This document shows, one piece after another, positions 1 through 64,000 of a DNA stretch of 64,000 bases (its first letter is position 1; every line of letters starts with the position of its first letter). A program made the translations under genes and the position numbers. Below the pieces are notes generated by a model that did not search any database, had not been told where the DNA came from, and worked only from the letters and a program-made list of their open reading frames with translations. Where the stretch lies: the sequence record NC_048196.1, one strand, 5' to 3'. The DNA is from Escherichia phage vB_EcoM_Schickermooser.

Positions 1-165
1 AGCAAGTTCTCTTAAACGTAAATAAAATCAGAAAATTCTTGATTTATTTTAGTTTATATGTTAATAAACGTTTAAATAATAATCATTCTCATATAAATAA
101 TAGTCCGTCTGTCATGAGCGGGATTAGTTGACATTGTTCCGTCATATGATGAAGTTGCCAAACCA

Positions 166-196
166 TTGATAAATAAGTGTTTGTGTGATTTATAAT
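166..196 (+). promoter_or_regulatory. sigma70-like promoter candidate (TTGATA-N19-TATAAT)
   Basis: -35 TTGATA 166-171, -10 TATAAT 191-196; spacer is long (19 nt). Confidence 0.3.
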
Positions 197-613
197 CAAG
201 TGGCCCACCTTGTCGCTACGTTGGCATGAGCCTTGCATAAGTCATTGAATACGAATGATAATTATTCTCATTCGCATGATATTTGGGAATTGTCGCTGCG
301 TGGACCTGACGGCCCGAAAATTCGCGTTAAGCACTTCTTACGTATGCGCCATGATTATTGCCATATCATATTGATTCTATTAGATATTCTTGCCATTATT
401 GCCATTAAACAGGGTGTGTCGAAATAATCTCTCCCCGTAGATATTTTGGGTTACTTTTTATACAAGAGTGGGGTGTCAAAAATAATCGGTATATATGGGA
501 TAATTGATAGGAATCCCCTATGATAATTCGATTGTAATTGCCGAAGATTGATCGTATGATGTTGGTGATTGATGATTGCCATGAAAGATGGCTAACGATG
601 AGAGGAGATTGTC

Positions 614-958
614 ATGCAAGAGAGTAAAAATGTTCCGTTAAGTAGTTTACGTCTAATGAAGTTTTACAAAGCTTGGCTTGCTGGTGAGGTAGAAGGTCAC
701 ACAACGAGTGGTTTGTGCATATGTTTGATTAAGTATGTAGAGGGAACATACCCTGATGAACTGTTACCTCGTCTACAACAAGAGATGAAATCCCAGTTTA
801 TTGGTGCAGGACTAGATTACAATTTCCCGTTTAATGAAGGCGGTTATGAGGAATACACCTTCGAACATAAAAAACATATTTGCCATAAAAACAAACATCG
901 TATACAATGGGTGCTAGATAGAATTCAAGATTATGAAGGAGAGAAAAATGCCAAATAA
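614..958 (+). CDS. early paralog family A, member 1 (hypothetical)
   Basis: SD-like GAGGAG upstream; shares FYKAW / TSGLC.CL / GLDYN.PFN / RIQWV motifs with five other ORFs. Confidence 0.6.
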   Translation: MQESKNVPLSSLRLMKFYKAWLAGEVEGHTTSGLCICLIKYVEGTYPDELLPRLQQEMKSQFIGAGLDYNFPFNEGGYEEYTFEHKKHICHKNKHRIQWVLDRIQDYEGEKNAK

Positions 959-1316
959 TATTCCGTTGAGTAGTGCAACATTGCTTCGCTTCTATAAAGC
1001 ATGGATTGCCAACTATCCTGCAATGAATCGCACAACGAGTGGCTTATGTGGTTGTCTGGTAGACTATGTAGATGATTTTGTTGGTGAGACAACTAGAGAA
1101 GAAGATAGAAGATGGCGTGATCATTTGTTAGACCGTTTGAAATATGAAATGAGGAAACAATTTACATGTGCAGGGCTGGACTACAATCTTCCGTTCAATG
1201 CAGATTGCATGGATTACCTTTCAGAGTGTATAAACTTGGCGTGTCATACCAACGAGTTACGTATTCAGTGGGTGAAAGATCGCATTGAAGATGCAAATAA
1301 TGCTTGCATTGAATAA
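948..1316 (+). CDS. early paralog family A, member 2 (hypothetical)
   Basis: start moved to ATG 948 (AAGGAG upstream); same motif set; overlaps previous stop. Confidence 0.6.
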   Translation: MPNNIPLSSATLLRFYKAWIANYPAMNRTTSGLCGCLVDYVDDFVGETTREEDRRWRDHLLDRLKYEMRKQFTCAGLDYNLPFNADCMDYLSECINLACHTNELRIQWVKDRIEDANNACIE

Positions 1317-1365
1317 AGATGTTTGTATAATGGATGACATAACAGATAGCCAATGAGGAGATGAA

Positions 1366-1575
1366 ATGAAGAATTTGAAAACTGTCACAATGTTCTTGAC
1401 TAATCCTACACGTGTGCAAGCACTGGCTAAAGCCAGCCGTGTAGCTGTAGAATTCCAAAACTTTAAGCCGTCCGTTGTGACAGGCAGTGAAACGTGTGTT
1501 ATCGATTTCATTAACGAATACTTCCGAGGGAATCCGGTTGGTCGTTACTTTATTAAGGGTCTGAAGGATGCATAA
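1366..1575 (+). CDS. hypothetical protein
   Basis: ORF with GAGGAG upstream, co-oriented array. Confidence 0.45.
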   Translation: MKNLKTVTMFLTNPTRVQALAKASRVAVEFQNFKPSVVTGSETCVIDFINEYFRGNPVGRYFIKGLKDA

Positions 1576-1576
1576 C

Positions 1577-1798
1577 ATGAAACGCATGAAAATTCGTATT
1601 GAGAATGATGGTGGTTATAAAGGACTTACCCGTGCAAAATTCCCACTTGTGTTGGAAGCTACGGTGGAATACAGTGGGCTTGCTCATGTGCGATTCTCGA
1701 AGATGATGGAAGTGCAGGAATGGTTTTGGGACGAGATAGATGCACGAGAAGGGGAAGATTATGTTTTCTTTCCTCACGAATATGAAATTGTCTATTAA
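1577..1798 (+). CDS. hypothetical protein
   Basis: ATG 1577 after GAAGGA; co-oriented array. Confidence 0.45.
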   Translation: MKRMKIRIENDGGYKGLTRAKFPLVLEATVEYSGLAHVRFSKMMEVQEWFWDEIDAREGEDYVFFPHEYEIVY

Positions 1799-1810
1799 GG
1801 GTTGTGTGCA

Positions 1811-2050
1811 ATGATCACACCACAACAGAATGAAGCAGCAATGGATCTTCTCGATAGTTTGTATTTCGATAATTGGTACTCTGAATGTGAATGGATGAAT
1901 ATGCAAACTCTGAAAGAGAAGACAGAAGCGTTGATTACAGTAGATCAATTTCTTGCAGAGACGGAAAGAATGAATTATGATATGGCATCTCGCGCACGAC
2001 GCGTTTCCATTTTCAATAAAATGTTAGCATTATGGGGAGGTAGAAAATGA
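1811..2050 (+). CDS. hypothetical protein
   Basis: ORF; ATG 1811 preferred over TTG 1802. Confidence 0.4.
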   Translation: MITPQQNEAAMDLLDSLYFDNWYSECEWMNMQTLKEKTEALITVDQFLAETERMNYDMASRARRVSIFNKMLALWGGRK

Positions 2051-2508
2051 AACAACTATCTATACTGGAAGCGCATGTGCAATGTGTTGTAGATTATGTC
2101 AAAGAACACTCAAGTTTGTTGAATGTAACCTGTGCAGTGCAAAACGATGTAGGTATTGTCTGTGTGCAACATATCTTATCTGAAACTCGTTATGAAGTAT
2201 TTCGTGCCACGTTGTTTGGATGTGATCGAGTGCATGTAAACTTCCTGGACTCCAATTATCGTTATGCTTTAGAAAATATTGATGATTATCTTCCTTGCTC
2301 TCCGACAGGATATGTAATGGTAACAGCAAACGAAGTAACACCAAGCAACAGTGAGCGGGAAGCTTTGTTACGGAAGAAAATACGCCAACTGCAAGTGTTG
2401 AATGAACTGAAAGAAGAGATTGAAAAAGAGCTAAAAGAAGATTTTGGTATGCTTCCAAAAGACGCTTTGAAATGGTATGATGAACTAGGAGGAGAGAGCA
2501 ATGTTTAA
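2047..2508 (+). CDS. hypothetical protein
   Basis: GGGGAGG SD upstream; start overlaps previous stop. Confidence 0.55.
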   Translation: MKQLSILEAHVQCVVDYVKEHSSLLNVTCAVQNDVGIVCVQHILSETRYEVFRATLFGCDRVHVNFLDSNYRYALENIDDYLPCSPTGYVMVTANEVTPSNSEREALLRKKIRQLQVLNELKEEIEKELKEDFGMLPKDALKWYDELGGESNV

Positions 2509-2959
2509 AGAAGGTCATGTCTACCGTTTCCAGGATGAGGATTATATGCGACTATATTCTACCTTTGATAACAGTATTGCGGCTATCATTGGAGAGAATT
2601 TTTTCGAGGTGTTGAGCACTGATGCAAATGGTAATATCTTGTCAATGGTTGTAATAGGTATGAGAGATGGTATTATCACTGCTGGTGATGGGGATCGTTA
2701 CATAATCAATTCTGCTCATATAGATTATTTTGTTGACGGCGGTGTTCGTGGTGGTCGTGGAAAACCCCAAGAAGAACCTGTTGATACAACAAAAGAAGAG
2801 TGGTATGTTGTAATGACTGGTGACACCTGTATTTCTGGATCTCAAAATTATGAAGAAGCTTTGAAAGAAGCAGCGGAGCATAAAATGGCTAATCCTACAG
2901 AAGAGGTTGAAGTTTATAAACGTTTGGTTGTTGCTACCATCGGCGTATCTTTTGTTTAA
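2501..2959 (+). CDS. MFK-family protein 1 (hypothetical)
   Basis: N-terminus MFKEGHVYRF and C-terminal EVYKRLVVATIG shared with the next two ORFs. Confidence 0.55.
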   Translation: MFKEGHVYRFQDEDYMRLYSTFDNSIAAIIGENFFEVLSTDANGNILSMVVIGMRDGIITAGDGDRYIINSAHIDYFVDGGVRGGRGKPQEEPVDTTKEEWYVVMTGDTCISGSQNYEEALKEAAEHKMANPTEEVEVYKRLVVATIGVSFV

Positions 2960-2971
2960 AAGGAGAATGTT

Positions 2972-3757
2972 ATGTTTAAAGTAGGTTTTGTTTACAACTT
3001 CAAATCGGAAGATACCAAAAACAATTTTGGTAAAGCTAGTATTCGTAATGCCTTTTTTGTAGGTTGCATCCAAGATAGTAAATTTAAAGTTTTGGATGTT
3101 GATTTTCTTGGTTCTGTATCCAAGGTGAAGGTATTAGACACAAATAAAATCATCGAAGGTGGTTCTGGGCTTTTCCCTGAAGGTTATAAGCTTGTAAGTT
3201 GTATGGATTATACTCGTTTTGAAGAACATACTCCTGAAGATTATGAAGATTCTCCTACAGGAGGCTGTGTCTTTGTAGAAGGTGGTGTCTATAAGTTTGC
3301 AAGTGAACAAGATCGTAAGCTTTTCGCCAATTATATTGACGGAGGACAAACGACAAACAATGTAAACCGAAAAATTTCCGATCTTATTGGTGATGATCCT
3401 TTCGTGATCACAAAGATGGTTGGACAAGATGTAACAGCAATCCGTAGGCTTGTATGTAATACAAATCATGTAGCAGGTGAAGGTTGGTTCAAGGAAGCTT
3501 GTGCGCTGCTAATCAAAAGCGATAACCCTTATTTTAAAAATATTAAAGATGTTGTTGAGCCTAAACAAGAGGAATCCGCAGCGAATTTTAAACACTATGC
3601 TATTGTTAAAGGTATGAATGTCCAACTGGTGTCACATTCTTACGAAGAGATCGCCACAGAAGCAAAAAAGATGAAAGAAGAATACCCAATTTCTACTGTT
3701 GAGATCTATGAGCGTATTGGTGTTGTTAGTATTGAGCCTACTGCGGTAATAAAATAA
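2972..3757 (+). CDS. MFK-family protein 2 (hypothetical)
   Basis: N-terminus MFKVGFVYNF; AAGGAG SD upstream. Confidence 0.6.
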   Translation: MFKVGFVYNFKSEDTKNNFGKASIRNAFFVGCIQDSKFKVLDVDFLGSVSKVKVLDTNKIIEGGSGLFPEGYKLVSCMDYTRFEEHTPEDYEDSPTGGCVFVEGGVYKFASEQDRKLFANYIDGGQTTNNVNRKISDLIGDDPFVITKMVGQDVTAIRRLVCNTNHVAGEGWFKEACALLIKSDNPYFKNIKDVVEPKQEESAANFKHYAIVKGMNVQLVSHSYEEIATEAKKMKEEYPISTVEIYERIGVVSIEPTAVIK

Positions 3758-3766
3758 GGAGCTATT

Positions 3767-4204
3767 ATGTTCAAAGCTAATGCTGTTTACTGTTTCAAAA
3801 GCAAAGCTGCATGTGAAGCTTTCTCTACAATCTCTGATGAAAATTTCAAAATGGCAGCTTTGATTGAAGGGTCTTGTTTCCGCGTCGAAGATGTTAGTGA
3901 ATCAGGATCTGTTTGCTCGTTGACTTTATTGGACAGCGGAGATATTATTGAAGCTGGACAGTATCCGTTCAGAAGTTGGGAGATATTGTTAGCTCGCGGA
4001 GAGCGTAACTTTTTTATGTGCGTGTCTGCGGGGGAAGTTGTGAAAGAAACTAAGGATGTTTCTGTTTACAATTCTGAATTTATAAGTTATAGTGAGTATC
4101 AACATCTGGAAGGCATTGTTGGTCACTTGTTATCTCTGATTGACATTGAATGTGATTTGCCTGAATCATTGAAAGAAGAGTTGAAAGCATTAGATCTGCT
4201 GTAA
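3767..4204 (+). CDS. MFK-family protein 3 (hypothetical)
   Basis: N-terminus MFKANAVYCF; AAGGAG SD upstream. Confidence 0.55.
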   Translation: MFKANAVYCFKSKAACEAFSTISDENFKMAALIEGSCFRVEDVSESGSVCSLTLLDSGDIIEAGQYPFRSWEILLARGERNFFMCVSAGEVVKETKDVSVYNSEFISYSEYQHLEGIVGHLLSLIDIECDLPESLKEELKALDLL

Positions 4205-4231
4205 TGTTCCGCACAACGAAAGGAGAATAAA

Positions 4232-4531
4232 ATGAATCTGACCGAACAGTTACGCCGTATTGCAAAAGAAGCTTCCTTCAACTTCCCTGTTGAAGAAGTG
4301 ATCGAGACATGTTTTGCTGAAGCACGAGCGGGAAACTCTTCAAGAAATTTCACGCCATCTGATTTTGGTCTGGATAATTCCCCTACCCACCCAGGGGAAA
4401 TCTACAATCAGGTGAAATGGATGGATGAAGCAGTAGCAATTCTTCGTGAGCGTGGGCTTGTTGTTTATAAAGAAATGGATCTGAACGGGGCATACGAGTG
4501 GATCACTATTGATTGGTCGGAGGTGAAATAA
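4232..4531 (+). CDS. hypothetical protein
   Basis: AAGGAG SD upstream. Confidence 0.55.
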   Translation: MNLTEQLRRIAKEASFNFPVEEVIETCFAEARAGNSSRNFTPSDFGLDNSPTHPGEIYNQVKWMDEAVAILRERGLVVYKEMDLNGAYEWITIDWSEVK

Positions 4532-4740
4532 TGGTTACTATTACATTGACAGTTACACAAGAGCAAGCAGAAGAATTACGTGATGCAGTGGCATACATGG
4601 GACGCTCTTATTATATGCCTTATAAATCACAAGATGTTTTTGCTACAGCCATTGAGAAAGCTTTAAACAAATATCGAGAAACTCATGCCGTTCCTAAAGT
4701 AGCAGCAGAAGAGTTTGGCACTTGGCACGAAGTTAACTAA
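4531..4740 (+). CDS. hypothetical protein
   Basis: ATG 4531 overlaps upstream stop (TAATG); GGAGGTGA SD. Confidence 0.5.
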   Translation: MVTITLTVTQEQAEELRDAVAYMGRSYYMPYKSQDVFATAIEKALNKYRETHAVPKVAAEEFGTWHEVN

Positions 4741-4750
4741 GGAGGTATCG

Positions 4751-4984
4751 ATGAAAGGTAACAAGATGAAAGTTAATCAGGTACCGAGTGCATACACTTT
4801 GTGGCTTGCGCGAGCGTTACACCAGACGATCAAAAATCCTAAGAAGCCAATGAAGAGTGGGAAGAAGTTTATGTCTAAGGGCAAAACAACCTTTGGCTTC
4901 ACTCGTATGTCTGTTAAGATGAAAAGACTGGGGTATAAGCCAAACTACGCTCGTTACCCTTCCGAATACAACTGGTTTGACTAA
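4751..4984 (+). CDS. hypothetical basic protein
   Basis: ATG 4751 after AAGGAGG; lysine-rich product. Confidence 0.5.
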   Translation: MKGNKMKVNQVPSAYTLWLARALHQTIKNPKKPMKSGKKFMSKGKTTFGFTRMSVKMKRLGYKPNYARYPSEYNWFD

Positions 4985-4999
4985 AGAGGAGAACAAAAC

Positions 5000-5302
5000 A
5001 TGAAAACATTTATTCGCGTAAAACATGATCCGAACAGCAGTTACCCATACGCGTATGTTGAACGTCATGAAGGAGACTATTACACCATAAAACGTAAAGT
5101 CCCAACTGATACAGGGTTTAACTTCGATGTTATCGCACTGGATGATCAAGGTGTTGATAATCTGGTGAACGCATTACTCGCATTGAAGGAAGCACGATAT
5201 GAAAATCCGACTAATCGAAAAGGGGATACCATCTTCGAAACCCGTAAAGGGGAGATCACAGAGATTCCAGGAGAAAGATTATGGCTACTTTTCAACAACT
5301 GA
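5000..5302 (+). CDS. hypothetical protein
   Basis: AGAGGAG SD upstream. Confidence 0.55.
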   Translation: MKTFIRVKHDPNSSYPYAYVERHEGDYYTIKRKVPTDTGFNFDVIALDDQGVDNLVNALLALKEARYENPTNRKGDTIFETRKGEITEIPGERLWLLFNN

Positions 5303-5458
5303 AAGATGTTTCACGTTTAGTAAGAAAAATCCGAGAAGCAGACGCTGCTGTGCGAAATGCACTAACACCAGCAGAGCGTGAAGATCTTGAAGAGGAGGTG
5401 AAAACAGCCGAGAATGCTTTTGCTGCGTATCTTTCAACACTGCACACAGGAGGTTAAA
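5282..5458 (+). CDS. hypothetical small protein (58 aa)
   Basis: ATG 5282 after GGAGAAAG; stop overlaps next ATG (TAAATG). Confidence 0.4.
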
Positions 5459-5772
5459 TGTCAGAGGAACTTAAAGAATTTTATCAGGCATATCATAACT
5501 GGCTGTTAGCTGGTGCTCCAGATAATAATCCTTTCTGGCATGATAAAGGGTTATGTAGCTGCCTATATCTTTGGTCGGGTGGTTATGATGACCTAAATTA
5601 TGAAATGCAAATGCAATTCCGCGAAGCAGGTTTGTCTGAAGAATACCCGTTTGATGATGGGGATTGGTTTAAATATGATTTTGCACAAAGAAACGGGCTG
5701 CTACATTTGAATGCTGCCCGTATAAAATGGGTAAAAGATCATGCTACACAGGAGGATGTGCAATGCCTATAG
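5458..5772 (+). CDS. early paralog family A, member 3 (hypothetical)
   Basis: motifs FYQAYHNWL / GLCSCL / RIKWVKDH. Confidence 0.6.
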   Translation: MSEELKEFYQAYHNWLLAGAPDNNPFWHDKGLCSCLYLWSGGYDDLNYEMQMQFREAGLSEEYPFDDGDWFKYDFAQRNGLLHLNAARIKWVKDHATQEDVQCL

Positions 5773-5963
5773 TGTTTGTTTTCTTGGCGATTGCTATGGT
5801 AGTTCTTTTCGCTGCATGGCTTTGGGATTTTGACCCAGGAGCCGCGCAGCAAAGAGCTACGGACTTGAAAGAACAATGTATTGTGCTCAAACATGAACGA
5901 AATGCGGAGAAATTTCTTGACCTGGAGTGTGATCGCCTTGTAAGATACAAGCAAGACAAATAA
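5763..5963 (+). CDS. small membrane protein
   Basis: ATG 5763 after CAGGAGG; hydrophobic stretch IVFVFLAIAMVVLFAAWLW. Confidence 0.5.
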   Translation: MPIVFVFLAIAMVVLFAAWLWDFDPGAAQQRATDLKEQCIVLKHERNAEKFLDLECDRLVRYKQDK

Positions 5964-5977
5964 CCTTGAGGTGCAAA

Positions 5978-6166
5978 ATGGTAATTGAGATTAAACTTGA
6001 GTATGCTGGCGCTGTTGCTCTGATCGCACAAATGCTTGGAGCAAAGATTGAAGAAGTGTATATCAACGCTTGGAGCGTAGAGATTGATGTTCCTATGGAC
6101 AACATTGCTAATCGCTTGCTGGTGGCAGAGTGTGAACGCACCAACATAATCTACAAAGGAGCATAA
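5978..6166 (+). CDS. hypothetical protein
   Basis: ATG 5978 after GAGGTG. Confidence 0.45.
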   Translation: MVIEIKLEYAGAVALIAQMLGAKIEEVYINAWSVEIDVPMDNIANRLLVAECERTNIIYKGA

Positions 6167-6167
6167 T

Positions 6168-6389
6168 ATGAAAATTAGAGTTTGTGATGTATTGGGTTAT
6201 GTTGGTTTTGAGAATGTTCAGATTCCTTTTGTTGTTGAAGCACATCTTGTTAGTGAGGATATGACAACATTCTTTGTTACGATAGAAGAAATGTCCAAAG
6301 TCGAGGGATGGGAGTGGTTTGAAGAAGATGTTTGGGAAGGTTGTGATTACGTATTCTTCTCTGACGAAGTGAAGGTTCTTGCGGAGTAG
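6168..6389 (+). CDS. hypothetical protein
   Basis: AAGGAG SD upstream. Confidence 0.5.
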   Translation: MKIRVCDVLGYVGFENVQIPFVVEAHLVSEDMTTFFVTIEEMSKVEGWEWFEEDVWEGCDYVFFSDEVKVLAE

Positions 6390-6391
6390 GC

Positions 6392-6598
6392 ATGTCTTGT
6401 TTTACGAAAGCAGTGTCCATATGTAAGAAACAGTATGAAAGTGATTACGGAATATTTAATATTCCTGCGGATCATACAGAGTATTGTTCATGCGGTGGCA
6501 GAATGAAGAAAACAGTGATTTATGCGGATAATGGAGATGAACTTGTTCCGGTTATTGTTTGCAAAGCTTGTCATTCTGTTAAAACATTAAAAGCGTAA
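6392..6598 (+). CDS. small zinc-ribbon-like protein
   Basis: Cys pairs CSCGG ... CKACH. Confidence 0.45.
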   Translation: MSCFTKAVSICKKQYESDYGIFNIPADHTEYCSCGGRMKKTVIYADNGDELVPVIVCKACHSVKTLKA

Positions 6599-6694
6599 GG
6601 AGTCGGGACACCCGACGATTGGAGCTAAAAATTTTGCGTACAACCCTTTCTGCCCAACAGGGGGCGCATCGGGTAAACAAAGAGGAGAGTTTAT

Positions 6695-7093
6695 ATGAAA
6701 AAGATCATCGTAGGTTTCTTGTTACTCATTGCATCACTTGGAACAGCAAATGCGTCTCAAGTTTATGAGTGTGTGTCAGATGTGGTTGTTAAAAATCTGA
6801 AAGGTGAAGTGATTTCTGGTCCTAAGAAAATGGCTTCTGTTGTCATTAATAAAGATAACTCCTTTATCCTTAAAAATTCAGGTGGTGCTTTGATGAGTGG
6901 CATTCTGCAATACACAGGAGAAAAAAGTAAAGATGGTAGTGCTATGTACGGTTCACAACAATTTATTGGCACTACTGAAGTGGTTATGCTACGCACAGAA
7001 TATCGGGACACTTTAGCTTGGTTTGCATTTCTTAAAAATGATAAAACAATAACAAATGTTCTTACTCTAGAAGCTGATTGTACTCAACACTAA
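6695..7093 (+). CDS. secreted/periplasmic protein (signal peptide)
   Basis: N-terminus MKKIIVGFLLLIASLGTANA with AxA-type cleavage site; AGAGGAG SD. Confidence 0.6.
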   Translation: MKKIIVGFLLLIASLGTANASQVYECVSDVVVKNLKGEVISGPKKMASVVINKDNSFILKNSGGALMSGILQYTGEKSKDGSAMYGSQQFIGTTEVVMLRTEYRDTLAWFAFLKNDKTITNVLTLEADCTQH

Positions 7094-7180
7094 GAGAGTT
7101 CACCGTAAGATGTTCGAAATCATATTTTTCACTGTGTGTATATTTCTTTTAGGTAGCTTAGTTTATGAATAGGAGTTTAA

Positions 7181-7639
7181 ATGTCTAAAGTTAAACATTA
7201 TGGTGTAAATTGGAGTGATGCTTGGCCTCTATGTAAAGATGACCCTACAGAAGGGACATTTGTAAGATACGAGGATTATAAAGAATTATTAGATGCTGTG
7301 ATCGCATTGTTAGACGATATTCGTTCACGTTATCCAGGACAAGACTTCACTTGTCCTCACATTCAACTTCTTGCTTGTCTAGTAGAAGGTTTGCCAAAGG
7401 AGGTAGAAGAAGGGTTTAAGCGTGTGCAATATCAAGGTGAAACTCTAGATGTTCCTGAATTTGTTAATTATATTACAACAGATTCAAGTGGTGATCGTTA
7501 TGGTTACAGTCATAAGCCAGAGATTCCAGATTTCGTTCATGCTTGGCGTATTCCTTATGAAGTAATCAATGTTGCAGATTGTTGGTATTTAGGAGAAGGA
7601 GACAGCCGTAATTGGCGTGACTCTTTGATTCAGGTTTAA
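7181..7639 (+). CDS. hypothetical protein
   Basis: AGGAG SD upstream. Confidence 0.55.
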   Translation: MSKVKHYGVNWSDAWPLCKDDPTEGTFVRYEDYKELLDAVIALLDDIRSRYPGQDFTCPHIQLLACLVEGLPKEVEEGFKRVQYQGETLDVPEFVNYITTDSSGDRYGYSHKPEIPDFVHAWRIPYEVINVADCWYLGEGDSRNWRDSLIQV

Positions 7640-7643
7640 CAAT

Positions 7644-7907
7644 ATGAAAGAAACATTGCCAGCAGCATATCGTTTGAATGATGAACGTATTTGGGAGTGG
7701 ACCGACGTTTCTTGCTTTTACCCCGAAATAGTTCAGTATTGGCGAGCAAAAGGGTGTGTTGTAGTTATCAATCCTTGTGGACCAGTAGATGAAGATTGCT
7801 TGTATCTCGATGGGAAGTGGCACAGTTATTGTCGCTGGCCTTTTGAGTGGATGTGTAAAGAAGATCTCCCAGAGGGCTGGGAGTATCCAAAAGCAAATAG
7901 GAGATAA
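7644..7907 (+). CDS. hypothetical protein
   Basis: ORF in co-oriented array. Confidence 0.45.
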   Translation: MKETLPAAYRLNDERIWEWTDVSCFYPEIVQYWRAKGCVVVINPCGPVDEDCLYLDGKWHSYCRWPFEWMCKEDLPEGWEYPKANRR

Positions 7908-7908
7908 T

Positions 7909-8271
7909 ATGTCTAAAGATTTTGTTGAAGTATTTGTCAAAGATGAAGAAACTGGTTTAGGCACGGGTTTCATTTGTGAAGAAACTTTTAAACGTGAACA
8001 AGAAAAAGCTATCCTTATGCGAAACTATGATCATGCATTAGAACAATGGAAAAATGCAGAACAAAAATGCAAAAACCTTTATGCAGAAAATAGAAAACTA
8101 CAAGATCAAATGGAGTTGTTAGCTATCAGTTTACGATCTCTCATTTTGGCTGTAGAAGACGGTTTTAAAAATCCAGATGGTTTTCCTGTGAGCGATATTG
8201 AACATGATTTGTATCTTGCTCGTGGTGCTTACTTTTATGTTAAACAGAAGTCTGTAGAAGGAGAGAAGTGA
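7909..8271 (+). CDS. hypothetical protein
   Basis: ATG 7909 after TAGGAGA; upstream part of the listed ORF overlaps the previous gene. Confidence 0.5.
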   Translation: MSKDFVEVFVKDEETGLGTGFICEETFKREQEKAILMRNYDHALEQWKNAEQKCKNLYAENRKLQDQMELLAISLRSLILAVEDGFKNPDGFPVSDIEHDLYLARGAYFYVKQKSVEGEK

Positions 8272-8468
8272 TGGAAGAAAAACTGGAACGTATTATCGAG
8301 TTAGCCATGTCTATTGGCTACGACGATTGTTTTCTCCAAACTATTGGAGAAACACAGAACGATTACGACTCTTGGGTGAAAGAGTTGGAAGAACTCAAAA
8401 CTTCCTTGATTGCTGACTTTGCTGAAGCAGAGGATAAAGCGGATCGTTACAACTATCTGTGTCGATAA
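8268..8468 (+). CDS. hypothetical protein
   Basis: start overlaps previous stop (ATGA-type). Confidence 0.45.
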   Translation: MMEEKLERIIELAMSIGYDDCFLQTIGETQNDYDSWVKELEELKTSLIADFAEAEDKADRYNYLCR

Positions 8469-8471
8469 ACC

Positions 8472-8499
8472 TTGACATTTCTTTTATGTATGGTATACA
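8472..8499 (+). promoter_or_regulatory. sigma70-like promoter candidate
   Basis: TTGACA 8472-8477, 16-nt spacer, TATACA. Confidence 0.4.
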
Positions 8500-8529
8500 T
8501 ACATTATCAACACAGATAAGGAGAGAAAA

Positions 8530-8874
8530 ATGATTAAACTTTTATGTGCAGAGTCTTCTGTCGAGTTCCTTAAAGAGGGTAAGCAGTATCTAGCTTCCCA
8601 AGTTATAGATAATCCAGGTTTGTTTTATATTACAGACGAAGAAGGGGATACCCTGTGTATCTCTTTGATTATGGATTGTGGTCGGTTTCATGTAATTGAG
8701 GATGACACTATTCGTCTCTTTGAGGTTTCCTACACAAAAGACAATGGTCCTGTCCGTAAATATCAAATTCCCGCAAAATCCGCCTTTAACGCATGTGTAC
8801 GATTAGGTCAAATCTACGGGGACGATAAAGATTGTCGTGAAGATGTATTTATCAACGTGATCGAGGTAAAATAA
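8530..8874 (+). CDS. hypothetical protein
   Basis: AAGGAGAG SD upstream. Confidence 0.55.
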   Translation: MIKLLCAESSVEFLKEGKQYLASQVIDNPGLFYITDEEGDTLCISLIMDCGRFHVIEDDTIRLFEVSYTKDNGPVRKYQIPAKSAFNACVRLGQIYGDDKDCREDVFINVIEVK

Positions 8875-9200
8875 TGAAAACAAGTAAAGATTTGATGGAG
8901 TTTTATAAAATTTATCTAGCATGGATTGATGTTGGTGCTCCTGATGGTAAACCTTTTCGGCGGGATTGTGGTTTGTGTGCCAACTTGTTCGATTATGTGC
9001 ACAGAGGTAATTACAACCCCATTATAACAACCTTGTCAGATGAAATGCACGCACAGTTTTACCATAAAGGGTTGAATCAAGGACTCCCTTTCAATGAGAA
9101 CTACGATGCATATGTCTTAGAGTCAGATGCAGATGCCTGTCACCTGAACGTGGACAGAATTAATTGGGTAAGAGATCGTATTGCAGAGGAGGATGAATAA
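8874..9200 (+). CDS. early paralog family A, member 4 (hypothetical)
   Basis: motifs FYKIYLAWI / GLCANL / RINWVRDRI. Confidence 0.6.
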   Translation: MKTSKDLMEFYKIYLAWIDVGAPDGKPFRRDCGLCANLFDYVHRGNYNPIITTLSDEMHAQFYHKGLNQGLPFNENYDAYVLESDADACHLNVDRINWVRDRIAEEDE

Positions 9201-9417
9201 TGTCGGATTATAACTGGTATGAACTTGAAGCTGTTTGTCAGTTTTATGACTCAATAGTTCTGCGTGATCCAATCTGTCAAGAATTGAGTCGCCGTGCAAT
9301 GCAGAGGAGGATGAATAATGTCGGATTATAACTGGTATGAACTTGAAGCTGTTTGTCAGTTTTATGACTCAATAGTTCTGCGTGATCCAATCTGTCAAGA
9401 ATTGAGTCGCCGTGCAA
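9182..9417 (+). repeat. perfect tandem duplication, 2 x 118 bp
   Basis: 9182-9299 is identical base-for-base to 9300-9417. Confidence 0.9.
9200..9331 (+). pseudogene. truncated duplicate of the N-terminus of the 9318 gene (43 codons)
   Basis: first repeat copy carries the same ATG and first 33 codons (MSDYNWYELEAVCQFYDSIVLRDPICQELSRRA), then shifts frame and stops. Confidence 0.4.
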
Positions 9418-9545
9418 GTGCATTGGCAATCCGTGTTAAAATAAACGGTTGGAACGCAGATTTGGAAAAAGAGTTGGAATTTCTCTTAGAAAACACGCGG
9501 GTCTTCCGCAAAGTGTTCCCTGAATGGTTTGAGATGGAAGAATGA
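9318..9545 (+). CDS. hypothetical protein
   Basis: ORF starting in the second repeat copy; GAGGAGG upstream. Confidence 0.5.
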   Translation: MSDYNWYELEAVCQFYDSIVLRDPICQELSRRASALAIRVKINGWNADLEKELEFLLENTRVFRKVFPEWFEMEE

Positions 9546-9763
9546 TCATGTGGATTGTGCGTCTTAAGTATGATGGCCCTAATCCTTGGGTGAGAACAGT
9601 TTGCGGATGTGATACTAAAGAGTCAGCAGATAAAGCTGGAAGAATGATAAGTGCCTTTTATAATAGTAAACCTCTTTGTTTAGAAATGTCTGGTGTGGTT
9701 TGTATGAGCATGTTCGAATACTACTCTTATGAGATCAAAGAACACCAAGGGGAATGGAAATAA
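9542..9763 (+). CDS. hypothetical protein
   Basis: ATGA overlap with previous gene. Confidence 0.45.
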   Translation: MIMWIVRLKYDGPNPWVRTVCGCDTKESADKAGRMISAFYNSKPLCLEMSGVVCMSMFEYYSYEIKEHQGEWK

Positions 9764-9777
9764 ATAGTTGACAGAAG

Positions 9778-9806
9778 GATCTGTCTTTGTCATAATCATC
9801 TCATCG
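9778..9806 (+). promoter_or_regulatory. sigma70-like promoter candidate (TTGACA-N17-CATAAT)
   Basis: TTGACA 9778-9783, CATAAT 9801-9806. Confidence 0.5.
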
Positions 9807-9825
9807 AAACAAAGAGGAGAAAATC

Positions 9826-10314
9826 ATGAAAAAATTTATTTGCACCCGTTCCACTAACAGTGATATCCTTGTAGGTAAGGTTATCAAAGGAGAACTCTTC
9901 CATGCAAACGGTAAGAAATATATTCTGCTGAAAGATTCTTTCAACGGGGAATATCCGCGCTGTACTTTCTTCAATTACAACACTCCGTTTGCTTTAGAAG
10001 GAGATGCTTGGGACTGGGCTGAACTTCATCCTTTCTGTGAAGATGGACAGACAGAAGAGCAGGAAGAATCTACGGGAAGTTTACGTGATAAACTGCGTAA
10101 TAAAGCACTGCAAGCAAATTCCCATTTTACTGAAATGGTAGACGCCGTTCTATTAGAGATTGAAGATTGTGCGGAACAAGGGAAGTTTGAAAAATACTTT
10201 GAACCTTCCAGTTTTGGTTTGTGCAATAACCCTTCTTCTTATGAACAGATAAGTGAACAGAAAAGAGGGGCAAATGTTGTAGCTACAATGCTACGTGCAA
10301 AGGTTTGGATGTAA
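9826..10314 (+). CDS. hypothetical protein
   Basis: AGAGGAG SD upstream. Confidence 0.6.
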   Translation: MKKFICTRSTNSDILVGKVIKGELFHANGKKYILLKDSFNGEYPRCTFFNYNTPFALEGDAWDWAELHPFCEDGQTEEQEESTGSLRDKLRNKALQANSHFTEMVDAVLLEIEDCAEQGKFEKYFEPSSFGLCNNPSSYEQISEQKRGANVVATMLRAKVWM

Positions 10315-10389
10315 CATTGGCAACCGCAGAGCACAGTATTTTTGGGATTATCAAACACATCATTATTAGTTGGAACTAAAGGAGAGAAT

Positions 10390-10689
10390 ATGCAAGTTGA
10401 AGACCTGATCCACATTCTGAATAAAGCTAAAGAGAAGGGTGCTATCAAAGACTGGAAACGTGAAACAAGTGAAGATTTATCTCATTGTTGCCGAGAGTTT
10501 TACATCGAAGGTATTGCTGACGATCATTATACTATCGAATGGTATATCAACTTAATGACCCTTAAGCACGGTTCATTTGAGATTTGGTTTGATGCTATTG
10601 ATGTAAATGGTTTTCATCCTGGATATAAGATTGCTATGCAGTTATCTTATCGCAGAGAAGTTGTAGCTCATTTGGGTTTACATAACTAA
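10390..10689 (+). CDS. hypothetical protein
   Basis: ATG 10390 after AAAGGAGAG. Confidence 0.5.
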   Translation: MQVEDLIHILNKAKEKGAIKDWKRETSEDLSHCCREFYIEGIADDHYTIEWYINLMTLKHGSFEIWFDAIDVNGFHPGYKIAMQLSYRREVVAHLGLHN

Positions 10690-10699
10690 GGAGAAAAGA

Positions 10700-11023
10700 A
10701 TGCAAGCAGTTGTTAACGAAGCTATTATGAACTTATCTTTCTTGTTAGCTGGTTTAGGAGGTGTTCTCATAGGTTTGGCTCTTATCTGGTGTATTCGTCG
10801 ATTAATCGGGTACCGACAAAAAGGTGTTTCATGTTTTGTATCTTACAATTTTACAACTGCTTACAGCAATGAGGTTGGATCTGGCAATGCTCAAGCATTT
10901 TTACCAACATATCCTCCTACGGTGGAAGATATTAGAAACTTGGAAGTAGAACTTATGGGACTAGGTGATAACTATACATCTCTAGTTATTCAAAATATTT
11001 TTCGACTAAAACAGGGGGCGTGA
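10700..11023 (+). CDS. membrane protein
   Basis: AAGGAG SD; hydrophobic segment LSFLLAGLGGVLIGLALIWCI. Confidence 0.55.
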   Translation: MQAVVNEAIMNLSFLLAGLGGVLIGLALIWCIRRLIGYRQKGVSCFVSYNFTTAYSNEVGSGNAQAFLPTYPPTVEDIRNLEVELMGLGDNYTSLVIQNIFRLKQGA

Positions 11024-11215
11024 ATGAAGGTACATTACCCTCATCCATTTGATCCTAAAAAAAAAGCCGTAATTCTTCGTCAGTGGCAACGGGTTTGTCG
11101 TACTAAATGTCCAATCAATAGCCCACACAATGTAGACAAGGACTATCTGGGACATTTGTTGAATACACTACATAGAAAAACAAGCGTAAACAACATGTCG
11201 AGGAATACTGCTTAA
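11024..11215 (+). CDS. hypothetical protein
   Basis: ORF abutting previous stop. Confidence 0.4.
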   Translation: MKVHYPHPFDPKKKAVILRQWQRVCRTKCPINSPHNVDKDYLGHLLNTLHRKTSVNNMSRNTA

Positions 11216-11244
11216 GAGTAGAATGGCTGTAAATAATAAATACC

Positions 11245-11273
11245 TTGACAAGTGTTTATTCGTTTTGTAAAGT
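11245..11273 (+). promoter_or_regulatory. sigma70-like promoter candidate (TTGACA-N17-TAAAGT)
   Basis: TTGACA 11245-11250, TAAAGT 11268-11273. Confidence 0.45.
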
Positions 11274-11302
11274 GAGAATACAGCAATGGTTTAGGAGCGG
11301 TT

Positions 11303-11955
11303 ATGAAAAAGTTTGTTGTTTACAGTCGTCTTTCTAACAGAAAAAAGGTGAGGCACACATGGTATGGAGAGCCAAGAGAATGATATCCGTTACTTCTTAG
11401 GTGTGATGCGGAAGTTATTGGTCAATTTTCTGAATACTATTCGGGTAAGGCGATTGGAAGCAACGTAAGGAACTGGTTAAAGGTTGAAATGTGTAAAGCT
11501 ACCGGAGCATTATTGGTAAAGTTGACCGCTTGGGTCGTAACAACGCCTCCGTAGCAACTCTTCTAGAAATGATTGATGTTAAGATAGCCATCATGCCAGA
11601 CGCAGATAAAATGGTTATACAGCTTCTGTCTGTTCTGGCTGAACAAGAAGTTAGAGGTATTGCTGATCGTATTAAAAAGGGTCTTGCTGTAGCAAAAAGC
11701 AAAGGTGTTTTATTAGGCAGTGCTAATCCTAAAACTGCCGCTGCACGTAGAAAAGGAAAAATGGAATACAACTCTGTTAAAGCAGACGCTTTTGCAGAGA
11801 CATTCCGTGAACGCTTGGAGATCCTTAGAGATTTAAATACACCTTACAAAACTATTGCTGAAAAATTCAATAGTAAGAAAATAGCAACAGCACGTGGTGG
11901 TAAATGGGATGCTAAAACTGTTTCTCGTTTGTGTGCCAGACTGAACATTAAATAG
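11303..11955 (+). pseudogene. decayed serine recombinase (resolvase/invertase-like)
   Basis: N-terminus MKKFVVYSRLS (Y.R.S catalytic-like) hits in-frame TGA at 11381-11383; downstream SGKA and, in another frame, KVDRLGRN; one missing base near 11524 would restore VKLDRLGR. Confidence 0.45.
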
Positions 11956-11963
11956 GAGAGGAT

Positions 11964-12371
11964 ATGAAACAAGAAAATGAATCTATAGATCACTTAATCA
12001 TGCTGTCAGCCCTTTTTGCCGGATGGGACGTATTTTTTGAAAATTTGTTCAATTCTGCTACAGATGGTTCCGATTTTATGCGCCAATTTAAACGACGAAC
12101 TGTTGAGGACTATGCTTTCTATTCAGGTCGGATTGAAAAAGGTTACGAAGATACAAATACAACACTCACCATTAAAGTTTTAGATGTGATGTTTAGTGTT
12201 ATAGATGCTATCGACGAAAGTCTTCCGATCCTAGATAATTGTAATACGAAAGCCTATGTTTACAAAATAGCCCGTGCTTATGTGTCTGCAAACAGTTGTC
12301 TTCTTTCCACCCAAATTGCGGTGAACAATCTTGCCAACTTGTCGATGAAGGAAACTTTTTATGACAATTGA
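11964..12371 (+). CDS. hypothetical protein
   Basis: AGGAGAGG SD upstream. Confidence 0.55.
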   Translation: MKQENESIDHLIMLSALFAGWDVFFENLFNSATDGSDFMRQFKRRTVEDYAFYSGRIEKGYEDTNTTLTIKVLDVMFSVIDAIDESLPILDNCNTKAYVYKIARAYVSANSCLLSTQIAVNNLANLSMKETFYDN

Positions 12372-12723
12372 TTTGAAGTGTAAGAGGATTCTTTTAGATT
12401 TCTATAATAATTGGTTAGAACACCTCCGTCTCTTTCCACGAGAAAGTGGTTACGCTGATGTTGGCTTATGCCGAGGTCTACGTATGTATATAAGTGATGA
12501 ATTTCGAGCCGATCATTCTTTATATTCTGTTTATGGTATGCAATTAGCCAGTTTTGAAAATGCTGGTTTAGATACAACTTTCCCGTTTAACACAGCAAAA
12601 TCTTTTGAGCAAGAGTGTAAGGAAAAACGTTGCATGTTTAATGAAAAACGTGTACAGTGGGTTAAGGAGCGAGTTAAACAACTGGAACAAGAGTTGGATT
12701 TCTTCTATGATGAGGCAGAATAA
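12361..12723 (+). CDS. early paralog family A, member 5 (hypothetical)
   Basis: motifs FYNNWL / GLCRGL / RVQWVKERV. Confidence 0.6.
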   Translation: MTIDLKCKRILLDFYNNWLEHLRLFPRESGYADVGLCRGLRMYISDEFRADHSLYSVYGMQLASFENAGLDTTFPFNTAKSFEQECKEKRCMFNEKRVQWVKERVKQLEQELDFFYDEAE

Positions 12724-12995
12724 TGGATAGACAAACCTTAAAAACAATGGCAGATGCCACTAATTCCCCGTACTTTGAAAAAGTAAGTAAATTGGTAGCT
12801 CAAGCCGCAGAGGAAGGATATTATAACATAAACATCCACAACCCAAGTCTTATACTAGAAATGCCAGGTGATAAGAAGATACAAGAGAGTATCTGTGAAG
12901 GTATTGTTAGTTACTGGCGCGAGCGTGGGTGTGGTGCAAACATGGCTTTAGACAGTGCAAACATTGTAAGATATATAAATATTTCTTGGGGGTGA
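12723..12995 (+). CDS. hypothetical protein
   Basis: TAATG overlap with previous gene. Confidence 0.5.
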   Translation: MDRQTLKTMADATNSPYFEKVSKLVAQAAEEGYYNINIHNPSLILEMPGDKKIQESICEGIVSYWRERGCGANMALDSANIVRYINISWG

Positions 12996-12999
12996 TTTT

Positions 13000-13611
13000 A
13001 TGATTCAATGCACTCATATCCAAATTACTTGGAGAGATGAACTTTACCATTTAGGACAATTTACTGTAGGGGAAACATACCCTGTCATTAAACATAATCC
13101 TAACATCGCAAACTTTGACAGGATGGTTCTTGTTGAGGACGATCTAGGTCAAACTTATTCTTTAGATCTAAAATATCCGTTTTCTTACGGCTACGATTGG
13201 ATCGTTACTTTTGAAGACGTGGAGGAAAATAAAACAATGAACGAAAAAAATTCTTGGTATTATCGTTGTGAACTGCCGCCAGTAGGTGAAAAGGTTATCT
13301 TTGTTCCTGATTTGGAAAGATATTCTTGGGACAGTTCTTATTCTGTTCCTAAAGAAGGCACCGAAGTTGAAGTTATTGCACATCGCACAACTTCGCATGG
13401 TAACGATGTAGCAGTTGTTTTCTGGGATGATGAAGGCGCTGCTTGTGCAGGGGGCTTTGTTGCAGGTAATTTTGAACCACTGCCAGATCCTTTGAAGGAG
13501 GCAATTTTAGGCGTAGCTTCTTTTGGACTCTCTTACACATCTGCACAAGAGATCGTAGAAGGTATTTTAAACGGTACCGTTCCAAACGAAATTTTTAAAC
13601 AGATTAAATAA
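13000..13611 (+). CDS. hypothetical protein
   Basis: 203-aa ORF. Confidence 0.55.
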   Translation: MIQCTHIQITWRDELYHLGQFTVGETYPVIKHNPNIANFDRMVLVEDDLGQTYSLDLKYPFSYGYDWIVTFEDVEENKTMNEKNSWYYRCELPPVGEKVIFVPDLERYSWDSSYSVPKEGTEVEVIAHRTTSHGNDVAVVFWDDEGAACAGGFVAGNFEPLPDPLKEAILGVASFGLSYTSAQEIVEGILNGTVPNEIFKQIK

Positions 13612-13618
13612 TAGTTGC

Positions 13619-13645
13619 ACCCCGTTCTGCGGGGTGTTATTGTAT
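13619..13645 (+). terminator. intrinsic terminator candidate
   Basis: 7-bp GC-rich stem CACCCCG/CGGGGTG followed by T-rich tract. Confidence 0.45.
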
Positions 13646-13661
13646 ACGTAAAGGAGCGCTA

Positions 13662-14000
13662 ATGTATTACACTGAAGACTACATATTATATAACTTTTTT
13701 AAAGGCTGGTTGGAATGGGCGGAAAAAGCTCCTGTTGGAGATTGTGTTTTTCCTTGGGACTCTCGTCAAGGTTTGTGTCGTTGTTTGGAAGATTGGCTTA
13801 TAACCACAAGCTACAACTCAGAAACTAAGAAATCTACATCAAACAGATTAAAAATGTTATTTGAAGAAGATGGTTTAGATCCAATTTATCCTTTCGGTGC
13901 TGAAAGCTTCCACAATGGTCTTTTTCTTGGTACTCAACATTATGACAAAGATCGCGTAGATTGGGTAAAAGAAAAGGTAGCACAGTATGAATGGGGTTAA
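13662..14000 (+). CDS. early paralog family A, member 6 (hypothetical)
   Basis: motifs FFKGWLEW / GLCRCL / RVDWVKEKV. Confidence 0.6.
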   Translation: MYYTEDYILYNFFKGWLEWAEKAPVGDCVFPWDSRQGLCRCLEDWLITTSYNSETKKSTSNRLKMLFEEDGLDPIYPFGAESFHNGLFLGTQHYDKDRVDWVKEKVAQYEWG

Positions 14001-14326
14001 GAATTATCACCATTGGTTAGAAAGTTATATTAAGAAATGTGAACTTGGTGTTCCAGGTTATACTTACGACACGGACGAGATTCTTGATGAAATGGAAGTT
14101 TGGTTTAAAGAGCCTCGTGAACTATTGGCAAATATTCTAATGGCTTAGGATGGTACGGCACAAAGGGGAGGTAGAAATGAGTAAGAAATTGTTTAATATT
14201 CGTGAGAACCGTGATGATCGTTCTCTGTAGTCAATGAGTTTAACGTTTCGGTTGGGACTTTTATTACTAAACGTCAAGCAGAACAAGTCAGAGATACTTT
14301 AAACAAGTAAATTTTTAAGGGGACTT

Positions 14327-14746
14327 ATGTTAGGTAAGATCAAAGCTTTTTTCAAACGTATTGTTGAAGGAAGTCCAACAGAAGGTGCATTAGGAAGATC
14401 TCTAACAGGAGAACCACTTGCCATAATTTCTATCAGTCGGCATGGTGGATATTCCATTCGACAAACACCTTTAGGTATAGAAGGTAGTATGCTTTCTTGG
14501 ACAATATCTCAAGTTGGTGATAACAGACTTGCAGCTATAGCGTTACTTCGTGGGGAGTATGACTATTGTTTATCAGCACCTTGTAAAAAGCACCTCATAG
14601 AGCACATTAGAGACAGAGTAGAAAGAGAAGGCGGATACTTCTTCGAAACTAAGAGAAACGAACAAGGAACTCTTGACTTCACTAAGGTTTACTGGGACAA
14701 TCATACTCGTCAAACTGTTGAACAACTTCTGGAGGAAAGATGTTAA
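14327..14746 (+). CDS. hypothetical protein
   Basis: AAGGGGA SD upstream. Confidence 0.55.
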   Translation: MLGKIKAFFKRIVEGSPTEGALGRSLTGEPLAIISISRHGGYSIRQTPLGIEGSMLSWTISQVGDNRLAAIALLRGEYDYCLSAPCKKHLIEHIRDRVEREGGYFFETKRNEQGTLDFTKVYWDNHTRQTVEQLLEERC

Positions 14747-14949
14747 AAGCTTTTGCTGTATACTCTACTGTAGGATTCTTTTATTGGATTATAGTTGTTG
14801 TTGGATGTTGGTTGGGTTCTTCTGTTGTGATGGGAGAATGGTTAACATACAATGTATTTGAATGGGATGTAGTTTGTAGATCATTACTTGTTATATGGAC
14901 TGCTATTGTTTGTTGGATAACTGTTAGTCTAACATTAGATCTATATTGA
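14740..14949 (+). CDS. small membrane protein
   Basis: GGAGGAAAG SD; two hydrophobic segments. Confidence 0.5.
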   Translation: MLKAFAVYSTVGFFYWIIVVVGCWLGSSVVMGEWLTYNVFEWDVVCRSLLVIWTAIVCWITVSLTLDLY

Positions 14950-15117
14950 TTAATAGATGGTAGATAGATGATCATAGTTTATCTACCTTCACTTACGTTT
15001 CATACCTCACTATCGTGAGTAACATGAAACATTATTATATAGAAATCTACTACTCGCTATCGCTCGTAAACATATGTTTAGGGTACCATATTTTTTTGAA
15101 AAAGTCAATGCTGACTC

Positions 15118-15207
15118 ACCTATCAATTATCCGTTTAAGATAAGTCTTACCTATCAATCTAACTCTTAACTAGTATTGCACCTATAGTAAGACTATTCCT
15201 ATAGTTA
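15118..15207 (+). promoter_or_regulatory. direct-repeat cluster in a 360-bp non-coding region
   Basis: ACCTATCAAT at 15118 and 15149; CCTATAGT at 15181 and 15198. Confidence 0.35.
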
Positions 15208-15242
15208 TTAACCCTCTTCTTCTGTAGAATGTAATTAGATCC

Positions 15243-15272
15243 TTGACAAACTCACAAAGCTTGTGTTACATT
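15243..15272 (+). promoter_or_regulatory. sigma70-like promoter candidate
   Basis: TTGACA 15243-15248, N17/18, TTACAT/TACATT. Confidence 0.35.
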
Positions 15273-15309
15273 GTGTCTCACAGGTGAATAATACCGAACA
15301 GGAGGAAGA

Positions 15310-15525
15310 ATGAGTTCCAATTTTCTATACAAAGCAAAAGATTCACGAGATGGAGAGAACCATTGGTGGTTGATCACAGGAGATGGTGTTATCATCCTAC
15401 CGTGGGACGGAGAGACAAAAGTTCAAATACTAGAGAAAGTAAAAGGTGTTAGTTTTAATGTTAGTCATGACATAACAACTTTCAAAGCTTTTGCTATGAA
15501 TCCTAGTCTTGTTGCTGAATGGTAA
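15310..15525 (+). CDS. hypothetical protein
   Basis: CAGGAGGAAG SD upstream. Confidence 0.5.
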   Translation: MSSNFLYKAKDSRDGENHWWLITGDGVIILPWDGETKVQILEKVKGVSFNVSHDITTFKAFAMNPSLVAEW

Positions 15526-15538
15526 TCCAGGAGAAAAT

Positions 15539-15757
15539 ATGACTAAAATGTATGCAGCCGTTGATAAGCTGGATGGGTCTGATTCTGTTTTTATTTTGAA
15601 TAAAATGGGTGTCTTAGTTTATGCCCGAACTTCTCAAAACATAGAACACCAAGTGGAAGCAGCACAAATTTTAGAGCAAATAACCCCTCCATACCTATAC
15701 TCAAATGTTGAGCGTTTTAACGATGCACTTGGTTTGACGTTAATAGCGGAATGGTAG
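15539..15757 (+). CDS. hypothetical protein
   Basis: ATG 15539 after CAGGAGAAAAT. Confidence 0.5.
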   Translation: MTKMYAAVDKLDGSDSVFILNKMGVLVYARTSQNIEHQVEAAQILEQITPPYLYSNVERFNDALGLTLIAEW

Positions 15758-15759
15758 TA

Positions 15760-15957
15760 ATGGCGAAAATGTTGGAAATTGATAATGTCGTAACAATCAC
15801 TACGTCCATACCTTGTCCTCCTATACCTTGCCCCTATTGTGGTGGTGCAGGATATGTTATGGCGGACGTAGGTCAAATTTACGAGTGTAACCCGTGCAAA
15901 ACCACAGGTTATATCCAAATAGAATCAGAGGAGAAACACTATGAGCCAAAACGCTAA
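15760..15957 (+). CDS. small Cys-rich protein
   Basis: CPYCGG ... CNPC motifs. Confidence 0.4.
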   Translation: MAKMLEIDNVVTITTSIPCPPIPCPYCGGAGYVMADVGQIYECNPCKTTGYIQIESEEKHYEPKR

Positions 15958-16390
15958 AGAAAAAGAAGTAATCACGGTAATCCGTCAGATGGAAGGTGCC
16001 GAAAACAATGCTTTTGTTACTAAGATTCTTCTTAATATTTTTGAAGATGTTATTTTAAACAACCCTGGTCATAAAGATTATCAGTATGATGTTATGATGG
16101 GTGCTTTGCTTGAGATTAACAAAAACACTTTTGCTGAATATGAGCAACACATGCTTTTACCAGAGGAAGATCAGGATTATTTGTTATCTGGTGCTTTAAG
16201 TGCACAAGAAAATTTCTACCACGTTCTTAATATGGCTTATGCAGATGAACTTGCTGTTTCCCTTGAAGAGCGTATTCAAATGGTTCGTGATGTGATGAAT
16301 GAACAAATCCAAGAAGTTGAAGACTTGGTAGCAGAACCTTTAGCAGAAATTCGTGCAGCTATTGAAAAACAAAAAGGAACTCAATCATGA
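15941..16390 (+). CDS. hypothetical protein
   Basis: GAGGAGAAA SD upstream. Confidence 0.55.
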   Translation: MSQNAKEKEVITVIRQMEGAENNAFVTKILLNIFEDVILNNPGHKDYQYDVMMGALLEINKNTFAEYEQHMLLPEEDQDYLLSGALSAQENFYHVLNMAYADELAVSLEERIQMVRDVMNEQIQEVEDLVAEPLAEIRAAIEKQKGTQS

Positions 16391-16554
16391 TGCAAGTAGG
16401 TGATGTGGTTTGCCTTAAAGGTGCAAACAAACAAATGACAGTAATAGAAAGTTATGGTGAATCTTGTAAAGTAACTTGGTTCGATGAAAACGGGGAATTG
16501 CAACACGCCATATTCGATCAAAAAGCTTTGAGGAAGGTTGAAGAAAAAGAATGA
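16387..16554 (+). CDS. hypothetical small protein (55 aa)
   Basis: ORF bridging two genes with overlapping start/stop. Confidence 0.4.
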   Translation: MMQVGDVVCLKGANKQMTVIESYGESCKVTWFDENGELQHAIFDQKALRKVEEKE

Positions 16555-16814
16555 GCCATCCGTCAATATTTTTCTGTTTTGTAGATCTTGAAAACGAGTC
16601 TTTAATCGTTGATAGTGAGGGTTACTTCACTTATTGGGAATCCGAGCACGAAACTATAAGTGTAGTGAAAGAAATTATGCAAACCAATCCAAGCCTACCA
16701 GCGCATAAGTACGGTATTGCAAAAGTGTTTGTTACTAAAACAGAGTACACAAAAGAGCGAAGCACTTTGTACCATAATATTGAAGTGATTCACTATTTCA
16801 AAGATGTTATTTAG
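16551..16814 (+). CDS. hypothetical protein
   Basis: ATGA overlap with previous ORF. Confidence 0.5.
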   Translation: MSHPSIFFCFVDLENESLIVDSEGYFTYWESEHETISVVKEIMQTNPSLPAHKYGIAKVFVTKTEYTKERSTLYHNIEVIHYFKDVI

Positions 16815-16822
16815 GAGGTTAT

Positions 16823-17431
16823 ATGGAAGAGAAGATTTGGGATGGTAAAGATCCTTTAGAAGTTGGACATGTAGCGCGTGTCAAAAAATCTACTACAGGT
16901 CCTGGTTTTTCTGGTTTGTATCATATACCAGAAGAAGGTCAGCACGTTACAATTTTGGCTCGTGACAAACAAAACGGAGCAACGCCTGTGTGGATTGTTC
17001 GTTGGTATGACAAAGATCTTAACATTTGCTTGTCACCTATTATGGCTCATTTGCTGGAAGCCCCTTGCTCTGAAGAAGCTCTGATTTTTGTTTCGGCTTT
17101 TCAGAAAGCCACAGGTTTAACATTAGATGCAAAAGATGTGCAAAAAGCATTTGACATTATTCAGGAAGACAACGATACTACATCTAACGACGAACTGGTT
17201 GAAGTTACAATCTTATCTTCAGCAGATATCCGAGAGATTGATAAATGTGATTTTCCAATCACATTTAAAATGTCGCAGAAAGACATGCAGTCATCTGGAA
17301 GTTGTTTTGGTATACCTCGTTGGTTTTTTGATTCTATCAAAAATTCTACTACAGAGGGATCAGACTATGATCAAGATGACATGCTTTGGTTCTTAAAAAA
17401 CCGAGAGATTGTTCTCTCACCACTTAAATAA
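16823..17431 (+). CDS. hypothetical protein
   Basis: TTAGGAGG SD upstream; 202 aa. Confidence 0.6.
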   Translation: MEEKIWDGKDPLEVGHVARVKKSTTGPGFSGLYHIPEEGQHVTILARDKQNGATPVWIVRWYDKDLNICLSPIMAHLLEAPCSEEALIFVSAFQKATGLTLDAKDVQKAFDIIQEDNDTTSNDELVEVTILSSADIREIDKCDFPITFKMSQKDMQSSGSCFGIPRWFFDSIKNSTTEGSDYDQDDMLWFLKNREIVLSPLK

Positions 17432-17440
17432 GGAGAAATA

Positions 17441-17542
17441 ATGGTTTCATTTATCGTAGGTGTAGTTGTAGGCTATCTTATTAACAAATATCAAGACGTT
17501 ATCACGGCAAAAGTAAAAGACATTTTAGACTCATCTAAATAA
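17441..17542 (+). CDS. small membrane peptide (33 aa)
   Basis: AAGGAGAAATA then ATG; product MVSFIVGVVVGYLI... Confidence 0.35.
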   Translation: MVSFIVGVVVGYLINKYQDVITAKVKDILDSSK

Positions 17543-17594
17543 TCTATCAAAGCTGCATCTTCAATAGGTGCAGCCTTTTAAAAGGAGATATGGC

Positions 17595-17768
17595 ATGACT
17601 AAACGCACTGATTTTAAATGTATGCATTGTGGGAAATCTTTTGGGGATCATCAAGCTCGCACATTCAACTGTCCACGTAAAGGTCGCGGAAATTTTAAAG
17701 GTTTTAATCCCGCACATGTTTATTCTCCAGATTACGATAAGCCAGAAGAAGAAAAATTTGTTATTTAA
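17595..17768 (+). CDS. small zinc-finger-like protein
   Basis: ATG 17595 after AAAAGGAGA; CMHCG ... C motif. Confidence 0.45.
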   Translation: MTKRTDFKCMHCGKSFGDHQARTFNCPRKGRGNFKGFNPAHVYSPDYDKPEEEKFVI

Positions 17769-17780
17769 TAAGGAGGTCAT

Positions 17781-18062
17781 ATGGAACTCGTTCAAGAATT
17801 GTATAATGCTTTAGGAGCAAAAGGAAAAGATTGGCCCGAACATGCACTTATTGCTATAAGAGACTCCGATGGTGAGATTAAGTTTTCAAGCGTAAGTAAA
17901 GAGCACATCGTAGAAACAAAACTGGGTATTTACATGCGTGGAACTTATTGCTTATTCAACACCAGAATGGTAGAAGCCCCTGTTATCGAGGATGGAACAA
18001 AAGATTGCCCCACAATCGTAACAAAATCTGAATATGAGAAGTTTTTCTACGCTAAGGCTTGA
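17781..18062 (+). CDS. hypothetical protein
   Basis: TAAGGAGGT SD upstream. Confidence 0.55.
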   Translation: MELVQELYNALGAKGKDWPEHALIAIRDSDGEIKFSSVSKEHIVETKLGIYMRGTYCLFNTRMVEAPVIEDGTKDCPTIVTKSEYEKFFYAKA

Positions 18063-18107
18063 CACAGAAACAATACTATAGGATAGTGATCCTATCGTAG
18101 CAATAGA

Positions 18108-18128
18108 ACCCGCTTCGGCGGGTTTTTT
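18108..18128 (+). terminator. intrinsic terminator
   Basis: ACCCGC-TTCG-GCGGGT hairpin followed by TTTTTT. Confidence 0.6.
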
Positions 18129-18153
18129 CATATCTGTAGCAATAGGAGGTCGT

Positions 18154-18384
18154 GTGTTAAATAAAATCGAAGAAGGTTGTATGGCATTTTTGGTAGATAA
18201 CCCGTTTCCCTTTATGGTTAAGGTCCATGTAGGAGAGTATTTAGGTTATGACGAATGGGATTGTAGTATCAATAGTGAAATGCACCACTACCAACCAACA
18301 ATACTTAAGACGGATCAAATGGCGCGTATTACAGTAGAGGATGAATTGATCATTGAGTTATACGAGAGAGCACTACACAAGTAA
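18154..18384 (+). CDS. hypothetical protein
   Basis: ORF; start at 18154 or ATG 18181 unresolved. Confidence 0.4.
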   Translation: MLNKIEEGCMAFLVDNPFPFMVKVHVGEYLGYDEWDCSINSEMHHYQPTILKTDQMARITVEDELIIELYERALHK

Positions 18385-18428
18385 GCTAGAACCCACCTAA
18401 ATCGAACAGAGACGCTCTAAAATAGAAA

Positions 18429-18450
18429 AGGCACCCACTTGGGTGCCTTT
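18429..18450. terminator. bidirectional terminator between convergent genes
   Basis: 10-bp stem AAGGCACCCA/TGGGTGCCTT with A-run upstream and T-run downstream. Confidence 0.55.
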
Positions 18451-18453
18451 GTT

Positions 18454-18726
18454 TTATTCTTCGTTAGATTGCGTCTCAGACGCGTTAAATTCGGTTTCAG
18501 TACAACTTGCTAGGTAACTTATATTTTGCATCACTACAACTACAGGTGTTTGAAGTTTATCTTCTAGCCCCGCAGCCACTTGAGCCAAGGCATTATCAAT
18601 ATTTGATTTCCTAACGCCTGTTCCATGTCCTGTTGCCAAGTAAAGATTACCTTCCCCTTTTTGTGTAGCATTGGCAAAGTAGTAAACGTAATGTGCAAGG
18701 TAGTAATCACGGATTTCTTCAGTCAT
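18454..18726 (-). CDS. hypothetical protein
   Basis: AGGAGAA SD upstream on minus strand. Confidence 0.5.
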   Translation of the reverse strand: MTEEIRDYYLAHYVYYFANATQKGEGNLYLATGHGTGVRKSNIDNALAQVAAGLEDKLQTPVVVVMQNISYLASCTETEFNASETQSNEE

Positions 18727-18744
18727 TTTATTCTCCTAATAAGA

Positions 18745-18762
18745 AAGGGGCCGAAGCCCCTT
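18745..18762 (-). terminator. recurrent stem-loop AAGGGGC-CGAA-GCCCCTT
   Basis: same hairpin recurs at 30844 and 37013. Confidence 0.4.
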
Positions 18763-18769
18763 GAGTGGT

Positions 18770-19585
18770 TTATTTGTTTAAGTGGTCTTCGACCATTTTA
18801 ATGAAACCTTCATTGCTGAAGGCTGTTGCAGCTTTTTCTCGGTAAACAAAAACTCCACGATCTTCATAGAGAAGTGTTTCTTCGTAATTAACTCCAGGGT
18901 TAACTACAACCATTTTTGTACCCATACTAAGTGCAGGAAATAATTCCCAATTAAAATTGATAACTTGGTTTGAACATCCTACTACTACAACCAAATCTTG
19001 CATGGTCAAAGTATCGAACAAGTGAGCCATATCTGCATACAAAGGTGCAGCCTCACCAAAAAATACAACATTAGGCTTCACCCAGTTATAATCATCTATG
19101 TTTATACTATTGTAACCAATATCTACCAGTGTTTTGTAATCTCCAGGATGCATACGGTAAACTACTTCAGGAAGATATCCGTGTACGTGAATAACAGAAT
19201 CTCTGTCTACACCTGCTCGCTCTAGTAGATCATCAACGTTTGTTGTCAAGTTTACTATTTGGTTAGGATATTCCTTAAACCACTTTGCTATTTGAATATG
19301 TGCAGCATTAGGTTGTACATCTTTAAGCTCAACACGTCTTTTGTTATAAAATTCGTGTGTTTTGGCATACAAATCCATACCGTTCTCGTCTACACCACCG
19401 ACCACTGGAAGATCTGGAGATGTTCTAACACGATAACCTGCTTGGAAAGCTCCAATATCGCAGACCTCTTCTAAATCATATTCTTCCCATAAAGCACGAC
19501 CACTATCTGTGTCTGTTCTAAATGTTCGAATCCCACTGTCTGCACTTAAACCTGCACCGCTTACAAAAATCACTCGTCTTGGCAT
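18770..19585 (-). CDS. Sir2-family NAD-dependent deacylase/ADP-ribosyltransferase
   Basis: GAGLSADSGIRTFR matches the sirtuin GAG(I/L)S..GI..FR signature. Confidence 0.65.
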   Translation of the reverse strand: MPRRVIFVSGAGLSADSGIRTFRTDTDSGRALWEEYDLEEVCDIGAFQAGYRVRTSPDLPVVGGVDENGMDLYAKTHEFYNKRRVELKDVQPNAAHIQIAKWFKEYPNQIVNLTTNVDDLLERAGVDRDSVIHVHGYLPEVVYRMHPGDYKTLVDIGYNSINIDDYNWVKPNVVFFGEAAPLYADMAHLFDTLTMQDLVVVVGCSNQVINFNWELFPALSMGTKMVVVNPGVNYEETLLYEDRGVFVYREKAATAFSNEGFIKMVEDHLNK

Positions 19586-20055
19586 TCTTCCTCCTCAAAT
19601 GGATCATAAGAATTGTACTCGTAAGTATCATCTTCTGAAAATTCTACTTCGAAATAAATATCAAACTCTGCAAACAGACGTAGGATGTTAGCCATGCTGT
19701 AATAATTATCGTAGGCAGATTCAGCTTCATAGTAAACATAAAGCAAATGGTTAGCCTTATCATCTTCCAAATATTTCCCGTCTGCATACGCATAGTCTGC
19801 ATATGCTTTACCTGCATCTTCCACAAGAGAACGATCAAGCAGAGTAGGAAATGGTTTCTCTTTTTCTTTTAGTTTGCTCACTAACCAATGTGCAATATCA
19901 TTCCATTCTGCATCCATACCACTAAAGCAACTTGCTTCTTCTCCAAAAGAAGCTTCTCCTAAATCGCCACTAATACGAATAACATTAGATGAATTATAGC
20001 CACACGTTTCACAATCAGAGTAACTATTATGCACATTGACATTTACTTGAAACAT
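19570..20055 (-). CDS. acidic hypothetical protein
   Basis: 161-aa ORF rich in D/E/Y. Confidence 0.5.
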   Translation of the reverse strand: MFQVNVNVHNSYSDCETCGYNSSNVIRISGDLGEASFGEEASCFSGMDAEWNDIAHWLVSKLKEKEKPFPTLLDRSLVEDAGKAYADYAYADGKYLEDDKANHLLYVYYEAESAYDNYYSMANILRLFAEFDIYFEVEFSEDDTYEYNSYDPFEEEECQDE

Positions 20056-20113
20056 ATTCCCTCCTATAAAAGAAAAGCCCCCTGAAACAGGAGGCTTTGT
20101 TCAGATGCTGGCA

Positions 20114-20767
20114 CTATACCAGACTTTGTAGGTATTTGTCAAGGGCTTCTTGATCGCCTTGACAAACATAGCAACGGAAGTCTTGAGCCGAAGGTTGTTT
20201 ATTTTCATCCCAGTCCCAATAAACATTACCCTTATAACGTGAACCAGGAAACTCAAAAGAGGCTGTATGTGTAATGTATCCTGGGCCACCAATGAAATCA
20301 CAGAATGAGAATTGGGGGTATGCCGCCTTTACTGCCTCAATAAACCAAGCTTTACGATCTAAAGCTTCATTGATGCTATACGCATGTCTCTCCATTTCTT
20401 CCCACGTTTTCCAGACACTTCTCTCATCAGGAGAAAAGACAAGCCATTCTGGAAGGTATAGAGTGTCATAGTAATCATCATATTCGATCTCGGAGGCGCA
20501 CGAAGCTGACTCCTCCAGTTTTGAGTAATCAAAAGCAGAATATACCCACCAACCATCTTCCAGTAACGCTTTGATAGGGACGAAGCCTTTATCAGCATAT
20601 TGATCGAATTGTTTGACACGGTGGCTTGTGCAGTCTTCAAACTCACATTCTAAACGATATGCACCTTTTCGACGAGCCTCAAGACCGTGTGTACTGAAAA
20701 TAACAACACTTCCTTCACCATCATTACGATCTACTTGATAAGCAACCACTGGTTTTGAATTTGACAT
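20114..20767 (-). CDS. hypothetical protein
   Basis: 217-aa ORF. Confidence 0.5.
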   Translation of the reverse strand: MSNSKPVVAYQVDRNDGEGSVVIFSTHGLEARRKGAYRLECEFEDCTSHRVKQFDQYADKGFVPIKALLEDGWWVYSAFDYSKLEESASCASEIEYDDYYDTLYLPEWLVFSPDERSVWKTWEEMERHAYSINEALDRKAWFIEAVKAAYPQFSFCDFIGGPGYITHTASFEFPGSRYKGNVYWDWDENKQPSAQDFRCYVCQGDQEALDKYLQSLV

Positions 20768-21450
20768 TATTTCTCCTTATCTAGAAGATTGTTAGACAAA
20801 AACACTGCACGAGCAAAACCACGTGCGGTTAGTGATCTAAGTTGTTTTGTTTTTGCACTAGCTCCACCTAAGCTTTTCCAACCCCAGAAGCAGCCTATAT
20901 GATCTACTGGTTTCTTCACTGGTTGAACAAAACCATTGCCGTGCCAAATACAAGTTTTCTTTGTATACCCATCACGGGTAGGCATTTTAGGATGAAAGCT
21001 TCCTTCCTCTTCAAACAAATACCCACCATACTCATAAGGATCAAAGTAAAAATCGGGTTTACGCCATAAGGTTGAAAGTTTACCTACTGGGTTCTCAATC
21101 ATCCAAGGAACATTATATTTGTTACCCAAAGCTTCCACTACACGAATATTAGCTAAAGCTTCATCCAATTCCTCTGTGCTGCGTTCGTGTTTGCTGCCAC
21201 TACCTGCTAACATAGTGCAAGGTGGAAATCCAAAAATAATATCGGGTTTAGGTATCCCATGATCTTCAGGGTTGAATGTAGAATCTATCCAGGCATTCAC
21301 ATAGGTTATGTTTGGGTGCTCCATCCTAACCTCGTATTTACCGTGATCCCCTTCATCAGCGTTTACACAAAAACACTTGTGACCTGCTTCGGCATAACGT
21401 AACACCATGATCCCAGATCCGTCAAACATAGACAAAACTGTTTTACTCAT
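20767..21450 (-). CDS. C5-cytosine methyltransferase-like protein (variant motifs)
   Basis: ATG 21450 after GGAGGGG; FDGSG (motif I-like), GFPPCT (PC motif IV-like), ENP (ENV-like). Confidence 0.45.
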   Translation of the reverse strand: MSKTVLSMFDGSGIMVLRYAEAGHKCFCVNADEGDHGKYEVRMEHPNITYVNAWIDSTFNPEDHGIPKPDIIFGFPPCTMLAGSGSKHERSTEELDEALANIRVVEALGNKYNVPWMIENPVGKLSTLWRKPDFYFDPYEYGGYLFEEEGSFHPKMPTRDGYTKKTCIWHGNGFVQPVKKPVDHIGCFWGWKSLGGASAKTKQLRSLTARGFARAVFLSNNLLDKEK

Positions 21451-21856
21451 TACCCCTCCATTCAAGACAAGCCATAACTTTACGCCAATCACTTTCTGTA
21501 AGAAAAATCTCGTTTGCTTTCTTCCACAAATCTAAATCGTGAAGGGTTGGAATACGGTATGTTAGTTCACAGAATCTATGCTCTTCTTCTGTAATATAAC
21601 CAAAATGCAGAGCCACATCGTGAAACCAACACCAACCATGCATCTCTCGAACAACATGGTCATGTTGAGACATTATTTTATGCCGTAAACCTAACCAACA
21701 AGGAACAGATACTTTAGTAGTCTTTAATCTGTGATCAACAGTATTAGAGTATTCAATAATAGCTGTCAGTTTCAATCGTGCTTTTTCTAAATCCTCATGC
21801 GTCACTTTGAAATAACTTTCTGAAAGATATCCACACATATTAATAACCTCCTTCAA
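21443..21856 (-). CDS. hypothetical protein
   Basis: 137-aa ORF overlapping neighbours by a few bases. Confidence 0.5.
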   Translation of the reverse strand: MKEVINMCGYLSESYFKVTHEDLEKARLKLTAIIEYSNTVDHRLKTTKVSVPCWLGLRHKIMSQHDHVVREMHGWCWFHDVALHFGYITEEEHRFCELTYRIPTLHDLDLWKKANEIFLTESDWRKVMACLEWRGNE

Positions 21857-22781
21857 AAGGCTTTACTACATGTTGATTAGCTTTAAAACGTTCAACATAG
21901 TCGTTTTCGCCCATGTTTTCATATAGCTTAATAACAACATAAAAGTTTTCCCAAGCATATTCCCTAAACCAACCACTAGTGATGGATGTGCAGACTTTAG
22001 ATAAAGCCATTATAAAACTTTGCTTAGGGGTTGGACCTCCGATCTCTCCACCGAAAGGAATTTGTGAACGTTCCAAAGCCAAAACACACGCTTCTTCATA
22101 AACACCTAACAGGCGCACATGTTTTGGTTGAGCAAAAAACTTTTCTTTGCTGGTCATAACTTCACTTCCATCTTTCATATAAGATTTATATGCCGGAGCA
22201 TCCATTACCGCGATTGCTTCATGGATAGAATCATGATCATAAACATACGGAACCTCATCACCTTTAAAAAAGTCTTTACTTTTTACGTTTAAGTTCGGAT
22301 GAGAGTAAGTGTATGTTTCTTTCTCACGCAACTCATAAATACTCTTAAGATTTTCTGGGATCTTTGCGCCCAGTGACCGCATGAAATGAATATCTTTCAT
22401 AGTTTTAAAGAAGTGAGGACTATCCTTTTTAAAACGATGACTCATTTTAAGAAGGTAGAGCACATCTAAAGGAGCAACAACATGTCCCGCGTAAGTTCGA
22501 CGAACATCATCAGAATCTTCACAATAACTAATCAAAGCTTCTGTGCTATCTCCTTGAGAAGCAATATCGTATTCCAAATGTGCACCAGCTATCATTTTGA
22601 CATGGCCTTTGTTTCCTTTACGTTCTACAAGTTCAACAAACTCCTCTTGAGAGAACATTTTTGATAATTCTTCCCACTCTTGTTCTGTACACAGGTAATC
22701 TAAATCTACACAAGGGCGATACAAGTCTTTTCCCATGTCCATAGCATGAATTTGCAATGCACGGCTACCAATTAACACCAT
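21840..22781 (-). CDS. hypothetical protein, possible nucleotidyltransferase fold
   Basis: N-terminal LIGSRALQ...DLDYL resembles GS...D.D of minimal NTase folds; GAGGAG SD. Confidence 0.45.
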   Translation of the reverse strand: MVLIGSRALQIHAMDMGKDLYRPCVDLDYLCTEQEWEELSKMFSQEEFVELVERKGNKGHVKMIAGAHLEYDIASQGDSTEALISYCEDSDDVRRTYAGHVVAPLDVLYLLKMSHRFKKDSPHFFKTMKDIHFMRSLGAKIPENLKSIYELREKETYTYSHPNLNVKSKDFFKGDEVPYVYDHDSIHEAIAVMDAPAYKSYMKDGSEVMTSKEKFFAQPKHVRLLGVYEEACVLALERSQIPFGGEIGGPTPKQSFIMALSKVCTSITSGWFREYAWENFYVVIKLYENMGENDYVERFKANQHVVKPFEGGY

Positions 22782-22811
22782 AATATTTCTCCTCTATTGG
22801 TTGATAGGTTA

Positions 22812-22840
22812 AGTTTATCAAGCTTCCAGATTCCTGTCAA
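22812..22840 (-). promoter_or_regulatory. sigma70-like promoter, minus strand (TTGACA-N17-TAAACT)
   Basis: immediately downstream of terminator hairpin, upstream of the 22781 start. Confidence 0.5.
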
Positions 22841-22845
22841 TAAAA

Positions 22846-22863
22846 AACCCGCCGAAGCGGGTT
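22846..22863 (-). terminator. intrinsic terminator, minus strand
   Basis: AACCCGC-CGAA-GCGGGTT hairpin followed on minus strand by TTTTTTA. Confidence 0.55.
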
Positions 22864-22871
22864 ATTATTTA

Positions 22872-23144
22872 CTAACACATTGAGGAAGAAGAGATCCAAA
22901 CACCTCTTGTGGTTAAACCGTTTTCATCCAACTCTACACCATAATCTTCACAAATGAAATCAATATAGTGATCTGCGGCTGGCGTTCCTGTAGGGTAATA
23001 AGTTTCTCCGTTACCGTAGTCACCTATCCAAGCTTGTTCCTGAAACTGTTCACAAAGTTCTTCAATCTCCTTACGAAACTTTCTTTGTGCTTGTTCCATC
23101 TCTTTAACTTTCTTTTTTATCAGCAGTTCGCCTTCAGACTCCAC
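22872..23144 (-). CDS. small acidic protein, 'SS-C tail' family member
   Basis: C-terminus GVWISSSSMC; two paralogs downstream. Confidence 0.5.
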   Translation of the reverse strand: MESEGELLIKKKVKEMEQAQRKFRKEIEELCEQFQEQAWIGDYGNGETYYPTGTPAADHYIDFICEDYGVELDENGLTTRGVWISSSSMC

Positions 23145-23153
23145 AATCTCTCC

Positions 23154-23414
23154 TTAACAGCTACTACTGTGCCAAACGCCTTGAGAATTAACGACGAAAC
23201 CATCATCACCTTCACCATAACAAGAAGAGGATTGCCAATCTTCAAAACAGATTGCGTCATTTTCTAAACTAAGACCAAAACCAGCATCTTCAGCTTCTTT
23301 TGTAAGTTCGTCCACTAAAGCCATAATAGCTTGGGCTTTTTCAGTTAATTCTTCAACATTACGATCACTCATTAGTATTTCTCCTCCGGTTGGAAAACTG
23401 AACGACAAGCCCAC
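23154..23414 (-). CDS. small acidic protein, 'SS-C tail' family member
   Basis: C-terminus GVWHSSSC. Confidence 0.5.
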   Translation of the reverse strand: MGLSFSFPTGGEILMSDRNVEELTEKAQAIMALVDELTKEAEDAGFGLSLENDAICFEDWQSSSCYGEGDDGFVVNSQGVWHSSSC

Positions 23415-23686
23415 ATACTAGCTTCTTTTAAATGTTTAATAGCACAACGGATTTGATCAATACGCTCGTATGCAACATCTAATTCTTTTTCTGTGCCGTC
23501 AAAAGACCCATGATATGCTTCACAATACTCTTCCTCTAAAGCTTTGAAGATTAAACCTAAACGCTCTTCTGCATCTTTAATAGCGTTAACCTTGCCAATC
23601 TTATCGTCAGTATGCGCCTTATAACCTTTGATATCTTCGATTCCCACTTTACCTCCTATTAACAACTTAAAGAAGATGGATGCCAA
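23372..23686 (-). CDS. hypothetical protein
   Basis: 104-aa ORF. Confidence 0.45.
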   Translation of the reverse strand: MASIFFKLLIGGKVGIEDIKGYKAHTDDKIGKVNAIKDAEERLGLIFKALEEEYCEAYHGSFDGTEKELDVAYERIDQIRCAIKHLKEASMWACRSVFQPEEKY

Positions 23687-23856
23687 TTTGTCCCAGTATT
23701 CTCATTTTCATCTTCTGGATCATAATAACCCCCCATCCCATATTCAGGGGAGAAACGGAAACCTTCTCCAGTCTCGTCTGCTAACTGCTCTGCTTCCGCT
23801 AAAGCATCATAAGCTGCTTTTACGGCTTCTTCTACTGTTTTAAACTTGGTCGTCAT
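23659..23856 (-). CDS. small acidic protein, 'SS-C tail' family member
   Basis: C-terminus TNWHPSSLSC. Confidence 0.5.
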   Translation of the reverse strand: MTTKFKTVEEAVKAAYDALAEAEQLADETGEGFRFSPEYGMGGYYDPEDENENTGTNWHPSSLSC

Positions 23857-24130
23857 AAAATTTCTCCTCTCCTAAAGACATGGTGACATGAAATGCACGA
23901 TATGTAAATTCGTTGTCCGTTGTGTTTGAATAAAACTCAAATTGAACAACACCGTCTTGAGAAGACAAATACATGCCAATTTGAACTGTACCTTCTGGTA
24001 CCAGGTAAGCATACTCTGGGCGTAGTGTTACATTGTAAAAATAAAGTTCCCCAACACCCATTTCATCCCAAGCTTCCCAAGCGGTAACGAAGTTACTTTC
24101 AAAACTTGTTACTGATCCGAACTCTGCCAT
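23840..24130 (-). CDS. hypothetical protein
   Basis: 96-aa ORF. Confidence 0.5.
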   Translation of the reverse strand: MAEFGSVTSFESNFVTAWEAWDEMGVGELYFYNVTLRPEYAYLVPEGTVQIGMYLSSQDGVVQFEFYSNTTDNEFTYRAFHVTMSLGEEKFYDDQV

Positions 24131-24621
24131 AAAACCTCCTCAATCTTGTAGTTTGACTCCATCTCCAACACATTTCCACGAACGTCTCTCCGAAGAAAGG
24201 CATAAGCTTTATTAGGTATTGTAGACTCATATTTAACCATATCTGGCACAGCAAAAGATACTACTACTCCTGCTGGACTTCTGTCAAGAGCCTTATTAAT
24301 ATTTCTAAGGATATCATTAGCCAAGATCTCTGCCAATTCTCCAAGAACAGTTTCGGTTATATCTTTATATCCCATTAAGTATTTGTTGATATCTTTCATC
24401 TCTGTATTGTTCAGAGTATAATCTAAAGGATAGAAATTCAAAGCGGAGTCACTTTTATGTGTCCACATGAAATGTACCCGATCCGAGCAGAATCGTAACC
24501 CTCTACGAAGAATATCTTCTACAACAGGGAGAATTTCTTTTGTCACATCATTAACCATGTTGTAATCTAAGATTTCTGCCAAATTTGTTCTTTGTTCACC
24601 ACGTTTACGTTTAGGAATCAC
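24109..24621 (-). CDS. hypothetical protein
   Basis: 170-aa ORF. Confidence 0.5.
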   Translation of the reverse strand: MIPKRKRGEQRTNLAEILDYNMVNDVTKEILPVVEDILRRGLRFCSDRVHFMWTHKSDSALNFYPLDYTLNNTEMKDINKYLMGYKDITETVLGELAEILANDILRNINKALDRSPAGVVVSFAVPDMVKYESTIPNKAYAFLRRDVRGNVLEMESNYKIEEVLWQSSDQ

Positions 24622-25192
24622 TTGTTATTGCCCTCATTACCAAAGGTCGTAGAAAATCGTAAATCTCTTGTTTTGTTTTCCCACGAATGTTTAAACAAGG
24701 AACATTATTGGCTTTAGCTATCTTCCAAGCCGTAGCTGTTCCACCTTTTGCATCTCCATGTTTATCAGTATTAGCACAAGCCAACAAGAAACATGATGGA
24801 GCAGGATTCTCCAAATCTCTACCTAACACTTGATGCACATTACGTTGGTGCAATTTTCTAGCACCCTGCTTAAGCTTTTCATAGGCTGGGTGAACATCTT
24901 TGATCCATTGCACAGAGATAGCATAGTTCATTGTATCTGGTTTTGCAAGAACAATAACATCCCCTGGAATCTGATTACCTTTGAAATTTTCCCAAGGAAC
25001 ATAAATCTCCTTGTTAGTAGGATTTTCAGACTCTTGGACACCTGTTTCAAAAGCAGAATCACTACCCTCTGCCTTCCCAGACCTTAATTTAAACCCAAGG
25101 TTTGAAAGCCATTTCCCTATACCTACCATCAAAGCCCACTCTTCTTCGGATATGTCTCTACTTCCAACTCCCGTATAGAACAGTTCTGCCAT
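24611..25192 (-). CDS. DprA/Smf-like (SLOG-type Rossmann) protein
   Basis: ATG 25192 after GAGGTGA; YTGVGSRD and SGKAEGSD motifs. Confidence 0.45.
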   Translation of the reverse strand: MAELFYTGVGSRDISEEEWALMVGIGKWLSNLGFKLRSGKAEGSDSAFETGVQESENPTNKEIYVPWENFKGNQIPGDVIVLAKPDTMNYAISVQWIKDVHPAYEKLKQGARKLHQRNVHQVLGRDLENPAPSCFLLACANTDKHGDAKGGTATAWKIAKANNVPCLNIRGKTKQEIYDFLRPLVMRAITSDS

Positions 25193-25199
25193 AATCACC

Positions 25200-25508
25200 T
25201 CAACAAGTAATTTCAAAAGGTGTATACGGTTCCGTATTTCTCATGATCCAAGGACTGCTAGGATTGCTCGGATCATAAGGACCAAAAGGTTTTATGGTCG
25301 GTTGTGTTTCTTTCTTCTGAATCTCTTCAAAAATACGACGAAGTTCAGAATATTCTTGATCCACCATAAGATTCGGTGCATCTGATTCTACAGCTTGCAG
25401 GTTATCTTCCTTAAGAACAATCTCACGAACAAGATTAACATCTTCTGTTTCTAAGATAACTTCTTTACGGATATTACCTACACTTTGAATAATTGTAATC
25501 TTATACAT
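25200..25508 (-). CDS. hypothetical protein
   Basis: 102-aa ORF. Confidence 0.5.
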   Translation of the reverse strand: MYKITIIQSVGNIRKEVILETEDVNLVREIVLKEDNLQAVESDAPNLMVDQEYSELRRIFEEIQKKETQPTIKPFGPYDPSNPSSPWIMRNTEPYTPFEITC

Positions 25509-26251
25509 TAATCCTCCTCAAGAGTTGAATAAAATTGAAGACCACCGTCCATATCGAAATAAGCAAATGTTAAGTTATTATTGAACACAGATCCAGTATC
25601 CATATAAACACGATTCGCATTGATAATAGGTGTTTTTACATAAGAGTGTCCATGAAACACATAATCCACACCCATCACAACAGGAAGTTTCATTCCCTCT
25701 TTAGCACAGTCTACCATATCTCTGTCCCACATAAGTGCTTCAGCAAAACGGTTTTCCTGTGTTTTTGTCATCTTCGAAATGTATTCTGGAATATCTGTTA
25801 CAGGGAGATATTCCAAAGAAGATGGATACCCACCATGAATAAACGCAAGTTTCATGCCTCTGTAGTTAACAATGAGAACAACAGGTAAATCTTCTGTCAT
25901 CATTGCTAAGGCTGTAGCTCCTTCTTCACCACATTCTTCAAAGACCGTATATCCTCCATTTTGATACCAACACTCGTAGTAGCTACGATCTCCTTCCAGC
26001 ATACCTTTAATCATCATGTCTTCATGATTGCCACGAATAGCGTAGCGATTGTGTTTACGAGTAAATTCTAAAACACAACGAAAGTTTTGCTTTCCACGGT
26101 CAGTAAGATCTCCTAGAGATACAACCACATCTGTATCTCGGATACCTAACTTTGCCTTTCCTTTTTCATACAAATTATAACAACCGTGTAGATCTCCAAT
26201 TATAAAAAGATCTTGATCGCTTTTAACAGTAATTTCTCTGTGTATGATCAC
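25508..26251 (-). CDS. Ser/Thr protein phosphatase (lambda-phosphatase-like metallophosphoesterase)
   Basis: GDLHG, GDLTDRG and GNHE motifs. Confidence 0.7.
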   Translation of the reverse strand: MIIHREITVKSDQDLFIIGDLHGCYNLYEKGKAKLGIRDTDVVVSLGDLTDRGKQNFRCVLEFTRKHNRYAIRGNHEDMMIKGMLEGDRSYYECWYQNGGYTVFEECGEEGATALAMMTEDLPVVLIVNYRGMKLAFIHGGYPSSLEYLPVTDIPEYISKMTKTQENRFAEALMWDRDMVDCAKEGMKLPVVMGVDYVFHGHSYVKTPIINANRVYMDTGSVFNNNLTFAYFDMDGGLQFYSTLEED

Positions 26252-26577
26252 TTATCCTCCTCAAAATCTAAGAAAATAAAAATATTCACCTTTCCTTCAA
26301 TCTCTTGTTCTAAAACAAGATCGGCAAATTCTGCATAAGCTTTCTCTTCAACTTTTTCAATATGTTCTGCGGCATCTTTAAAAGGTGTATCCCCATCCAC
26401 CTTTACTAATAAGAAAAGAGATCGCATTTCGACGCTTTTACTGTTACGAGGAAGGAAATCTACAGCTTCAACAATTCTCCAACCCAAATAGCCAGGGGTT
26501 TTATGAATCTCCCCTAAATACTTTTCTAAGATTTTACGACCCTCGTCGATAAGGGCTTGTTCTGTAGTAATTTCCAT
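26248..26577 (-). CDS. hypothetical protein
   Basis: 109-aa ORF. Confidence 0.5.
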   Translation of the reverse strand: MEITTEQALIDEGRKILEKYLGEIHKTPGYLGWRIVEAVDFLPRNSKSVEMRSLFLLVKVDGDTPFKDAAEHIEKVEEKAYAEFADLVLEQEIEGKVNIFIFLDFEEDK

Positions 26578-26587
26578 TCCTTCCTCC

Positions 26588-27178
26588 TCAAATTATTAAC
26601 GAAACCGCATGACTAAATCTTGGTTCAGATATAACCTCTGCTACAGTCACATATGTATCGTGCAGCCAAAAAGATTCTACTCTACAAACACAAATACCGT
26701 TGATAATGAAATCTACACAGGATTTATTATTTTCGCACACCTGTTGACTATAAACAACCCCTAAAGAGTCATAAAGTGATCTCACTGTTGCTACCATTTC
26801 ATCTGTTTCGTCTTCCTGTGAAACAAAGAAAACGAATACAGACAAGTTATTAGCGAAAGTATTGCTATTCTCTACTTCAACCGACTTACAAGGTAAAAAG
26901 GAGTAATATTTACCGTTAGGTATCAATTTCGCCTCAACCTGGTTAAGTATGCTTTGAGATGGTTTTGTTACATAAAAAAGATTTTCTGTTGGGTTTTCAA
27001 CATTACTCCTTACTATGCAACGAGTGGGGTTCGAAGGATCAAAAACATGATCGAAATCGACACACACAGGTAAGTTAACAACTTTAAACTTTTTGCTAAG
27101 AATGCTTACTGCTGTAAAAATCAAACCAGCATTTATTTTGCCAGTGAAAGTTGAACGCATAACTACTCCTCGGATCAT
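26588..27178 (-). CDS. hypothetical protein
   Basis: 196-aa ORF. Confidence 0.5.
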   Translation of the reverse strand: MIRGVVMRSTFTGKINAGLIFTAVSILSKKFKVVNLPVCVDFDHVFDPSNPTRCIVRSNVENPTENLFYVTKPSQSILNQVEAKLIPNGKYYSFLPCKSVEVENSNTFANNLSVFVFFVSQEDETDEMVATVRSLYDSLGVVYSQQVCENNKSCVDFIINGICVCRVESFWLHDTYVTVAEVISEPRFSHAVSLII

Positions 27179-27369
27179 TCTACCAAAGAGAATTCCGCCT
27201 CTTCCAGGTAGATTACAGACCTTGTTGCATGATATTTAACGCTCCAGAAATTACCTTCGCGCCGTAAAAGTATCTCATTCACATCAAGATTGCTTAGAAA
27301 AACCATATAACTTAAAGCTTGTTGACGCGTTGAGAATTGTTTCTCTAAAAGTTCTTCTCCGCTCTGCAT
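27175..27369 (-). CDS. hypothetical protein
   Basis: 64-aa ORF, ATGA overlap. Confidence 0.45.
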   Translation of the reverse strand: MQSGEELLEKQFSTRQQALSYMVFLSNLDVNEILLRREGNFWSVKYHATRSVIYLEEAEFSLVE

Positions 27370-27414
27370 AATCCCTCCTTAAAATACTCCCTCCGAAAAG
27401 GGAGTATAAGTATA

Positions 27415-27618
27415 TCACGTAGTTGTTATGTTGTCTTCTTGGATACTAGAATCCACTTCTGCAAACATATCTTCTGCACTGTAATTATTTCCAGTCCAGC
27501 GTGATAAAAGGATAGCACCAATCTCTTTTGCATGAGATTCGGACTCTGCATAAACGTTAGTCCCAGTGTCACCTTTTTTCTTTTCATGTGCATAAATGCA
27601 GTAATAATTGTAAGCCAT
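27415..27618 (-). CDS. hypothetical protein
   Basis: 67-aa ORF. Confidence 0.45.
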   Translation of the reverse strand: MAYNYYCIYAHEKKKGDTGTNVYAESESHAKEIGAILLSRWTGNNYSAEDMFAEVDSSIQEDNITTT

Positions 27619-27854
27619 TAATCTTCCCAGTCATTGCCCTCGGTAGAGTGAACTAAAGCTCGCACGATACCACCGTAATCTACTGCCTGATTTGCAGCAT
27701 GTTCGGCATAAACTTCAATGGCTTTTTTGAAGAAAAGAGCAGTAGCTGCTTCAATATTATCCATTTCGCCATCTACGTCAGTAGAAAGTGAAAGGTTGAG
27801 GCTTTCATCTACTTCATCAAAATCAATAGCCACTGTCATAATTAGTTTACCCAT
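27618..27854 (-). CDS. hypothetical protein
   Basis: 78-aa ORF. Confidence 0.45.
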   Translation of the reverse strand: MGKLIMTVAIDFDEVDESLNLSLSTDVDGEMDNIEAATALFFKKAIEVYAEHAANQAVDYGGIVRALVHSTEGNDWED

Positions 27855-27866
27855 AGTTCACACTCC

Positions 27867-28376
27867 TTAAACAAAATAAAATGGTTGAGAGAGGCCCAAA
27901 CGATTCTTTGGGTCGTATACATACCAAGCGTATGCTGTCTTATCTGTTCCACCTGCAACAAACGAAGGACGTTCTGAAAGGACTATAAGGTTTGTTGGTG
28001 GATTCTTTTGATGGAACTCTCGTCGTTTCTTTGACTCCAAGAAGCCCAACCGAAGAAGATAAATACAAACATCCGCCTCTTTTAAGCTCTTTTCCAAGAA
28101 CTCCATTGCTAACTTAAATGGAGGATTTGTGATTATAATGTCGGGACGATTTTCCCATTCATGACTAAAATAATCTTTACCTTCTTCAAGTTCGCAATAT
28201 TCTGAACCTTCAGGAAAATGGCGATAAATCGCTTCAGCTTCACCTCTGCAAGGTTCTGCAAAAACCCAACCTTCTTCCTTTAGATTTTTGAAATCTATAA
28301 CACTAAACAAACTATTGATTGCTTTTTGCGGTGTCGGATAATAATCGCTCGTTGGGCGATCATAATCTAATGCCAT
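27867..28376 (-). CDS. small Dam-like N6-adenine DNA methyltransferase (putative)
   Basis: DIIITNPPF resembles catalytic motif IV (D/N)PP(Y/F); 169 aa. Confidence 0.45.
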   Translation of the reverse strand: MALDYDRPTSDYYPTPQKAINSLFSVIDFKNLKEEGWVFAEPCRGEAEAIYRHFPEGSEYCELEEGKDYFSHEWENRPDIIITNPPFKLAMEFLEKSLKEADVCIYLLRLGFLESKKRREFHQKNPPTNLIVLSERPSFVAGGTDKTAYAWYVYDPKNRLGLSQPFYFV

Positions 28377-28794
28377 CTAAAATCTCCTCTTTTGTAATAT
28401 TATCCAACTCTTTAAAGGATGAAATCTCGTTTAATAATCCTATTTGATCAGCCTCTAGAGGATAAGTGTTTTTATCTGTTTTTCTAGACAGAATATCTTC
28501 AACAAACTTATCAATAGCCAAAGAAGAATCATAAAATTTTAAAAGTTGGTAATCCATAGGAGATATTTTGTCATCTCTTAGAAATATTTCTAACATGTTT
28601 TCAGGAGTATCGTGGTTTAGTTTATGTTCACCAAAAATATTAACTTCGTAAACATCTTTGCCAAACCAACGTTTCTTCTTTTCAACAGTATAGGTTTTTG
28701 CCACCAGACCATCTAAACAGTTTCTTGCCCTCTTACATGTTTGACGGTAAGAGTGGATAGCGCCTTCAACAAACTTAGCAGGAACTTGTAACAT
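28360..28794 (-). CDS. hypothetical protein
   Basis: 144-aa ORF. Confidence 0.5.
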   Translation of the reverse strand: MLQVPAKFVEGAIHSYRQTCKRARNCLDGLVAKTYTVEKKKRWFGKDVYEVNIFGEHKLNHDTPENMLEIFLRDDKISPMDYQLLKFYDSSLAIDKFVEDILSRKTDKNTYPLEADQIGLLNEISSFKELDNITKEEILDGIRL

Positions 28795-28818
28795 TATTAA
28801 TCTCCTATGTTTAAGAAA

Positions 28819-28834
28819 TGCCCCCGAAGGGGCA
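28819..28834. terminator. intergenic stem-loop TGCCCC-CGAA-GGGGCA
   Basis: GC-rich hairpin flanked by T-rich sequence on both strands. Confidence 0.4.
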
Positions 28835-28839
28835 GTTTG

Positions 28840-29532
28840 TTAAATAGCGGTTCCTTCGAAATCCGCCACATTTACGAGATTAATATTTTCAGATTTAGAA
28901 GTCAAGTTGTTTTCTGCAACAGATTTTTCTTCAGTATCCGCCTCGTTACCTGCCACGTTACGAGGTTCTTCTTCACCGTAGGGATTACCGAATTTCAAAA
29001 GATTGATCAATTCTTCTTTGGAGAAGTTTTCTAAATCATCATCTGTTAATTCAATAATCTCGTCTTGTTCTTCAATAAATGTTTCACCACCAGAAAAAGC
29101 ATCTCGCTTTTTAGCTACTTCCATAGCCTGTTCTGGTGTTGCCCCTGCATCAAGAGCAGCTAAAGCAAAGTCTGACCCGCTTCCTACCGCATAATATTCT
29201 TCATCAATCGGATATGCACGTGTTGGGTTATTACCTTCGTGCAGGAAAATACGTCCGTCTGGATGAACAACAAGTGCAATAAACTCTTCATCTTCTTTAT
29301 CTGGATCAGAGTGAATCATCAAACCAGGGACAGCATCACGTGCTGCTTCGCACTGTAGATTTTGTTCAAACCATTGAAAGAAAGAAAGCACGGAGGTCAG
29401 ACGACCAGCACCACCTACAAGGTAATCTCCAATTTTTCGGACCTTTTTGAAATTAATAGAATCTACACGTCCACCAAAAGTTACCTTACCGTCACTCAAA
29501 ATCTTATTTTTGGTTGCAATAATTGTCGTCAC
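28840..29532 (-). CDS. HslV/proteasome-beta-like Ntn-hydrolase peptidase
   Basis: N-terminus MTTIIATKN (Thr right after Met), GGAGR and AVGSGSDFALAA resemble HslV; acidic C-terminal extension. Confidence 0.55.
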   Translation of the reverse strand: MTTIIATKNKILSDGKVTFGGRVDSINFKKVRKIGDYLVGGAGRLTSVLSFFQWFEQNLQCEAARDAVPGLMIHSDPDKEDEEFIALVVHPDGRIFLHEGNNPTRAYPIDEEYYAVGSGSDFALAALDAGATPEQAMEVAKKRDAFSGGETFIEEQDEIIELTDDDLENFSKEELINLLKFGNPYGEEEPRNVAGNEADTEEKSVAENNLTSKSENINLVNVADFEGTAI

Positions 29533-30035
29533 TATTCTTCCTCCTCTGTTAATGTTTTAAGAACCGCTTTCCCGCCATTCACATATTTGCAGATGTATTC
29601 TATCGCACGTAGTGTCTCTTTGTCAACAAAAATTTGATCAGACGTTGCGAGCGGGTTATTAAGAAGATCACTACAATCACGAACAAGCAGTGCTTTCTTA
29701 TTAAACAAATTACTTAAGAACAGTAACTTCGCCTCTTCTTCTGTTATGTGCAGAAGGCTAGGATCGGAGCCAGCTATTCCTATTATACAATCAAACAAGC
29801 TTTCTTTACTATCAGAAAGTTCTTGAAAATGGTTTAAAAGCCAATCTTCTCCTAGACACCAACATTTAAACATTTCCAGTTTATCTCGGAGGGTCATATT
29901 CTCTAAAGTAAGAGCAATCTCTTTTTCAATATGGTTTACACAAATTTGACGAAATTCGTTAGGTTTTACGAGTCCCGTTTGATAGCACTCATCTATACCG
30001 CTTCTTCCGATAGCTATTGTTGCTACACCCATCAA
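29532..30035 (-). CDS. hypothetical protein
   Basis: 167-aa ORF. Confidence 0.5.
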   Translation of the reverse strand: MMGVATIAIGRSGIDECYQTGLVKPNEFRQICVNHIEKEIALTLENMTLRDKLEMFKCWCLGEDWLLNHFQELSDSKESLFDCIIGIAGSDPSLLHITEEEAKLLFLSNLFNKKALLVRDCSDLLNNPLATSDQIFVDKETLRAIEYICKYVNGGKAVLKTLTEEEE

Positions 30036-30067
30036 TCCTCCTTATAAATGGCTTCCCTGCCACATTA

Positions 30068-30826
30068 TTAAATAAACACTTCAGTAATCAGTTTAGACAA
30101 ACGTCCACGTTTATTATCGTCCGTTGTCAGTTCAACGTATCCAATAAAATCTACAATTGGCTCACGAACACCTTCTTCATTTTCTGGATATAAAAGTTCC
30201 AAAATTTGATGCAGACCATTGCTACGTTTTTTAATTGCATATGTCTGGCGAACATCGCCTAATACAATAACATGCGTATTAATACCTGCACGTTCAATAA
30301 GAAGTTTAAGTGTTTCTGTTGACATAAGTTGTGCTTCGTCAATAATGACGATTGTATTATCCAGGGTAGCCCCCAACAAATAGTTAGGAATATTCAATTC
30401 GATCTTACCTGATCCAATATCGTTTTCCAATTTGTTGGCTGTCATGAATTGCTGGAAAATACGTTTTGTAGATTCATAGTGTGCTGCTAGTTTATCTGTT
30501 TTATCCCCAGACAAGAAACCAATCTGGTCATCTCCGACTTCAGTAGGGTTCTTGATAAAAAGTAGTTTACGGAAGTCTCCTGAACGAAGCATCTGCAAAG
30601 CTTTCCATAAAGCAACAGAGGTTTTACCAGTCCCTGCCGGAGCATTTACAACAGTCAGATCATTCCAAATCATGCTTTGAACAATCTTATTTTGGTCCCC
30701 TTCAGGCATAAATTCATCTAAACGGTAATCGTCATTACCTACCGCTTTTGCTGCATAACGGCTTTCAATCTTTGCTGAATTAGCCAGTTTCTGCCGTTGT
30801 GTTTTAGCTGCGGTTTTATTTCCCAT
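30068..30826 (-). CDS. phoH: PhoH-like ATPase
   Basis: Walker A NAPAGTGKT; start set to ATG 30826 (AAGGAG upstream) because the listed N-terminal extension covers the terminator hairpin. Confidence 0.75.
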   Translation of the reverse strand: MGNKTAAKTQRQKLANSAKIESRYAAKAVGNDDYRLDEFMPEGDQNKIVQSMIWNDLTVVNAPAGTGKTSVALWKALQMLRSGDFRKLLFIKNPTEVGDDQIGFLSGDKTDKLAAHYESTKRIFQQFMTANKLENDIGSGKIELNIPNYLLGATLDNTIVIIDEAQLMSTETLKLLIERAGINTHVIVLGDVRQTYAIKKRSNGLHQILELLYPENEEGVREPIVDFIGYVELTTDDNKRGRLSKLITEVFI

Positions 30827-30843
30827 AGTAGCACTCCTTTTAG

Positions 30844-30861
30844 AAGGGGCCGAAGCCCCTT
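30844..30861 (-). terminator. recurrent stem-loop AAGGGGC-CGAA-GCCCCTT
   Basis: between lysozyme stop and phoH SD. Confidence 0.45.
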
Positions 30862-30863
30862 TA

Positions 30864-31364
30864 TTAGTTGTAAGCATCTAAAGTTCCAGAAGTCAGAACT
30901 TTAATTACTCGTTCAGCACGGTTTGGCGTCTGGCTATACCATCGGCTTTTACGCATGTTTTTACCTGCTTGAGTATAATATGCATTGCTGATTAAAGTCA
31001 AGCTATTTTGAAACCCTTCAGCACCTTTTAACCCCAACTGGAAAACCATGTTGATTATTCCCAATTTACGAGTATCACTCACCTTATCATAGATTGGTGA
31101 TAAGATAGCACTGTTTTTTATGTCTCTCTTCACTTTTGCAACATCGTCAGCAAAGATTTGACGGGCTTCTTTTTCTGTGATAACTCCATTGGTCTTACGA
31201 CCAAGGAGATTATCTAAGATTTGAATAGCCTTTGCTTTATCTTTTATTTTAGTCAGAAGGTGTCCTATGCCGACTGTCCAATAACCAAGATGGTCTTGAT
31301 AAACAGTAAGCTTCAGTCCTTCATCGACTCGTAGCATATCAAACTCATCTACTACTTTAGCCAT
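30864..31364 (-). CDS. T4-type lysozyme (endolysin, muramidase)
   Basis: DEGLKLTVYQDHLGYWTVGIGHLL and SRWYSQTPNRAERVI closely match T4 lysozyme E as recalled. Confidence 0.8.
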   Translation of the reverse strand: MAKVVDEFDMLRVDEGLKLTVYQDHLGYWTVGIGHLLTKIKDKAKAIQILDNLLGRKTNGVITEKEARQIFADDVAKVKRDIKNSAILSPIYDKVSDTRKLGIINMVFQLGLKGAEGFQNSLTLISNAYYTQAGKNMRKSRWYSQTPNRAERVIKVLTSGTLDAYN

Positions 31365-31371
31365 TTACTTC

Positions 31372-31521
31372 CTATTCGTCGTCTCCTACTCCGTGATCCA
31401 ACTCATTAAACAACAGATGTTCTGGAGAAGTTTCACGTTTTGGTTTCGTTTTCTTTATGTTGGACTTCAGCTCATTTGCCAAAGCACGAGAAAAGATCTT
31501 ACGTTTCTGTTTACTTTTCAT
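31372..31521 (-). CDS. small basic protein (49 aa)
   Basis: GGAG SD upstream; K/R-rich N-terminus. Confidence 0.3.
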   Translation of the reverse strand: MKSKQKRKIFSRALANELKSNIKKTKPKRETSPEHLLFNELDHGVGDDE

Positions 31522-31526
31522 AATTG

Positions 31527-31787
31527 TTACTCCGCAATTTGAGCCATGAGATCACGCAGTTCGGTAAAACCGCCTACGTATGTTACCTCCCCGTTCACTT
31601 CAGACAAAATTTGTGGAAATGTGCGTGGAGGAACTCCGGTAAGATCAACAACTGTTTTAGTCATTGATTCTAAATCGTAGTCTTGGTCAAGACTTAAATA
31701 TTCAAACTGTTTATTGCGCATGGTTAATAGTTGTTTTGACATTTCGCAAAATTGACAGTTAGGTTTACCAAAAATTACAAATTCCAT
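31527..31787 (-). CDS. glutaredoxin (NrdH/Grx-like)
   Basis: CQFC redox motif in GKPNCQFCEMSK; 86 aa. Confidence 0.65.
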   Translation of the reverse strand: MEFVIFGKPNCQFCEMSKQLLTMRNKQFEYLSLDQDYDLESMTKTVVDLTGVPPRTFPQILSEVNGEVTYVGGFTELRDLMAQIAE

Positions 31788-32629
31788 TACCTCTCCTTAT
31801 TAAGTAATACTGCTAAAGACCGTTCAATACCTTTATTTAAATCTGATTTTGTAAGATAGTGACTGGTTACTAGTTGTGACTTCACCGGACGTGCTGCTGG
31901 AGCATTATAGGTTGAAGCTGATACCGCCGATATCTTAACAGGTTCTGGCATCTGTGTCAAGATCTTTTCCGCAAACTCCGCCCAAGAAATAAGATGGCTT
32001 CCTGCAAAATGGTAAGTCTTTACAGATCTTGACCAACCTGTTTTTAATACTTCAAAAATAGCTTCTGCTAAATCTGGGGCATATGTTGGACAAGAGAACT
32101 GATCTGCAACGATAGTAAAATCACGTTGTCCATCATTATAGCGAGACAACATAGTTTTTAGAAAGTTATTTCCAAATTCACTATATACAGACGCTGTTCG
32201 AATAATATATGCGTTCGGGTTAACTCCTCGCACCATTTTTTCACCGAGTTCTTTCGTATACCCATAATTGTTTATCGGGTTAGGTGTAGTATCTTCAAAA
32301 ATAGGATGAGAATAATTAAAAATATAGTCTGTAGAAATATGCACAAAATCAATTTTAAGTTTGCTGCACACTGCCGCAATATTTGCAGGGCCATAGGCAT
32401 TAACAGCCAAAGCAGTAGCAAAATCATGTTCTGCTTTATCTACAGCCGTATAAGCAGCGCAATTAATAACACCATCTACATAATCTTCAATAATAGCGTT
32501 TCGCACAGCTTCAAAATTTGTAATATCTACACGTTCTTTAGGATAAATTAAAGACACATTTGAAGGAGCCACTTTACGTAAAGCTTGTCCCAGTTGTCCA
32601 TTACCACCCAATACCAGATATGTTAGCAT
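31787..32629 (-). CDS. rmlD: dTDP-4-dehydrorhamnose reductase
   Basis: N-terminal GGNGQLG Rossmann motif; about 280 aa; last gene of rml operon. Confidence 0.7.
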   Translation of the reverse strand: MLTYLVLGGNGQLGQALRKVAPSNVSLIYPKERVDITNFEAVRNAIIEDYVDGVINCAAYTAVDKAEHDFATALAVNAYGPANIAAVCSKLKIDFVHISTDYIFNYSHPIFEDTTPNPINNYGYTKELGEKMVRGVNPNAYIIRTASVYSEFGNNFLKTMLSRYNDGQRDFTIVADQFSCPTYAPDLAEAIFEVLKTGWSRSVKTYHFAGSHLISWAEFAEKILTQMPEPVKISAVSASTYNAPAARPVKSQLVTSHYLTKSDLNKGIERSLAVLLNKER

Positions 32630-33189
32630 ACACCCTCGCTACGTAGCTGTTGAAAAGACTTAGCCATTGCATCTTTTGTTGATAAGATAGGTTTAAAATC
32701 TTCGTCAAAAATCATATCGAAGCCCCAATCAATCCCTATATCAGGATCATCCCAACGTAAACTTTGTTCGCTGGAAGGGTCGTATGGAGTTGTGCATTTG
32801 TATTCGAAGATAGCATCCATACTCAACACTATAAAACCATGTGCCAAACCAGGTGGAAGCCAGAACTGTGTATGGTGTCGTGCACGAAGAACAACACCGT
32901 CCCAAGCACCGTAAGTAGGACTATCTTTACGTAGGTCTACAGCGAAATCCAATACTTCCCCACTTACACAACGAACAAGCTTACCTTGCGGATTATTTGT
33001 TTGAAAGTGCATTCCTCGCAAAACACCGAAGTTTGATTTAGACATGTTATCTTGAACGAAAGTTTGTCTACCAATGATATCTTCATATTTTTGTTCATTA
33101 TATGTTTCTAAAAAGAAACCACGGTCATCTTTATAAACGTCTGGTTTGATAATTACCGCACCTTCAATTTTTGTTTTTTCTACTTTCAT
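32623..33189 (-). CDS. rmlC: dTDP-4-dehydrorhamnose 3,5-epimerase
   Basis: start set to ATG 33189 (GGAGG upstream, ATGA overlap with rmlA stop); DDRGFFLE cupin motif. Confidence 0.7.
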
Positions 33190-34064
33190 TTTCCCTCCGC
33201 TAATTTGAGTAGGTATTGCCCGTACTCTGTTTTCTTCAGTGAGTTTCCATGGTAGACCAAAGTCTCTAAAGAAATCCACCCTTTTTTGAAAGCAATTTCT
33301 TCCAGGCACGCAATCTTCAATCCTTGACAGTTCTCAATAGTCTGCACGAATTGACCAGCTTCCATCAGACTGGCGTGTGTTCCTGTGTCAAGCCAAGTAA
33401 ATCCTCGTCCGAGAACTTCTACTTGTAACTTCCTGTCTTCGAGGTAGCTGCGATTGATATCGGTGATCTCCAGTTCTCCACGCGCGGAAGGGGTTACTTC
33501 TAATGCACGTTGAATAACAGAGTTATCATAGAAATATAAACCTGTGACAGCATAATCTGATTTAGGATTTTCAGGTTTCTCTTCAATAGAAATAACTTGA
33601 CGATTACTCCCAAATTCAACCACACCGAATCGTTCAGGATCTTTCACCAAACACCCGAAGATACAAGCTCCGCCCCAAACATCTACCATCTCACTAGCGT
33701 TAATCAGTAGTTTACCAAAGCTTTGTCCGAAGAATAGGTTGTCACCTAAAATAAGAGCAACAGAGTCTTCTCCGATAAAATCTTTACCGATGATGAAAGC
33801 GTCCGCAAGACCTCGTGGCTCGGATTGGATTGCGTAAGTGAGTTTTATCCCAAACATAGACCCATCTCCAAGAAGATGCTCAAAGTCTTCCTGATCGCCT
33901 GGTGTGGTGATGATTAAGATATCCTTAATGTCAGCCAACATCAATACCGATAAGGGGTAGTAGATCATAGGTTTGTCATACACAGGGAGCAATTGCTTGC
34001 TCACACTGCGTGTTACCGGATGAAGGCGGGTTCCACTTCCTCCCGCCAAAATAATACCTTTCAT
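33186..34064 (-). CDS. rmlA: glucose-1-phosphate thymidylyltransferase
   Basis: N-terminus [18 protein letters not shown]. Confidence 0.8.
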
Positions 34065-34072
34065 AACCCTCC

Positions 34073-35065
34073 TTAAATCTTCTTACTCCACCATTGAGGG
34101 TTGTTTAAGTACCATTCAATCGTTGAGTAGAGATCTTGTTCAAATGTAGAGTTTGCACTCCAACCCAGTTCAGACTCTATTTTAGAAGGATTGATTTCAT
34201 AACGCAAGTCATGTCCTTTACGATCTTCAACAAAAGTTATCAAGTTGGAAGAAGGGTAGGTTCCTGCTTCTGGATGTACAGCATCCATGTAGTCACAAAC
34301 CATATAGATGATCTCCATATTGGTTTTGGGATTACGTGTTCCAACATTATACGTTTGACCTGGTTCTCCACCTGTTGCCACTTGAAGAATAGCTCGCGCA
34401 TGATCCTCAACAAAAAGCCAGTCTCGCACCTGATCGCCTTTACCATACACCGGAATCTCTTTATTCGTCAAGATACTTGTGATGATTTTTGGGATCAGCT
34501 TTTCTGGATGTTGATAAGGTCCAAAGTTATTGGAGCAGTTGGTTATCACAACAGGTAAACCGTAGGTACGGTACCAAGCTTTCACAAGATGGTCAGATGC
34601 TGCCTTAGACGCACTGTACGGGCTTGAAGGCGCATAAGCTGTCTCTTCGGTAAAGGGAACGCCAGAGTCTGCCATATCGCCGTACACTTCGTCTGTGGAG
34701 ACATGTACGAACATCTTAAGTTTATTTTTTGGGAGGAGCCTTGCAGCTTCCAATAAATTGTATGTACCAATAATATTGGAGTCGATGAAAACTCGTGGAT
34801 TCTTGATAGAATTATCCACATGACTCTCTGCCGCTAAGTGAATGATGAAATCGGGATTGCACTCTACTACTAAACTTTTGACCTGGGTTTCGTTTGCCAA
34901 ATCTGTTATGCTTAGTTTAACGTGAGTGATATCGCCTACATTCTCAATATCTGCTGCATAGCCCATCTTATCAACGACAAAAACTTCGTTATTGGGATCT
35001 TGACAAAGAGAGCGCACCACGGCACTCCCAATAAAACCAAGACCACCTGTTACCAGATAGCGCAT
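34073..35065 (-). CDS. rmlB: dTDP-glucose 4,6-dehydratase
   Basis: GGLGFIGS Rossmann motif and YSASK catalytic motif; first of rmlB-A-C-D. Confidence 0.75.
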
Positions 35066-35074
35066 CAGTTCTCC

Positions 35075-35401
35075 TTACCAGACATGTTGAGAAATAATAG
35101 TTTCCGTTTTAATGTTATATTTTTCAAGTAGCTTTGCATAGGCTTCTTTTGCATTCTCATTCAATTGCTCAAGATCTACAGCTATGCTTCCTTCTCCGCC
35201 TTCTAAATCAAGGCCATATATGCAATAAGACTCATCCGCATCGTAGAAAGGAGAGATGCGGCTTAAGTCAAGACCTTCTTGTAAGAACCAGTTAAAATCT
35301 CCGTCAAATTCTTCTTCAATTCTAGGATCTTCTCCTACAGCCTCTTCCCACTTATTAAAAGGTGCACCCTGTAACATACGCCATTCGATATCAATACCCA
35401 T
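35075..35401 (-). CDS. hypothetical acidic protein
   Basis: 108-aa ORF. Confidence 0.5.
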   Translation of the reverse strand: MGIDIEWRMLQGAPFNKWEEAVGEDPRIEEEFDGDFNWFLQEGLDLSRISPFYDADESYCIYGLDLEGGEGSIAVDLEQLNENAKEAYAKLLEKYNIKTETIISQHVW

Positions 35402-35553
35402 TTTTCATCTCCTCCTCTTCTTGAGCAGCTTTAATAATTGCTTCATAAATATCGTAAGCAATGCCTCCACAACATCTAGCTTCGAAAGCTATTGCTTCTG
35501 CAATGTGATCTGTTAATTCTCGTGGAATGCGAACATACTCTTTTTCACTCTCC
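35389..35553 (-). CDS. small hypothetical protein (54 aa)
   Basis: GGAGGTAGAAG SD then ATG. Confidence 0.35.
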
Positions 35554-35697
35554 ATCTTCTACCTCCAACCCTTCTTTTTCAAAGACTACTACTCGTCCCT
35601 CACCATGACAATTCAGGCAAGGAAATGTTACCATAATTTCCACTTCCATCTGTCCCGTCCCACCGCACACAGGACAAAAAATAAGTTTTTCAGCCAC
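35545..35697 (-). CDS. small zinc-ribbon protein (50 aa)
   Basis: GTG start 5 nt after AAGGAGG; CPVCGG ... CLNCHG. Confidence 0.4.
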   Translation of the reverse strand: MAEKLIFCPVCGGTGQMEVEIMVTFPCLNCHGEGRVVVFEKEGLEVEDGE

Positions 35698-35906
35698 TAT
35701 TCCTCCTTAATTATTTCAAATTTGGCAACACCATTTACAATAATATGACCACAAGACATAACTCCTAGCCAAGGATCGCCGTTTTTCTTCAGGCGTTTAC
35801 CGAATACATCACAAAAACCATTCTTCATTTCAGAGGCTTCATAAGAAGCCCCTTTATCAAAAACGTCTTTGAATGTGTCGATTATACCAACACATTTCAA
35901 AATCAT
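35697..35906 (-). CDS. hypothetical protein
   Basis: 69-aa ORF, ATGA overlap with nrdB. Confidence 0.45.
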   Translation of the reverse strand: MILKCVGIIDTFKDVFDKGASYEASEMKNGFCDVFGKRLKKNGDPWLGVMSCGHIIVNGVAKFEIIKEE

Positions 35907-36991
35907 TCGAAGTCAAGCTCCTCATCATCAGAGAGATCTTTGTTAGCTGAATTCAATTTGTAGTTAGTTAACTGAATCTCTTGGGCTGCTGACTGAATCA
36001 AATCAGGATTCAACCATTTTTCCATCCAAGCTAAAGGGCTATGTTTAGGTGCTTTAAACTTGGCTTTCATTTTCAATCGACGATAAATAGGAGCAGCATT
36101 GAAATAAACCCACTGTTTAGACAATTCGGCGTTAAGACCTACAATAAAACGACCTTCACTAAACAGGTAGTCACACCACTGTTCCTCTTGTTCAACAACA
36201 GTGTCGAGGATCAAAGTCAACTCTTCAATATTGTCTTCGTAAATTTTACGCCAAATTGGGTCATGCATCAATGCATCAATTACAGCATAATCCATCTTAA
36301 CATGCAAGATTTCATCTAGCATAATTTTCTGGATCAGTTTACAAGCTCCAACAAACAGTTGTTGTTCTGCCATAGCAAAAGTAGCAGAGAAGGAAGATAT
36401 AAACTGAATACCTTCTAATCCAATCAGGGCTACCATCCCTTTAAGAATCAGCAATCGAAGTTCATCGTTAGCTTCAATCAATCCTAGAGCATACTTATGA
36501 CCAGCTTCTTCCAACTGACCCATGATATCAGCAATGATACCCATACGATTGAAAATTTTATCATTAATCATAATCTGATTGATGACTTCAATTGGATCTG
36601 GAGTACATTGACGGATTATTTCAGAATACGTTAACGCATGGAGAACTTCCATTTCACTCTGCTTCATCATCATAGCACAGGCTTCATTATTACTCAAGAA
36701 TGGAGAGAACAAAGTGATGATTGATTTTGCAAGAGAATCATTTTCCCATTGGAACGATAAGTTTTTAATCATAACATCATAATTGTTTTTAGAACAAGCT
36801 ACGAAATCTTTACGTGTCTGATCCAGATTGACTTCATTCTCATCCCAATCTTGTGCTTTTTGAAGTTTGTAGAGTTTGTGCATCTCTGGATAAGTTACGT
36901 TAACAGAATCAAAGATCCCTAATTGTTCCCCTAAAAATACTGGATATTTTCCTGTTTTGTAAACTTCATTGTGTAAATTAATTGCTGCCAT
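35903..36991 (-). CDS. nrdB: ribonucleotide reductase class Ia beta subunit
   Basis: 362 aa; ferritin-like helical protein adjacent to nrdA. Confidence 0.75.
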   Translation of the reverse strand: MAAINLHNEVYKTGKYPVFLGEQLGIFDSVNVTYPEMHKLYKLQKAQDWDENEVNLDQTRKDFVACSKNNYDVMIKNLSFQWENDSLAKSIITLFSPFLSNNEACAMMMKQSEMEVLHALTYSEIIRQCTPDPIEVINQIMINDKIFNRMGIIADIMGQLEEAGHKYALGLIEANDELRLLILKGMVALIGLEGIQFISSFSATFAMAEQQLFVGACKLIQKIMLDEILHVKMDYAVIDALMHDPIWRKIYEDNIEELTLILDTVVEQEEQWCDYLFSEGRFIVGLNAELSKQWVYFNAAPIYRRLKMKAKFKAPKHSPLAWMEKWLNPDLIQSAAQEIQLTNYKLNSANKDLSDDEELDFE

Positions 36992-37012
36992 TTAAAATTC
37001 TCCTCAATAAAA

Positions 37013-37028
37013 AGGGGCCGAAGCCCCT
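37013..37028 (-). terminator. recurrent stem-loop AGGGGC-CGAA-GCCCCT
   Basis: between nrdA stop and nrdB start. Confidence 0.4.
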
Positions 37029-37035
37029 AGTTTCA

Positions 37036-39276
37036 TCACATCTTGCAAGCTTCACAACCACCATCAGAATCTTCTTGTGCTAAAGAGTCTGCTGATTTTG
37101 TTCTACTATTAAGGTAATACAATGATTTGCCACCCAGTCTAGCAAAATTCAGAATAAACTGCATCTCAGCTTTCACGGATAAACGTCCACCTACCAATTT
37201 AGAATAATCTAGCCAAGAATCACAAGAAATTCCTTGGTCAGTAAACTTGGTAAAGATACCATACATTTCTGCAAGGTCTTTAGCCGGAGTATCCCAGGCA
37301 GATTGGTAGAACATTTTCAGTTTTTCGTAGTCTGGAACAATAAATAATACACTACCTTTCTGACTTTGTTTATACATAATGGTATCACGAACAGGATACA
37401 GAGAGTTAGTAGTATTGCTTACCAAACTGCTGGACTCATTAGGTGCAATAGCAGCCAATACACTGTTACGGATACCACCTTGTTCAATGATTTCAGCACG
37501 TAAACCTTCCCAGTCCATTTTAAGATCAAAATTACCGATACTATCTACTGTTTTAGCATAGGTGTCAATTGGTAGCCAACCTTGAGGCCATTTGGTCTTA
37601 TCGATCCATTCCGCATTACCTTTTTCCTTAGCCAGACGCAGAGAGGCTTTTGCCAACCAAAAGTAATGACGTTCTGCAAGTTCATGCATTAATTTTTTAG
37701 CATAAGCATCTGAATAATTTACAAAATTACTTGCCAAGTAATGCGCTAAGTTTGTAATACCTACACCAATAGATCTACGTGCTTTAGCAGTTATTTCGTT
37801 ATGTTTAAATGGATAATCCATTGTTTCAATAACGTTGTCAATTGTCAATACAGTGTAGTATGCAACATCCTCATATTCTTCAGGTAATACACGACCAGCA
37901 ACAATAGAAGATAAGAAGCATAAAGCCAATTCTTGATCTTCTGTATTCTCACCAGTAAAGAGATCCGGCATACTGTGGAAAGCTTTAGTTGGCAAGAAGA
38001 TCTCTTGACACAGGTTTGATTGATACACCGTATCCAGGAAAGGTGTATGGTTGTTAACGTTGTCAGCAAAGAACATGTAAATACGTCCTGTTTCTGCACG
38101 TTGAACAATAATCTCTGTCAGAAGATCACGAGCCTTAACAAATTTTTTCTTAATGCGACGACGACTTACTTTGTCATAAACTGCATCAAACTCTTCTTCA
38201 CTTTTATATAAAGCTTCATAAAGTTCAGGAGCATCATCACAACTAACTAACATCCAGTCTTCGTTTTTTGCTGCTCGACGCAAGAACGAACGGTTAACAA
38301 CAATAGAATAATCTAGTTTATCCACTCGTTTATCTATAGGTGTTGTTGGATTCTTCAGTCGAATCAGATCGTCGAAGTCTGGTTCAAGTATGGTAAAGGT
38401 AACTGTAGCACTACCTCCACGGCTTGCTTGCTTTGAAGCTCCAACACTATCTTCCATCCATTTCAGATACGGAAGAAGACCACCGTGAATAATACGATTA
38501 TTCTTAACACCTTGACCTGTGGCACGAGTTTGAAGATTAACACCAATACCTGCGTTATTCAACGTATACTCATGAGCTAAGTAATTAGCAATGGCTAAAG
38601 ACTCTGCCGTATCGTCTGCACGGAATAAACAACAAGACGCACTTCCTTTGATTGGAGTTCGTAGAGTTGTCAGATATGGCGATGGCAGATTAATCTTAAG
38701 ATCGCTGACATAAGTATAAAGTTTTTTAATATCTTCTATACGGCGTTCTTTTGGTTGGATCTCCATAACCTTCATTGCGATACCAATGAAAAGGAACTGT
38801 GGAGACTCATGCACCACATCGTTTACTGCATCTCGAATAAGATATTTATCCACCATTTGACGTAAAACAGAATAACCATAAGTTAGATTTTTATTATGCT
38901 TTACAATCTTACCGATTTCTTTGATCTCTTCATCAGTATAATCCATTTTAGCCCAATGACCACGTTCTACCATATCATGATAAAAGGTATTCAGTGAAGG
39001 GATACTGTGGTATCCCCCATGAGCCTGTTTGTAAATCATACCCAGAAGAAGTCTTCCTGCCATATCACTGTAAGCTTGTGTTTTCTTGTCAATACACGCT
39101 GCAATCATTGCTTTATGCAGATCACGTGTAGACACACCGTCATAACACCGCTTCACAGCTTCTAATTCAATTTCAGACCAGTTTAGTTTACCTGCTGCAA
39201 ATTCAGACCACTTGCGAAGTTTTTCTGGATTAAACTCCTCTGTCTTACCGTTAGATTTAGTTACAAAACGAATCAA
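37036..39276 (-). CDS. nrdA: ribonucleotide reductase class Ia alpha subunit
   Basis: 746 aa; ATP-cone-like N-terminus; C-terminal Cys pair (CEACKM); TTG start after GGAGGAGAAG. Confidence 0.85.
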   Translation of the reverse strand: MIRFVTKSNGKTEEFNPEKLRKWSEFAAGKLNWSEIELEAVKRCYDGVSTRDLHKAMIAACIDKKTQAYSDMAGRLLLGMIYKQAHGGYHSIPSLNTFYHDMVERGHWAKMDYTDEEIKEIGKIVKHNKNLTYGYSVLRQMVDKYLIRDAVNDVVHESPQFLFIGIAMKVMEIQPKERRIEDIKKLYTYVSDLKINLPSPYLTTLRTPIKGSASCCLFRADDTAESLAIANYLAHEYTLNNAGIGVNLQTRATGQGVKNNRIIHGGLLPYLKWMEDSVGASKQASRGGSATVTFTILEPDFDDLIRLKNPTTPIDKRVDKLDYSIVVNRSFLRRAAKNEDWMLVSCDDAPELYEALYKSEEEFDAVYDKVSRRRIKKKFVKARDLLTEIIVQRAETGRIYMFFADNVNNHTPFLDTVYQSNLCQEIFLPTKAFHSMPDLFTGENTEDQELALCFLSSIVAGRVLPEEYEDVAYYTVLTIDNVIETMDYPFKHNEITAKARRSIGVGITNLAHYLASNFVNYSDAYAKKLMHELAERHYFWLAKASLRLAKEKGNAEWIDKTKWPQGWLPIDTYAKTVDSIGNFDLKMDWEGLRAEIIEQGGIRNSVLAAIAPNESSSLVSNTTNSLYPVRDTIMYKQSQKGSVLFIVPDYEKLKMFYQSAWDTPAKDLAEMYGIFTKFTDQGISCDSWLDYSKLVGGRLSVKAEMQFILNFARLGGKSLYYLNSRTKSADSLAQEDSDGGCEACKM

Positions 39277-39292
39277 CTTCTCCTCCCTATTA

Positions 39293-39547
39293 TTAATGCA
39301 TATTCAAAACATCTACATCATAACCGAACTTCATTTCATTAAAAAGTCCATTAGCATATAGAAAACCTTCAAAATGAGTTATGTCATCAAACCCTTTTGC
39401 TTTTGCTCGACGGTCTGCTTCTTGTCTTTTAGGAGATAAACGTTTTGAAGTGTCTAGAATTACAGTTACATTACAACCAACAGTTTCATCAAAATAGACT
39501 TCGATTTCACAGCCTTCATATTTATTATCAGTCATTGTCCCTCTCAT
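39293..39547 (-). CDS. hypothetical protein
   Basis: 84-aa ORF. Confidence 0.45.
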   Translation of the reverse strand: MRGTMTDNKYEGCEIEVYFDETVGCNVTVILDTSKRLSPKRQEADRRAKAKGFDDITHFEGFLYANGLFNEMKFGYDVDVLNMH

Positions 39548-39954
39548 TGATTAGTATCATCTGCTTTCGCAGGATCATAAGAGTTACCGAAATCATCCAT
39601 CTTAATATGTGACGCACCCCAACCTGTAAATTCTTCATCACCAAAATGAAAAATATCATTTTCTTGGTAGATTCGTTTAAAACCACAATTAGGTGAAACA
39701 GGGAAAGTGAAAAGCGTTGTATTTGCAAACACTACTCGCTTATCGTTATTGCTTCGGATATTCACATTACGCTCAACAGAATAGTGTGAATCTTCAGCCA
39801 TACCCAGCATTACAAGCGACGCTCTAATAACAGCATTTTGTTTCTCGTGTGGGATATTACCATTGTGTTTATTTGATTCTAGTTTCCAGATAGGGGTAGA
39901 CATTACAGTAGACATGCTTACGGTAGCCCAAGTTGTAGTATTTACTAATGACAT
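39544..39954 (-). CDS. hypothetical protein
   Basis: ATG 39954 after AAGGAGAAAAT. Confidence 0.5.
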   Translation of the reverse strand: MSLVNTTTWATVSMSTVMSTPIWKLESNKHNGNIPHEKQNAVIRASLVMLGMAEDSHYSVERNVNIRSNNDKRVVFANTTLFTFPVSPNCGFKRIYQENDIFHFGDEEFTGWGASHIKMDDFGNSYDPAKADDTNQ

Positions 39955-40052
39955 ATTTTCTCCTTCATTTTGAATGGGAGGACTCACCTCCTCCCAGTAT
40001 TGTGCTATATTATACTAAAACTAATACTAAAGTCAATAACTATTTAAACAGA

Positions 40053-41051
40053 TCACCATTTAGTATGATTTGTTAAAAGTTGACGATGTTGAATCCAGCC
40101 TTTGAAATTGCCAGACCAAAACTTACCATTACGATCTACATGGGTAATACCTGGTTCCCAAGAGTTAAAATCCCAAGGAGCATTGATAAACAAATCTTCA
40201 AAACAGTTCTCTCCGTATTGTTCGCATGTTTCTTGCATTGGGGTGGCTTGATGTTCAAACGGAGAAGCATGAACCTTGCGCCCAGTTAGCAAACGACCAT
40301 AGATATCTAAAGCTTTATCTTTAGTTGCATTCAAACGACGATAGCTAACCTGTGCACAACACGAAGCTGAAATAGCTTTGGCTTCTTCCAAAGTAAGCAC
40401 AACAACTTCTCCAGATTCATCTTGAACATAGTATCCACCAAAAACAAAATGATCGTCACCTTCTGTGCCAATACTATCATAGAAATGGTCTACATAAGGT
40501 GTGTGCCATTGCCCTGGTTTCAGCACTTCTGGTGTAGATTCTTCATACTCTTTGTGCATCTCTTTAGCCAAAGCCTCGATAGTAGGATCGGCTTCTTTGT
40601 CATCACGTAGCCACCAGAAATTTTCATATTCTGTTGCTGTCAGAACTGTTTTAATTCGTTGGAAAGGTTCCAGAAGACGGTTTGCAACTTGTTTGTGGTA
40701 CCCTGCCAAAGAGAATTCTTCTGCAAAACGTGCTGCACTAAGCGCGGCAAGATCCCACCACTCTTGAGCAGTATAACCTGCATCAATAAGAGCATCATGG
40801 TCAACACCTTTATCCTGCATACCAGGTTGGTTAGCCCCAAAACGATAAGGACGAGCAGGTTGACTTCGCACCATTTCAATCAGTGTTTTAACAGGTATAG
40901 CACGGCTAGAAGCAGCATTACGACTGAACAGGCGGTGAGTCATCAATTCTGAATGAATAATACGTGGATACTCTAGTTCAAAAGTTACAATCTCTTTTCC
41001 GTCTTCAGTGATGGAATGCGCAATAATACTAGCCGAAATCTGTTTTGTCAT
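40053..41051 (-). CDS. thyX: ThyX-like flavin-dependent thymidylate synthase (variant motif)
   Basis: THRLFSRNAASSRA aligns to the ThyX RHR-x7-S-x-R signature, with Thr in place of the first Arg. Confidence 0.55.
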   Translation of the reverse strand: MTKQISASIIAHSITEDGKEIVTFELEYPRIIHSELMTHRLFSRNAASSRAIPVKTLIEMVRSQPARPYRFGANQPGMQDKGVDHDALIDAGYTAQEWWDLAALSAARFAEEFSLAGYHKQVANRLLEPFQRIKTVLTATEYENFWWLRDDKEADPTIEALAKEMHKEYEESTPEVLKPGQWHTPYVDHFYDSIGTEGDDHFVFGGYYVQDESGEVVVLTLEEAKAISASCCAQVSYRRLNATKDKALDIYGRLLTGRKVHASPFEHQATPMQETCEQYGENCFEDLFINAPWDFNSWEPGITHVDRNGKFWSGNFKGWIQHRQLLTNHTKW

Positions 41052-41060
41052 TTTTTCTCC

Positions 41061-41669
41061 TTAGTTTTTAAAATTGTTCAAAGTGTTAAAAACATCCAAA
41101 CATGTTAACCACTGATCTTCTAAACCTGTGATCACAACATTTGGTTTTTTCTTTAGTTCTTCTAGATGGTTATCTTTATAAGGCGTATTAAAATATATTT
41201 TAACCACTTCATCTGGAAAATATAGTAGGTTATCAGCCCTGTCATCTATTGCTATATCACAAGGCAATAAGTATTTTTCTTTCGTAGCAAAAAAGCCGTT
41301 ACCAGATCCTTTGCTAAAATCAATCGTATCTAACGTTCTTAAAACATGCTTATGTTTAGAACTTAAGTGACCACCTTTTGTCACACTTGCGATCAAAAGA
41401 TTGCTACCTTTCCTTGAAACATACTTTAAGAAATCTGGCATACCTGGAACAAAACCCATTGTATCATAGAGATGAGGATTATCCAGAAATCCGTAAGGAT
41501 CTATATTGAACTCCTCCCTGAAACCAGGAAAGTAGTTGGTAAGATCATAGTCTGCATTTTTTGTGAATGTGTCTATCTTAACACCAAGTCCACTAATCTT
41601 ATTCAACCATTCTAACCAAGCAACATCTAATGGAGCCACAACTAAATCCCAATCACATACTATCTGCAT
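41061..41669 (-). CDS. HAD-superfamily nucleotidase (putative 5'-deoxynucleotidase)
   Basis: N-terminal CDWDLVV matches HAD motif I DxDx(V/T). Confidence 0.45.
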   Translation of the reverse strand: MQIVCDWDLVVAPLDVAWLEWLNKISGLGVKIDTFTKNADYDLTNYFPGFREEFNIDPYGFLDNPHLYDTMGFVPGMPDFLKYVSRKGSNLLIASVTKGGHLSSKHKHVLRTLDTIDFSKGSGNGFFATKEKYLLPCDIAIDDRADNLLYFPDEVVKIYFNTPYKDNHLEELKKKPNVVITGLEDQWLTCLDVFNTLNNFKN

Positions 41670-41705
41670 AAAACCTCCTCTCTCTTTTAGTATAGTTATC
41701 TTATA

Positions 41706-42260
41706 CTAACTTTCAATTTCCTGCAATAGGATTTTGACTATTTGTTTGCGGCGTTTCGCTACTGTGCTTTCAGGTTCTATTTTACGCTTCTTCAACCAAG
41801 CTTTATCTTTCTTAGCTCTACACAAAGCTATTGCTTCTTTTTCAGCTTTCGCTTCTTCAAAAGATATGCCTTGCTTGTCTGCATAAGCAAGAATAGAGTT
41901 GCACAATTTACAAACCATTCGCAAATCTTCTTCTTTCACATAGATTAAACGGAAAACAAAAAGAGGAATATCATCAAAACATTGAAGTTGTTTTGCTGCG
42001 TGAATATGATCCACTTGGAAGTCTTTCATTCCTCCTCTATGTCCACATATTTCGCACTCACAATTCCAAACTTGTTTTGGTTTTCCAGTTTTCTTGTCTA
42101 TCATCACATTGCCGTCTTTATCTACGCGATCAACTTTAAAACGCCTTGCATTGATAACCTTAATTTTATTAGGGTGTCTCATCCATGCTTTTCTAAAACA
42201 TCCTCTAAGATAAGTATAAAATTCCGCTTGTGTTTTCCAGGGTGTTCCTTCACCCCACAT
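41706..42260 (-). CDS. HNH endonuclease
   Basis: CECEICGH ... DHIH ... CKLCN; ATG 42260 preferred over TTG 42281. Confidence 0.55.
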   Translation of the reverse strand: MWGEGTPWKTQAEFYTYLRGCFRKAWMRHPNKIKVINARRFKVDRVDKDGNVMIDKKTGKPKQVWNCECEICGHRGGMKDFQVDHIHAAKQLQCFDDIPLFVFRLIYVKEEDLRMVCKLCNSILAYADKQGISFEEAKAEKEAIALCRAKKDKAWLKKRKIEPESTVAKRRKQIVKILLQEIES

Positions 42261-42448
42261 TATTTTTGGTTCACCTGCCAATATTGCTCACCTTTTTAGC
42301 TGTATATTCCCCTGGTGGGATATTGTGTTTAAAAAACAAAAGGCGGTCTAACCCCGCCTTGCACATTGTTTCTGGAATAGTCAAAGTTAGTAAAAGTTTA
42401 TCACCTTTTCGGTTGAATATTTTATAAACTTCTCCTGCTCCATATTGT

Positions 42449-42850
42449 TTAGTATTGCTCGCCACTAATACGTTCCTTAAGTTGTTTAATAGCTTCAACT
42501 GCATCTACATAAGAAGAGTTATACATGTGTTTCAGTGCCACTCGGATTAAAGGATCTTTTGTGAAGAAATCAATAAGAAGCATAGCTTGATCATGTTTAG
42601 CTGCATTTGTCATAGATGGATAATTTTCACGAACCATATACGTGTTATTTTGCATAAGGGTTCTTTCTAGTTCGATACAATGAATAGCTTTATCTAGGTT
42701 AATCTGACGTTCACCTTTAATACGTGTTGCGTATTTTGCCAATTTGCAAAAACAAGGTGTGCCACCAACCAAATAAGTTAGTTCGATAGGTTGCATTGCC
42801 ATTTTTGTGTAGTGATCACCGTCAACCTGATTATCAAAAGCATTAGACAT
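42449..42850 (-). CDS. hypothetical protein
   Basis: 133-aa ORF. Confidence 0.5.
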   Translation of the reverse strand: MSNAFDNQVDGDHYTKMAMQPIELTYLVGGTPCFCKLAKYATRIKGERQINLDKAIHCIELERTLMQNNTYMVRENYPSMTNAAKHDQAMLLIDFFTKDPLIRVALKHMYNSSYVDAVEAIKQLKERISGEQY

Positions 42851-43115
42851 AATTTTCCTCCTGAATTCCTACTGCGCCTTCTTCTGGGTAATCTGTATAA
42901 TAAGCTACCCTACCTTGATAGATAACATCACCATCATCATTGTAGATTGCTGTATCTTCTTGAATTGTTATTTTAACGTCAAGTAAATCTGGGTCTTTCT
43001 CGATGGTGTAGTTTAAACCTAACATTTCAAACAGTTCGAAAATTTCGTTACCTGTTAATGTAATGCTCATATTTCCTCCTTTTATTGTGGTTAGCAGAGT
43101 ATACACTAATATCAA
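42843..43115 (-). CDS. hypothetical protein
   Basis: AAGGAGGAAAT SD then ATG. Confidence 0.5.
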   Translation of the reverse strand: MILVYTLLTTIKGGNMSITLTGNEIFELFEMLGLNYTIEKDPDLLDVKITIQEDTAIYNDDGDVIYQGRVAYYTDYPEEGAVGIQEENYV

Positions 43116-43125
43116 ATTTTTGTCA
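43097..43125 (-). promoter_or_regulatory. sigma70-like promoter, minus strand (TTGACA-N17-TATACT)
   Basis: directly downstream of terminator hairpin 43132-43150. Confidence 0.5.
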
Positions 43126-43131
43126 ATAAAA

Positions 43132-43150
43132 AAGGGAGCAATAAGCTCCC
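43132..43150 (-). terminator. intrinsic terminator, minus strand
   Basis: AGGGAGC-AATAA-GCTCCCT hairpin followed by TTTTTTA. Confidence 0.5.
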
Positions 43151-43156
43151 TGATTA

Positions 43157-44116
43157 TTAGATTCCAATAATAGTTGCTGCTCGTTTATCTTTGGATCTGG
43201 TGTTTGCTCTACTACGTGACAAACCTCCACAAGATTCACAACGAATGATATCGAAAGAACTTACCGCAGTGTGGTATTGTTTACCAGTAACAACGTGAAC
43301 GTGATCACTGCCACAACGAGAACAACGGACCTTCTCATCTGGGTAATAAGCGGATAAGTTAGGATGCTGTGGAATCCACGGAAGGATTTTCATATACAAA
43401 TCACGGAGCGAAACAACATCACCATCATTGTAAATCTGCATACGTTCAAAAGCATCACGATCACCTTCACAACATGCTTTCCATAAAGGGAACCCCTCGT
43501 TATCCAGTTTTTCACTTTCTGTTTCGAAATATGCTCCCATTTCTTTAAGGGAGTTGGAAGGAAGTGCAAATTGTTTCTTAGCTGCCTTCAATGTATCAAC
43601 AACTACATAATTAGAAGGAGGAGCCATATCGTGATATGCAAATCGTTGGTTAATGTATGCACGGTCAAACTTATATCCGTTGTGTGCCACAACTACATCT
43701 GCCTCATTCAGAAGGTTCCAAAGATCTTGGCAAAGCTCCCAATCATCTGTATGATCAATATCAAAAAGAGGATAAGAAGACAAGTTCTTACCTTCCACTT
43801 CACCAGTATACAGGTCGGCAGAAGAGTAAGATAACAAATAACCCCTACGAATTACTTGATCTGGAGAAATGAAGGCTTTGAATCGACGGAAAGTATATGC
43901 AATCTCTGGTGCAGTTTCAACATCAATAATTTTAATAACTGGTTGTTTCTTTTTAACTGGCTCTTGTTTACTTGCTCCGAATCGTGCAAGGAAATCGTTC
44001 ACTGTGCTTTTTCTTGTTGGACTACCTAAAACAATTGCTGCAATATTGCGAGAAGACATACCCTCTGCACTCATACTAAGGATATCTGCTTTCTGCTCTT
44101 CTGTTAATCTGCTCAC
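43157..44116 (-). CDS. DEDD-type 3'-5' exonuclease with N-terminal HTH and C-terminal zinc ribbon
   Basis: IIDVETA (Exo I), VVAHNGYKFD (Exo II), YNDGD (Exo III-like); CSRCG ... CESCGG. Confidence 0.55.
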   Translation of the reverse strand: MSRLTEEQKADILSMSAEGMSSRNIAAIVLGSPTRKSTVNDFLARFGASKQEPVKKKQPVIKIIDVETAPEIAYTFRRFKAFISPDQVIRRGYLLSYSSADLYTGEVEGKNLSSYPLFDIDHTDDWELCQDLWNLLNEADVVVAHNGYKFDRAYINQRFAYHDMAPPSNYVVVDTLKAAKKQFALPSNSLKEMGAYFETESEKLDNEGFPLWKACCEGDRDAFERMQIYNDGDVVSLRDLYMKILPWIPQHPNLSAYYPDEKVRCSRCGSDHVHVVTGKQYHTAVSSFDIIRCESCGGLSRSRANTRSKDKRAATIIGI

Positions 44117-45243
44117 TCTGCCTCCTGTTGCGAGATGTATGACTGAAGCATACTCTCAAATGTTGTATCGTCATTATCCCAGCGTTTCATGTATACCAAC
44201 TGGAAAATTGTTTCTATCCATTCATCTGTTGTCATATGGACTTCTTCTCCATCCCAAGAAGTAAAATTAACACCATCTGGGAACCATGAGTAGTAAGTAT
44301 CTTTAACTGTTTGGAAAAGTTCTGCTTGAGTTTTACAAGCTGAAAGAAGATTAAAACAAGTAATATCTCCGAACTTAATATCAAAATCTTGATAAGGTCG
44401 GATACTATCTGTTTTATCTCCCATTAGCATCTGATATGCTAACCAGTAACTGCCCCAACCTTTAACTTCTTTCTTTTTACCTTTATCTACGATCCATATG
44501 TCGCCAATAGACTCGTCAATAAGAATTATATCTGGATTTTTAAATACTCCATCCTCTTTGTAGAAATTAAAAAGGATACTAGGAGTATGTAAACTATCTT
44601 TATCTATAGATACAACGATATAAGAAAATTTACCCGTCCTTTTATAATCTTTATAACCTTGGAAACCATACTTCTCTAACTCATCATCAGCTTCTATTAC
44701 AGTAACAACATCACCATTGTGGAACTCCACAAGATAATCTTTGGTTTCTGAAAGCTGGAGTGGTTTGATATCTAATCGTTCAGATTTATATTCTACAGGC
44801 ATTTTGAAGGCGTGTCTGAAAGTTTTTCCTACGCCAATAACTCCGCAATATTTTTCTAAACGTAGATGTTTTAGAATACCTAAGACTTTTGTTTTAGCTG
44901 CTTGGAAGGTGTGTCCGATATCTTCTGGCGGATATTGCTTATCAATGATTTCGAACTCTTCCTTTGTGAAGGGACGTTTGTTTTTGGAGGCTCTTTCTGC
45001 ATTTGTATCTCCTAGCCAACCTCCAATTTTAGTCTTGCTTTTACCCCAAAACTCTGTCTTATTTTTAAATTCCTTTTGAGCACCTGAAGGGATGTGCTTC
45101 GCAATGATTGTTCTTTTCTCTAATGCAGACGCTGCTTGGAAAGCGATCTGATCATAATCAATTGCAGCTATTGTTTCTTCGTTGACATATAAATGAAGAT
45201 CTTCAGGTTTAATTAAAATATAACCGCTAATATTTCCCCCTAA
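44113..45243 (-). CDS. FEN-family 5'-3' exonuclease/flap endonuclease-like protein; start unresolved
   Basis: EADD, SIDKD and GDKTDSIRP motifs; frame is open from first ATG (44802) up to 45243 with no ATG/GTG/TTG. Confidence 0.45.
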   Translation of the reverse strand, partial: LGGNISGYILIKPEDLHLYVNEETIAAIDYDQIAFQAASALEKRTIIAKHIPSGAQKEFKNKTEFWGKSKTKIGGWLGDTNAERASKNKRPFTKEEFEIIDKQYPPEDIGHTFQAAKTKVLGILKHLRLEKYCGVIGVGKTFRHAFKMPVEYKSERLDIKPLQLSETKDYLVEFHNGDVVTVIEADDELEKYGFQGYKDYKRTGKFSYIVVSIDKDSLHTPSILFNFYKEDGVFKNPDIILIDESIGDIWIVDKGKKKEVKGWGSYWLAYQMLMGDKTDSIRPYQDFDIKFGDITCFNLLSACKTQAELFQTVKDTYYSWFPDGVNFTSWDGEEVHMTTDEWIETIFQLVYMKRWDNDDTTFESMLQSYISQQEAE

Positions 45244-45453
45244 TTATTCATCGTCATCCTCTGTTGAGAATGTTTTAGTATACGGACATTGACGACTTTT
45301 CGGGATTGCTATAACTTCATCTTGGTTAGCGTTAGAATAGTAGCAATATTTTGTGTTGCCATTAACTTCAGAATCAGACAAGATTAAAGTAATTTGACCT
45401 GCTGCTACTGTGAAACTAAAAGCTAAAAGAACGACTGTCAGAATCTTTTTCAT
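45244..45453 (-). CDS. small secreted protein
   Basis: signal-peptide-like MKKILTVVLLAFSFTVAAG; AGGAGG SD. Confidence 0.5.
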   Translation of the reverse strand: MKKILTVVLLAFSFTVAAGQITLILSDSEVNGNTKYCYYSNANQDEVIAIPKSRQCPYTKTFSTEDDDE

Positions 45454-45468
45454 AACGCCTCCTAAAAA

Positions 45469-45492
45469 GCCTACCTCATTAAGTAGGTAGGC
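45469..45492 (-). terminator. stem-loop GCCTACCT...AGGTAGGC
   Basis: perfect 8-bp inverted repeat followed on minus strand by TTTTT, then the SD. Confidence 0.4.
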
Positions 45493-45521
45493 ATAATATC
45501 ATAACTAATCCCGCAAGTCAA
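45493..45521 (-). promoter_or_regulatory. sigma70-like promoter, minus strand (TTGACT-N17-TATTAT)
   Basis: -35 is the reverse complement of 45516-45521, -10 of 45493-45498. Confidence 0.5.
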
Positions 45522-45525
45522 GAAC

Positions 45526-46404
45526 TTATTTAAGGATTGTTGCTTTGGTTAAATCTTCCATCAGACCTCGAATCTCATTGAAGCACAGAAGGACTGAAGC
45601 TTCAATACTACCTTCTTCGTCTGCAAAATATTTCGGAAAACGTAGTTTAGAAAGTTTAAACTCTTTATCCACTACAAAATCTACAACACCGTCATATTCA
45701 AGACCGATTGCAACAACATCTTTACCATCTTCTTTTAGTTCGACAGCTTTAGACTCGTATAGAGATTCTTTACTCCAAACAACAACGCCCTCGCTATCCT
45801 CCATTTTGATATAATTTCCGAGAGTAATACGATCTGCTTCGTGATTCTCCAGCAATTCACCAAAACCTTTTACAATAGCTTCTTCGTGCACACTAAAACC
45901 TACCGAAGGGAAAGTCCCCAGGACGGAACGGAGGAAAGAAGTAATCTCTTCTGCAACCTTTTTACTTCCATTAAGAACATAAAGAAGATTCGTAGTTTTA
46001 TCCAAGACAACATAGTTAAAGAAATCTTCAGGTTCTGTTTCAGGCAATAGTGCAAATTCAATATCTTCTTTCATTGCTTTGACTACTTCTTTATCGACAT
46101 AAAACTCTTTACCTTCGCTCTCCATGTCCTGACGCATTTCTTCTAGACGTTCATTCAGAATACGTTTAACTTTCTTTTTATCTACCTTCTTCACAGATTG
46201 ACCTACATTAAGCAGTTCAAGATCTGAAAACTCTTTTACAAATTTAGAGTCATCTTCGAAACGAACAAGACCGATAGTGTGTGACTGGGAGCCTTCTGCT
46301 GTTACAAATTCCAGAGGAATATCTGTAATGCTGTTAAGGGATGCTACAGAAGCATTGTCACCAACAACCATAGGCAGAGCGGATTTAAAAGATTTTACAA
46401 ACAT
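45526..46404 (-). CDS. hypothetical protein, possibly RdgC-like
   Basis: 292 aa; LNGSKKVAEEITSFLRSVLGTFPSV loosely resembles RdgC as recalled. Confidence 0.35.
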   Translation of the reverse strand: MFVKSFKSALPMVVGDNASVASLNSITDIPLEFVTAEGSQSHTIGLVRFEDDSKFVKEFSDLELLNVGQSVKKVDKKKVKRILNERLEEMRQDMESEGKEFYVDKEVVKAMKEDIEFALLPETEPEDFFNYVVLDKTTNLLYVLNGSKKVAEEITSFLRSVLGTFPSVGFSVHEEAIVKGFGELLENHEADRITLGNYIKMEDSEGVVVWSKESLYESKAVELKEDGKDVVAIGLEYDGVVDFVVDKEFKLSKLRFPKYFADEEGSIEASVLLCFNEIRGLMEDLTKATILK

Positions 46405-46460
46405 GTTTCCTCCTATTTAATACATCTCACATTACCGCCCATAAAGGGCGGCTTACAACA

Positions 46461-47186
46461 TTACTTATTAATAATACCTGCAATATTAGGTTTGACAAAG
46501 GTCGATGGTTTCATGATCTTACCTTTATCATCAAAGAACACATACACTTTCTGTTTTTCATTATAAACAGCATGAACACCAGTGTATGCCCCTTCTGGAC
46601 GATTGGCATTTCGTTCTTCAATTGCAGCGCATTCTTGTGCAATGGCTGAATCGATATCCGAAGTTTTCCAAGTTTTCAGCAACTGTTGTTTAGTTGGATA
46701 CTTGGAATCATTACTTTTCAATACCTCTTTAATAACTTTCTTTTCTGGATATTTTGAACGGATTAGAGTGTCACGAGACATACGCATAATACCAGCAGCC
46801 ATTAGTGCCATTTGAACTGGCTCTGTAAATGTTTGTTCCAAAGCATCAAAATCAGTATACACAGTTGGAGTAAAAACATCGCCTACAGCATAGTCCAAGA
46901 AATTCATCGTATGTTCTTCACCAAAGAACATGTAGGTCAGATAACTGGATACTACAAAAATATCCGCTGCTGCATCCAAGAGTTCTACATGATCGTTTAC
47001 TTTCGCGGCTGTTTCATACTCTTTAAGCTCTTCACGAACGAATCCGATTTGGGACATAAATAGCTCTTGAGTGAATTCAGGTTGTTCACCACCTCGTGCT
47101 TTAGCATTCCAATCAATCACGTGCTTCGCTGCATTTTTGAAAAATTCAGTATCGAACTTAATATCTTTAAAAAAATTCTCGATCAT
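46461..47186 (-). CDS. hypothetical protein, possibly MazG-like NTP pyrophosphohydrolase
   Basis: all-alpha E-rich segment EELKEYETAAK...ELLDAAADI. Confidence 0.35.
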   Translation of the reverse strand: MIENFFKDIKFDTEFFKNAAKHVIDWNAKARGGEQPEFTQELFMSQIGFVREELKEYETAAKVNDHVELLDAAADIFVVSSYLTYMFFGEEHTMNFLDYAVGDVFTPTVYTDFDALEQTFTEPVQMALMAAGIMRMSRDTLIRSKYPEKKVIKEVLKSNDSKYPTKQQLLKTWKTSDIDSAIAQECAAIEERNANRPEGAYTGVHAVYNEKQKVYVFFDDKGKIMKPSTFVKPNIAGIINK

Positions 47187-47195
47187 TATAACTCC

Positions 47196-47378
47196 TTATT
47201 TAAAATAGCTTTCTAGAAAGTTGCTAATATTTACTACAGTCTCACCCATGTAAATTCCTGCGAAACCGAAAACAAGCATACGTGGAATATTGAAATACCA
47301 TTTATCCGCTGGAAAAGATGCCAGAATTACAATAGCAATTGCTATCAGCATCATAAGAATTGTTGCTAAAATTATCAT
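47196..47378 (-). CDS. small membrane protein (60 aa)
   Basis: ATG 47378 after GGAGG; single TM; ATGA overlap with upstream ORF. Confidence 0.4.
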   Translation of the reverse strand: MIILATILMMLIAIAIVILASFPADKWYFNIPRMLVFGFAGIYMGETVVNISNFLESYFK

Positions 47379-47569
47379 AAAAATGCCTCCAGGTATTTTG
47401 AACAATGATAAGCTAAGAAACAAGAAACTACCGCATACCCAACTCCAGACATACATGAATCAATCACAACACATACGGTTCTTTTCTTTGAATTCTTAGG
47501 AAAGTTTTCCGAAGCATTCATACAATAAAAAGAAAGTACACTGAAAACGATTAAAATGGCTAAGAACAT
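47375..47569 (-). CDS. small membrane protein (64 aa)
   Basis: AAGGAGG SD; hydrophobic N-terminus MFLAILIVFSVLSF. Confidence 0.45.
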   Translation of the reverse strand: MFLAILIVFSVLSFYCMNASENFPKNSKKRTVCVVIDSCMSGVGYAVVSCFLAYHCSKYLEAFL

Positions 47570-47578
47570 TTTTCCTCC

Positions 47579-48706
47579 TTACTCTGCTGGTTCCCAAGTG
47601 CCTGGGATCATTTCTCGAATACGAACACCAACAGGTTTTGTTGGAATACCTTCATCTGAAAATTCTTCATACTCTATTTCAACGAACTGATTAATCAAGG
47701 TAGAAGCATTCTCTGCTTTACGATAATTGATAGTCTCATGAGCATCTTTACGCATTAAGAATTCGACTACTTTACCATTTTCCATCTCACCTGTCAACAC
47801 TCCATCGCCATTTTTATCGCTTTTTGAATTTGTTACTTTAACTTCAAGGGTGTGGCGAGGCTTACGTTTAATAACGTCATAAGAACGTTTATCAAATTCG
47901 TAAACTCCGTGAGCATTACGATATACTACACCTTCAGCTTTCTCAAGTAAAGCTTTTTCATAGAAAGCGTCAAACTGCTCTTGGTTTTCAATATACTCTG
48001 TATGAACTACACAAATAAGCTCGTCAAGACCATAATCTTCAACTACTGCCTTAAGAGCAGCAAGAGCATCAACACGTTTTTCAAACGGTAGACCTGGAAC
48101 TGGAATATCGTATACGTAATAATTCAGCAAAGGTGTATTTGCATTATGCTTCTTCCAAGCACTGTTAATTTGTTGCAGACTAAGGACACCTAACCCAGCA
48201 AACACTTCACCATCAAGAGGATGACCAACAACTTCACTAATAAAGTTTGGAATACCTTTCCAATGAGGTGGCAGGTTATACACTTCCCCAGCTTTTGATA
48301 AACACTCCCCTTTCATGTTAATCATAGAACGTAACCCGTTCAGTTTGTATTGTGCATAACCAGGGAACACAACCCTTTCAGGATAATCTTTATAATCCTG
48401 GCATTTCATTGGTGTGGAAGGAACATGGTTTTCAGCTTCTTCTTTTGTTTTATAATAGCCATTCTTTAACTGTTTTGTCCATTTGGCAAAAGCTTCAAGT
48501 TCAGCTTGTTCTTCCGGTGTTGTTTCATTGGAACGACCAATGTTTTTTGCTTCTGCTGTATAAGATTTTTCTGTGATCTTTCCACCTACTCTTCCATGAG
48601 CTACAGTAACAACTGCACCATCTGTATATACTGTCCACTGTTTAAGTTTTCCTTTTGAATCTTTACCATACAGCGTTTGATTTGTTTGTTGCATTAGTCC
48701 TCCCAT
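47579..48706 (-). CDS. ATP-dependent ligase (nucleotidyltransferase family; DNA-ligase-like)
   Basis: motif I KLNGLR (KxDG variant), motif III LDGEVF, motif IV EGVVYR, motif V-like VIKRK. Confidence 0.5.
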   Translation of the reverse strand: MGGLMQQTNQTLYGKDSKGKLKQWTVYTDGAVVTVAHGRVGGKITEKSYTAEAKNIGRSNETTPEEQAELEAFAKWTKQLKNGYYKTKEEAENHVPSTPMKCQDYKDYPERVVFPGYAQYKLNGLRSMINMKGECLSKAGEVYNLPPHWKGIPNFISEVVGHPLDGEVFAGLGVLSLQQINSAWKKHNANTPLLNYYVYDIPVPGLPFEKRVDALAALKAVVEDYGLDELICVVHTEYIENQEQFDAFYEKALLEKAEGVVYRNAHGVYEFDKRSYDVIKRKPRHTLEVKVTNSKSDKNGDGVLTGEMENGKVVEFLMRKDAHETINYRKAENASTLINQFVEIEYEEFSDEGIPTKPVGVRIREMIPGTWEPAE

Positions 48707-48915
48707 TTAAAAACTGAAATTTTCAATCTGTTACACACTTCATCCAAATCTGCGTCGAGTAACGTTGTAGATGTTGCCAACATATAATCAATGCTTGTGA
48801 AACCTTGCCCTTTGGCATAGTCAAGCATATCTTCATACATATCTTCAAGATCACCGTCATCAAAAGTAGCTAGAAAATCCTCTTCTCCGCTACGAACATA
48901 AAATGCAGTACTCAT
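48694..48915 (-). CDS. hypothetical protein
   Basis: 73-aa ORF. Confidence 0.4.
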   Translation of the reverse strand: MSTAFYVRSGEEDFLATFDDGDLEDMYEDMLDYAKGQGFTSIDYMLATSTTLLDADLDEVCNRLKISVFKWED

Positions 48916-49103
48916 TCTTCTTCATCCCAAGATTCAAAAGCACAACAATCATCGGTTTCTATAATACCAACACGTCCGCAGGTATTGCAAGTGATTTTAT
49001 CCCCGTAGAATAAATAATTTTTATCACCCTCTGTGTTTACAGTTATGTCATTACTACCACAAGGGCAAGTCAGCCAACCAACAACAACGATATCTTTTTT
49101 CAT
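48912..49103 (-). CDS. small zinc-ribbon protein
   Basis: CPCG ... CNTCG. Confidence 0.45.
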   Translation of the reverse strand: MKKDIVVVGWLTCPCGSNDITVNTEGDKNYLFYGDKITCNTCGRVGIIETDDCCAFESWDEEE

Positions 49104-49112
49104 AATCCCTCC

Positions 49113-49439
49113 TTAAGCGTTCAGTTCGTTGTTGAGTTCGTAAATCTCTTCTTGAAGAGCATCAATCTCTTCCTCCAAACGGGAGATCTCTTCTTTTAGA
49201 TATACCATTTCGGATTCTTTCTCTTCTAATTCATTTTCAAATTTTACTTTATTAGCCTCATTTTCATAATGCAGTTCAGCGTAATCATCACGCATTTGTT
49301 CAATAAGATGAATCAGAGACAAGATATAATTGTCTCCCGTTTCATCACGCCACTCTTCACCGTGACGGAGAACGGTAATTCGTCCAGTATCTTCATCTAA
49401 AATTGTCTCATATTTACGATCATCTGTATAAATCTGCAT
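49113..49439 (-). CDS. coiled-coil protein
   Basis: C-terminal repetitive EE..E..L heptad-like sequence. Confidence 0.5.
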   Translation of the reverse strand: MQIYTDDRKYETILDEDTGRITVLRHGEEWRDETGDNYILSLIHLIEQMRDDYAELHYENEANKVKFENELEEKESEMVYLKEEISRLEEEIDALQEEIYELNNELNA

Positions 49440-49448
49440 TATTTCTCC

Positions 49449-49853
49449 TTATTGAAGTTTAAGTGAACCACGAAGACGTTTCTCTTGCTGATCACGGATA
49501 TATTGTGGAACCTCGTGAATTGAATCATTACCGTGCCTATTTTCAACAATTAAAGAGATAACTTGATAACCAAACTCTTCAGCAAGAGCTAGATAAGGTT
49601 TAAGTTCTTTCTCTGTGGTTGAAGTATTAGAAACAATAATCTTGTTAAGATTAGATGCCATAGCATCACGAACAATACCCTGACACCATGCGTGTGCTTT
49701 ACCTACATTTTCTGGCTTCCAATCGTAAACACCACTCTCTGTGTAATGATATTGATCTGCCTCACAGATAGGCCAATAACCTTCAGAAATAATTTCTGCT
49801 ACTGTAGATTTACCAGCACCTGAAACGCCACGTAAAATGATAAGTTGTTTCAT
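49449..49853 (-). CDS. P-loop kinase (polynucleotide-kinase-like)
   Basis: Walker A GVSGAGKST; 134 aa; adjacent to ligase and phosphoesterase. Confidence 0.55.
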   Translation of the reverse strand: MKQLIILRGVSGAGKSTVAEIISEGYWPICEADQYHYTESGVYDWKPENVGKAHAWCQGIVRDAMASNLNKIIVSNTSTTEKELKPYLALAEEFGYQVISLIVENRHGNDSIHEVPQYIRDQQEKRLRGSLKLQ

Positions 49854-50786
49854 TTATCCTCCAAAAAAGTTTTCGATTTTTTCACGTCGCTCTTGCTGAT
49901 TTAAAGCAGCCCATTGAGTCTTCGTAAAATTATTTCGAATCCATTCTAACAAAGCGTAATATTCTTCGTCAACCATTTGTTTGGCATTTTTTGGATTATC
50001 CCAAATCAGATCCCACTTTTTATCTCCACCGCGCATAAGAAACTTCTTAGTAAGATAGTGTGGTGATTTAATTTTTAAAAGTAAGTTGAACGGATAGTTT
50101 GTTTCACGAACTACAAACCCTTCGTGTTTACAATGTTTAGACATTTCAACAACATCTGAAAACTTAACCATTGGATGAACTTCAGGACGCTTAAATTTGG
50201 TGACAGAAGCAATTCCATCAAGAGCACCTTCAGGTAACATAAAACTTGTCCCATCAGGATTTTGAATTCTGGCACCAATTAAGTATGCACCTGGTTCTTC
50301 TTCGACAATATGCGGATCAGAAGGATCACAGATTTCAAAAAGGAAAGTTGCTTTTGCACTCTCTGTCCATTTGATGAAATGTTCTATGTCATCACACTCT
50401 GAAACAATACGATTCTTTGCAATACTTGCAAAATCTGATTCAAGGCTTCCTGTTGTCGATACAATAAGTTGACCTTTATATACACCTACAGAGGCCATAA
50501 AACCATTTACTTTACGAACCACATCTACAAGTTCATCCAATGGTAGATCTGTGCCATTCTCAAAACGATTAAAAATCTTAGTGAAAGGCCAAATAACAAC
50601 ATTGTCATCAGCATCAACAACGATTCCGCGACATTCTAGAAGACGAGAATCAATGCTCCATAAGTTATCCCAGAAAACTTTGTTCTTATACTTAAGAACA
50701 GATAGACCAGAATACTCTCCTTCTTTATATGTTTTCTTATGAACTAAACCTTTTTCAACCAAATCGTCGCAATTAAATTTAGTCAC
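49854..50786 (-). CDS. RNA-ligase-like nucleotidyltransferase
   Basis: motif I KVNGFM, motif IV EGFVVRE, motif V LLKIK. Confidence 0.5.
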   Translation of the reverse strand: MTKFNCDDLVEKGLVHKKTYKEGEYSGLSVLKYKNKVFWDNLWSIDSRLLECRGIVVDADDNVVIWPFTKIFNRFENGTDLPLDELVDVVRKVNGFMASVGVYKGQLIVSTTGSLESDFASIAKNRIVSECDDIEHFIKWTESAKATFLFEICDPSDPHIVEEEPGAYLIGARIQNPDGTSFMLPEGALDGIASVTKFKRPEVHPMVKFSDVVEMSKHCKHEGFVVRETNYPFNLLLKIKSPHYLTKKFLMRGGDKKWDLIWDNPKNAKQMVDEEYYALLEWIRNNFTKTQWAALNQQERREKIENFFGG

Positions 50787-50787
50787 A

Positions 50788-51339
50788 TTACTCTCCTTTG
50801 ATTATTTTGTGATGGTCTACAGTCACGATATCTCGTTTACTCATCATAGAAATTATCTCATCAAAATGCAAGATTTTTCCGTGTGCATCCCAACCCACAT
50901 CTAACATTTTACCATAAGCTTCATCAGGGAAAGATCCGTGGGAATGCCCGTGTAGCATGATTGATCCACGACCTTGTTTATTCCAGGAGGCCATAGGGTA
51001 ATGACTTAAGACGAAGAACAGCTTCTGATATTTCACTTCGTCATAATACACCACTTCCCCATACTCTGCAAGCACTTCTCGGTGTTTGCTGTAGTCATGG
51101 TTCCCAACACAGTAGGTGATATCTCCTTGGAGACGAGAAGCAATTTTACGGGTATCTTCTTCAGTTCCGAAACAGAAGTCGCCCAAATGCCACATCTTAA
51201 CACCAGGAGTAGTAGCACATTTGTTCCATGCTTCGATCAAGGCTTCTGTCATGTGGTCCATATCTTCCCACGGACGATATTCAGGAGCAAACTCTCGAAT
51301 ACGTTTATGCATAAAATGCAAATCGCTTGTAATAAACAT
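50788..51339 (-). CDS. calcineurin-like metallophosphoesterase
   Basis: SDLHF, LGDFCFG, GNHD and HGHSH motifs. Confidence 0.65.
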   Translation of the reverse strand: MFITSDLHFMHKRIREFAPEYRPWEDMDHMTEALIEAWNKCATTPGVKMWHLGDFCFGTEEDTRKIASRLQGDITYCVGNHDYSKHREVLAEYGEVVYYDEVKYQKLFFVLSHYPMASWNKQGRGSIMLHGHSHGSFPDEAYGKMLDVGWDAHGKILHFDEIISMMSKRDIVTVDHHKIIKGE

Positions 51340-51695
51340 TAGTATAATCCCTCGCTAAATAATTCATGGTCGTGACCATTACGCTCATGGTCGATCTGGT
51401 CAGCATTTTCCGCGATGATGTAAGCATCCGCACGACTCCACCAATTGTAATACTGATCGATAAAGCCTTGATTATCTGGTGTGCACAAAGTTTTGTTGAT
51501 TACACCTGCTTCTTTCAACACGTTTAACTGTGCATATAGTACAGGATTTGCATGTCGAACACAAGGAATAATTAACTCTTCACCATTATTCAAAATATAC
51601 TTATTTGCAGCACAGACGATAACACGTTGCGCATAATGACCCTCACCCATCCAGGTAAGAGGTTGGTAACAAATATTGTTTTCAATACCACTCAT
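51339..51695 (-). CDS. hypothetical protein
   Basis: 118-aa ORF. Confidence 0.5.
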   Translation of the reverse strand: MSGIENNICYQPLTWMGEGHYAQRVIVCAANKYILNNGEELIIPCVRHANPVLYAQLNVLKEAGVINKTLCTPDNQGFIDQYYNWWSRADAYIIAENADQIDHERNGHDHELFSEGLY

Positions 51696-51701
51696 TGTTT
51701 C

Positions 51702-51845
51702 CTAATCCTCCTCTCTTAAGTTATCCTCGAAAAAACTAGTGTCTGGAAGTAAAAGATCATTACTTGTGTCGGGCCAATCCTCTTCTTCTCGGTAGATAAA
51801 GTAACCTTCGTCCTCTTCTTGTTCCGACCAAACCGAATGATGCAT
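51702..51845 (-). CDS. small acidic protein (47 aa)
   Basis: AAGGAGAG SD then ATG. Confidence 0.3.
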   Translation of the reverse strand: MHHSVWSEQEEDEGYFIYREEEDWPDTSNDLLLPDTSFFEDNLREED

Positions 51846-51854
51846 GTTCTCTCC

Positions 51855-52199
51855 TTAGTAGTGCACACGAATCATTTTAATACCATAACGCAGCATAGAT
51901 TCTTTTGCAAGCATGAATTTATCCCCAGCGGCGGGATTAGAAGTATGCACGAAAATGGTGGGTGAACCAAAGCAAGGTTTACCAAACGCCAGAAGTTCTT
52001 CCAGGTACAGGAAAACATCATACCCATCTTGGTCTGACTCCATACCTAAATCATTGTCAAAAGACCACTCGGTTACTCTTCGATACAGTTTAGCAGGATC
52101 GTTGAGAAAGGCCATAGCTTCTTGTGACGTTTTAAACCAAATTGCATCCTCCTGTCCATAGTCGGCTGGGTTCCGCATATCATCTATCCAAACTTTCAT
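51855..52199 (-). CDS. hypothetical protein
   Basis: 114-aa ORF. Confidence 0.5.
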   Translation of the reverse strand: MKVWIDDMRNPADYGQEDAIWFKTSQEAMAFLNDPAKLYRRVTEWSFDNDLGMESDQDGYDVFLYLEELLAFGKPCFGSPTIFVHTSNPAAGDKFMLAKESMLRYGIKMIRVHY

Positions 52200-52209
52200 A
52201 TAACCTCCT

Positions 52210-52680
52210 TTAAGCTGGCATGATTAAAAAAGAACTTTCCACTTCAAAATGCCAATCATCAACAAGCCCTGATTCCCAATCCTTCTCTTCATGGAAAGAG
52301 CAAATCCAACGGTACATACCTGGCGGTGTATTCTCAACATCTTCTGGCAACCCATAATCCAAAGCTGTCTTACCGTTCTCTGTAAAACTAGGATGGAGAT
52401 TAGGAGCCTTCAGTACAGAAACCATACCTCCAACATCCACAGCTACGATCCACTCTGTCATGTATGGGCTGTCATATTGAGGCTCATCAGAACCTACCTC
52501 AACAGCCTCTGTGCGTAAGATGATAATAGCCTGCTCTGTGATTGGGGCTTTGACAATATAACCGTGGTCCTCAAAAAGATCGATAACCTCGAACTCATCG
52601 CCGTTTTCGACACCATAACTCTTATTCAAAGAGATAAACTTCGGGTTATCATCGTAAGCTTTAGTTACTTTAATTCTCAT
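52210..52680 (-). CDS. hypothetical protein
   Basis: 156-aa ORF. Confidence 0.5.
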   Translation of the reverse strand: MRIKVTKAYDDNPKFISLNKSYGVENGDEFEVIDLFEDHGYIVKAPITEQAIIILRTEAVEVGSDEPQYDSPYMTEWIVAVDVGGMVSVLKAPNLHPSFTENGKTALDYGLPEDVENTPPGMYRWICSFHEEKDWESGLVDDWHFEVESSFLIMPA

Positions 52681-52898
52681 TTTTCCTCCTTCACTTTAAC
52701 CTCAAATTCTACAGGATTACCCTCAATGTAAAAACACTGATACTCTGCCTTATCATCATCACGAGGCCAAGTTACCAAGGAGTTATAGCAATCTTCTGGT
52801 GCTTTGAAGATGGTTTTAGTCTCCACAGTAACATTCCCATTAAGTGTTGCCAATACCACCCACCCAGCTACAGGGATCATAGTGCCTCCACTTTCCAC
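52677..52898 (-). CDS. hypothetical protein
   Basis: 73-aa ORF. Confidence 0.45.
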   Translation of the reverse strand: MESGGTMIPVAGWVVLATLNGNVTVETKTIFKAPEDCYNSLVTWPRDDDKAEYQCFYIEGNPVEFEVKVKEEK

Positions 52899-53059
52899 GT
52901 TTTACCCTTATCAACCAAGGTCTTTGCTACAGCATACTCCTTCCCATTAACAATGAAATAATAAACTATAAAAGATTTTCCGATTGTTACTGTCTTAGTA
53001 ACCTCTACGCGTTTAACACCTTGCATGTATTTTGCCTTACCGGAATAGAGTAAAATCAT
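52877..53059 (-). CDS. hypothetical protein
   Basis: 60-aa ORF. Confidence 0.4.
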   Translation of the reverse strand: MILLYSGKAKYMQGVKRVEVTKTVTIGKSFIVYYFIVNGKEYAVAKTLVDKGKTWKVEAL

Positions 53060-53337
53060 TTTGCATTCCTCTTGTTGTTGATAACATCCATAGTAGTATA
53101 TGGTTTATTAGTGCCATGATACTCCAGAATCATTGGAGATCCTTCTTGCACTACTTCAAAGATACCATAAACAGAACTTTCAGCAAATACCATTTGCTTC
53201 GTACCTTCATCGTTTACAACGAGAGAAAACTTCTTGCCTGTCCCGTTGAGGATCTCGTATTTCTTGCCAGCAGTGAATAATCCAGAGTACCACTCATTAT
53301 CTGTTGCTTTTACACACTTCAGGAAAGTCTTGATCAT
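53056..53337 (-). CDS. hypothetical protein
   Basis: 93-aa ORF. Confidence 0.45.
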   Translation of the reverse strand: MIKTFLKCVKATDNEWYSGLFTAGKKYEILNGTGKKFSLVVNDEGTKQMVFAESSVYGIFEVVQEGSPMILEYHGTNKPYTTMDVINNKRNAK

Positions 53338-53687
53338 TTCTTTTTGCTCCTCTTTTTAGATTTCTCATACAAACCTAACACAGCCGCTTCTTTTGCACAA
53401 GTAGGAACTGAAGTCATTCCTCTTCGTTTTGCTTCTGGTAGTTGCAAAGTCCATATTCCCCACCAATAAATTTGGTCTGCCGTGAGTGGTTCAGCCATTG
53501 GATCTGCCTCCTGCTCCTCAAGACGTTGCAACGCTTCTTCAATCTTCTCGATTGGTGTGTCAAAGACGAATGCCTCCGTATCAAATTTATCTTTCTTAGG
53601 AACTGATTTGGCTACTTTGAGAACCTCGTTTTTCTGTTTCTTAGTAACGTTCTTTGGCTTTGATAACTTCTTCGGTGTTTTCGCCAC
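53334..53687 (-). CDS. hypothetical protein with lysine-rich N-terminus
   Basis: MAKTPKKLSKPKNVTKKQKN; 117 aa. Confidence 0.5.
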   Translation of the reverse strand: MAKTPKKLSKPKNVTKKQKNEVLKVAKSVPKKDKFDTEAFVFDTPIEKIEEALQRLEEQEADPMAEPLTADQIYWWGIWTLQLPEAKRRGMTSVPTCAKEAAVLGLYEKSKKRSKKK

Positions 53688-53880
53688 TTACTACCTCCAT
53701 ACGATCTAAAAAGTCATTCACAAATCTCCAGTAACGTTGACCTGTTCTAAGATCTTCATAGATAACCACAGGATCAAACACTTTAGATATTCCGGCAGGT
53801 TTTGGAAATTCCACTACCGTATATAAACCACCTTTTGCTACACAAGAATAGGTTACGCCTGTAATTGGATAGTTGCTCAT
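53641..53880 (-). CDS. hypothetical protein
   Basis: 79-aa ORF. Confidence 0.45.
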   Translation of the reverse strand: MSNYPITGVTYSCVAKGGLYTVVEFPKPAGISKVFDPVVIYEDLRTGQRYWRFVNDFLDRMEVVSGENTEEVIKAKERY

Positions 53881-54071
53881 TTCTTTACGTACTCCATGAT
53901 TGGAGTATGGTCGCCAGTAAGCGTAACACGGCTGTAGGACACATCTTGTGTCTTCAATGTATCAATCCACTCTAAGAAGTGTTCTTTCGCTTCTGTGTAG
54001 TTCTGTGTGCCTTTAACAACGTGTATACCATCTAGCGTTACACGGAATACCATTTGAATAACGTCTTTCAT
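53877..54071 (-). CDS. hypothetical protein
   Basis: 64-aa ORF. Confidence 0.45.
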   Translation of the reverse strand: MKDVIQMVFRVTLDGIHVVKGTQNYTEAKEHFLEWIDTLKTQDVSYSRVTLTGDHTPIMEYVKK

Positions 54072-54184
54072 TTCTTACCTCCTTTGTTGTCAAAGTAGCT
54101 TACCAGAACATCGTGAACCACACACATGGCAAAAATCAGAACAATTGTTGCCAGGATTGGGTTCTCACTAATTAGTGCTATCAT
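54068..54184 (-). CDS. small membrane peptide (38 aa)
   Basis: ATG 54184 after GGAGGTGG; hydrophobic core. Confidence 0.3.
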   Translation of the reverse strand: MIALISENPILATIVLIFAMCVVHDVLVSYFDNKGGKK

Positions 54185-54491
54185 CTTTAACCACCTCCAA
54201 TTGCCTTTCGAGTTTGACTTTGTTTGAGAACTGATAATGACACAACTTACATTGCATGTCAACAATCTGATCGTGATTTAACCCTACAATTTTAACTTCC
54301 TTTGCACCATCCCACTCCAAATACTCAAAGCCATCCAAATGATTACTCTTGTCCAACAGGAATGCTATCTGCTGCCATTCAATCTGAATATCATTTAAAT
54401 GATATGCTGCACAGAAGATATCCTCGTAGTAAAAGACGATCATTGTCATTGCTTCGTCCAGCACAACTACCTCTTGTCTTGTAAATCTCAT
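54168..54491 (-). CDS. hypothetical protein (first gene of minus-strand block)
   Basis: TAGGAGG SD upstream. Confidence 0.5.
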   Translation of the reverse strand: MRFTRQEVVVLDEAMTMIVFYYEDIFCAAYHLNDIQIEWQQIAFLLDKSNHLDGFEYLEWDGAKEVKIVGLNHDQIVDMQCKLCHYQFSNKVKLERQLEVVKDDSTN

Positions 54492-54756
54492 TCTAGCCTC
54501 CTAAACGCGTCTCTGACGCACTTTTTATATATAAGATGATAAATCACCTTACCTAGTAAGTGAACTTTCTCTACGAGCCTCTTATGAAGCTTATGTTATA
54601 GGCTATACTATTGCTACCTATTTAAGCAAGGTTTTTTGCACAAAGAAAATAATTTTTAATAAAACTCTTGACTTTTGTGTTCGAAGTGTGCTACCCTAGA
54701 AATCTATTAACGAGCGCAGCGAGTTAAGGTTTTAGGTTGTTGATGTAGTACTCTGT

Positions 54757-54941
54757 ACTCAAGTACTGTACTCCGTACTAGATTAATAATTATTAAATAT
54801 TAATAATAAATAATTATTAGATCTAACAAACAGGTACAGTGTATCAGAACTGGTACGTACAGATCAACTTCTATCAATTAAAAATAATAAATTATTATAA
54901 ATAATACTTGATCTATAGATTAGTATGAAGTACAGTACGGA
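54757..54941. promoter_or_regulatory. divergent control region with GTAC-rich repeats flanking an AT-rich palindromic core
   Basis: five GTACT units at 54757-54778, AT-only near-palindrome 54781-54819, AGTACAGTAC inverted copies at 54833 and 54929. Confidence 0.45.
54908..54936 (+). promoter_or_regulatory. sigma70-like promoter candidate (TTGATC-N17-TACAGT)
   Basis: upstream of first plus-strand gene at 54969. Confidence 0.35.
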
Positions 54942-54968
54942 ACATCTTAACAAGAATGGAGGTGTGCA

Positions 54969-55154
54969 ATGATTAGTGAGAATCCGTGCAAATGGCATCA
55001 TGTGCCTATTAAAGATTGTATGTCTTGTAATCCACGTTCTATTTATAACATTGCATCTTATGACGATGACAATGTGTTAGACGATGATGAAGGCTGGGAG
55101 GATTTAGATTGGACTGGTTATGAAACCAAAAAGGATAAAATTATTCCTAGTTGA
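54969..55154 (+). CDS. hypothetical protein
   Basis: GGAGGTG SD upstream. Confidence 0.5.
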   Translation: MISENPCKWHHVPIKDCMSCNPRSIYNIASYDDDNVLDDDEGWEDLDWTGYETKKDKIIPS

Positions 55155-55191
55155 CTTAAGATATCCTTCGTGCTAAACTAGAAGTGAGGAG

Positions 55192-55443
55192 ATGCCGATC
55201 ACTCCCCATTTGGGGTTCGAAGGATATATGCAAAATAGTTTTTATTTTAGGTGCCGTGCTTGTAATAGGCATTTGACAAACCACTCCAGACGTGATAAAA
55301 ATGGAGTCATCAAGGAATCAGACCTCTGTTCTATTTGCACAGGTTTGGCTTTTGATGATAGTCCCGAAAGGGTTTATCAGCATCAATGTATAACAGACGT
55401 TCTCGTGTCAAACTTGGTAGAGGACGAACAACTAACAGATTAG
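55192..55443 (+). CDS. Cys-rich hypothetical protein
   Basis: GTGAGGAG SD; CRACN ... CSICTG. Confidence 0.5.
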   Translation: MPITPHLGFEGYMQNSFYFRCRACNRHLTNHSRRDKNGVIKESDLCSICTGLAFDDSPERVYQHQCITDVLVSNLVEDEQLTD

Positions 55444-55451
55444 GAGGAACA

Positions 55452-55700
55452 ATGTCTCTATTAGAAAAACACGTGTTTGAAGATGGTAACGGCAATGCAG
55501 TTTTTCTTTTCCATCCAGAAAAATACACATCTGAAAACAATGGTACAACTTCTATTGTAATCACTAAAGATGTTAAAGTTATTGATTTCTTGGCTCTGAT
55601 GCGAGAGATGGATCTTGAAATTAATACTTTTAACGCAGAAGCTTTGGTTGTTGCTCTTCTGGAAAAGAAAGATAGTGAAGAAGTAGCAGAATATGCTTAA
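55452..55700 (+). CDS. hypothetical protein
   Basis: ATG 55452 after TTAGGAGG. Confidence 0.5.
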   Translation: MSLLEKHVFEDGNGNAVFLFHPEKYTSENNGTTSIVITKDVKVIDFLALMREMDLEINTFNAEALVVALLEKKDSEEVAEYA

Positions 55701-55707
55701 ATAACTA

Positions 55708-55737
55708 TTGACAAACGTATCCTTCATATGTTAGGAT
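55708..55737 (+). promoter_or_regulatory. sigma70-like promoter candidate (TTGACA-N18-TAGGAT)
   Basis: shares the cTATTGACA ... TAG..T architecture seen at 56295, 57264 and 63426. Confidence 0.45.
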
Positions 55738-55750
55738 ACGTTCATCAAGT

Positions 55751-55940
55751 GTGGTAACAGGGTCGTTGACTTTTGTTAAGAGGGGCTTGCACTGCGGTAG
55801 TGTTAGAGACTACTTCTTCAGAGGTTAGCTACCAAAGAGGAAAAGGAATAGTCTCGGCTCAAGAACTTTTACGCTGAAAGTTGGGCTTGGTCTTAGAGAA
55901 TGTAGCGGTTCTCTACAATCGTCAGCGTCTCTGTTACCAC
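55751..55940 (+). ncRNA. candidate structured RNA flanked by 10-bp inverted repeat
   Basis: GTGGTAACAG at 55751 pairs with CTGTTACCAC at 55931; internal stems GAGACTA/TAGTCTC and TGTAG/CTACA; no ORF. Confidence 0.3.
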
Positions 55941-55946
55941 ATTTAT

Positions 55947-56021
55947 GGCCCTGTAGCTCAATGGGAGAGCTGTCGGCTCATAACCGATAGGTAGCTGGAT
56001 CGAAACCAGCCAGGGCCACCA
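55947..56021 (+). tRNA. tRNA-Met (anticodon CAT; could be Ile2/lysidine type)
   Basis: manual cloverleaf: acceptor GGCCCTG/CAGGGCC, anticodon loop CTCATAA, encoded CCA. Confidence 0.6.
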
Positions 56022-56023
56022 AA

Positions 56024-56098
56024 GTCTTTATGGTGTAATGGATAGCACAGGAGTCTTCTAAACTCTTAGTCAAGGTTCGATTCCTTGTAAAGACACCA
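56024..56098 (+). tRNA. tRNA-Arg (anticodon TCT)
   Basis: acceptor GTCTTTA/TAAAGAC, anticodon loop CTTCTAA, T-loop TTCGATT, CCA. Confidence 0.6.
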
Positions 56099-56100
56099 GA

Positions 56101-56286
56101 ACATTTTAACATGAATTAGCTCAAGTGATTTGAACCCACTACTGATCATGGTGGCAGAGAATGAGGCAAGTATGTCAGACATTATAAACAAAGGCCACGG
56201 TTATATTAGAAGACATAAATGCTCGAAGAGCACCGTTCGTGGAGAACGGGGGTTGGTGGAGTCACCATTCATGGTAAAATGTTTTA
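56101..56286 (+). ncRNA. candidate structured RNA flanked by 17-bp near-perfect inverted repeat
   Basis: AACATTTTAACATGAAT at 56101 pairs with ATTCATGGTAAAATGTT at 56270 (one mismatch). Confidence 0.3.
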
Positions 56287-56294
56287 AAAAACTA

Positions 56295-56324
56295 TTGACA
56301 ACAAGTATTATTTTATGTTAGATT
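56295..56324 (+). promoter_or_regulatory. sigma70-like promoter candidate (TTGACA-N18-TAGATT)
   Basis: TTGACA 56295-56300; immediately upstream of tRNA-Ser. Confidence 0.45.
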
Positions 56325-56332
56325 ATAAGTAT

Positions 56333-56423
56333 GGAAGGGCAAATCGACGTGGCGACGAAAACGGTCTTGAAAACCGCCGAGCTTTAAAGAGCCTTGGGAG
56401 TTCGACTCTCCCTCCTTCCGCCA
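56333..56423 (+). tRNA. tRNA-Ser (anticodon TGA), type II
   Basis: acceptor GGAAGGG/TCCTTCC, loop CTTGAAA, long variable arm, CCA. Confidence 0.55.
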
Positions 56424-56428
56424 GGTTA

Positions 56429-56514
56429 GGTAGATTGGTGAAATGGTAGCCACGACAGTTTGCTAAACTGTAGTCGGAAACGGCGTGTAGGTTCGAGTCC
56501 TACATCTACCGCCA
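56429..56514 (+). tRNA. tRNA-Ser (anticodon GCT), type II
   Basis: acceptor GGTAGAT/ATCTACC, loop TTGCTAA, long variable arm, CCA. Confidence 0.6.
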
Positions 56515-56516
56515 AG

Positions 56517-56625
56517 TTCTTTTTAATGTAGCTTACTTTAATAGAGTAAACTTTCGGCAAATGGCCCCCACCATCTTACCGATAACTCATAGTTAGTGGT
56601 GCGAACACTGGCTATTTTAAAAAGA
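56517..56625 (+). ncRNA. candidate structured element between tRNAs
   Basis: TTCTTTTTAA at 56517 versus TTAAAAAGAA at 56616 inverted repeat; internal hairpins. Confidence 0.2.
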
Positions 56626-56643
56626 ATTTAAATACTAGCATTT

Positions 56644-56731
56644 AGGTGAGTTAATTCCGTAGGGGTAGCGGGGCAGACTGTAAATCTGTTATCATTGCGA
56701 TTCGGGTGGTTCGACTCCATCACTCACCACC
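56644..56731 (+). tRNA. tRNA-Tyr (anticodon GTA), type II
   Basis: acceptor GGTGAGT/ACTCACC, loop CTGTAAA, long variable arm, CCA. Confidence 0.55.
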
Positions 56732-56737
56732 AAATTA

Positions 56738-56823
56738 AGATGAGTTGGCTGAATGGTTTAAGCGGCGGACTGTTAATCCGTGTTCGAAAGAACGATATAG
56801 GTTCAAATCCTATACTCATCGCC
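56738..56823 (+). tRNA. type II tRNA with apparent anticodon GTT (Asn anticodon on long-variable-arm body)
   Basis: acceptor GATGAGT/ACTCATC, anticodon stem GCGGA/TCCGT, loop CTGTTAA, variable hairpin GTTC-GAAA-GAAC, CCA. Confidence 0.45.
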
Positions 56824-56830
56824 AGAATTA

Positions 56831-56908
56831 TGGACTTGTAGAGTTAAGGTAAACCCCCCAGTCGCCAAGAGGCTTCTGGAATTGCAGGTATCGAATCCTG
56901 CCGAGTCC
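56831..56908 (+). tRNA. tRNA-like element, atypical (anticodon not assignable)
   Basis: 7-bp acceptor pairing GGACTTG/CGAGTCC and T-arm GCAGG/CCTGC with 8-nt loop; no canonical anticodon arm. Confidence 0.3.
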
Positions 56909-56914
56909 CAGCTT

Positions 56915-56989
56915 TGCTCCTATAGTATAATGGCTATTACAACGGTTTTGTAATCCGTGGATCTCTGTTCGATTCAGAGTGGGAGCACC
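56915..56989 (+). tRNA. tRNA-Thr (anticodon TGT)
   Basis: acceptor GCTCCTA/TGGGAGC, loop TTTGTAA, T-arm CTCTG-TTCGATT-CAGAG, CCA. Confidence 0.55.
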
Positions 56990-57263
56990 AACACAACATT
57001 AAGGGCACTGTGATTGATCGTCGTATCCTGTGCACAAGGTCTGTTCGAAAGACAGTGTTCTTAGTATTGTGTTGATCACAAAAAGAGTTACCTGAAACTT
57101 GACCGGAGTAGGGTTGGATGGGGCAAAAGAAGAAGCGGCTCTCCCATCGACAGCAACGAAGAATAATATTTGACTTTGGTTTTGTATTATTTTAAGTTAG
57201 CTTACCGAACGTAGGGCTAGTCACCCAATGGGATACTCGTCACTGTCCCACTCAATAAAACTA

Positions 57264-57293
57264 TTGACAACCAATAGTAAAATGTAGTATAGT
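57264..57293 (+). promoter_or_regulatory. sigma70-like promoter candidate (TTGACA-N18-TATAGT)
   Basis: TTGACA 57264-57269, TATAGT 57288-57293; upstream of tRNA-Gly. Confidence 0.5.
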
Positions 57294-57304
57294 AAAGATG
57301 TAGG

Positions 57305-57378
57305 GCGTTCTTGGTGTAGCGGTAGCATTCCGTCCTTCCAAGTCGGCGGCACGAGTTCGATCCTCGTAGAACGCTCCA
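57305..57378 (+). tRNA. tRNA-Gly (anticodon TCC)
   Basis: acceptor GCGTTCT/AGAACGC, loop CTTCCAA, T-arm ACGAG-TTCGATC-CTCGT, CCA. Confidence 0.55.
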
Positions 57379-57476
57379 AATTATTTAATAAAGGGTTGCC
57401 AGAAAACTTTCTCTTTTACTCATGGTTTTCTCCTTCTCTCACACCTCTTCTGGTTGCCCTTCATTAAATGATTTAT

Positions 57477-57552
57477 TGGTTTGTAGTGTAGTCAGGTAGC
57501 ACACGACACTTTGACTGTCGTAGGTTTGGTTCAAATCCAGACAGACCAGCCA
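57477..57552 (+). tRNA. tRNA-Gln (anticodon TTG)
   Basis: U1-A72 acceptor TGGTTTG/CAGACCA, anticodon stem CGACA/TGTCG, loop CTTTGAC, CCA. Confidence 0.55.
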
Positions 57553-57557
57553 TATAA

Positions 57558-57634
57558 CGGAATTTAGCTCAGTTTGGTAGAGCATACGCTTTGGGAGCGT
57601 AGGGTCGCAGGTTCGAATCCTGCAATTCCGACCA
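57558..57634 (+). tRNA. tRNA-Pro (anticodon TGG)
   Basis: acceptor CGGAATT/AATTCCG, loop TTTGGGA, T-arm GCAGG-TTCGAAT-CCTGC, CCA. Confidence 0.65.
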
Positions 57635-57640
57635 ATTTAA

Positions 57641-57714
57641 TGTTTCGTAGTTCAATGGTAGAACCCACGACTGATAATCGTGAGACACAAGTTCGATTCT
57701 TGTCGAAACAACCA
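57641..57714 (+). tRNA. tRNA-Ile (anticodon GAT)
   Basis: acceptor TGTTTCG/CGAAACA, anticodon stem CACGA/TCGTG, loop CTGATAA, CCA. Confidence 0.55.
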
Positions 57715-57717
57715 ATT

Positions 57718-57786
57718 TCCCGTTAGACTTACAGGATAAGAGTTCCACAGCTTATTGTGATGCTGGTTCGAATCCAGCACGGGATA
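57718..57786 (+). tRNA. tRNA-like element with non-canonical anticodon arm
   Basis: T-arm GCTGG-TTCGAAT-CCAGC and 6/7 acceptor pairing; best anticodon stem CACA/TGTG encloses a 6-nt loop; no CCA. Confidence 0.3.
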
Positions 57787-57792
57787 CATAAT

Positions 57793-57871
57793 AGCGGGAT
57801 AGAGGAGTCTGGTCGTCCTCGCCAGTTTCATATGCTGGAGATCATCGGTTCAAATCCGATTCCCGCCTCCA
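57793..57871 (+). tRNA. tRNA-Met (anticodon CAT), 1-72 mismatch (initiator-like?)
   Basis: acceptor AGCGGGA/TCCCGCC with A1-C72 mismatch, anticodon stem CCAGT/GCTGG, loop TTCATAT, T-loop TTCAAAT, CCA. Confidence 0.5.
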
Positions 57872-57984
57872 AATATCGCTTGCCAGCGGTATCTTTGAAG
57901 ACCTTGCCTGGTTCCTTCTAAGATGGAGGGGTGCGACTCCTTAACGCACAACATACTACTACTAAATACTTATCAGGAGATATC

Positions 57985-58254
57985 ATGTATACTTTAAAAG
58001 TAATTCGCAAGTTTCCTCAAGAAGAGGAAGTAAGAATTTATAACACTGTACCATTCGTAGTAAATGAAGAAGAATTCTTTTATTGCTTAGAAGATGAAGT
58101 AATTATTCAATATCATTGGGAAGGTTACGACAGACAAGATGGTGTTGTAGCTTCTGTGCTTGCTGGTGATAGAGTGTTATTCATTCACAAAACTGAATCA
58201 GCATATCTAATGAATGATAAAGGACAAACTGTTAAAGTAATTAACAGACCATAA
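57985..58254 (+). CDS. hypothetical protein
   Basis: ATG 57985 after AGGAGA; listed upstream extension runs into the tRNA region. Confidence 0.5.
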   Translation: MYTLKVIRKFPQEEEVRIYNTVPFVVNEEEFFYCLEDEVIIQYHWEGYDRQDGVVASVLAGDRVLFIHKTESAYLMNDKGQTVKVINRP

Positions 58255-58264
58255 AGAATTTTAT

Positions 58265-58292
58265 AAAAGCCTCCTTATTGGAGGCTTTTTGC
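58265..58292 (+). terminator. intrinsic terminator
   Basis: AAAGCCTCC-TTATT-GGAGGCTTT hairpin followed by T-run. Confidence 0.55.
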
Positions 58293-58309
58293 TATCTATT
58301 GAATAAAAC

Positions 58310-58338
58310 TTGACTTATTATTTTTTATATGTTAAGAT
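58310..58338 (+). promoter_or_regulatory. sigma70-like promoter candidate (TTGACT-N17-TAAGAT)
   Basis: TTGACT 58310-58315, TAAGAT 58333-58338. Confidence 0.45.
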
Positions 58339-58359
58339 AAGGTTTAGGAGGATTTTATT

Positions 58360-58656
58360 ATGCCTAAACTAAAACGTGGTCGTGGAAGACCAACAGCCGA
58401 AATGCAACAGATTTACGCAATGGATGCGGCGCAAGCAAGTGTAAAAGAATTATTTGCAGAGCATTATTTAGAAGCTATGCGATATATTGTTGAACTTGTT
58501 AATGATAAGGATGCAGCAAAACCTCTCCGCTTCCAAGCAGCTAAAGCTATTAAAGAGCAAGTAGAAGAATGGTTAGAAGAACATTATGAAGCTATGGAAG
58601 AAGAAACCCCTGCCGTGCAGAATACAGATGACGTTCCTAAAAAGATCGTAATCTAA
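58360..58656 (+). CDS. hypothetical protein
   Basis: TTTAGGAGG SD upstream. Confidence 0.55.
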   Translation: MPKLKRGRGRPTAEMQQIYAMDAAQASVKELFAEHYLEAMRYIVELVNDKDAAKPLRFQAAKAIKEQVEEWLEEHYEAMEEETPAVQNTDDVPKKIVI

Positions 58657-58705
58657 TCCCTCTCCTCTCTTGGGGCTTTGCCCCTCCTCCTTGTTATTTT
58701 TAACA

Positions 58706-58740
58706 CCCCTCTCCGAAAGGTTAGGGGCTTTTTTATTTTT
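58706..58740 (+). terminator. terminator candidate
   Basis: CCCCT ... AGGGG stem followed by TTTTTTATTTTT; a second small hairpin GGGGC-TTT-GCCCC lies at 58672-58684. Confidence 0.45.
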
Positions 58741-58796
58741 AATGCTTGCAATTGTATATCATTTTGTGATAAGATCAGATATGAGGAGGATAAAAT

Positions 58797-58967
58797 ATGC
58801 GCAATTTTGTAGTTAAAAATGACTTTAACCGCTCTTCTTATCATAAAGATAAAAAGAATGATTACACACGTGTTTGGAATTTGGAGGAAGAACTCTATGA
58901 CGATAGAGAAGACGTGGGAAGAGATCCTAGCGGAATCTCAACCAATGGAAGTGAAGAAGATAGTTAA
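58797..58967 (+). CDS. small hypothetical protein (56 aa)
   Basis: GAGGAGGATAAAAT then ATG; overlaps alternative ORF 58897-59034 in another frame. Confidence 0.4.
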   Translation: MRNFVVKNDFNRSSYHKDKKNDYTRVWNLEEELYDDREDVGRDPSGISTNGSEEDS

Positions 58968-59017
58968 TAATGCCCCTTCTCTTCCTAAAATAAAATTTTA
59001 TGAGGAAGCAGAAGATA

Positions 59018-59410
59018 ATGAATCTAAAGACTAAAACTGTATTAGGTTTTGTTTTAATTGTCGTTCTTATTCTTGCTGGAATGTTTGCTTATAACAAGAT
59101 ACATGAGTCTGGCTACAAAGATGGTGTTGTCTATCAAACGCAATTGTATCAAGCAGCCCAAGCAAAAGCAAAACAAGATTTTGATGTTCTTCAAAAAAGA
59201 GCAGATGAAGAAAGAGCATTATTAAATACTCAAATAAACAACTTGTCTAAAAACAATGCACAATTAAAAGCAGATTTAGAGAAGAAGAAACAAACGATCA
59301 ATGAGGATACAACGAATTATGCAAAAACTAATTCTGGCAGTATGTCTTGCTTTGCCCCTAATGATGACGGGTTGTTCATCATCAACAAAAGCTTCCCCAG
59401 TTCTTATTGA
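59018..59410 (+). CDS. membrane-anchored coiled-coil protein (possible i-spanin-like)
   Basis: ATG 59018 after GAGGAAG; N-terminal TM LGFVLIVVLILAGMFAY then coiled-coil-like region. Confidence 0.45.
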   Translation: MNLKTKTVLGFVLIVVLILAGMFAYNKIHESGYKDGVVYQTQLYQAAQAKAKQDFDVLQKRADEERALLNTQINNLSKNNAQLKADLEKKKQTINEDTTNYAKTNSGSMSCFAPNDDGLFIINKSFPSSY

Positions 59411-59645
59411 TGAGTGTAAGGCCGTAGCAATAGAAAAGGTTAAAGGTCCAGATTCGGACTTGATGGATAAAGTATCGACACCTGTGCCATACACTAAAAA
59501 TCAAATTGCAAAAGGGGTTAGTAGATCTGAAGTTGTCAACAACCAAACTCAAAACAATGCTCTTTGGGAGCAAGATAGACGAAAGGTTTTAGGTTTACAA
59601 GCATATATTAAAACACTGCAAGAAAAAGGTATTATTGCTGAATAA
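59319..59645 (+). CDS. lipoprotein (possible o-spanin or superinfection-exclusion lipoprotein)
   Basis: signal peptide with lipobox LMMTGC; starts inside the preceding ORF in another frame. Confidence 0.45.
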   Translation: MQKLILAVCLALPLMMTGCSSSTKASPVLIDECKAVAIEKVKGPDSDLMDKVSTPVPYTKNQIAKGVSRSEVVNNQTQNNALWEQDRRKVLGLQAYIKTLQEKGIIAE

Positions 59646-59654
59646 GGAGGGAAT

Positions 59655-61730
59655 GTGGCAAAGAAAAAGGCAGCAGGTAGTTTAGCTGGAGTAGATATTG
59701 AAGTAAAGGCTCAACCAGGTAAACAGACTCTTGCAATGGATTTAATGCCAGAAGTTATGATTTATGGTGGTGCCGCTGGATGTGTTTCTGCTGAAACGGA
59801 ATATCTTACAAAAGACGGTTGGAGACAGATTAGTAAATATTCGGGAGAAGATATTTACCAATACAACCCTAAGAATAAGCGTTTAGAATTGGTAACACCT
59901 TACTTTGTAGAATACGATTTAAATGGAGATAATCTATACAGAATAACAAATGGTGTAGGATTGTTCCAAGAACTTAGTATGGAACACCGTTTTGTATTCT
60001 ATAAGAAAAAGAAATCAAAGAAACATTTCGAGATTCTTGTAGGAGATCTTATTGCATTACAGCAAATAGGAAAACCCCTGCAAGGTTATGTAGAAAATCC
60101 ATTCGGTAAACGTGTTCCTTTTAACATACCTGGTAAAAAGAGCACTTACTTAAAAATACACGAGGTTATTTCAACAGATGATAAGAAATATTGTTTTGAG
60201 ACTCCAAGCAGCTATATTGTCTTTAGACGTGGCGATCACTGCTTCGTTACTGGGAATAGCGGCAAGTCTCGTCTGCTATTGCTGAAAGCTTTAAAATACG
60301 CCTACAAAGATCCTTTGTTTGGTGGAATACTTTTCCGTAAGAACACCACTGCTCACCGTAAACCAGGTGGTCTGTTTACAGAAGCAAAACGTTTGTATCT
60401 TCCTTTACAACCGCACGTAAAAGAAAGTACAATGGATATCATTTTTGAAGCCACTGGTGGTGGAACCCTCAAATTTGACCATTTGGAAAATGACAACGTA
60501 ACAGCAGAAACAAACCATCAGGGTACACAGTATTCAATGGTAGGTTTTGACGAGTTAACCCACTTCACGCAATATGAAATGCTCTATCTTCTGGGACGTA
60601 TGCGTTCAGAATCAGAAACAAGCTTCATGTTGTGCACATGTAACCCCGATGCAGATAGTTGGGTTTTGAATTGGGTATTACCTTATCTCGATGAGGGCGG
60701 TTATCCTAGAGAAGATATGTGTGGTAAACAAAAATATTTCATCATTGTTAACGATGAACCTGTTTTTGCTGACACACCTGAAGAACTGAAAGAAAAATAT
60801 CCAGAAAACTGTTTCATGGAAAACCCTAATACAGGGGAGACAGTTGTTATTGAACCACAAACTTTCGTATTTATCGGTGGGACAATATTTGATAACCCAG
60901 AATTGATTAGGCTTAACCCTAATTATTTAGCACAGCTTAAATCACAAACAGCAATCAAAAGAGCACAACTCTTGGACGGCTGTTGGTTTGCACGTATACA
61001 GAAAGAGTCTTTCTTCCAACGTGAATGGTTGCATAAGATATCTTATAAAGATGTTCCTAATAATCTTAAACTAATGCGAGCATGGGATAAAGCTGTTTCA
61101 GTTCCTACAGAAACTTATCGTTATCCAGACTATACAACATCTGTCAAAATGGGTAAAGACCAAGATGGTAATATCTACATCTTTGGTGACTATGATTATG
61201 ATGCTGTGGATGAGAAAAGTAAAATTTTCGGAAGGTTTCGAAGATTACCTGGGGAAAGGGATAACCTGATTCTAAATCAATGTAAGATTGATGGACCAGA
61301 AGTTACAGTAGTTCTTCCTAAAGACCCATCTGGTGCTGGGACAATAGAATATACAGAGTCTGCAAAGAAACTTATTCTAGAGGGTTTTGTTGTTAAACCA
61401 GATGCTATGCCAGGCAACAAGAAAAAGCTTCAGCGTTTTATGCCTTTTAGTAGTGCGTGTCAAAACGGTTTTGTTTATATTGTTGAAGATTCTTTCCCTA
61501 ATGTGGAAACTTTAACCCACTTTTATAAAGAATTGGAATCTTTCAATGGTGAAAGATCTACAGCCACTATTAAAGATGACATTCCCGATGCTGCTGCTTC
61601 TTGTTTCAATACTCTGTCAAAAGAGAATACTTTCAAAGCAGTAGCTATCCCTGCAACAACAAATGCTCCTACAGGATACAGTAGAATGAACAGCGGATTT
61701 CACCAACCGTATAGTGTCCGTAAAAGATAA
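59655..61730 (+). CDS. terL: terminase large subunit, interrupted by a mini-intein in the Walker A motif
   Basis: GTG start after AGGAGGG; P-loop GGAAG | intein | SGKS; nuclease-like C-terminal half; 691 aa (about 532 aa without the insert). Confidence 0.75.
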   Translation: MAKKKAAGSLAGVDIEVKAQPGKQTLAMDLMPEVMIYGGAAGCVSAETEYLTKDGWRQISKYSGEDIYQYNPKNKRLELVTPYFVEYDLNGDNLYRITNGVGLFQELSMEHRFVFYKKKKSKKHFEILVGDLIALQQIGKPLQGYVENPFGKRVPFNIPGKKSTYLKIHEVISTDDKKYCFETPSSYIVFRRGDHCFVTGNSGKSRLLLLKALKYAYKDPLFGGILFRKNTTAHRKPGGLFTEAKRLYLPLQPHVKESTMDIIFEATGGGTLKFDHLENDNVTAETNHQGTQYSMVGFDELTHFTQYEMLYLLGRMRSESETSFMLCTCNPDADSWVLNWVLPYLDEGGYPREDMCGKQKYFIIVNDEPVFADTPEELKEKYPENCFMENPNTGETVVIEPQTFVFIGGTIFDNPELIRLNPNYLAQLKSQTAIKRAQLLDGCWFARIQKESFFQREWLHKISYKDVPNNLKLMRAWDKAVSVPTETYRYPDYTTSVKMGKDQDGNIYIFGDYDYDAVDEKSKIFGRFRRLPGERDNLILNQCKIDGPEVTVVLPKDPSGAGTIEYTESAKKLILEGFVVKPDAMPGNKKKLQRFMPFSSACQNGFVYIVEDSFPNVETLTHFYKELESFNGERSTATIKDDIPDAAASCFNTLSKENTFKAVAIPATTNAPTGYSRMNSGFHQPYSVRKR
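59781..60257 (+). mobile_element. mini-intein (159 aa, no homing-endonuclease domain) in terL
   Basis: begins with Cys (CVSAETEYLTKDGW) right after GGAAG, ends ...HCFVTGN followed by Ser; excision restores GGAAGSGKS. Confidence 0.65.
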
Positions 61731-61733
61731 TTG

Positions 61734-61762
61734 TTGACAAAAGTCACTTTAAAGTGTATTAT
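61734..61762 (+). promoter_or_regulatory. sigma70-like promoter candidate (TTGACA-N17-TATTAT)
   Basis: TTGACA 61734-61739, TATTAT 61757-61762; upstream of putative portal gene. Confidence 0.5.
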
Positions 61763-61831
61763 AACTAGATAGGTGAGGTTGTATATAATACAGCCTTGCC
61801 TTAACGATTTTATACCTGACTGGAGGAACAA

Positions 61832-63397
61832 GTGTCAACAGGAAAAAGAACGTACACTAAAAAGTCAGAATACTGGGACAAAGGTGCTGCAAATAAAGCT
61901 GCTCTCTCTCCAACAAAAGAGGCAGAGAAAGAGAAAACGTTACTCCTGTCACCTGAAATAGGAACGATCGGATTAAACTCAATCAAAGCATTTACGAATT
62001 TCATGCAACCTTATGAGACTCGTTTCCCAGAATGTATTCGCACTTTTAAAGAGATGGGTGAAGACCCTGATGTAGCTACTGCTCTTGACGCTACATATAT
62101 CTTTGTAGATAGAGCATTCTTTGATTTCAAGATAAAATACAATGTAAACTCGGCAAAGTCAAGAAAAGCTGCTAAGTTTATTGATTACATGTTACGCAAT
62201 ATGCAAGCCCCTCTACGTCAATATGTTAGATCACTTTTGACATATAAGCAATACGGGTTTGCATTCGCAGAAAAAGTTTATGAGTTGGATGAAGATCCTA
62301 AGAGTCCTTACTTTGGGTATTGGCGATTGACCAAACTGGCTTTTAGACCACAAGACACTCTTCACATGGCTCAACCTTTTACATATTCGGCAGACGGACG
62401 TTCTATTCTATCTGTTAACCAGAATATCACCAATACGATGTTAGCTCCAGGTAATACAACTTTAGAAACTGGTATTAAAGAAATTCCTTTCAGTAAAGTT
62501 TTATTTGTTGGTAGTAACATTACAGAGAATAACCCACTAGGAGTTAGTCCGCTTTTAGCTGTATATCGTAGCTGGCGTGAAAAATCTCTTATTCAGGAAT
62601 TTGAGGTTATTGGGGTATCTAAAGATTTAGGCGGTATGCCAGTTCTTAAGGTTCCAAGTGACATTCTAAACAGGGCATCTTTAGATCCTGCTGGGGATGA
62701 AGCACAATCTCTTCGAGTTCTCCAAGCCAATATCGCTAACCTGCACTCTGGTGAGCAAGCCTATATGGTATTGCCTTCAGACGTTTATGAAGGCACAGTG
62801 ATGCGTCAATACGATCTTGTATTCCAAGGTGTTGATGGCACGGGTAAACAGTTTGACACTCAAGCACTAATCAAACAACGCAAACTGGATATTTATAACC
62901 GCTTTGGTGCGGGTGTGTTGATTATGGGTGATGGTGATGCAGGAAGTTTTGCGCTTTCTGACAACAAACAAACACTATTGTCTCATTTTATTGAGCGAGA
63001 TGTAGATATTGTTGTAGAAGCTATAAACTCTCAACTGATCCCTCAAACACTACGACTAAACAATATCTTCCTTTCTGATGAAGATATGCCTAAGTTTGTC
63101 AGTGGTGAAATGGGTGATCCTGATATTGAAGTAAATGCTAAAGCTATTCAGCAGTTGGTAGCCTCTGGTGCAATACCTTTAACCCCAGAAGTTATTAACG
63201 AGTTCCTTGAAAAAATTGGTTTTGAATATCGTATCCCTGACGATATTGTTGCCAATAAAGAGAAATTCTTTGAATTCATGGATAACTATATGCCTGACAA
63301 AACTTCACGATCAGGAGATGGTTTAGCTACAGCGGGAACTGGAACGTCTGATACTGTTTCTGCTTTAGATCCTTCGGCACAAAACCTGTCGAATTAA
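61832..63397 (+). CDS. putative portal protein
   Basis: 521-aa ORF directly downstream of terL; GTG start after TGGAGGAACAA; assignment from position and size only. Confidence 0.5.
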   Translation: MSTGKRTYTKKSEYWDKGAANKAALSPTKEAEKEKTLLLSPEIGTIGLNSIKAFTNFMQPYETRFPECIRTFKEMGEDPDVATALDATYIFVDRAFFDFKIKYNVNSAKSRKAAKFIDYMLRNMQAPLRQYVRSLLTYKQYGFAFAEKVYELDEDPKSPYFGYWRLTKLAFRPQDTLHMAQPFTYSADGRSILSVNQNITNTMLAPGNTTLETGIKEIPFSKVLFVGSNITENNPLGVSPLLAVYRSWREKSLIQEFEVIGVSKDLGGMPVLKVPSDILNRASLDPAGDEAQSLRVLQANIANLHSGEQAYMVLPSDVYEGTVMRQYDLVFQGVDGTGKQFDTQALIKQRKLDIYNRFGAGVLIMGDGDAGSFALSDNKQTLLSHFIERDVDIVVEAINSQLIPQTLRLNNIFLSDEDMPKFVSGEMGDPDIEVNAKAIQQLVASGAIPLTPEVINEFLEKIGFEYRIPDDIVANKEKFFEFMDNYMPDKTSRSGDGLATAGTGTSDTVSALDPSAQNLSN

Positions 63398-63425
63398 AAA
63401 TATTTAATATTTTTTAATTTTTCTA

Positions 63426-63454
63426 TTGACAAAACAACAAATATCCTGTAGACT
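63426..63454 (+). promoter_or_regulatory. sigma70-like promoter candidate (TTGACA-N17-TAGACT)
   Basis: TTGACA 63426-63431. Confidence 0.4.
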
Positions 63455-63490
63455 AAGATTTATGGGATATCTGTTTTTAAGAGGTTTCAA

Positions 63491-63970
63491 ATGGAACTCA
63501 ATAAAGATACACTGTGGGAACTCTTCAAAACCTTCGCTGGTTTTAAAGAGAATTCTGAATCCCAACAAGATTCTATACCATCTCAAAAACCTGAAACTCT
63601 AGTCAAACAAAATAAATTTGATGAAGAAAAGATGCAGGTTATTGAGGTCTTGTATTGTCCACCTGAAGAAGACGATCTCCACGGAGAGCGCATGTCTGAT
63701 TTGGAAATCAGGAAGATGGTTGACAACTTCAATGAGAATATTACCAACATTAGTGGTAATCTTGGTCACATGAAGAACACCGATAAGTTTTCTCCAATTA
63801 AAGCTTGGGTAAATGAAGTCGATTGTTACATTGGTGACGAACTCGTTGTGGAAGGAACTCCCCTCGTTAAAATCCAATTCAACGACCCTGAATTATATCA
63901 AGCTCGTAAAGACGGCGTTCTTAAAGGTTTGAGTATAGGCGCAATGGGCGTTAAAGTCAAGAAGGACTAA
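63491..63970 (+). CDS. hypothetical head-morphogenesis-region protein
   Basis: 159-aa ORF following the putative portal. Confidence 0.45.
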   Translation: MELNKDTLWELFKTFAGFKENSESQQDSIPSQKPETLVKQNKFDEEKMQVIEVLYCPPEEDDLHGERMSDLEIRKMVDNFNENITNISGNLGHMKNTDKFSPIKAWVNEVDCYIGDELVVEGTPLVKIQFNDPELYQARKDGVLKGLSIGAMGVKVKKD

Positions 63971-64000
63971 TCGTGGCAAATACATATTTAACTAACGTAG

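Follow-up and report, generated by a model that had tools for sequence, protein, structure and literature searches.

The 64,000-nucleotide stretch of Escherichia phage vB_EcoM_Schickermooser (NC_048196.1; genus Phapecoctavirus) analyzed here, referred to below as the window, contains in its first 14 kb six small plus-strand ORFs with a shared, ordered set of motifs, raising the question whether these are true genes of a single family and, if so, what the phage might gain from carrying six of them. A six-copy paralogous family had been proposed in the original prediction, and this was borne out: all-against-all BLASTP of the window ORFs linked the six (E values of 1e-6 to 1e-31), and no other paralogue family there is as large. 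An HMM built on the six copies and run, with filters off, on the 654 six-frame ORFs of the window recovered the six and nothing else (E = 1e-40 to 1e-45), with the next-best ORF at E = 0.22. Neither a seventh copy nor a pseudogene copy was found among the six-frame ORFs of the 64-kb window with the family HMM. The six-way alignment contains 15 invariant columns, and the proposed motifs stood nearly as described, with small deviations in three of the four. While G-L-C-x-[CGN]-L is present in all six copies, the N-terminal motif is actually F-[YF]-x-x-[WY] (Y in copies 3 and 4, FF in copy 6), the third motif is G-L-[DNS]-x-x-[YFL]-P-F (L in copies 2 and 4), and the C-terminal motif is R-[IV]-x-W-V-[KRL]-[DE] (L in copy 1). 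With pairwise identities of 24 to 52%, the copies are no closer to each other than to N4 gp3 or to Salmonella phage Akira, and they are old, long-diverged paralogues.

Each copy is an exact database match to an annotated vB_EcoM_Schickermooser protein, all six of which carry the label "hypothetical protein." Copy 1 (positions 614 to 958, plus strand; 114 amino acids [aa], pI 6.5; HOV53_gp001) has a GAGGAG Shine-Dalgarno sequence, scored E = 8e-42 with the HMM and E = 5e-26 against phrog_2510, and shows an orthologue dN/dS of 0.06. Its 3' end overlaps by 11 nucleotides with the start of copy 2 (948 to 1316, plus strand; 122 aa; HOV53_gp002; phrog_2510 E = 7e-26; dN/dS 0.30). For the latter, an alternative start at position 933 would yield a longer ORF of 127 aa, but we prefer 948 because of its better Shine-Dalgarno sequence and the equivalent GenBank start in relatives. 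These tandem partners are 52% identical, with a 13-residue insertion in copy 2 between helices 2 and 3, and vB_Ec-G1 and ESCO5-type genomes contain a single 124-aa gene that represents recombined copies 1 and 2. Copy 3 (5458 to 5772, plus strand; 104 aa, pI 4.5; HOV53_gp015; phrog_2510 E = 6e-29; dN/dS 0.02), preceded by an AGGAGG Shine-Dalgarno sequence, is the nearest of the six to the wider-family consensus and retains His102. Copy 4 (8874 to 9200, plus strand; 108 aa, pI 4.8; HOV53_gp026; phrog_2510 E = 3e-32; dN/dS 0.31) is followed by a gene for a 75-aa product (9318 to 9545, plus strand), which we infer to be a possible functional partner; close relatives show an overlap (TAATG) between the copy 4 stop codon and the start codon of this next gene. 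Copy 5 (12361 to 12723, plus strand; 120 aa; HOV53_gp036; phrog_2510 E = 8e-27), which differs by a 3-nucleotide indel in relatives, lacks the usual family residues Glu57 and His90 and retains Cys35, the Pro-Phe pair, Arg95, and Trp98. Finally, copy 6 (13662 to 14000, plus strand; 112 aa, pI 4.7; HOV53_gp039; phrog_2510 E = 2e-26; dN/dS 0.08) is the most diverged, with 24 to 28% identity to the other five, and lies downstream of a terminator-like hairpin (13617 to 13637). A Shine-Dalgarno sequence is found 5 to 10 nucleotides upstream of the start in all six cases, and five of the six products are acidic (pI 4.5 to 5.3), the near-neutral copy 1 being the exception. These ORFs are real genes, as supported by the Shine-Dalgarno sequences in all of them and an orthologue dN/dS of 0.13.

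The family had not been recognized previously from the sequence, and our library searches agree with that assessment: only PHROG 2510 ("unknown function") was matched by all six proteins (E = 5e-26 to 3e-32), while Pfam, NCBIfam, PADLOC, and PDB sequences were negative. The match covers approximately positions 4 to 113 of the 219-position profile, about half of it, and the profile length may be due to two-domain members such as RHEph08 gp07 (219 aa). The family also matches PHROG 6418 and 27059, and phage alia is annotated with PVOG VOG7392. Searching the six proteins against Pfam-A, NCBIfam, and PADLOC gave nothing over family thresholds, the best subthreshold matches being YaeQ (E = 0.066) and a LisH motif (E = 0.013), both a long way under the cutoff, and PADLOC PifA (E = 0.014); a Pfam scan of ten multidomain or extended homologues found no known domain except a weak zinc ribbon. 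Profile searches of PDB sequences with six- and 127-sequence profiles yielded no family match, since a weak match of the six-sequence profile to 4rd8 (E = 0.29) was no longer seen with the 127-sequence one and was dismissed as chance. A word-indexed protein search gave only 20 to 23 close matches, all of them uninformatively named and free of Pfam domains. Phage N4 gp3 does belong to the same family: in a tblastn search of Enquatrovirus records, copy 4 matched, across 93% of its length and with 32% identity (E = 3e-7), a coding sequence annotated "gp3 [Escherichia phage N4]" (the cluster includes N4 ABK54374.1), and the N4-type gp3 ORF scored E = 7e-21 with the family HMM, at 32 to 34% identity to the copies. 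Literature searches on PHROG 2510, N4 gp3, Phapecoctavirus anti-defense, and Schitoviridae counterdefense turned up nothing on the function of any member, and the CRISPRi-ART paper and its supplements held no usable entry for it.

An exhaustive profile search returned 2,059 homologue clusters (50% identity) at E ≤ 1e-3, of which 1,259 reach E ≤ 1e-10. The family occurs in 260 phage records, all named hosts being Proteobacteria, and spans N4-like, T7-like, and T1-like phages and large myoviruses of alpha-, beta-, and gammaproteobacteria; only 1 of 72,556 plasmids carries it. A narrow pattern search of a genome collection gave one MAG contig, and a search of viral contigs with the pattern RIQWVKD gave no confirmed locus. 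Phapecoctavirus genomes contain 5, 6, 7, or 9 copies, which fall into at least 13 orthogroups, while Justusliebigvirus alia has 2; gain and loss of copies is free even between phages with 96 to 99% identity elsewhere. Three family genes lie consecutively in PhiWec179, a tandem pair is present on one metagenomic phage contig, and chains with two or three domains make up 19 of the 150 best clusters. In alia, a 194-aa ORF (L008, 17252 to 17836) joins the family domain to a homologue of the 9318-to-9545 product (E = 2e-14 to copy 4 and E = 3e-8 to that product). Apart from this fusion, no neighbor family was found to recur across unrelated phages carrying the domain, and no neighbor gene of known counterdefense function did so either.

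The interpretation offered in the original prediction is supported in part only, and the suggestion that the copies are diversifying under selection is not supported. Orthologues are under purifying selection, with a dN/dS of 0.131, close to the 0.139 of neighboring genes (gene-wide Nei-Gojobori counts summed over pairs of the window and five relatives; for the family, 202 synonymous and 124 nonsynonymous differences and a range of 0.02 to 0.31). Because synonymous sites should be saturated at 24 to 52% protein identity, dN/dS among the copies themselves would be uninformative. Purifying selection, without a gene-wide excess of amino acid change, gives no sequence-level sign of an ongoing arms race. 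What does turn over in the family is gene content, with 5 to 9 copies among close relatives.

The six genes are located in a variable, fast-changing plus-strand block of small accessory genes: the first 16 kb of the window are 96 to 97% identical to relatives, with indels, compared with 99.2 to 99.6% for 16 to 64 kb. Homologues in phages of known genome layout occupy early-type positions. In N4, gp3 is flanked by gp2 and the RNAPII genes gp15/16, and gp1, gp2, gp15, and gp16 are early genes (PMC4496689). In T7-like phage JG068, gp5 is part of the leftmost operon, between annotated host promoters upstream and the early terminator downstream; similarly, gp06 and gp07 of the T7-like phage RHEph08 lie in the leftmost operon, less than 3 kb from the left end. 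Judging the timing from position only, the six genes are probably early and accessory in Schickermooser as well. The literature yielded no Phapecoctavirus transcript data, and sigma-70-like promoters showed no clear enrichment in the region (63 found versus 52.9 ± 7.6 expected), which we count against an early, host-directed explanation; 4 of the best 10 plus-strand sites are in intergenic sequence, which makes up 12% of the sequence.

Copy 4, the first to be modeled with AlphaFold2, gave a five-helix structure (pLDDT 92.6, pTM 0.85), and an independent model of copy 6 (pLDDT 94.4, pTM 0.88) has the same helix order; the two most divergent copies are confidently predicted to share one fold. 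A structural search of the PDB with the confident model found no similar solved chain (Ocr, ArdA, AsiA, Acb2, and Tad-type proteins included), and structural matches in BFVD were exclusively uncharacterized phage proteins; the models describe a phage-restricted five-helix domain of approximately 100 residues. Most invariant residues are aromatic or aliphatic. Across an alignment of 127 diverse members, in which column identity averages 26%, Cys35 and Arg95 are 100% conserved, followed by Gln61 (92%), Asn92 (89%), Glu57 and His90 (84% each), and His102 (77%), and multidomain homologues retain the Cys in nearly every domain. Based on the spacing (i, i+3, i+4, i+7) in helices 3 and 5 and the predicted secondary structure, the conserved polar residues share their helix faces with the conserved hydrophobics and would point into the bundle. 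A Cys/His/Glu metal site was not adopted, since His102 is missing in five of the six copies and Glu57 in copies 5 and 6. Differences among copy 4 orthologues fall in loops 24 to 32, 44 to 52, 63 to 70, and 86 to 88; of 29 variable positions, just one is conserved in the family.

Our best guess, which is tentative and may well be wrong, is that the six copies are host-directed binding modules on one scaffold. Six functional, cytoplasmic, mostly acidic proteins, most likely made early in infection, would share a conserved aromatic core with a small invariant polar cluster (Cys35 and Arg95, with Gln61, Glu57, His90, and Asn92), while variable loops might direct each paralogue to a separate partner, be it a host defense or a housekeeping component; the working unit could be a dimer or heterodimer of domains. 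We infer early timing, binding activity, host targets, and oligomerization for the six copies, and see in the family a plausible, though unproven, candidate for a host-directed or counterdefense toolkit. The retention of invariant polar residues in all six paralogues is explained no less well by a chemistry common to them, be it a ligand, metal, or catalytic site, than by six different protein partners. The proteins might be very small enzymes or ligand or metal binders, for example a signaling-nucleotide or metabolite sponge, with paralogues differing in ligand or substrate, a possibility that we consider rather doubtful. Cys35, Arg95, Gln61, Glu57, His90, Asn92, and His102 would then line one pocket in an aromatic-rich bundle, consistent with the complete conservation of the first two and 77 to 92% conservation of the others, with their predicted inward orientation, and with the Cys retained in nearly all domains of multidomain homologues.

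Alternatively, the six proteins could serve the phage's own program as adaptors, chaperones, or regulators that pair with partners encoded by neighboring phage genes. Both the alia fusion to the homologue of the gene after copy 4 and the start/stop codon overlaps with neighbors, which fit cotranslation with partners, would be explained in this way, as would the strong purifying selection on each orthologue; nevertheless, we find it unlikely, given that unrelated carrier phages have, that fusion aside, no neighbor family in common and that free gain and loss among 96 to 99% identical phages would be unusual for a core program. Much less probable still is an anti-restriction role, either of the T4 Arn (an McrBC inhibitor) kind or by acidic mimicry of DNA, as with Ocr or ArdA. 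Small size, the mostly acidic character, and early-type positions speak for it, and one E. coli assembly labels a fusion of copies 1 and 2 "Anti-restriction nuclease," but the labeled protein showed no similarity to T4 Arn by BLASTP (E = 8.9), hhalign of Arn against the 127-sequence family profile gave a probability of 0.08% (E = 0.62), and neither a DNA mimic nor any other anti-restriction structure was among the structural matches. Moreover, restriction-modification systems are reported to be exceptionally effective against Vequintavirinae and related phages, relatives of Schickermooser among them (PMC8594841), which argues against such a role. We therefore consider this reading largely refuted. 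That the motifs would be chance or low-complexity matches, or the ORFs not genes at all, has next to no probability: the similarity is far beyond chance in both HMM (1e-40 to 1e-45) and BLASTP (down to 1e-31) E values, 2,059 clusters were found, the fold predictions are confident and concordant, and dN/dS is 0.13.

In a broader and rather doubtful reading, the domain would be a previously undescribed fold acting as a general-purpose conflict module of Proteobacteria phages, whether as a binder scaffold whose core is fixed and whose loops vary or as a very small Cys/Arg-dependent enzyme or ligand trap. If so, the five to nine versions in Phapecoctaviruses would be a shuffled selection out of 13 or more subfamilies; should the host-directed binder scaffold be correct, each paralogue would neutralize a different host immunity or housekeeping target. 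What we have is a well-defined experimental target rather than a mechanism: a large, multilineage family that is absent from Pfam, has no structural relative, and contains an invariant Cys and Arg. The function of a single member, once found, would annotate thousands of phage genes, N4 gp3 among them, and if that function were counterdefense or host takeover, the five-to-nine-copy Phapecoctavirus repertoire would provide a natural series for studying specificity. Phapecoctavirus-type phages are often proposed as therapy against pathogenic E. coli.

Among known systems, the closest is N4 gp3, which belongs to the same family and has the same size and place among small left-end genes. However, N4 and most other phages have a single copy, compared with six in Schickermooser and up to nine in its relatives, and since no member of PHROG 2510, N4 gp3 included, has an assigned function, the match names the family without explaining it. 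Tad1, Tad2, and Acb2, phage sponge proteins for immune signals, provide a model for the ligand-binding alternative, being small, phage restricted, and widespread, with conserved pocket-forming residues; no structural match was found in the PDB. T7 Ocr, ArdA, and T4 Arn are alike in lifestyle only (small, mostly acidic, seemingly nonessential, and encoded among early genes) and differ in lacking sequence or fold similarity, multiple copies, and an invariant Cys/Arg cluster. Finally, lineage-specific expansions of small accessory genes in large lytic phages likewise consist of diverged paralogues in a hypervariable block, with tandem pairs and gain and loss among close relatives, and the Schickermooser block holds other paralogue families too; unlike such expansions, the six-copy domain spans several phage lineages.

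Six open reading frames (ORFs), all on the + strand, lie at positions 614 to 958 (copy 1), 948 to 1316 (copy 2), 5458 to 5772 (copy 3), 8874 to 9200 (copy 4), 12361 to 12723 (copy 5) and 13662 to 14000 (copy 6), exactly where the original prediction had placed them, and are identical to HOV53_gp001, HOV53_gp002, HOV53_gp015, HOV53_gp026, HOV53_gp036 and HOV53_gp039 of Escherichia phage vB_EcoM_Schickermooser, respectively. Each is preceded by a Shine-Dalgarno sequence; for copy 2, of which a longer version opens at position 933, the Shine-Dalgarno sequence is better at 948, which is also the start annotated in relatives. The products are acidic in five cases (pI 4.5 to 5.3), with copy 1 at pI 6.5. 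Their proposed membership in a single paralogous family is borne out by all-against-all BLASTP of every window ORF of at least 45 amino acids, which linked copies 1 to 6 at E = 1e-6 to 1e-31 and found no more than two members in any other family. Moreover, an unfiltered scan of 654 six-frame ORFs of the window with a profile built from the six copies recovered exactly these six (E = 1e-40 to 1e-45), the next best match having an E value of 0.22. The six-way alignment contains 15 invariant columns (in copy-1 numbering, M1, L14, F17, G33, L34, C35, L38, F62, G66, L67, P72, F73, R96, W99 and V100). The four shared motifs described beforehand are essentially correct, save for a tyrosine in place of tryptophan in copies 3 and 4, a leucine before Pro-Phe in copies 2 and 4, and a leucine instead of lysine or arginine in copy 1.

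All six copies match PHROG 2510, a group of unknown function (about E = 1e-26 to 1e-32), and, more weakly, PHROG 6418 and PHROG 27059; Pfam, NCBIfam and PADLOC gave no above-threshold match and PDB sequences no match. In an exhaustive profile search covering 1.84 billion cluster representatives, 2,059 proteins scored E ≤ 1e-3, of which 1,259 reached E ≤ 1e-10. Most comprise a stand-alone domain of about 100 amino acids, but chains with a doubled or tripled domain make up 19 of the best 150 matches. By tblastn, 260 of 50,697 phage records contained a family match, and every named host among them belongs to the Proteobacteria. Carriers include N4-like phages (where the match is annotated as gp3), T7-like phages of Burkholderia, Ralstonia and Rhizobium, small enterobacterial siphoviruses (e.g., Salmonella phage Akira and Shigella phage Sf12) and large myoviruses. 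Since YqaJ and RecT genes adjoin one homologue, phages of the temperate type carry the domain too; among 72,556 plasmids, there was a single match. Several 146-kb "Campylobacter phage" records, holding three or four family copies, look like misattributed Stephanstirmvirinae. Public records call all copies hypothetical, with the sole exception of one E. coli assembly, in which a fusion of copies 1 and 2 is named, without support, "Anti-restriction nuclease." We found no paper describing the family or its Phapecoctavirus expansion. In summary, the family is catalogued and its sequences are public, yet it is unnamed and uncharacterized and has no structural relative.

All six copies reside in a + strand run of approximately 50 small genes, which stops at a hairpin (18427 to 18450) with a 10-bp stem and flanking T-runs on both strands. 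There, the + strand run gives way to - strand genes and the GC skew reverses; the hairpin is likely a bidirectional terminator. Compared with Phapecoctavirus genomes (phAPEC8 and relatives; Stephanstirmvirinae), the first 16 kb of the window show 96 to 98% identity; set against relatives, the small-gene block is 96 to 97% identical, with many indels, whereas positions 16000 to 64000, with replication, nucleotide-metabolism and structural genes, show 99.2 to 99.6% identity, a sharp contrast in either rate or mosaic exchange. The latter part also contains a cluster of ten tRNA genes (55947 to 57871; Met, Arg, Ser, Asn, Thr, Gly, Gln, Pro, Ile and Met) and an eleventh tRNA-like Rfam match (56645 to 56729; 39 bits) without an ARAGORN call. 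In the small-gene block, a second paralogue family is formed by three adjacent genes (2501 to 2959, 2972 to 3757 and 3767 to 4204) with MFK.G.VY.F-like N termini, which some records label "goF mRNA metabolism modulator." Because three further paralogue pairs occur in the block (1568 to 1798 and 6168 to 6389; 4232 to 4531 and 9826 to 10314; 15310 to 15525 and 15509 to 15757), duplication is a general trait of this block rather than of one family. Finally, a serine recombinase (resolvase/invertase) gene, present as a 672-nucleotide coding sequence in all four close relatives inspected (ev052, vB_Ec-G1, phAPEC8 and ECO340P1), has six small deletions (1, 1, 7, 1, 2 and 7 nucleotides) within its first ~250 nucleotides in the window (approximately 11303 to 11955). 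Its 3' 430 nucleotides contain no amino acid changes, and all that remains is a C-terminal ORF of 141 amino acids (11530 to 11955); either the catalytic domain is decaying or the sequence is of poor quality here.

In phages of known layout, the domain occupies early-gene positions. The N4-type gp3 gene is located between those for gp2 and RNAPII, which are early products (PMC4496689); JG068 gp5 lies downstream of annotated host promoters and ahead of the first terminator; and RHEph08 gp06 and gp07 are found less than 3 kb from the left end. For the six copies in Schickermooser, we infer early timing as well; promoter-like sites showed no clear enrichment in the region, and our literature search yielded no transcript data for any Phapecoctavirus.

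Copy number varies between otherwise near-identical genomes, with five copies in vB_Ec-G1, six in the window and in ev052, seven in phAPEC8 and ECO340P1, and nine in phiWec179; Justusliebigvirus alia has two. In vB_Ec-G1, copies 1 and 2 have recombined into a single gene of 124 amino acids (614 to 988; protein P0005), the junction falling within a "PLSS" segment common to both, and this recombined form is also present in ESCO5 and common in assemblies. At a cutoff of 65% identity, the Phapecoctavirus genomes examined contain at least 13 orthogroups. Since the window copies are only 24 to 52% identical to one another, comparable to their identity to N4 gp3 (34%) or the Akira homologue (36%), they represent old lineages or separate acquisitions rather than recent duplicates. 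The suggestion that the family is diversifying under selection found no support at the gene-wide level: in a comparison of the window with five relatives, orthologue dN/dS was 0.131 (0.02 to 0.31 per copy), versus 0.139 for the remaining block genes, so purifying selection preserves every copy. In copy 4, the amino acid changes between orthologues concentrate in loops (24 to 32, 44 to 52, 63 to 70 and 86 to 88), and only one of the 29 variable positions is a family-conserved site.

At the 3' end of copy 4, a perfect 118-nucleotide tandem duplication (9182 to 9299 and 9300 to 9417) takes in the final 19 nucleotides of this copy plus the initial 99 of the next gene, so that a truncated 5' piece of that gene now precedes its intact version (9318 to 9545). 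Since the near-identical relative ev052 lacks it, the duplication must have arisen very recently or else be an assembly artifact.

Across 127 diverse members (mean column identity, 26%; copy-4 numbering), L34, C35, P72, F73, R95 and W98 are invariant; L7, F10, Y11, W17, G21, G33, Q61, F62, L67 and V99 are at least 90% conserved; and N92 (89%), E57 (84%), H90 (84%), H102 (77%) and R30 (75%) follow. E57 is missing from copies 5 and 6 and H90 from copy 5, while every copy but one has arginine or lysine at position 102. Aromatic and aliphatic residues account for most of the conserved positions. Because the conserved polar residues share helix faces with these, judging from sequence spacing and predicted secondary structure, their side chains are probably directed inward.

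As for function, we tentatively favor a role for the six copies as host-directed binding modules. The data are consistent with small accessory proteins, made early, that share a scaffold and differ in its loops; tandem genes and fused pairs are recurrent, and gain and loss are rapid, a pattern to be expected of such modules. The main rival, a very small enzyme or a protein that binds a ligand or metal, draws on the cysteine and arginine that stay unchanged across great divergence, suggesting shared chemistry, but strikes us as rather unlikely. A phage-internal adaptor role seems less probable again; it is suggested by a single 194-amino-acid ORF in Escherichia phage alia (17252 to 17836), in which the family domain is fused to a homologue of the 75-amino-acid product of the gene following copy 4, an arrangement hinting at cooperation between the two products.

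An anti-restriction function, finally, is very improbable: T4 Arn is unlike the family (hhalign probability, 0.08%; BLASTP E = 8.9), leading us to reject the "Anti-restriction nuclease" label as well, no match to a DNA-mimic fold was obtained, and Vequintavirinae and relatives are reported to be strongly sensitive to restriction-modification systems (PMC8594841). While the mechanism, host-directed binding included, is at the stage of a proposal, the family itself is a solid and tractable target, and it takes its place among the small accessory gene families that have expanded in lytic phages.

Follow-up and report, generated by a model that had tools for sequence, protein, structure and literature searches.

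A private 118-bp tandem duplication in the early region of a Phapecoctavirus genome is probably an unmerged assembly overlap

The window, the whole 64-kb stretch of DNA that was analysed, carries a perfect tandem duplication of 118 bp in its early genes. The duplication is probably an unmerged 118-bp overlap left at an assembly join and not a product of phage biology. An earlier note on this DNA had offered two explanations, that the duplication is very recent or that it is an artefact of assembly. These remain the only serious options, and the evidence now leans to the artefact. The balance tilts this way because the duplication is private to the window, forms a clean 118-bp insertion, lacks microhomology at its junction and is adjoined by error-like deletions. 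The features of the locus are as follows.

9182-9299, + strand: copy 1 of the 118-bp unit, comprising the final 6 codons of the 108-aa gene with its stop, the Shine-Dalgarno sequence GAGGAGGA, the ATG and codons 1-33 of the downstream gene.
9300-9417, + strand: copy 2 of the 118-bp unit, same content as copy 1; the intact 75-aa gene takes its Shine-Dalgarno sequence GAGGAGGA and its start from here.
9295-9304, no strand: the junction, where GTGCAA runs directly into TGCAGAGG between bases 9299 and 9300.
8874-9200, + strand: 108-aa gene, intact, with its stop inside copy 1; PHROG 2510, function unknown.
9200-9331, + strand: 43-codon chimeric ORF, made of the 33 N-terminal residues of the 75-aa protein and, across the junction, 10 further residues (MQRRMNNVGL; ORF table).
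9318-9545, + strand: 75-aa gene, intact, starting in copy 2; PHROG 25020, function unknown.

The two copies had been described as identical at every base, and direct string comparison of 9182-9299 with 9300-9417 bears this out (118/118 bases). They lie head to tail with a spacing of 118 and no spacer, and the identity extends 0 bases beyond the outer borders of the pair on either side. Tandem Repeats Finder (TRF) agrees, reporting a single array at 9182-9422 with a period of 118, 2.0 copies and 99% match. Its 5-base overhang arises because a TGCA motif recurs just past copy 2, one base out of register. A perfect tandem match of 118 bp cannot have arisen by chance (approximately 4^-118). At the join, GCCGTGCAA is followed by TGCAGAGG with 0 bp of microhomology; the same junction can also be written as GCCGTGCAA followed by TGCAGAGGAGG. 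TGCA motifs lie near both ends of the unit and are out of register by one base.

A repeat search of the 64-kb window found the 118-bp pair to be its sole sizeable repeat, and no inverted repeats were found. The only other direct repeat of at least 30 nt is one 32-nt pair, 88% identical, at 18730-18761 and 36997-37028. The pair ends in AAAGGGGCCGAAGCCCCT, a GC-rich hairpin. It is probably a common intrinsic-terminator module closing two transcription units.

The unit was said to span the stop of the gene at 8874 and the Shine-Dalgarno sequence, ATG and first 33 codons of the next gene, and the ORF table places all of these within it. Both predicted reading frames were also recovered, the 43-codon truncated duplicate encoded from copy 1 as an ORF at 9200-9331 and the full 75-aa protein beginning in copy 2 as a gene at 9318-9545. 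The stop of the 108-aa gene overlaps the ATG of the 43-codon ORF (TAATG). The 108-aa and 75-aa genes are both preserved despite the duplication, and the 43-codon ORF is added to them. Neither flanking protein has an above-threshold match in Pfam. No promoter-like, terminator-like or composition signal was found at the repeat, and the nearest strong promoter-like site (9768-9796) lies outside it.

The 108-aa gene is itself a member of a multi-copy family of proteins of approximately 105-120 aa (PHROG 2510 and related, function unknown). Searches by tblastn with the 108-aa, 106-aa and 121-aa members of phage Ro121lw link six family sites in the window, at 641-931, 969-1292, 5461-5757, 8874-9197, 12361-12720 and 13686-13985, with 27-40% identity. 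Some relatives have an additional family copy after a 73-aa gene.

The window belongs to Phapecoctavirus, the phAPEC8-like E. coli myoviruses of approximately 150 kb in the Stephanstirmvirinae, and is 95-99% identical to such genomes. The best phage record is LR597654.1 (phAPEC8_ev052), with 98.6% identity over 8500-10300 and 98.1% over 1-20000. None of the records is identical to the window, complete E. coli genomes gave no match, and an exact 162-aa product was also absent from the gene records. The earlier note had named related isolates as a comparison that would bear on the duplication. Every relative examined has one copy, and the unit occurs once in more than 60 of them, leaving the duplication private to the window. 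The three records covering the full 1801-bp query do so with 1683 bp, 118 bp fewer than the query. A 91-bp query crossing the junction aligned as two separate pieces in every listed record. A shorter junction query of 50 bp (25+25 bp), which seeds only where the junction exists, had no match in 50,697 phage records. Likewise, the junction 24-mer was absent from IMG/VR, from GTDB (185,579 species-representative genomes) and from JGI metagenomes.

The gene-position collection gave the same picture. It lists the exact 75-aa protein in 310 blocks, while the exact 43-aa product corresponds to no gene on record there. Two look-ups of the 75-aa protein returned 20 loci drawn from Logan, ENA and NCBI assemblies, and in 20/20 the 75-aa gene comes immediately after the 108-aa gene. 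Each of the 21 fetched loci gave two HSPs against the window, overlapping on the one copy in the locus. When one copy was deleted from the window, the alignment to 11 relatives became gap-free, and the de-duplicated window had zero differences from ABJJUU010000002.1 over 8800-9900. On these comparisons the duplication is a private, clean 118-bp insertion in an otherwise wild-type locus. In 417 kb of related loci TRF found no tandem repeats of period greater than 30, so the region appears to have no tendency to such duplications. A mosaic recombination breakpoint at the duplication was considered and rejected, as no SNP boundary falls at this point and the closest relative shows no differences over 8800-9900.

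The window also holds a cluster of 10 tRNA genes on the + strand at 55947-57871 (Met, Arg, Ser, Asn, Thr, Gly, Gln, Pro, Ile, Met); related Phapecoctavirus genomes have such a cluster too. The Ro121lw annotation has an additional pseudo-tRNA-Tyr in this cluster.

Downstream of the repeat the sequence departs from its relatives in a second way, across the following feature.

10299-14319, no strand: private small-deletion patch with 23 gap openings of 1-7 bp each, 39 bases in total.

All 23 gaps are bases missing from the window relative to its relatives. The first deletion lies approximately 880 bp downstream of copy 2, and the densest part of the patch is 11148-11517. The stretch from the repeat to the first deletion (9418-10298) is error-free. 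Over window positions 11100-11600, all 61 of the phage records that cover the interval span 524 bp vs 501 bp in the window, and ten further loci all show the same 23 gaps or more. Some of the losses come from short runs (AAAA to AAA, GGG to GG, TT to T); others are non-repeat blocks such as ACTCT.., AGC and CATC... In a multiple alignment the window agrees with its closest relative at SNP positions while lacking bases.

When compared with the nearest relative (Logan SRR25429215), the window shows approximately 6 substitutions and 23 deletions in the patch, vs 10 substitutions and no indel in the next 5 kb. Relative to Ro121lw (MH160766.1), the window has no indels between 14.4 and 50 kb. A few occur at 51-58 kb; these run in both directions, lie in homopolymers or simple repeats and for the most part are not shared by the two references. 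Within the patch the deletions frameshift at least four conserved genes, encoding a 184-aa protein (at 10299), a DUF7202 protein (11148), a 223-aa serine recombinase/resolvase (approximately 11303-11952) and a 44-aa protein (14216). All four are intact in every relative examined. An excess of 23 private deletions over approximately 6 substitutions, with conserved genes broken, shows that the local consensus is unreliable. Judged by this pattern, the patch looks like poor consensus, either of a low-depth, long-read-like kind or with uncovered positions dropped, and not like evolution.

The start of the window bears on how the genome may have been handled after assembly. In alignments, window base 1 falls on the first base of the records MH160766.1, OR062524.1 and OR062526.1, and two more records start within 75-254 bp of it. 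Independent Logan contigs, on the other hand, run straight through this point. Because the start base is common to three records while the Logan contigs pass through it, the comparison suggests that, after assembly, the source genome was cut and rotated so as to begin at a conventional position. The window start is a conventional, or possibly a physical, genome start used by several depositors. A direct terminal repeat was not located at window positions 1-650. In Ro121lw (MH160766.1) no gene is annotated in the first approximately 610 bp.

These observations can be accommodated by a simple sequence of events. Two sequence ends overlapping by 118 bp would have been concatenated and not merged. 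The ends could have been both ends of a contig of a circular or permuted genome, or those of two stitched contigs. Later re-orientation to the conventional start would then have placed the overlap, still untrimmed, inside the sequence as a perfect tandem repeat. We infer that the join at 9299/9300 is the point where the assembler's ends met. Support for the assembly origin comes from the perfect identity and strict tandem arrangement of the copies, their private occurrence as a clean insertion, the 0-bp microhomology, the nearby error patch, the signs of re-orientation and documented precedent. The lack of microhomology favours an artefact since an arbitrary contig end should have none, and a slippage product without it would be unusual. 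Other observations weaken the assembly explanation. The error-free sequence at 9418-10298 keeps the bad patch from touching the join, and both flanking genes are intact, as a viable real duplication would also show.

The length of the unit also counts against the simplest form of an assembly artefact and limits what kind of join can be envisaged. SPAdes uses odd k values (55, 77, 99 and 127), and 118 is not a default k-mer of any common assembler. The unit does not equal an assembler's final k-mer (127, 99, 77 or 55 for SPAdes), being even and no default k. A SPAdes k-mer overlap was rejected as the literal cause, as 118 is neither an allowed nor a default k. Because 118 matches no default k, the assembly explanation must assume an overlap-type, long-read or manual join.

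The main competing explanation is a genuine tandem duplication that arose very recently in the phage stock, is too young to have diverged and is neutral or nearly so. We regard this as unlikely, though far from negligible. The duplication is, after all, present in the sequence itself, its 118-bp length matches no standard assembler k-mer, and the phage would be viable with the flanking genes and the Shine-Dalgarno sequence and ATG of the 75-aa gene kept. If long reads were used, as the deletion-biased patch hints, a real two-copy repeat could have been resolved correctly. The mechanism would have to be an illegitimate, homology-independent join across two early genes, for example one mediated by topoisomerase or gyrase or resembling end joining. 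The 0-bp microhomology excludes the commonest mechanism, slippage or short-homology recombination. Slippage at microhomology was rejected specifically because the extension is 0 bp; use of the TGCA motifs is less parsimonious, as it needs a 119-bp period and then the loss of 1 bp. A real duplication should also be unstable, and transient unless selected. Perfect 118-bp tandem repeats are quickly lost through recA-independent deletion between short tandem repeats. Furthermore, the duplication is absent from every relative and every independent assembly, related loci have no tendency to such duplications, and the neighbouring sequence is ridden with errors. Were it genuine, the extra translation start would be predicted to drive a 43-aa N-terminal fragment. 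The fuller version, in which a real, homology-independent join created a new translated 43-aa ORF (the N-terminus of the 75-aa early protein with a novel 10-residue tail) and left both neighbours intact, is similarly doubtful.

A functional or structural repeat was also considered. The unit might be a short direct terminal repeat or a packaging end that came to lie internally, or it might act in regulation, as an iteron-like element or a duplicated translation-initiation region. Such a repeat is highly improbable. Short terminal repeats do exist in the group, as BME3, a Justusliebigvirus of the same subfamily, is reported to have a 342-bp direct terminal repeat identified by PhageTerm (PMC12210895). 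The unit, however, is within coding sequence, with the conventional genome start 9.2 kb away, and a terminal repeat is expected at the two genome ends and not in tandem. The locus is single copy in the more than 60 relatives, and independently assembled contigs pass through it unbroken. It also offers no promoter, terminator or composition signal, and in no relative is the repeat conserved as a repeat. Going by the single-copy state in all relatives, the terminal-repeat, packaging and regulatory possibilities are effectively refuted.

The practical consequences differ between the two serious options. If the duplication arose in assembly, 118 bp of the record and its 43-aa ORF are spurious. The record would then also lack the approximately 39 bases missing from the patch, a loss that falsely pseudogenises the serine recombinase and at least three other genes. 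As artefacts, such errors would spread to resources for annotation, pangenomes and protein clusters. If real, the duplication would be a minor instance of recent micro-duplication among the early genes of a phage, without known phenotype. Were the 43-aa ORF also translated, the locus would offer a snapshot of gene birth or dosage change via micro-duplication in a lytic phage.

Spontaneous tandem duplications that arise by illegitimate recombination are classically known from T4 rII and lambda, and fall into short-homology-dependent and -independent classes. Like them, the window has a short head-to-tail duplicate with zero divergence and preserved flanking genes. Unlike classical slippage or short-homology events, which have a few bases of microhomology at the join, the window has none. 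Assembly artefacts provide a second group of precedents. Artificial end overlaps of 127 bp produced by SPAdes have been documented (PMC5923482, PMC9331655). The window resembles these overlaps in having an exact duplicate of approximately 100 bp with zero divergence and no counterpart in relatives, at a position arbitrary relative to genes, and in a genome that was probably re-oriented after assembly so as to begin at a conventional point. It differs in that the unit is 118 bp, not 127, 99, 77 or 55, and in that the copies are internal and tandem. In the congeneric phage AV125 (OR352955.1, 107929-108055) a 127-bp misc_feature is labelled 'Dupl_ends_SPAdes', the depositor's mark of a SPAdes contig-end overlap. 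There a single copy was kept and labelled, at another position and not in tandem, whereas the window has two tandem copies. In przondovirus assemblies, repeats of approximately 79 bp proved to be artefacts by Sanger sequencing, and short indels introduced by assembly break coding regions (PMC10438801). Those assemblies come from another phage group and have their repeats near the terminal repeats, whereas here the repeat lies in an early-gene operon. As in the przondovirus assemblies, the window pairs a repeat, at 9182-9417, with a patch of small deletions, at 10299-14319 (PMC10438801).

Follow-up and report, generated by a model that had tools for sequence, protein, structure and literature searches.

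The window encodes an interrupted orthologue of the Phapecoctavirus small serine recombinase

Positions 11303 to 11955 of the window (the whole 64-kb stretch of DNA analyzed here) hold a small serine recombinase gene whose reading frame is interrupted as written. Upstream of it on the plus strand lie a sigma-70-like promoter at 11245..11273 (TTGACA, a 17-nt spacer, and TAAAGT; 10 of 12 consensus matches), which is identical in related phages, and the Shine-Dalgarno sequence AGGAG at 11293..11297, which is kept and adjoins a private T>C change at 11298. The first ORF, 26 codons at 11303..11383 on the same strand, reads MKKFVVYSRLSNRKKVRHTWYGEPRE; its opening residues, MKKFVVYSRLS (11303-11335), carry the Y-x-R-x-S motif, and the ORF runs off-frame past 11338 to an in-frame TGA. 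Further on, the frame of this ORF contains ...DAEVIGQFSEYYSGKAIGSN... (including SEYYSGKA) and ...CKATGALLVKL.... The D-R-L-x-R motif is also present in the DNA, as part of KVDRLGRN from 11519, but in a different frame, where it heads a mechanically called ORF of 141 codons (11530-11955, from TTG 11530). The 3' two-thirds of the gene (11519..11955, plus strand) is undamaged from KVDRLGRN through the E-helix and the putative DNA-binding region at the C terminus to the stop codon; these 437 nt hold no private difference, and every difference in them is also found in relatives. An earlier note on this DNA, made from the letters alone, had described the 26-codon ORF with its TGA, the later SGKA and ALLVKL in the same frame, the displacement of KVDRLGRN to another frame, and the intact 141 C-terminal codons, and all of these descriptions were borne out.

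The window covers the left part of the genome of a Phapecoctavirus (an E. coli myovirus of the phAPEC8/ESCO13 type, in the Stephanstirmvirinae), and phAPEC8-like phages match it with 97 to 99.7% identity. Positions 25001-50000 align base for base with phage vB_EcoM-Ro121lw (99.7% identity, net indel of zero), and over 14324-49710 there are no indels at all relative to that phage. The early-gene region (1-25000) is more variable, at 96 to 98% identity to many members of the genus, and relatives are colinear with the window across the recombinase region. In the tRNA-gene region, 57558-58268 is unaligned to Ro121lw and forms a gap between HSPs, presumably natural variation in tRNA content.

In Phapecoctavirus, the gene at 11303-11955 has as its orthologue a conserved small serine recombinase gene that is expressed early (phAPEC8_0049; 672 nt, 223 amino acids), and the occurrence of this gene family in these phages is already annotated and known. 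Relatives carry an intact 672-nt coding sequence at the same position, annotated as serine recombinase, resolvase, DNA invertase, or putative site-specific recombinase. These orthologues (AFU62624.1 for phAPEC8_0049; CAA7332583.1 of UP17, "serine recombinase"; AXA27850.1 of Ro121lw and AOQ27175.1 of ESCO13, both "resolvase") have the same position, promoter, and neighbors as the window copy and are about 100% identical to it in nucleotide sequence outside the deletions; whereas all of them are 672 nt and 223 amino acids long, the window copy lacks 19 nt at eight places and has no continuous ORF. Several GenBank records label either the intact orthologue or the upstream 70-amino-acid DUF7202 gene "methionine ABC transporter ATP-binding protein" (for example, L005 11799-12470 [LR597654.1, VUF53999.1], OR062524, OR352955, and MW175890), evidently a propagated annotation error.

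Profile searches bear out the resolvase homology that the earlier note had read from the sequence. A 146-residue C-terminal stretch from 11515, comprising the 141-codon ORF and five upstream codons, matches Resolvase (PF00239) with 27.9 bits (E value, 2.9e-6; Pfam cutoff, 23.3 bits). The frame-corrected translation of the window reaches 64.1 bits (E value, 1.9e-17), close to the 66 bits (E value, 5e-18) of the intact orthologue. The intact orthologue also matches PHROG 125, "DNA invertase" (E value, 2.6e-32), as does the 3' portion of the window copy (11519-11955; E value, 2.5e-14). Gamma-delta and Tn3 resolvases are 29% identical to the intact orthologue and have the K-(V/L)-D-R-L-G-R motif and the E-helix in common with it; no NCBIfam equivalog matched the intact orthologue.

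Small serine recombinases act through a phosphoseryl intermediate and subunit rotation, and the intact Phapecoctavirus protein would do the same. It resembles Tn3/gamma-delta resolvase and Hin/Gin (PF00239) in its Y-x-R-x-S nucleophile motif, D-R-L-G-R, and E-helix, and it has all the catalytic-domain features expected of this class. It is predicted to consist of a resolvase-type catalytic domain followed by a short, putative DNA-binding region at the C terminus. This C-terminal region appears to differ from the helix-turn-helix of classical resolvases; its only hit is a subthreshold match to PF07508, the "Recombinase" domain of large serine recombinases (18.1 to 18.9 bits against a cutoff of 21.1).

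No crossover sites, invertible segment, or host copies are found

The earlier note had suggested that the gene might be a relic of an inversion or integration system, and the surroundings of the gene do not support such a system. Sites resembling the res, hix, or gix of resolvase and invertase systems were not identified, and between 8500 and 15000 we found neither an invertible segment nor crossover-site repeats, the inverted repeats there being short, imperfect, and by our estimate at chance level. One 23-nt inverted pair (11173-11195 and 11314-11336) was considered as a crossover site and rejected; only a 10-nt core is perfect, a match that we estimate chance alone would produce in 6.5 kb, and private deletions alter one of the two arms. 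A DNA invertase system of the Hin/Gin/Cin type was likewise not supported: no invertible segment with flanking crossover sites was found, and the relatives are colinear across the region.

Phages of this group are strictly lytic. We found no matches to the region, as prophage copies, among 5,426 complete E. coli genomes or PLSDB plasmids, and the conserved gene pattern was absent from GTDB genome contigs; with no copies in host genomes or plasmids, a temperate-phage integrase was set aside. The literature on the role of the gene holds speculative remarks and no experiments; concatemer resolution has been raised as speculation only (PMC10282059).

Eight small deletions break the recombinase gene as written

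To map the lesions, we aligned the gene with its counterparts in three GenBank relatives and two metagenome contigs. The window copy carries eight private deletions, totaling 19 nt, when set against all intact orthologues; they form a cluster at 11338..11519 (plus strand), across which the coding segments alternate among three frames. The events are 1 nt at 11338 (AAA>AA), 1 nt at 11359 (with an adjoining substitution), two deletions of 5 and 2 nt at 11401-11404, 1 nt at 11451 (GGG>GG), 2 nt at 11483, 3 nt at 11510, and 4 nt at 11519. The single-base loss that the earlier note had placed near 11524 is in fact the last of these, the 4-nt loss at 11519. All eight fall within 182 of the 653 nt, with no independent substitution alongside, and together they produce five frame changes. 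Codons are lost as well; compared with the orthologues, D-S-V-P is reduced, for example, and the residues T and A are gone.

With a stop after 26 codons and five frame changes, there is no continuous ORF that joins the nucleophile, the catalytic arginines, the E-helix, and the DNA-binding domain. The Ser/Arg nucleophile motif lies on the 26-codon ORF, whereas a different frame holds D-R-L-G-R, the E-helix, and the putative DNA-binding region. The nucleophile is thus out of frame with the remainder of the active site, and the gene as written cannot give an active enzyme.

The deletions are private to this record

The intact gene is present in about 63 GenBank phages and about 20 contigs derived from metagenomes or SRA, none of which shares any of the deletions. 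All 61 of the 61 full-length GenBank matches measure 1726 to 1727 nt where the window has 1701 nt; GenBank matches likewise measure 270 nt where the window has 251 nt and about 2063 nt where it has 2051 nt. Contigs from metagenomes, ENA, JGI, and Logan, found via the neighboring proteins, all have a called 223-amino-acid Resolvase gene and full-length neighbors. We also searched 27 fetched loci for 18 21-mers spanning the deletion junctions and found no occurrence, while control 21-mers from the same region were present in 17 to 22 of the 27. The exact pattern of one junction was not found in IMG/VR, JGI metagenomes, or GTDB genomes; a conserved 3' pattern, used as the control for this search, matched two metagenome contigs, both with the intact allele. 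Exact-protein look-ups of the truncated or altered products (141, 128, 135, 120, and 162 amino acids) returned no record, and those with the intact neighbors returned close relatives, none with a shared deletion.

The deletions extend over a wider patch with few substitutions

Private deletions reach well beyond the recombinase gene. The patch at 10302..14323 contains 19 gap openings (39 nt) and no insertions, and five genes in it appear broken, the recombinase and four small early genes. The latter lie at 9826-10314 (frameshift at about codon 159 of 184), 11024-11215 (frameshift), 13987-14148 (a private nonsense substitution at 14147), and 14177-14310 (frameshift). Outside the recombinase, frame-neutral changes consist of a 1- plus 2-nt pair 10 nt apart (12343/12353), a 3-nt loss at 12523, and a 6-nt loss at 14167, and single bases are lost from intergenic Shine-Dalgarno G-runs at 13657 and 14323. 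Truly private substitutions number four (9963, 11062, 11298, and 14147); a deletion lies no more than about 90 nt from three of these sites, and the stretch 14400-16400 has no such substitution. The private C>A at 11062 lengthens an A-run to nine (CCTAAAAAAAAAGCC) in the 63-codon ORF at 11024-11215, 86 nt upstream of a deletion cluster.

These counts do not fit natural divergence. Over 9757-14500, the closest relatives of the window (Logan contigs L022 and L019) differ from it by only 7 to 9 substitutions and by 19 gap openings (39 nt), all of them deletions. The same segment is 4783 to 4785 nt long in all of eleven relatives, and the 55 pairwise comparisons among these give 4948 mismatches against 34 gap openings, or about 0.7 gaps per 100 substitutions as the natural variation of the segment. 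Seven substitutions would thus be accompanied by about 0.05 gaps, and 19 are observed; the deletion load, which comes without substitutions, exceeds the natural ratio of indels to substitutions in the segment by a factor of hundreds. It is therefore not the product of slow decay. Elsewhere in the early region, 2182-2381 has dense insertions and deletions in both directions relative to Ro121lw, ev052, and ESCO13, which are absent relative to ESCO37; such a pattern resembles natural polymorphism or mosaicism, in contrast to the deletion-only patch.

The arrangement of the deletions is also distinctive. Clusters densify and then end abruptly, at about 10302, 11519, 12523, 13657, and 14323, with perfect identity beyond. 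Single-base drops hit 2-nt runs and leave the A6 run at 11341-11346 untouched, and no common motif (methylation or restriction sites) is evident at the deletion sites. Just upstream, the window has a perfect 118-nt tandem duplication at 9182-9417 (9182-9299 equals 9300-9417), which places a truncated 43-amino-acid copy (9200-9331) ahead of the full 75-amino-acid gene (9318-9545). None of Ro121lw, ev052, ESCO37, ESCO13, and the Logan contigs has the duplication, and the window alone has its junction 21-mer; the repeat may be real, or it may be an artifact of joining the assembly.

Origin of the lesions

The balance of the evidence leans toward a local sequence-quality artifact of this record as the source of the recombinase lesions, an attribution of technical cause that we draw from the pattern of the changes. 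Sequencing error, which the earlier note had named as what would refute its reading, has thus become the leading explanation, if by a modest measure of confidence. Several features favor it. Only deletions are seen; the recombinase gene has all eight of its events within 182 nt and matches relatives exactly over its remaining 437 nt; single bases are dropped from 2-nt runs with the A6 run spared, and the clusters densify and then stop. The four private substitutions sit in the same patch, and the perfect 118-nt duplication, absent from relatives, lies just upstream. Under this explanation, about 4 to 5 kb (roughly 9.3 to 14.4 kb) would be a lower-quality stretch inside an otherwise clean assembly, possibly a single-pass or low-coverage segment used for gap closure. 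The dense-then-abrupt clusters may be the tails of single-pass reads, and the duplication at 9182-9417 may mark a mis-merged join just upstream of the patch.

Some observations count against an artifact. The remainder of the window looks like a high-quality assembly, so that a stretch of bad sequence would have to be explained by some special history. Sanger or nanopore data of poor quality usually carry some substitutions or ambiguous bases; here private substitutions are few, and there are no ambiguous bases. Outside the recombinase, moreover, the frame-neutral and noncoding events hint weakly at selection (about P = 0.05 by our own estimate), such an excess being what is expected of real mutations filtered by selection.

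The main rival, which we regard as plausible but distinctly the less probable, is that the lesions are genuine and reflect a recent, localized burst of small deletions in a dispensable block of early genes. The burst could stem from a damaged segment that was repaired or replicated with errors, from passage or mutagenesis in the laboratory, or from a segment that is synthetic or PCR-derived, and it would have inactivated the recombinase and its four small neighbors with lytic growth unharmed. The cleanness of the assembly elsewhere speaks for such a burst, as do the modest excess of in-frame, compensating, or intergenic deletions outside the recombinase and the fact that the affected genes are all small accessory early genes. 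The tiny substitution divergence from the nearest relatives would make the events very recent, consistent with a single episode. However, no known natural process yields about 19 deletions, no insertions, and about five substitutions in 4 kb, and natural variation in the segment amounts to only about 0.7 gaps per 100 substitutions. The deletion sites share no sequence motif, and none of these alleles occurs in any independent assembly. In a more specific form, to which we give only a small chance, a deletion-only burst, spanning some 4 kb in the genome of a lytic phage, would have knocked out an otherwise universally conserved recombinase, which would hence be dispensable, and could be the scar of error-prone repair after the early-gene region was damaged by host defense or a nuclease.

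The earlier note had called the gene decayed, and perhaps a relic. Its family assignment and the disruption as written stand, but evolutionary decay does not, given lesions that are private and come with no substitution load. That the gene once served an inversion, resolution, or integration system now lost, and is today an old pseudogene undergoing neutral decay in this lineage, is in our view very improbable. Multiple inactivating lesions in one gene are what such a history would leave, yet the gene is intact and almost invariant in all of the approximately 80 related sequences examined, and its lesions are common to none of them. Its 3' 437 nt have no private change, its eight indels are matched by zero independent substitutions, and unrelated neighboring genes bear lesions of the same type. 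In an old pseudogene, lesions would be spread along the gene with proportional substitutions, and relatives would share some of them; we found neither relatives with a subset of the deletions nor a substitution load in the gene proportional to its indels, and a relic is therefore not supported.

We give equally little credence to the idea that the 141-codon C-terminal ORF, with the E-helix and DNA-binding region, is made alone as a DNA-binding or dominant-negative protein. This ORF (11530-11955) is indeed uninterrupted and identical to relatives, but no Shine-Dalgarno sequence precedes TTG 11530 or the in-frame ATGs at 11569, 11593, and 11611, and the allele occurs in no other sequence, so that nothing suggests selection for it. 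Weakest of all, and in our estimate next to impossible, is programmed recoding, whether by a ribosomal frameshift, read-through of the stop, or slippage during transcription; recoding is a possibility that the earlier note had also raised. The A6 run (11341-11346) that follows the first deletion could in principle permit some slippage, but five separate frame changes and a TGA would have to be overcome, and the window copy has physically lost 19 nt, whole codons among them. The frame breaks fall just where bases are missing by comparison with the orthologues, whose coding sequence runs on in a single frame and whose flanking nucleotides are identical, and this excludes recoding.

Implications for the record and for Phapecoctavirus

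As an artifact of the record, the most likely case, the damage to a known gene in a known phage group has little biological weight, and its value lies in quality control. The record contains a stretch of about 4 kb (10302-14323) with five apparently broken genes, together with a suspicious 118-nt duplication, and pseudogenes or truncated proteins are what automated annotation will report for that stretch. Should the lesions be real, they would indicate an unusual, deletion-biased mutational event, and the conserved Phapecoctavirus recombinase and four early genes would be dispensable for growth.

Follow-up and report, generated by a model that had tools for sequence, protein, structure and literature searches.

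C(UUCG)G hairpins that recur at gene junctions of a Phapecoctavirus are probably generic, leaky intrinsic terminators

Introduction

Why should one short hairpin recur at one gene junction after another along a phage genome? The question is raised by the window, by which we mean the whole 64,000-nt stretch of DNA analyzed here (Escherichia phage vB_EcoM_Schickermooser, NC_048196.1). The phage is a Phapecoctavirus, a phAPEC8/ESCO13-like coliphage of the Stephanstirmvirinae; phages of this genus are in use for phage-therapy work. A first-pass annotation had listed five hairpins with a CGAA loop at minus-strand junctions and had proposed that they form a dedicated RNA-processing or attenuation signal rather than generic terminators. 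We have examined the hairpins in the window, in the whole genome of a phage 99.6% identical to it (OR062524.1, ~150 kb), at orthologous junctions of 5-6 distinct relatives (NrdB 84-89% identical) and in unrelated genomes.

Results

Recurrence and inventory of the hairpins

All five hairpins of the first-pass annotation were found where it had placed them. Exact matches to the 18-mer AAGGGGCCGAAGCCCCTT are found at 18745-18762 and 30844-30861, and 37012-37029 is a third copy that differs by one mismatch and has a perfect 6-bp stem (37013-37028). Two variants, AACCCGC/GCGGGTT at 22846-22863 and TGCCCC/GGGGCA at 28819-28834, are likewise perfect hairpins. The list had, however, left out a plus-strand copy, the sixth (18107-18124), and a variant closed by a U.G pair (27384-27407). 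Perfect TTCG/CGAA-loop hairpins with a stem of at least 6 bp number six in the window, as compared to a mean of 0.16 expected from 300 dinucleotide shuffles (maximum of two in any shuffle), and AAGGGGCCGAAGCCCCTT was found in none of 100 shuffles. Genome-wide, UUCG is tied as the commonest loop of GC-rich hairpins. The motif is thus well above chance in frequency. Outside the hairpin core the copies are unrelated in their flanking sequence, and an Rfam search matched no family. The features are listed below in order of position; U counts refer to the 8 nt past the stem, and ARNold calls with their record positions are from PMC10698182 Table S3.

18107..18124, plus strand: sixth UUCG copy, AACCCGC-UUCG-GCGGGUU, tail UUUUCAUA (5/8 U); between plus-strand genes 17781-18062 and 18154-18384, 44 nt past the stop; 10-nt direct repeat GTAGCAATAG on either side; ARNold 'Both' terminator at record 17306(+)
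18427..18450, both strands: predicted non-UUCG bidirectional terminator AAAGGCACCC-AAGU/ACUU-GGGUGCCUUU; T-runs on each side; plus and minus gene blocks converge here; ARNold call on both strands
18745..18762, minus strand: C(UUCG)G hairpin AAGGGGC-UUCG-GCCCCUU, 7 nt past the stop of a Sir2-family gene (18770-19585); tail UCUUAUUA (5/8 U), then SD AGGAG and ATG at 18726; ARNold terminator at record 17943(-)
22846..22863, minus strand: C(UUCG)G hairpin AACCCGC-UUCG-GCGGGUU, 8 nt past a TAG stop; tail UUUUUAUU (6/8 U); ARNold terminator at record 22044(-)
27384..27407, minus strand: UUCG variant AUACUCCCU-UUUCGG-AGGGAGUAU, tetraloop closed by a U.G pair, 7 nt past a TGA stop; tail UUUA (3/8 U, weak tract), then SD AGGAGG and ATG at 27369; ARNold 'Both' terminator at record 26581(-)
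28819..28834, minus strand: C(UUCG)G hairpin UGCCCC-UUCG-GGGGCA, 5 nt past the TAA of an HslV-like peptidase gene; tail UUUCUUAA (5/8 U, moderately U-rich), then SD AGGAG and ATG at 28794
30844..30861, minus strand: C(UUCG)G hairpin AAGGGGC-UUCG-GCCCCUU, 2 nt past the TAA of a lysozyme gene; tail CUAAAAGG (1/8 U, no U-tract); phoH SD AGGAG 5 nt on, ATG at 30826
37013..37028, minus strand: C(UUCG)G hairpin AGGGGC-UUCG-GCCCCU, 7 nt past the nrdA TGA stop; tail UUUUAUUG (6/8 U), then SD AGGAG and nrdB ATG at 36991; ARNold terminator at record 36210(-)

Orientation and position relative to genes

Genes between 18454 and 51000 are encoded by the minus strand and, therefore, the loop in the RNA at these sites is UUCG; the CGAA loop originally described is correct for the strand shown but not for the transcript. 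Since the 18107 copy, on the plus strand beside plus-strand genes, also reads UUCG, loops are oriented in the same direction as transcription. The same was seen across OR062524.1, where each of the eight GC-rich hairpins with this loop has it as UUCG, never as CGAA, when read in the direction of the local genes, and all eight are located in gaps between annotated CDSs, 0-44 nt from the preceding stop codon. The loop-closing pair is C-G (CTTCGG in sense) in 6/6 perfect copies and U.G in the 27384 variant.

Placement between a stop codon and the next Shine-Dalgarno (SD) sequence held for each minus-strand copy previously named. Including the 27384 variant, the distances from stop to stem on this strand are 7, 8, 7, 5, 2 and 7 nt in order of coordinate, and the SD of the next gene follows 4-12 nt past the hairpin. 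Most genes downstream of the hairpins have no obvious promoter to themselves, and hairpins are found within apparent operons, the nrdA/nrdB junction being one example. At 22846 the tail abuts a sigma-70-like promoter match placed between hairpin and SD (TTGACA at 22840-22835 and a 17-nt spacer; TTGACA-17-TGnTAAACT), which is a predicted terminator-then-promoter layout.

Strong sigma-70-like promoter matches lie immediately upstream of both the 18107 hairpin and a non-UUCG hairpin at 20074-20098, which makes theirs an odd position for an efficient terminator.

Folding and terminator prediction

The hairpins have stems of 5-7 bp (6-7 bp with five G-C pairs in the perfect copies) and a 4-nt loop. 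At all six sites folded, the hairpin was present in both the MFE and the centroid structure, with ViennaRNA energies of -11.2 to -12.1 kcal/mol; the 22846 fold (z = -3.75) also pairs an A-tract with the U-tract. Under the nearest-neighbour model, a UUCG loop on this stem is better than the median tetraloop by ~0.4 kcal/mol and better than CGAA by 0.9. Given that this bonus is small, any argument from the extra stability of the loop rests on published melting data.

Seven of the eight UUCG hairpins of OR062524.1 have at least four T within 8 nt past the stem. A consensus scan of the minus strand scored the copies at 18745, 22846, 28819 and 37013 as terminator-like, and ARNold predictions published for a 99.6%-identical phage place rho-independent terminators at 5/7 window copies, including 4/6 perfect ones (PMC10698182 Table S3). 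The copies at 28819 and 30844 are absent from the ARNold list. In the literature searched, we found no transcript 3'-end mapping for Phapecoctavirus.

Conservation at orthologous junctions

A GC hairpin was kept in all 35 junction-by-locus cells examined, with a UNCG loop in 15, a GNRA loop in 14 and another loop in 6. Loops were swapped (UUCG, UACG, GAAA, GCAA, GUAA and others) at five of the six junctions, and stems carried compensatory substitutions. Because relatives swap loops while their stems covary, selection appears to act on stability and not on one sequence.

The junctions differ in what else is conserved. At 18745, relatives retain the stem and a U-rich tail with a GAAA or UACG loop; at 22846, stem and loop are identical in 6/6 relatives and the U-rich tail is conserved; and at 37013 the loop is UUCG, GAAA or a CUUUGU hexaloop, again with a U-rich tail. 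The 18107 hairpin is on the same relative strand in 5/6 relatives, its U-rich tail likewise conserved. At 28819, three stem pairs have changed on both sides and 94% of cells are paired, as compared to none of the slid controls; here the loops are UUCG, UUAG, UCAA and UCAC, and the U-tract is weaker in the more distant relatives. At 30844 all relatives have the hairpin, with a UNCG or GNRA loop (GCAA, GUAA, GAAA), and none has a U-tract. One relative (L005) has CTCCTTG-tttcgg-CAAGGAG at an offset similar to that of the 27384 variant, a possible counterpart with the same loop on a different stem.

The 18-mer in unrelated genomes

The exact 18-mer was found in >120 unrelated viral contigs (IMG/VR) and in >120 bacterial ones spanning many phyla (Yersinia, Citrobacter, Pseudomonas, Bacteroidota and Clostridia among others). 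Read in the UUCG sense, at least five T occur in the 8 nt downstream in 82/116 viral and 90/119 bacterial contexts; on the mirror-image side the same threshold was reached in 37 and 32 contexts, respectively (Wilcoxon p = 3e-15 for the side asymmetry in the bacterial set). That an identical short hairpin recurs is not in itself a sign of dedicated function, as this 18-mer arose in hundreds of unrelated genomes.

Discussion

We favor the explanation that the hairpins are generic and probably leaky intrinsic terminators that double as 3'-end stabilizers, and consider it a good deal more probable than not. The class is already known: ultra-stable C(UUCG)G hairpins are widely used by phages and bacteria to end or punctuate transcripts. 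C(UUCG)G hairpins are exceptionally stable, which would account for the recurrence of one hairpin. We infer termination, its leakiness and RNA stabilization from the existence and enrichment of the hairpins, their sense orientation, post-stop position and U-tracts, their conservation with loop swaps and the ubiquity of the 18-mer.

Precedent comes from phage T4, where CUUCGG hairpins are described as abundant in intergenic regions (Tuerk 1988, PNAS 85:1364, as cited in PMC8948821). Like the window copies, those of T4 have a UUCG loop, C-G closure and a short GC stem, and lie mainly between cistrons, in mRNA sense and many to a genome. Unlike them, the hairpins described here belong to a Phapecoctavirus, which is not T4-like, and number eight in ~150 kb. 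Roles tied to CUUCGG hairpins include termination, RNA stability and a block to reverse transcriptase (PMC8948821, PMC3972237), and UUCG and GAAA tetraloops are both reported to work in rho-independent terminators (d'Aubenton Carafa, Brody & Thermes 1990, J Mol Biol 216:835, as cited in PMC3972237). With rho-independent terminators of bacteria, E. coli included, the phage hairpins share a GC-rich stem, a 4-nt loop of a kind published as extra-stable, a U-rich tail at most copies and a location past the stop codon. They differ in that their stems (5-7 bp) are among the shortest in the typical range, in that they start only 2-8 nt past the stop with a U-tract that often runs directly into the next SD, so that their efficiency is probably low and dependent on translation (PMC4824070), and in that the 30844 copy has no U-tract. 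A third comparison is with mRNA-stabilizing hairpins, such as the UUCG-capped one in the T4 gene 32 leader and the 3' stem-loops that are barriers to PNPase and RNase II, which are stable and occupy untranslated gaps of polycistronic phage mRNA, as here. Most window copies depart from these in having a terminator-type tail.

A plausible scenario is that the hairpins terminate or attenuate host RNA polymerase at cistron ends in the early/middle gene blocks. The polymerase would make the stem and then a U-rich tract; the 5-7 bp stem, nucleated by the UUCG loop, would fold quickly and stably and strip the weak rU:dA hybrid, releasing the transcript. The hairpins left at 3' ends probably also shield the upstream message from 3'-exonucleases. 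A terminating ribosome is known to repress terminators a few bp past a stop codon (PMC4824070). Because the stems begin 2-8 nt past the stop, within reach of the ribosome, termination is probably partial: a ribosome on the stop codon would often mask the 5' arm and allow enough readthrough to express the next gene. Selection would then be for stability in minimal space and not for a specific sequence, and under such selection related phages would be expected to trade UUCG for GNRA loops and the 18-mer to arise independently in many genomes. The comparative analysis points to the same thing, namely selection on a hairpin stability class (UNCG or GNRA).

The part of the original proposal that stands is that the hairpins are signals in the RNA, placed at gene junctions and present far above chance; attenuation is plausible in a generic sense, given stems 2-8 nt past the stop (PMC4824070). 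That they are a dedicated signal rather than generic terminators finds no support, in view of the ARNold predictions for 4/6 copies, of loops that swap between UNCG and GNRA on covarying stems and of the presence of the 18-mer in >240 unrelated contigs. A recognition site for RNase III, RNase E, a phage factor or an RNA-binding protein, reused for its sequence, would fit with the identical 18-mer in two copies and the near-identical core in a third, with UUCG being the joint-commonest loop of the genome's GC hairpins and with an SD containing GGAG always adjoining the hairpin. We nevertheless consider such a site very improbable, as relatives replace UUCG by GAAA, GCAA, GUAA or UACG and compensate in the stem, so that neither loop nor stem sequence is constrained, and as occurrence of the 18-mer in viral and bacterial contigs of many phyla argues against a phage-specific factor. 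In addition, the copies have no flanking motif in common, no Rfam family was matched, and the 5-7 bp stems are far shorter than the ~20 bp that RNase III needs. The chances are slimmer still for a DNA-level element (a cruciform, a protein-binding palindrome or a recombination/replication signal), a dispersed or mobile repeat, or coincidence. The stem is a near-perfect DNA palindrome, but a palindrome gives no reason for the sense-oriented, asymmetric loop found in 8/8 copies and in relatives, including the copy on the opposite strand, and this strand asymmetry largely refutes the DNA-level reading. The direct repeat that flanks the 18107 copy is what a mobile repeat might leave, yet the flanks are not common to the copies and GTAGCAATAG is not present around this hairpin in the closest divergent relative (L014); chance recurrence is excluded by the shuffles.

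It is also conceivable, if unlikely, that the hairpins act only post-transcriptionally, as barriers to 3'-to-5' exonucleases, as protection of 5' ends after endonucleolytic cleavage or as insulators that keep the next SD single-stranded, thereby giving different half-lives or translation rates within one polycistronic RNA. T4 gene 32 mRNA is stabilized by a CUUCGG hairpin (PMC8948821), hairpins such as that between nrdA and nrdB are inside apparent operons, and two hairpins follow promoter-like sites closely, where a 5' hairpin would protect the RNA. Against this, a U-rich tail, which a pure stability hairpin would not need, is present in 7/8 copies genome-wide and conserved at 18745, 22846, 37013 and 18107, and T-runs prefer the UUCG-sense side of the 18-mer over >230 unrelated contexts. 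The two roles are compatible, and a purely post-transcriptional one competes with termination mainly at 30844, which is kept in all relatives, never with a U-tract, ~4-6 nt ahead of the phoH SD, and perhaps at 28819, where a moderately U-rich tail decays in relatives. Judged by its sequence, the 30844 hairpin would be at best a very weak terminator; a role purely in stability or insulation is more likely, and for this hairpins of the T4 gene 32 type are the best analogue. That 30844, and perhaps 28819, belong to a distinct set of intra-operon punctuation hairpins, setting segmental mRNA stability or coupling and uncoupling translation of neighboring cistrons, seems to us quite doubtful; the terminator-type copies could then be this module plus a U-tract.

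For the set as a whole we retain generic, leaky termination combined with 3'-end stabilization. For a Phapecoctavirus, this maps the probable boundaries of transcription units within the early/middle gene block in a form that can be checked, with little import beyond annotation. Finally, we note that the two arms of the 30844 stem resemble translation signals, the 5' arm (AAGGGG) being SD-like and the 3' arm (CCCCUU) anti-SD-like.

UUCG-capped hairpins at gene junctions

Sequence matching and an exhaustive scan for perfect hairpins recovered all five hairpins of the first-pass annotation where it had placed them. AAGGGGCCGAAGCCCCTT matches exactly at 18745-18762 and 30844-30861, a copy with one mismatch lies at 37012-37029 (the perfect stem there, 37013-37028, is 6 bp), and the scan also returns 22846-22863 and 28819-28834. 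The loop, which had been described as CGAA, was read from the wrong strand: since the reported hairpins all lie in a minus-strand gene block, the mRNA loop is UUCG closed by a C-G pair, C(UUCG)G, and CGAA is its complement. Two further copies had been overlooked. The sixth, at 18107-18124, is perfect, has UUCG on the plus strand and lies between plus-strand genes; the seventh, at 27384-27407, is the U.G-closed AUACUCCCU-UUUCGG-AGGGAGUAU and lies between two minus-strand genes.

Chance recurrence is ruled out by shuffle counts. The AAGGGGCCGAAGCCCCTT hairpin had no match in 100 dinucleotide-preserving shuffles, and TTCG/CGAA hairpins in both orientations number 6 in the window against 0.16 expected, with a shuffle maximum of 2 (n=300). 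Of the window's 46 tetraloop hairpins with stems of 6 bp or more, 5 have TTCG (minus-strand reading), which no other loop exceeds or equals.

Anatomy of the sites, named by window start
18745, minus strand: stem 7 nt after the stop codon, tail UCUUAUUA, then SD
22846, minus strand: stem 8 nt after the stop codon, tail UUUUAUUG (six-U run including the stem's closing UU), then promoter and SD
27384, minus strand: stem 7 nt after the stop codon, tail UUUA, then SD
28819, minus strand: stem 5 nt after the stop codon, tail UUUCUUAA, then SD
30844, minus strand: stem 2 nt after the stop codon, tail CUAAAAGG, then SD
37013, minus strand: stem 7 nt after the stop codon, tail UUUUAUUG, then SD
18107, plus strand: stem 44 nt after the stop codon, tail UUUUCAUA, then SD 19 nt away

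The stem-to-SD distance is 4-12 nt for all minus-strand copies except 22846, where the U-tract abuts TTGACA-17 nt-TG-TAAACT in a terminator-then-promoter order and is paired with the upstream A-tract (fold z = -3.75). The hairpin is present in the MFE and centroid structures at all six sites folded. No large UUCG bonus emerged from a ViennaRNA loop scan, and we therefore argue stability from the literature. The three AAGGGGC copies have unrelated flanks and so are not a dispersed repeat. A consensus terminator scan did not list 18107, likely because G.T-extended pairing eats into the T-run; the site is nevertheless evident in the sequence and called by ARNold.

Genome setting

At 99.6% identity, the region matches Escherichia phage vB_EcoM_3A1_SA_NWU as well as other Phapecoctavirus genomes (phAPEC8/ESCO13-like, ~150 kb). 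According to the annotations of ESCO13 and OR062524.1 (a 99.6%-identical genome), a block of small plus-strand genes extends to near 18384 and a long minus-strand block, with genes for Sir2, methyltransferases, an HslV-like peptidase, lysozyme, PhoH, dTDP-rhamnose functions and NrdB/NrdA, runs from 18454 to ~54500. The exact point of convergence of the two blocks, 18427-18450, is occupied by a 10-bp bidirectional terminator, AAAGGCACCC-ACTT-GGGTGCCTTT, and each strand carries a T-run there. Eleven tRNA genes cluster in a plus-strand block at 55947-57868, with lysis (Rz-like spanin) and terminase genes downstream; at Rfam gathering thresholds this cluster was the sole match, with none at the hairpins. 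Five records labelled 'Campylobacter phage' with Campylobacter jejuni as host (e.g. MG065650.1) are ~99% identical over 20 kb to this E. coli Phapecoctavirus, an odd label that could possibly reflect mislabelling or contamination.

Across 150,000 bases of OR062524.1 we counted 111 perfect hairpins (stem of at least 5 bp, at least 4 G-C pairs, loop of 3-8 nt). The motif does recur genome-wide as UUCG in the sense of the gene block, 8 times, but not once as sense CGAA (two-sided sign test, p ~0.008). All eight UUCG hairpins lie in gaps between annotated CDSs, with the stem starting 0-44 nt past the stop codon, and 7/8 have at least 4 T within 8 nt after the stem. About half of the terminator-like hairpins in the window are UUCG-capped; GAAA, GCAA, UUAUU and further loops cap the remaining ones of the genome. 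A near-twin differing by one loop change, AAGGGGC-UUCU-GCCCCUU, occurs on the minus strand of OR062524.1 at record 98708-98725 (48708-48725 of its stretch L003), between small genes upstream of DNA polymerase, and is followed by UAUAGGAG without a U-tract; the UUCU variant is also found in sequence L007, at 3485.

Conservation and distribution

IMG/VR searches with NrdB and Sir2 yielded 5-6 distinct, more divergent relatives (NrdB 84-89%, Sir2 70-97% identical). A GC-rich hairpin is kept at every orthologous junction in every one of them, while the loop is not conserved.

Loops at the orthologous junctions in relatives
18745: GAAA (five), UACG (one)
22846: UUCG (six)
28819: UUCG (two), UUAG, UCAA, UCAC
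30844: GCAA, GUAA (three), GAAA (two)
37013: UUCG, GAAA (three), CUUUGU (two)
18107: UUCG (five), CUAGU (one)

Of these loops, 29/35 are UNCG or GNRA, which are the two classic classes of extra-stable tetraloop. At junction 28819, 3/7 stem pairs show both-sided changes and 94% of cells are paired, and slid-partner controls at this junction gave no both-sided changes. The pair counts come from the 18-nt hairpins alone, aligned without gaps (A3), because the MAFFT alignments of 28819 and 37013 with flanks (A1, A2) shifted the most distant hairpins by one column. The hairpin is kept while loops and stems vary, so selection is on structure and stability class, not on sequence. U-rich tails are conserved at 18745, 22846, 37013 and 18107 and are weaker at 28819; at 30844 a U-tract is absent in all relatives.

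The 18-mer AAGGGGCTTCGGCCCCTT is found exactly in at least 120 unrelated IMG/VR contigs and in at least 120 bacterial contigs, among them Alpha-, Beta- and Gammaproteobacteria, Bacteroidota, Clostridia and others (Yersinia pestis, Citrobacter and Pseudomonas included). Among the matches listed, at least 5 T occur in the next 8 bases on the UUCG-sense side in 82/116 viral and 90/119 bacterial contexts, as against 37 viral and 32 bacterial on the mirror side (bacterial set: Wilcoxon p = 3e-15), and the order stop codon, hairpin, U-run, SD, ATG recurs in many of the viral contexts.

Function of the hairpins

UUCG and GAAA tetraloops are described as nucleating unusually stable hairpins that are used as rho-independent terminators (PMC3972237, citing d'Aubenton Carafa et al. 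1990), and CUUCGG hairpins, which abound between the genes of phage T4, have mRNA stabilisation among their reported roles (PMC8948821, citing Tuerk et al. 1988). For the 99.6%-identical phage, ARNold calls rho-independent terminators at record 17306(+), 17943(-), 22044(-), 26581(-) and 36210(-), which are window 18107, 18745, 22846, 27384 and 37013; 28819 and 30844 are unlisted (PMC10698182 Table S3). We strongly favor reading the UUCG hairpins as intrinsic terminators or attenuators of an ordinary kind, with very short stems that the C(UUCG)G cap would make effective; they probably also shield the upstream RNA 3' ends. The analysis itself shows that the hairpins exist, are enriched, read in the sense direction, follow stop codons, mostly carry U-tracts, keep their structure while the loop class turns over, and are widespread; from this, termination, leakiness and stabilisation are inferred. 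Termination is probably leaky because a ribosome at the nearby stop codon would mask the 5' arm; a terminating ribosome almost completely represses a terminator a few bp past the stop codon (PMC4824070).

The main rival, a purely post-transcriptional role in stability or insulation, is an unlikely explanation, to be considered chiefly for 30844, where the hairpin is conserved yet never with a U-tract, and perhaps for 28819. The first-pass annotation had taken the recurrence for a dedicated processing signal rather than generic terminators; loop swaps, covarying stems and the pan-bacterial distribution of the 18-mer contradict this, and we give it very little credence. An RNase III site was rejected since UUCG stems are far too short for that enzyme, and strict strand asymmetry together with unrelated flanks excludes a DNA-level palindrome or mobile repeat. 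The original observation is correct and non-random but is a textbook phenomenon, and for this very phage a predicted-terminator annotation already exists for most copies. Neither the missing U-tract at 30844 nor the promoter-proximal hairpins alter this verdict.

Using PhoH, we asked whether the 30844 hairpin is linked to phoH or to the upstream lysozyme gene; synteny was conserved in all hairpin-bearing relatives, and a single distant match lacked the hairpin. The RefSeq PhoH-like CDS of ESCO13 begins 51 nt before the ATG that has SD support (window 30826; 30826-30877, minus strand; 15822-15872 of ESCO13, L001), which puts the UUCG hairpin within the annotated CDS and makes the CDS overlap the lysozyme gene. 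In OR062524.1 the shorter CDS is annotated, and the ESCO13 start codon is likely a mis-annotation.

Promoter-proximal hairpins

Two hairpins, 18107 and a non-UUCG one at 20074-20098, each have a strong sigma-70-like promoter match 12-20 nt upstream. An efficient terminator so close after a promoter would be self-defeating, which is a hint of an additional role, for some of the hairpins, as structures at RNA 5' ends.

At 20142-20113 (minus strand), within the 3' end of a gene, there is an 11/12 sigma-70 match with an extended -10 (TTGACA-18 nt-TG-TATAGT), followed after ~15 nt by a terminator-like AAAGCCUCCUG-UUU-CAGGGGGCUUU-UCUUUUAU and then SD and ATG (20074-20142 region). This promoter-then-terminator order is paradoxical; a possible second role for the hairpin at 20074-20098 is that of a 5' structure.

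The palindrome ATAGGAT-AGTG-ATCCTAT (18078-18095, plus strand), a possible operator or RNA hairpin, lies just before the 18107 hairpin and overlaps the -10 of a TTGACA-17 nt-GATAGT promoter match (18059-18095). The closest divergent relative (L014) retains the promoter and the palindrome, whose outer pair has changed in a compensatory way (GTAGGATACTGATCCTAC). On either side of the UUCG hairpin and its T-run there is one copy of a 10-nt direct repeat, GTAGCAATAG (18098-18107 and 18139-18148, plus strand); the repeat is absent from L014, whose hairpin stands alone, and is therefore probably incidental.

A second hairpin family

Outside the window, GCGGCA-AUGG-UGCCGC occurs in 8 copies on the plus strand of OR062524.1 (record 138.7-147.3 kb; 38704-47240 of its stretch L004), with GCGGGAA-GUGGU-UUCCCGC and GGGGCG-NNNN-CGCCCC as kin. 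Immediately before most copies come a strong promoter, TTGACA-17 nt-TAnnnT, and a start region, 'TATCAC(A/G)TAGG', that is conserved. No T-run is present after these copies, and SD and a small early gene come next. The arrangement resembles that of a hairpin at the 5' terminus of an early transcript, where it might act as an RNA stabiliser or a regulator-binding site. This family is more lineage-specific than the UUCG hairpins: a scan of the viral collection with a 16-mer of the family gave mostly single matches, possibly coding-sequence coincidences, one contig with 2 copies and a sole clear multi-copy array, of 5 copies, in a Phapecoctavirus-like IMG/VR contig (L323).
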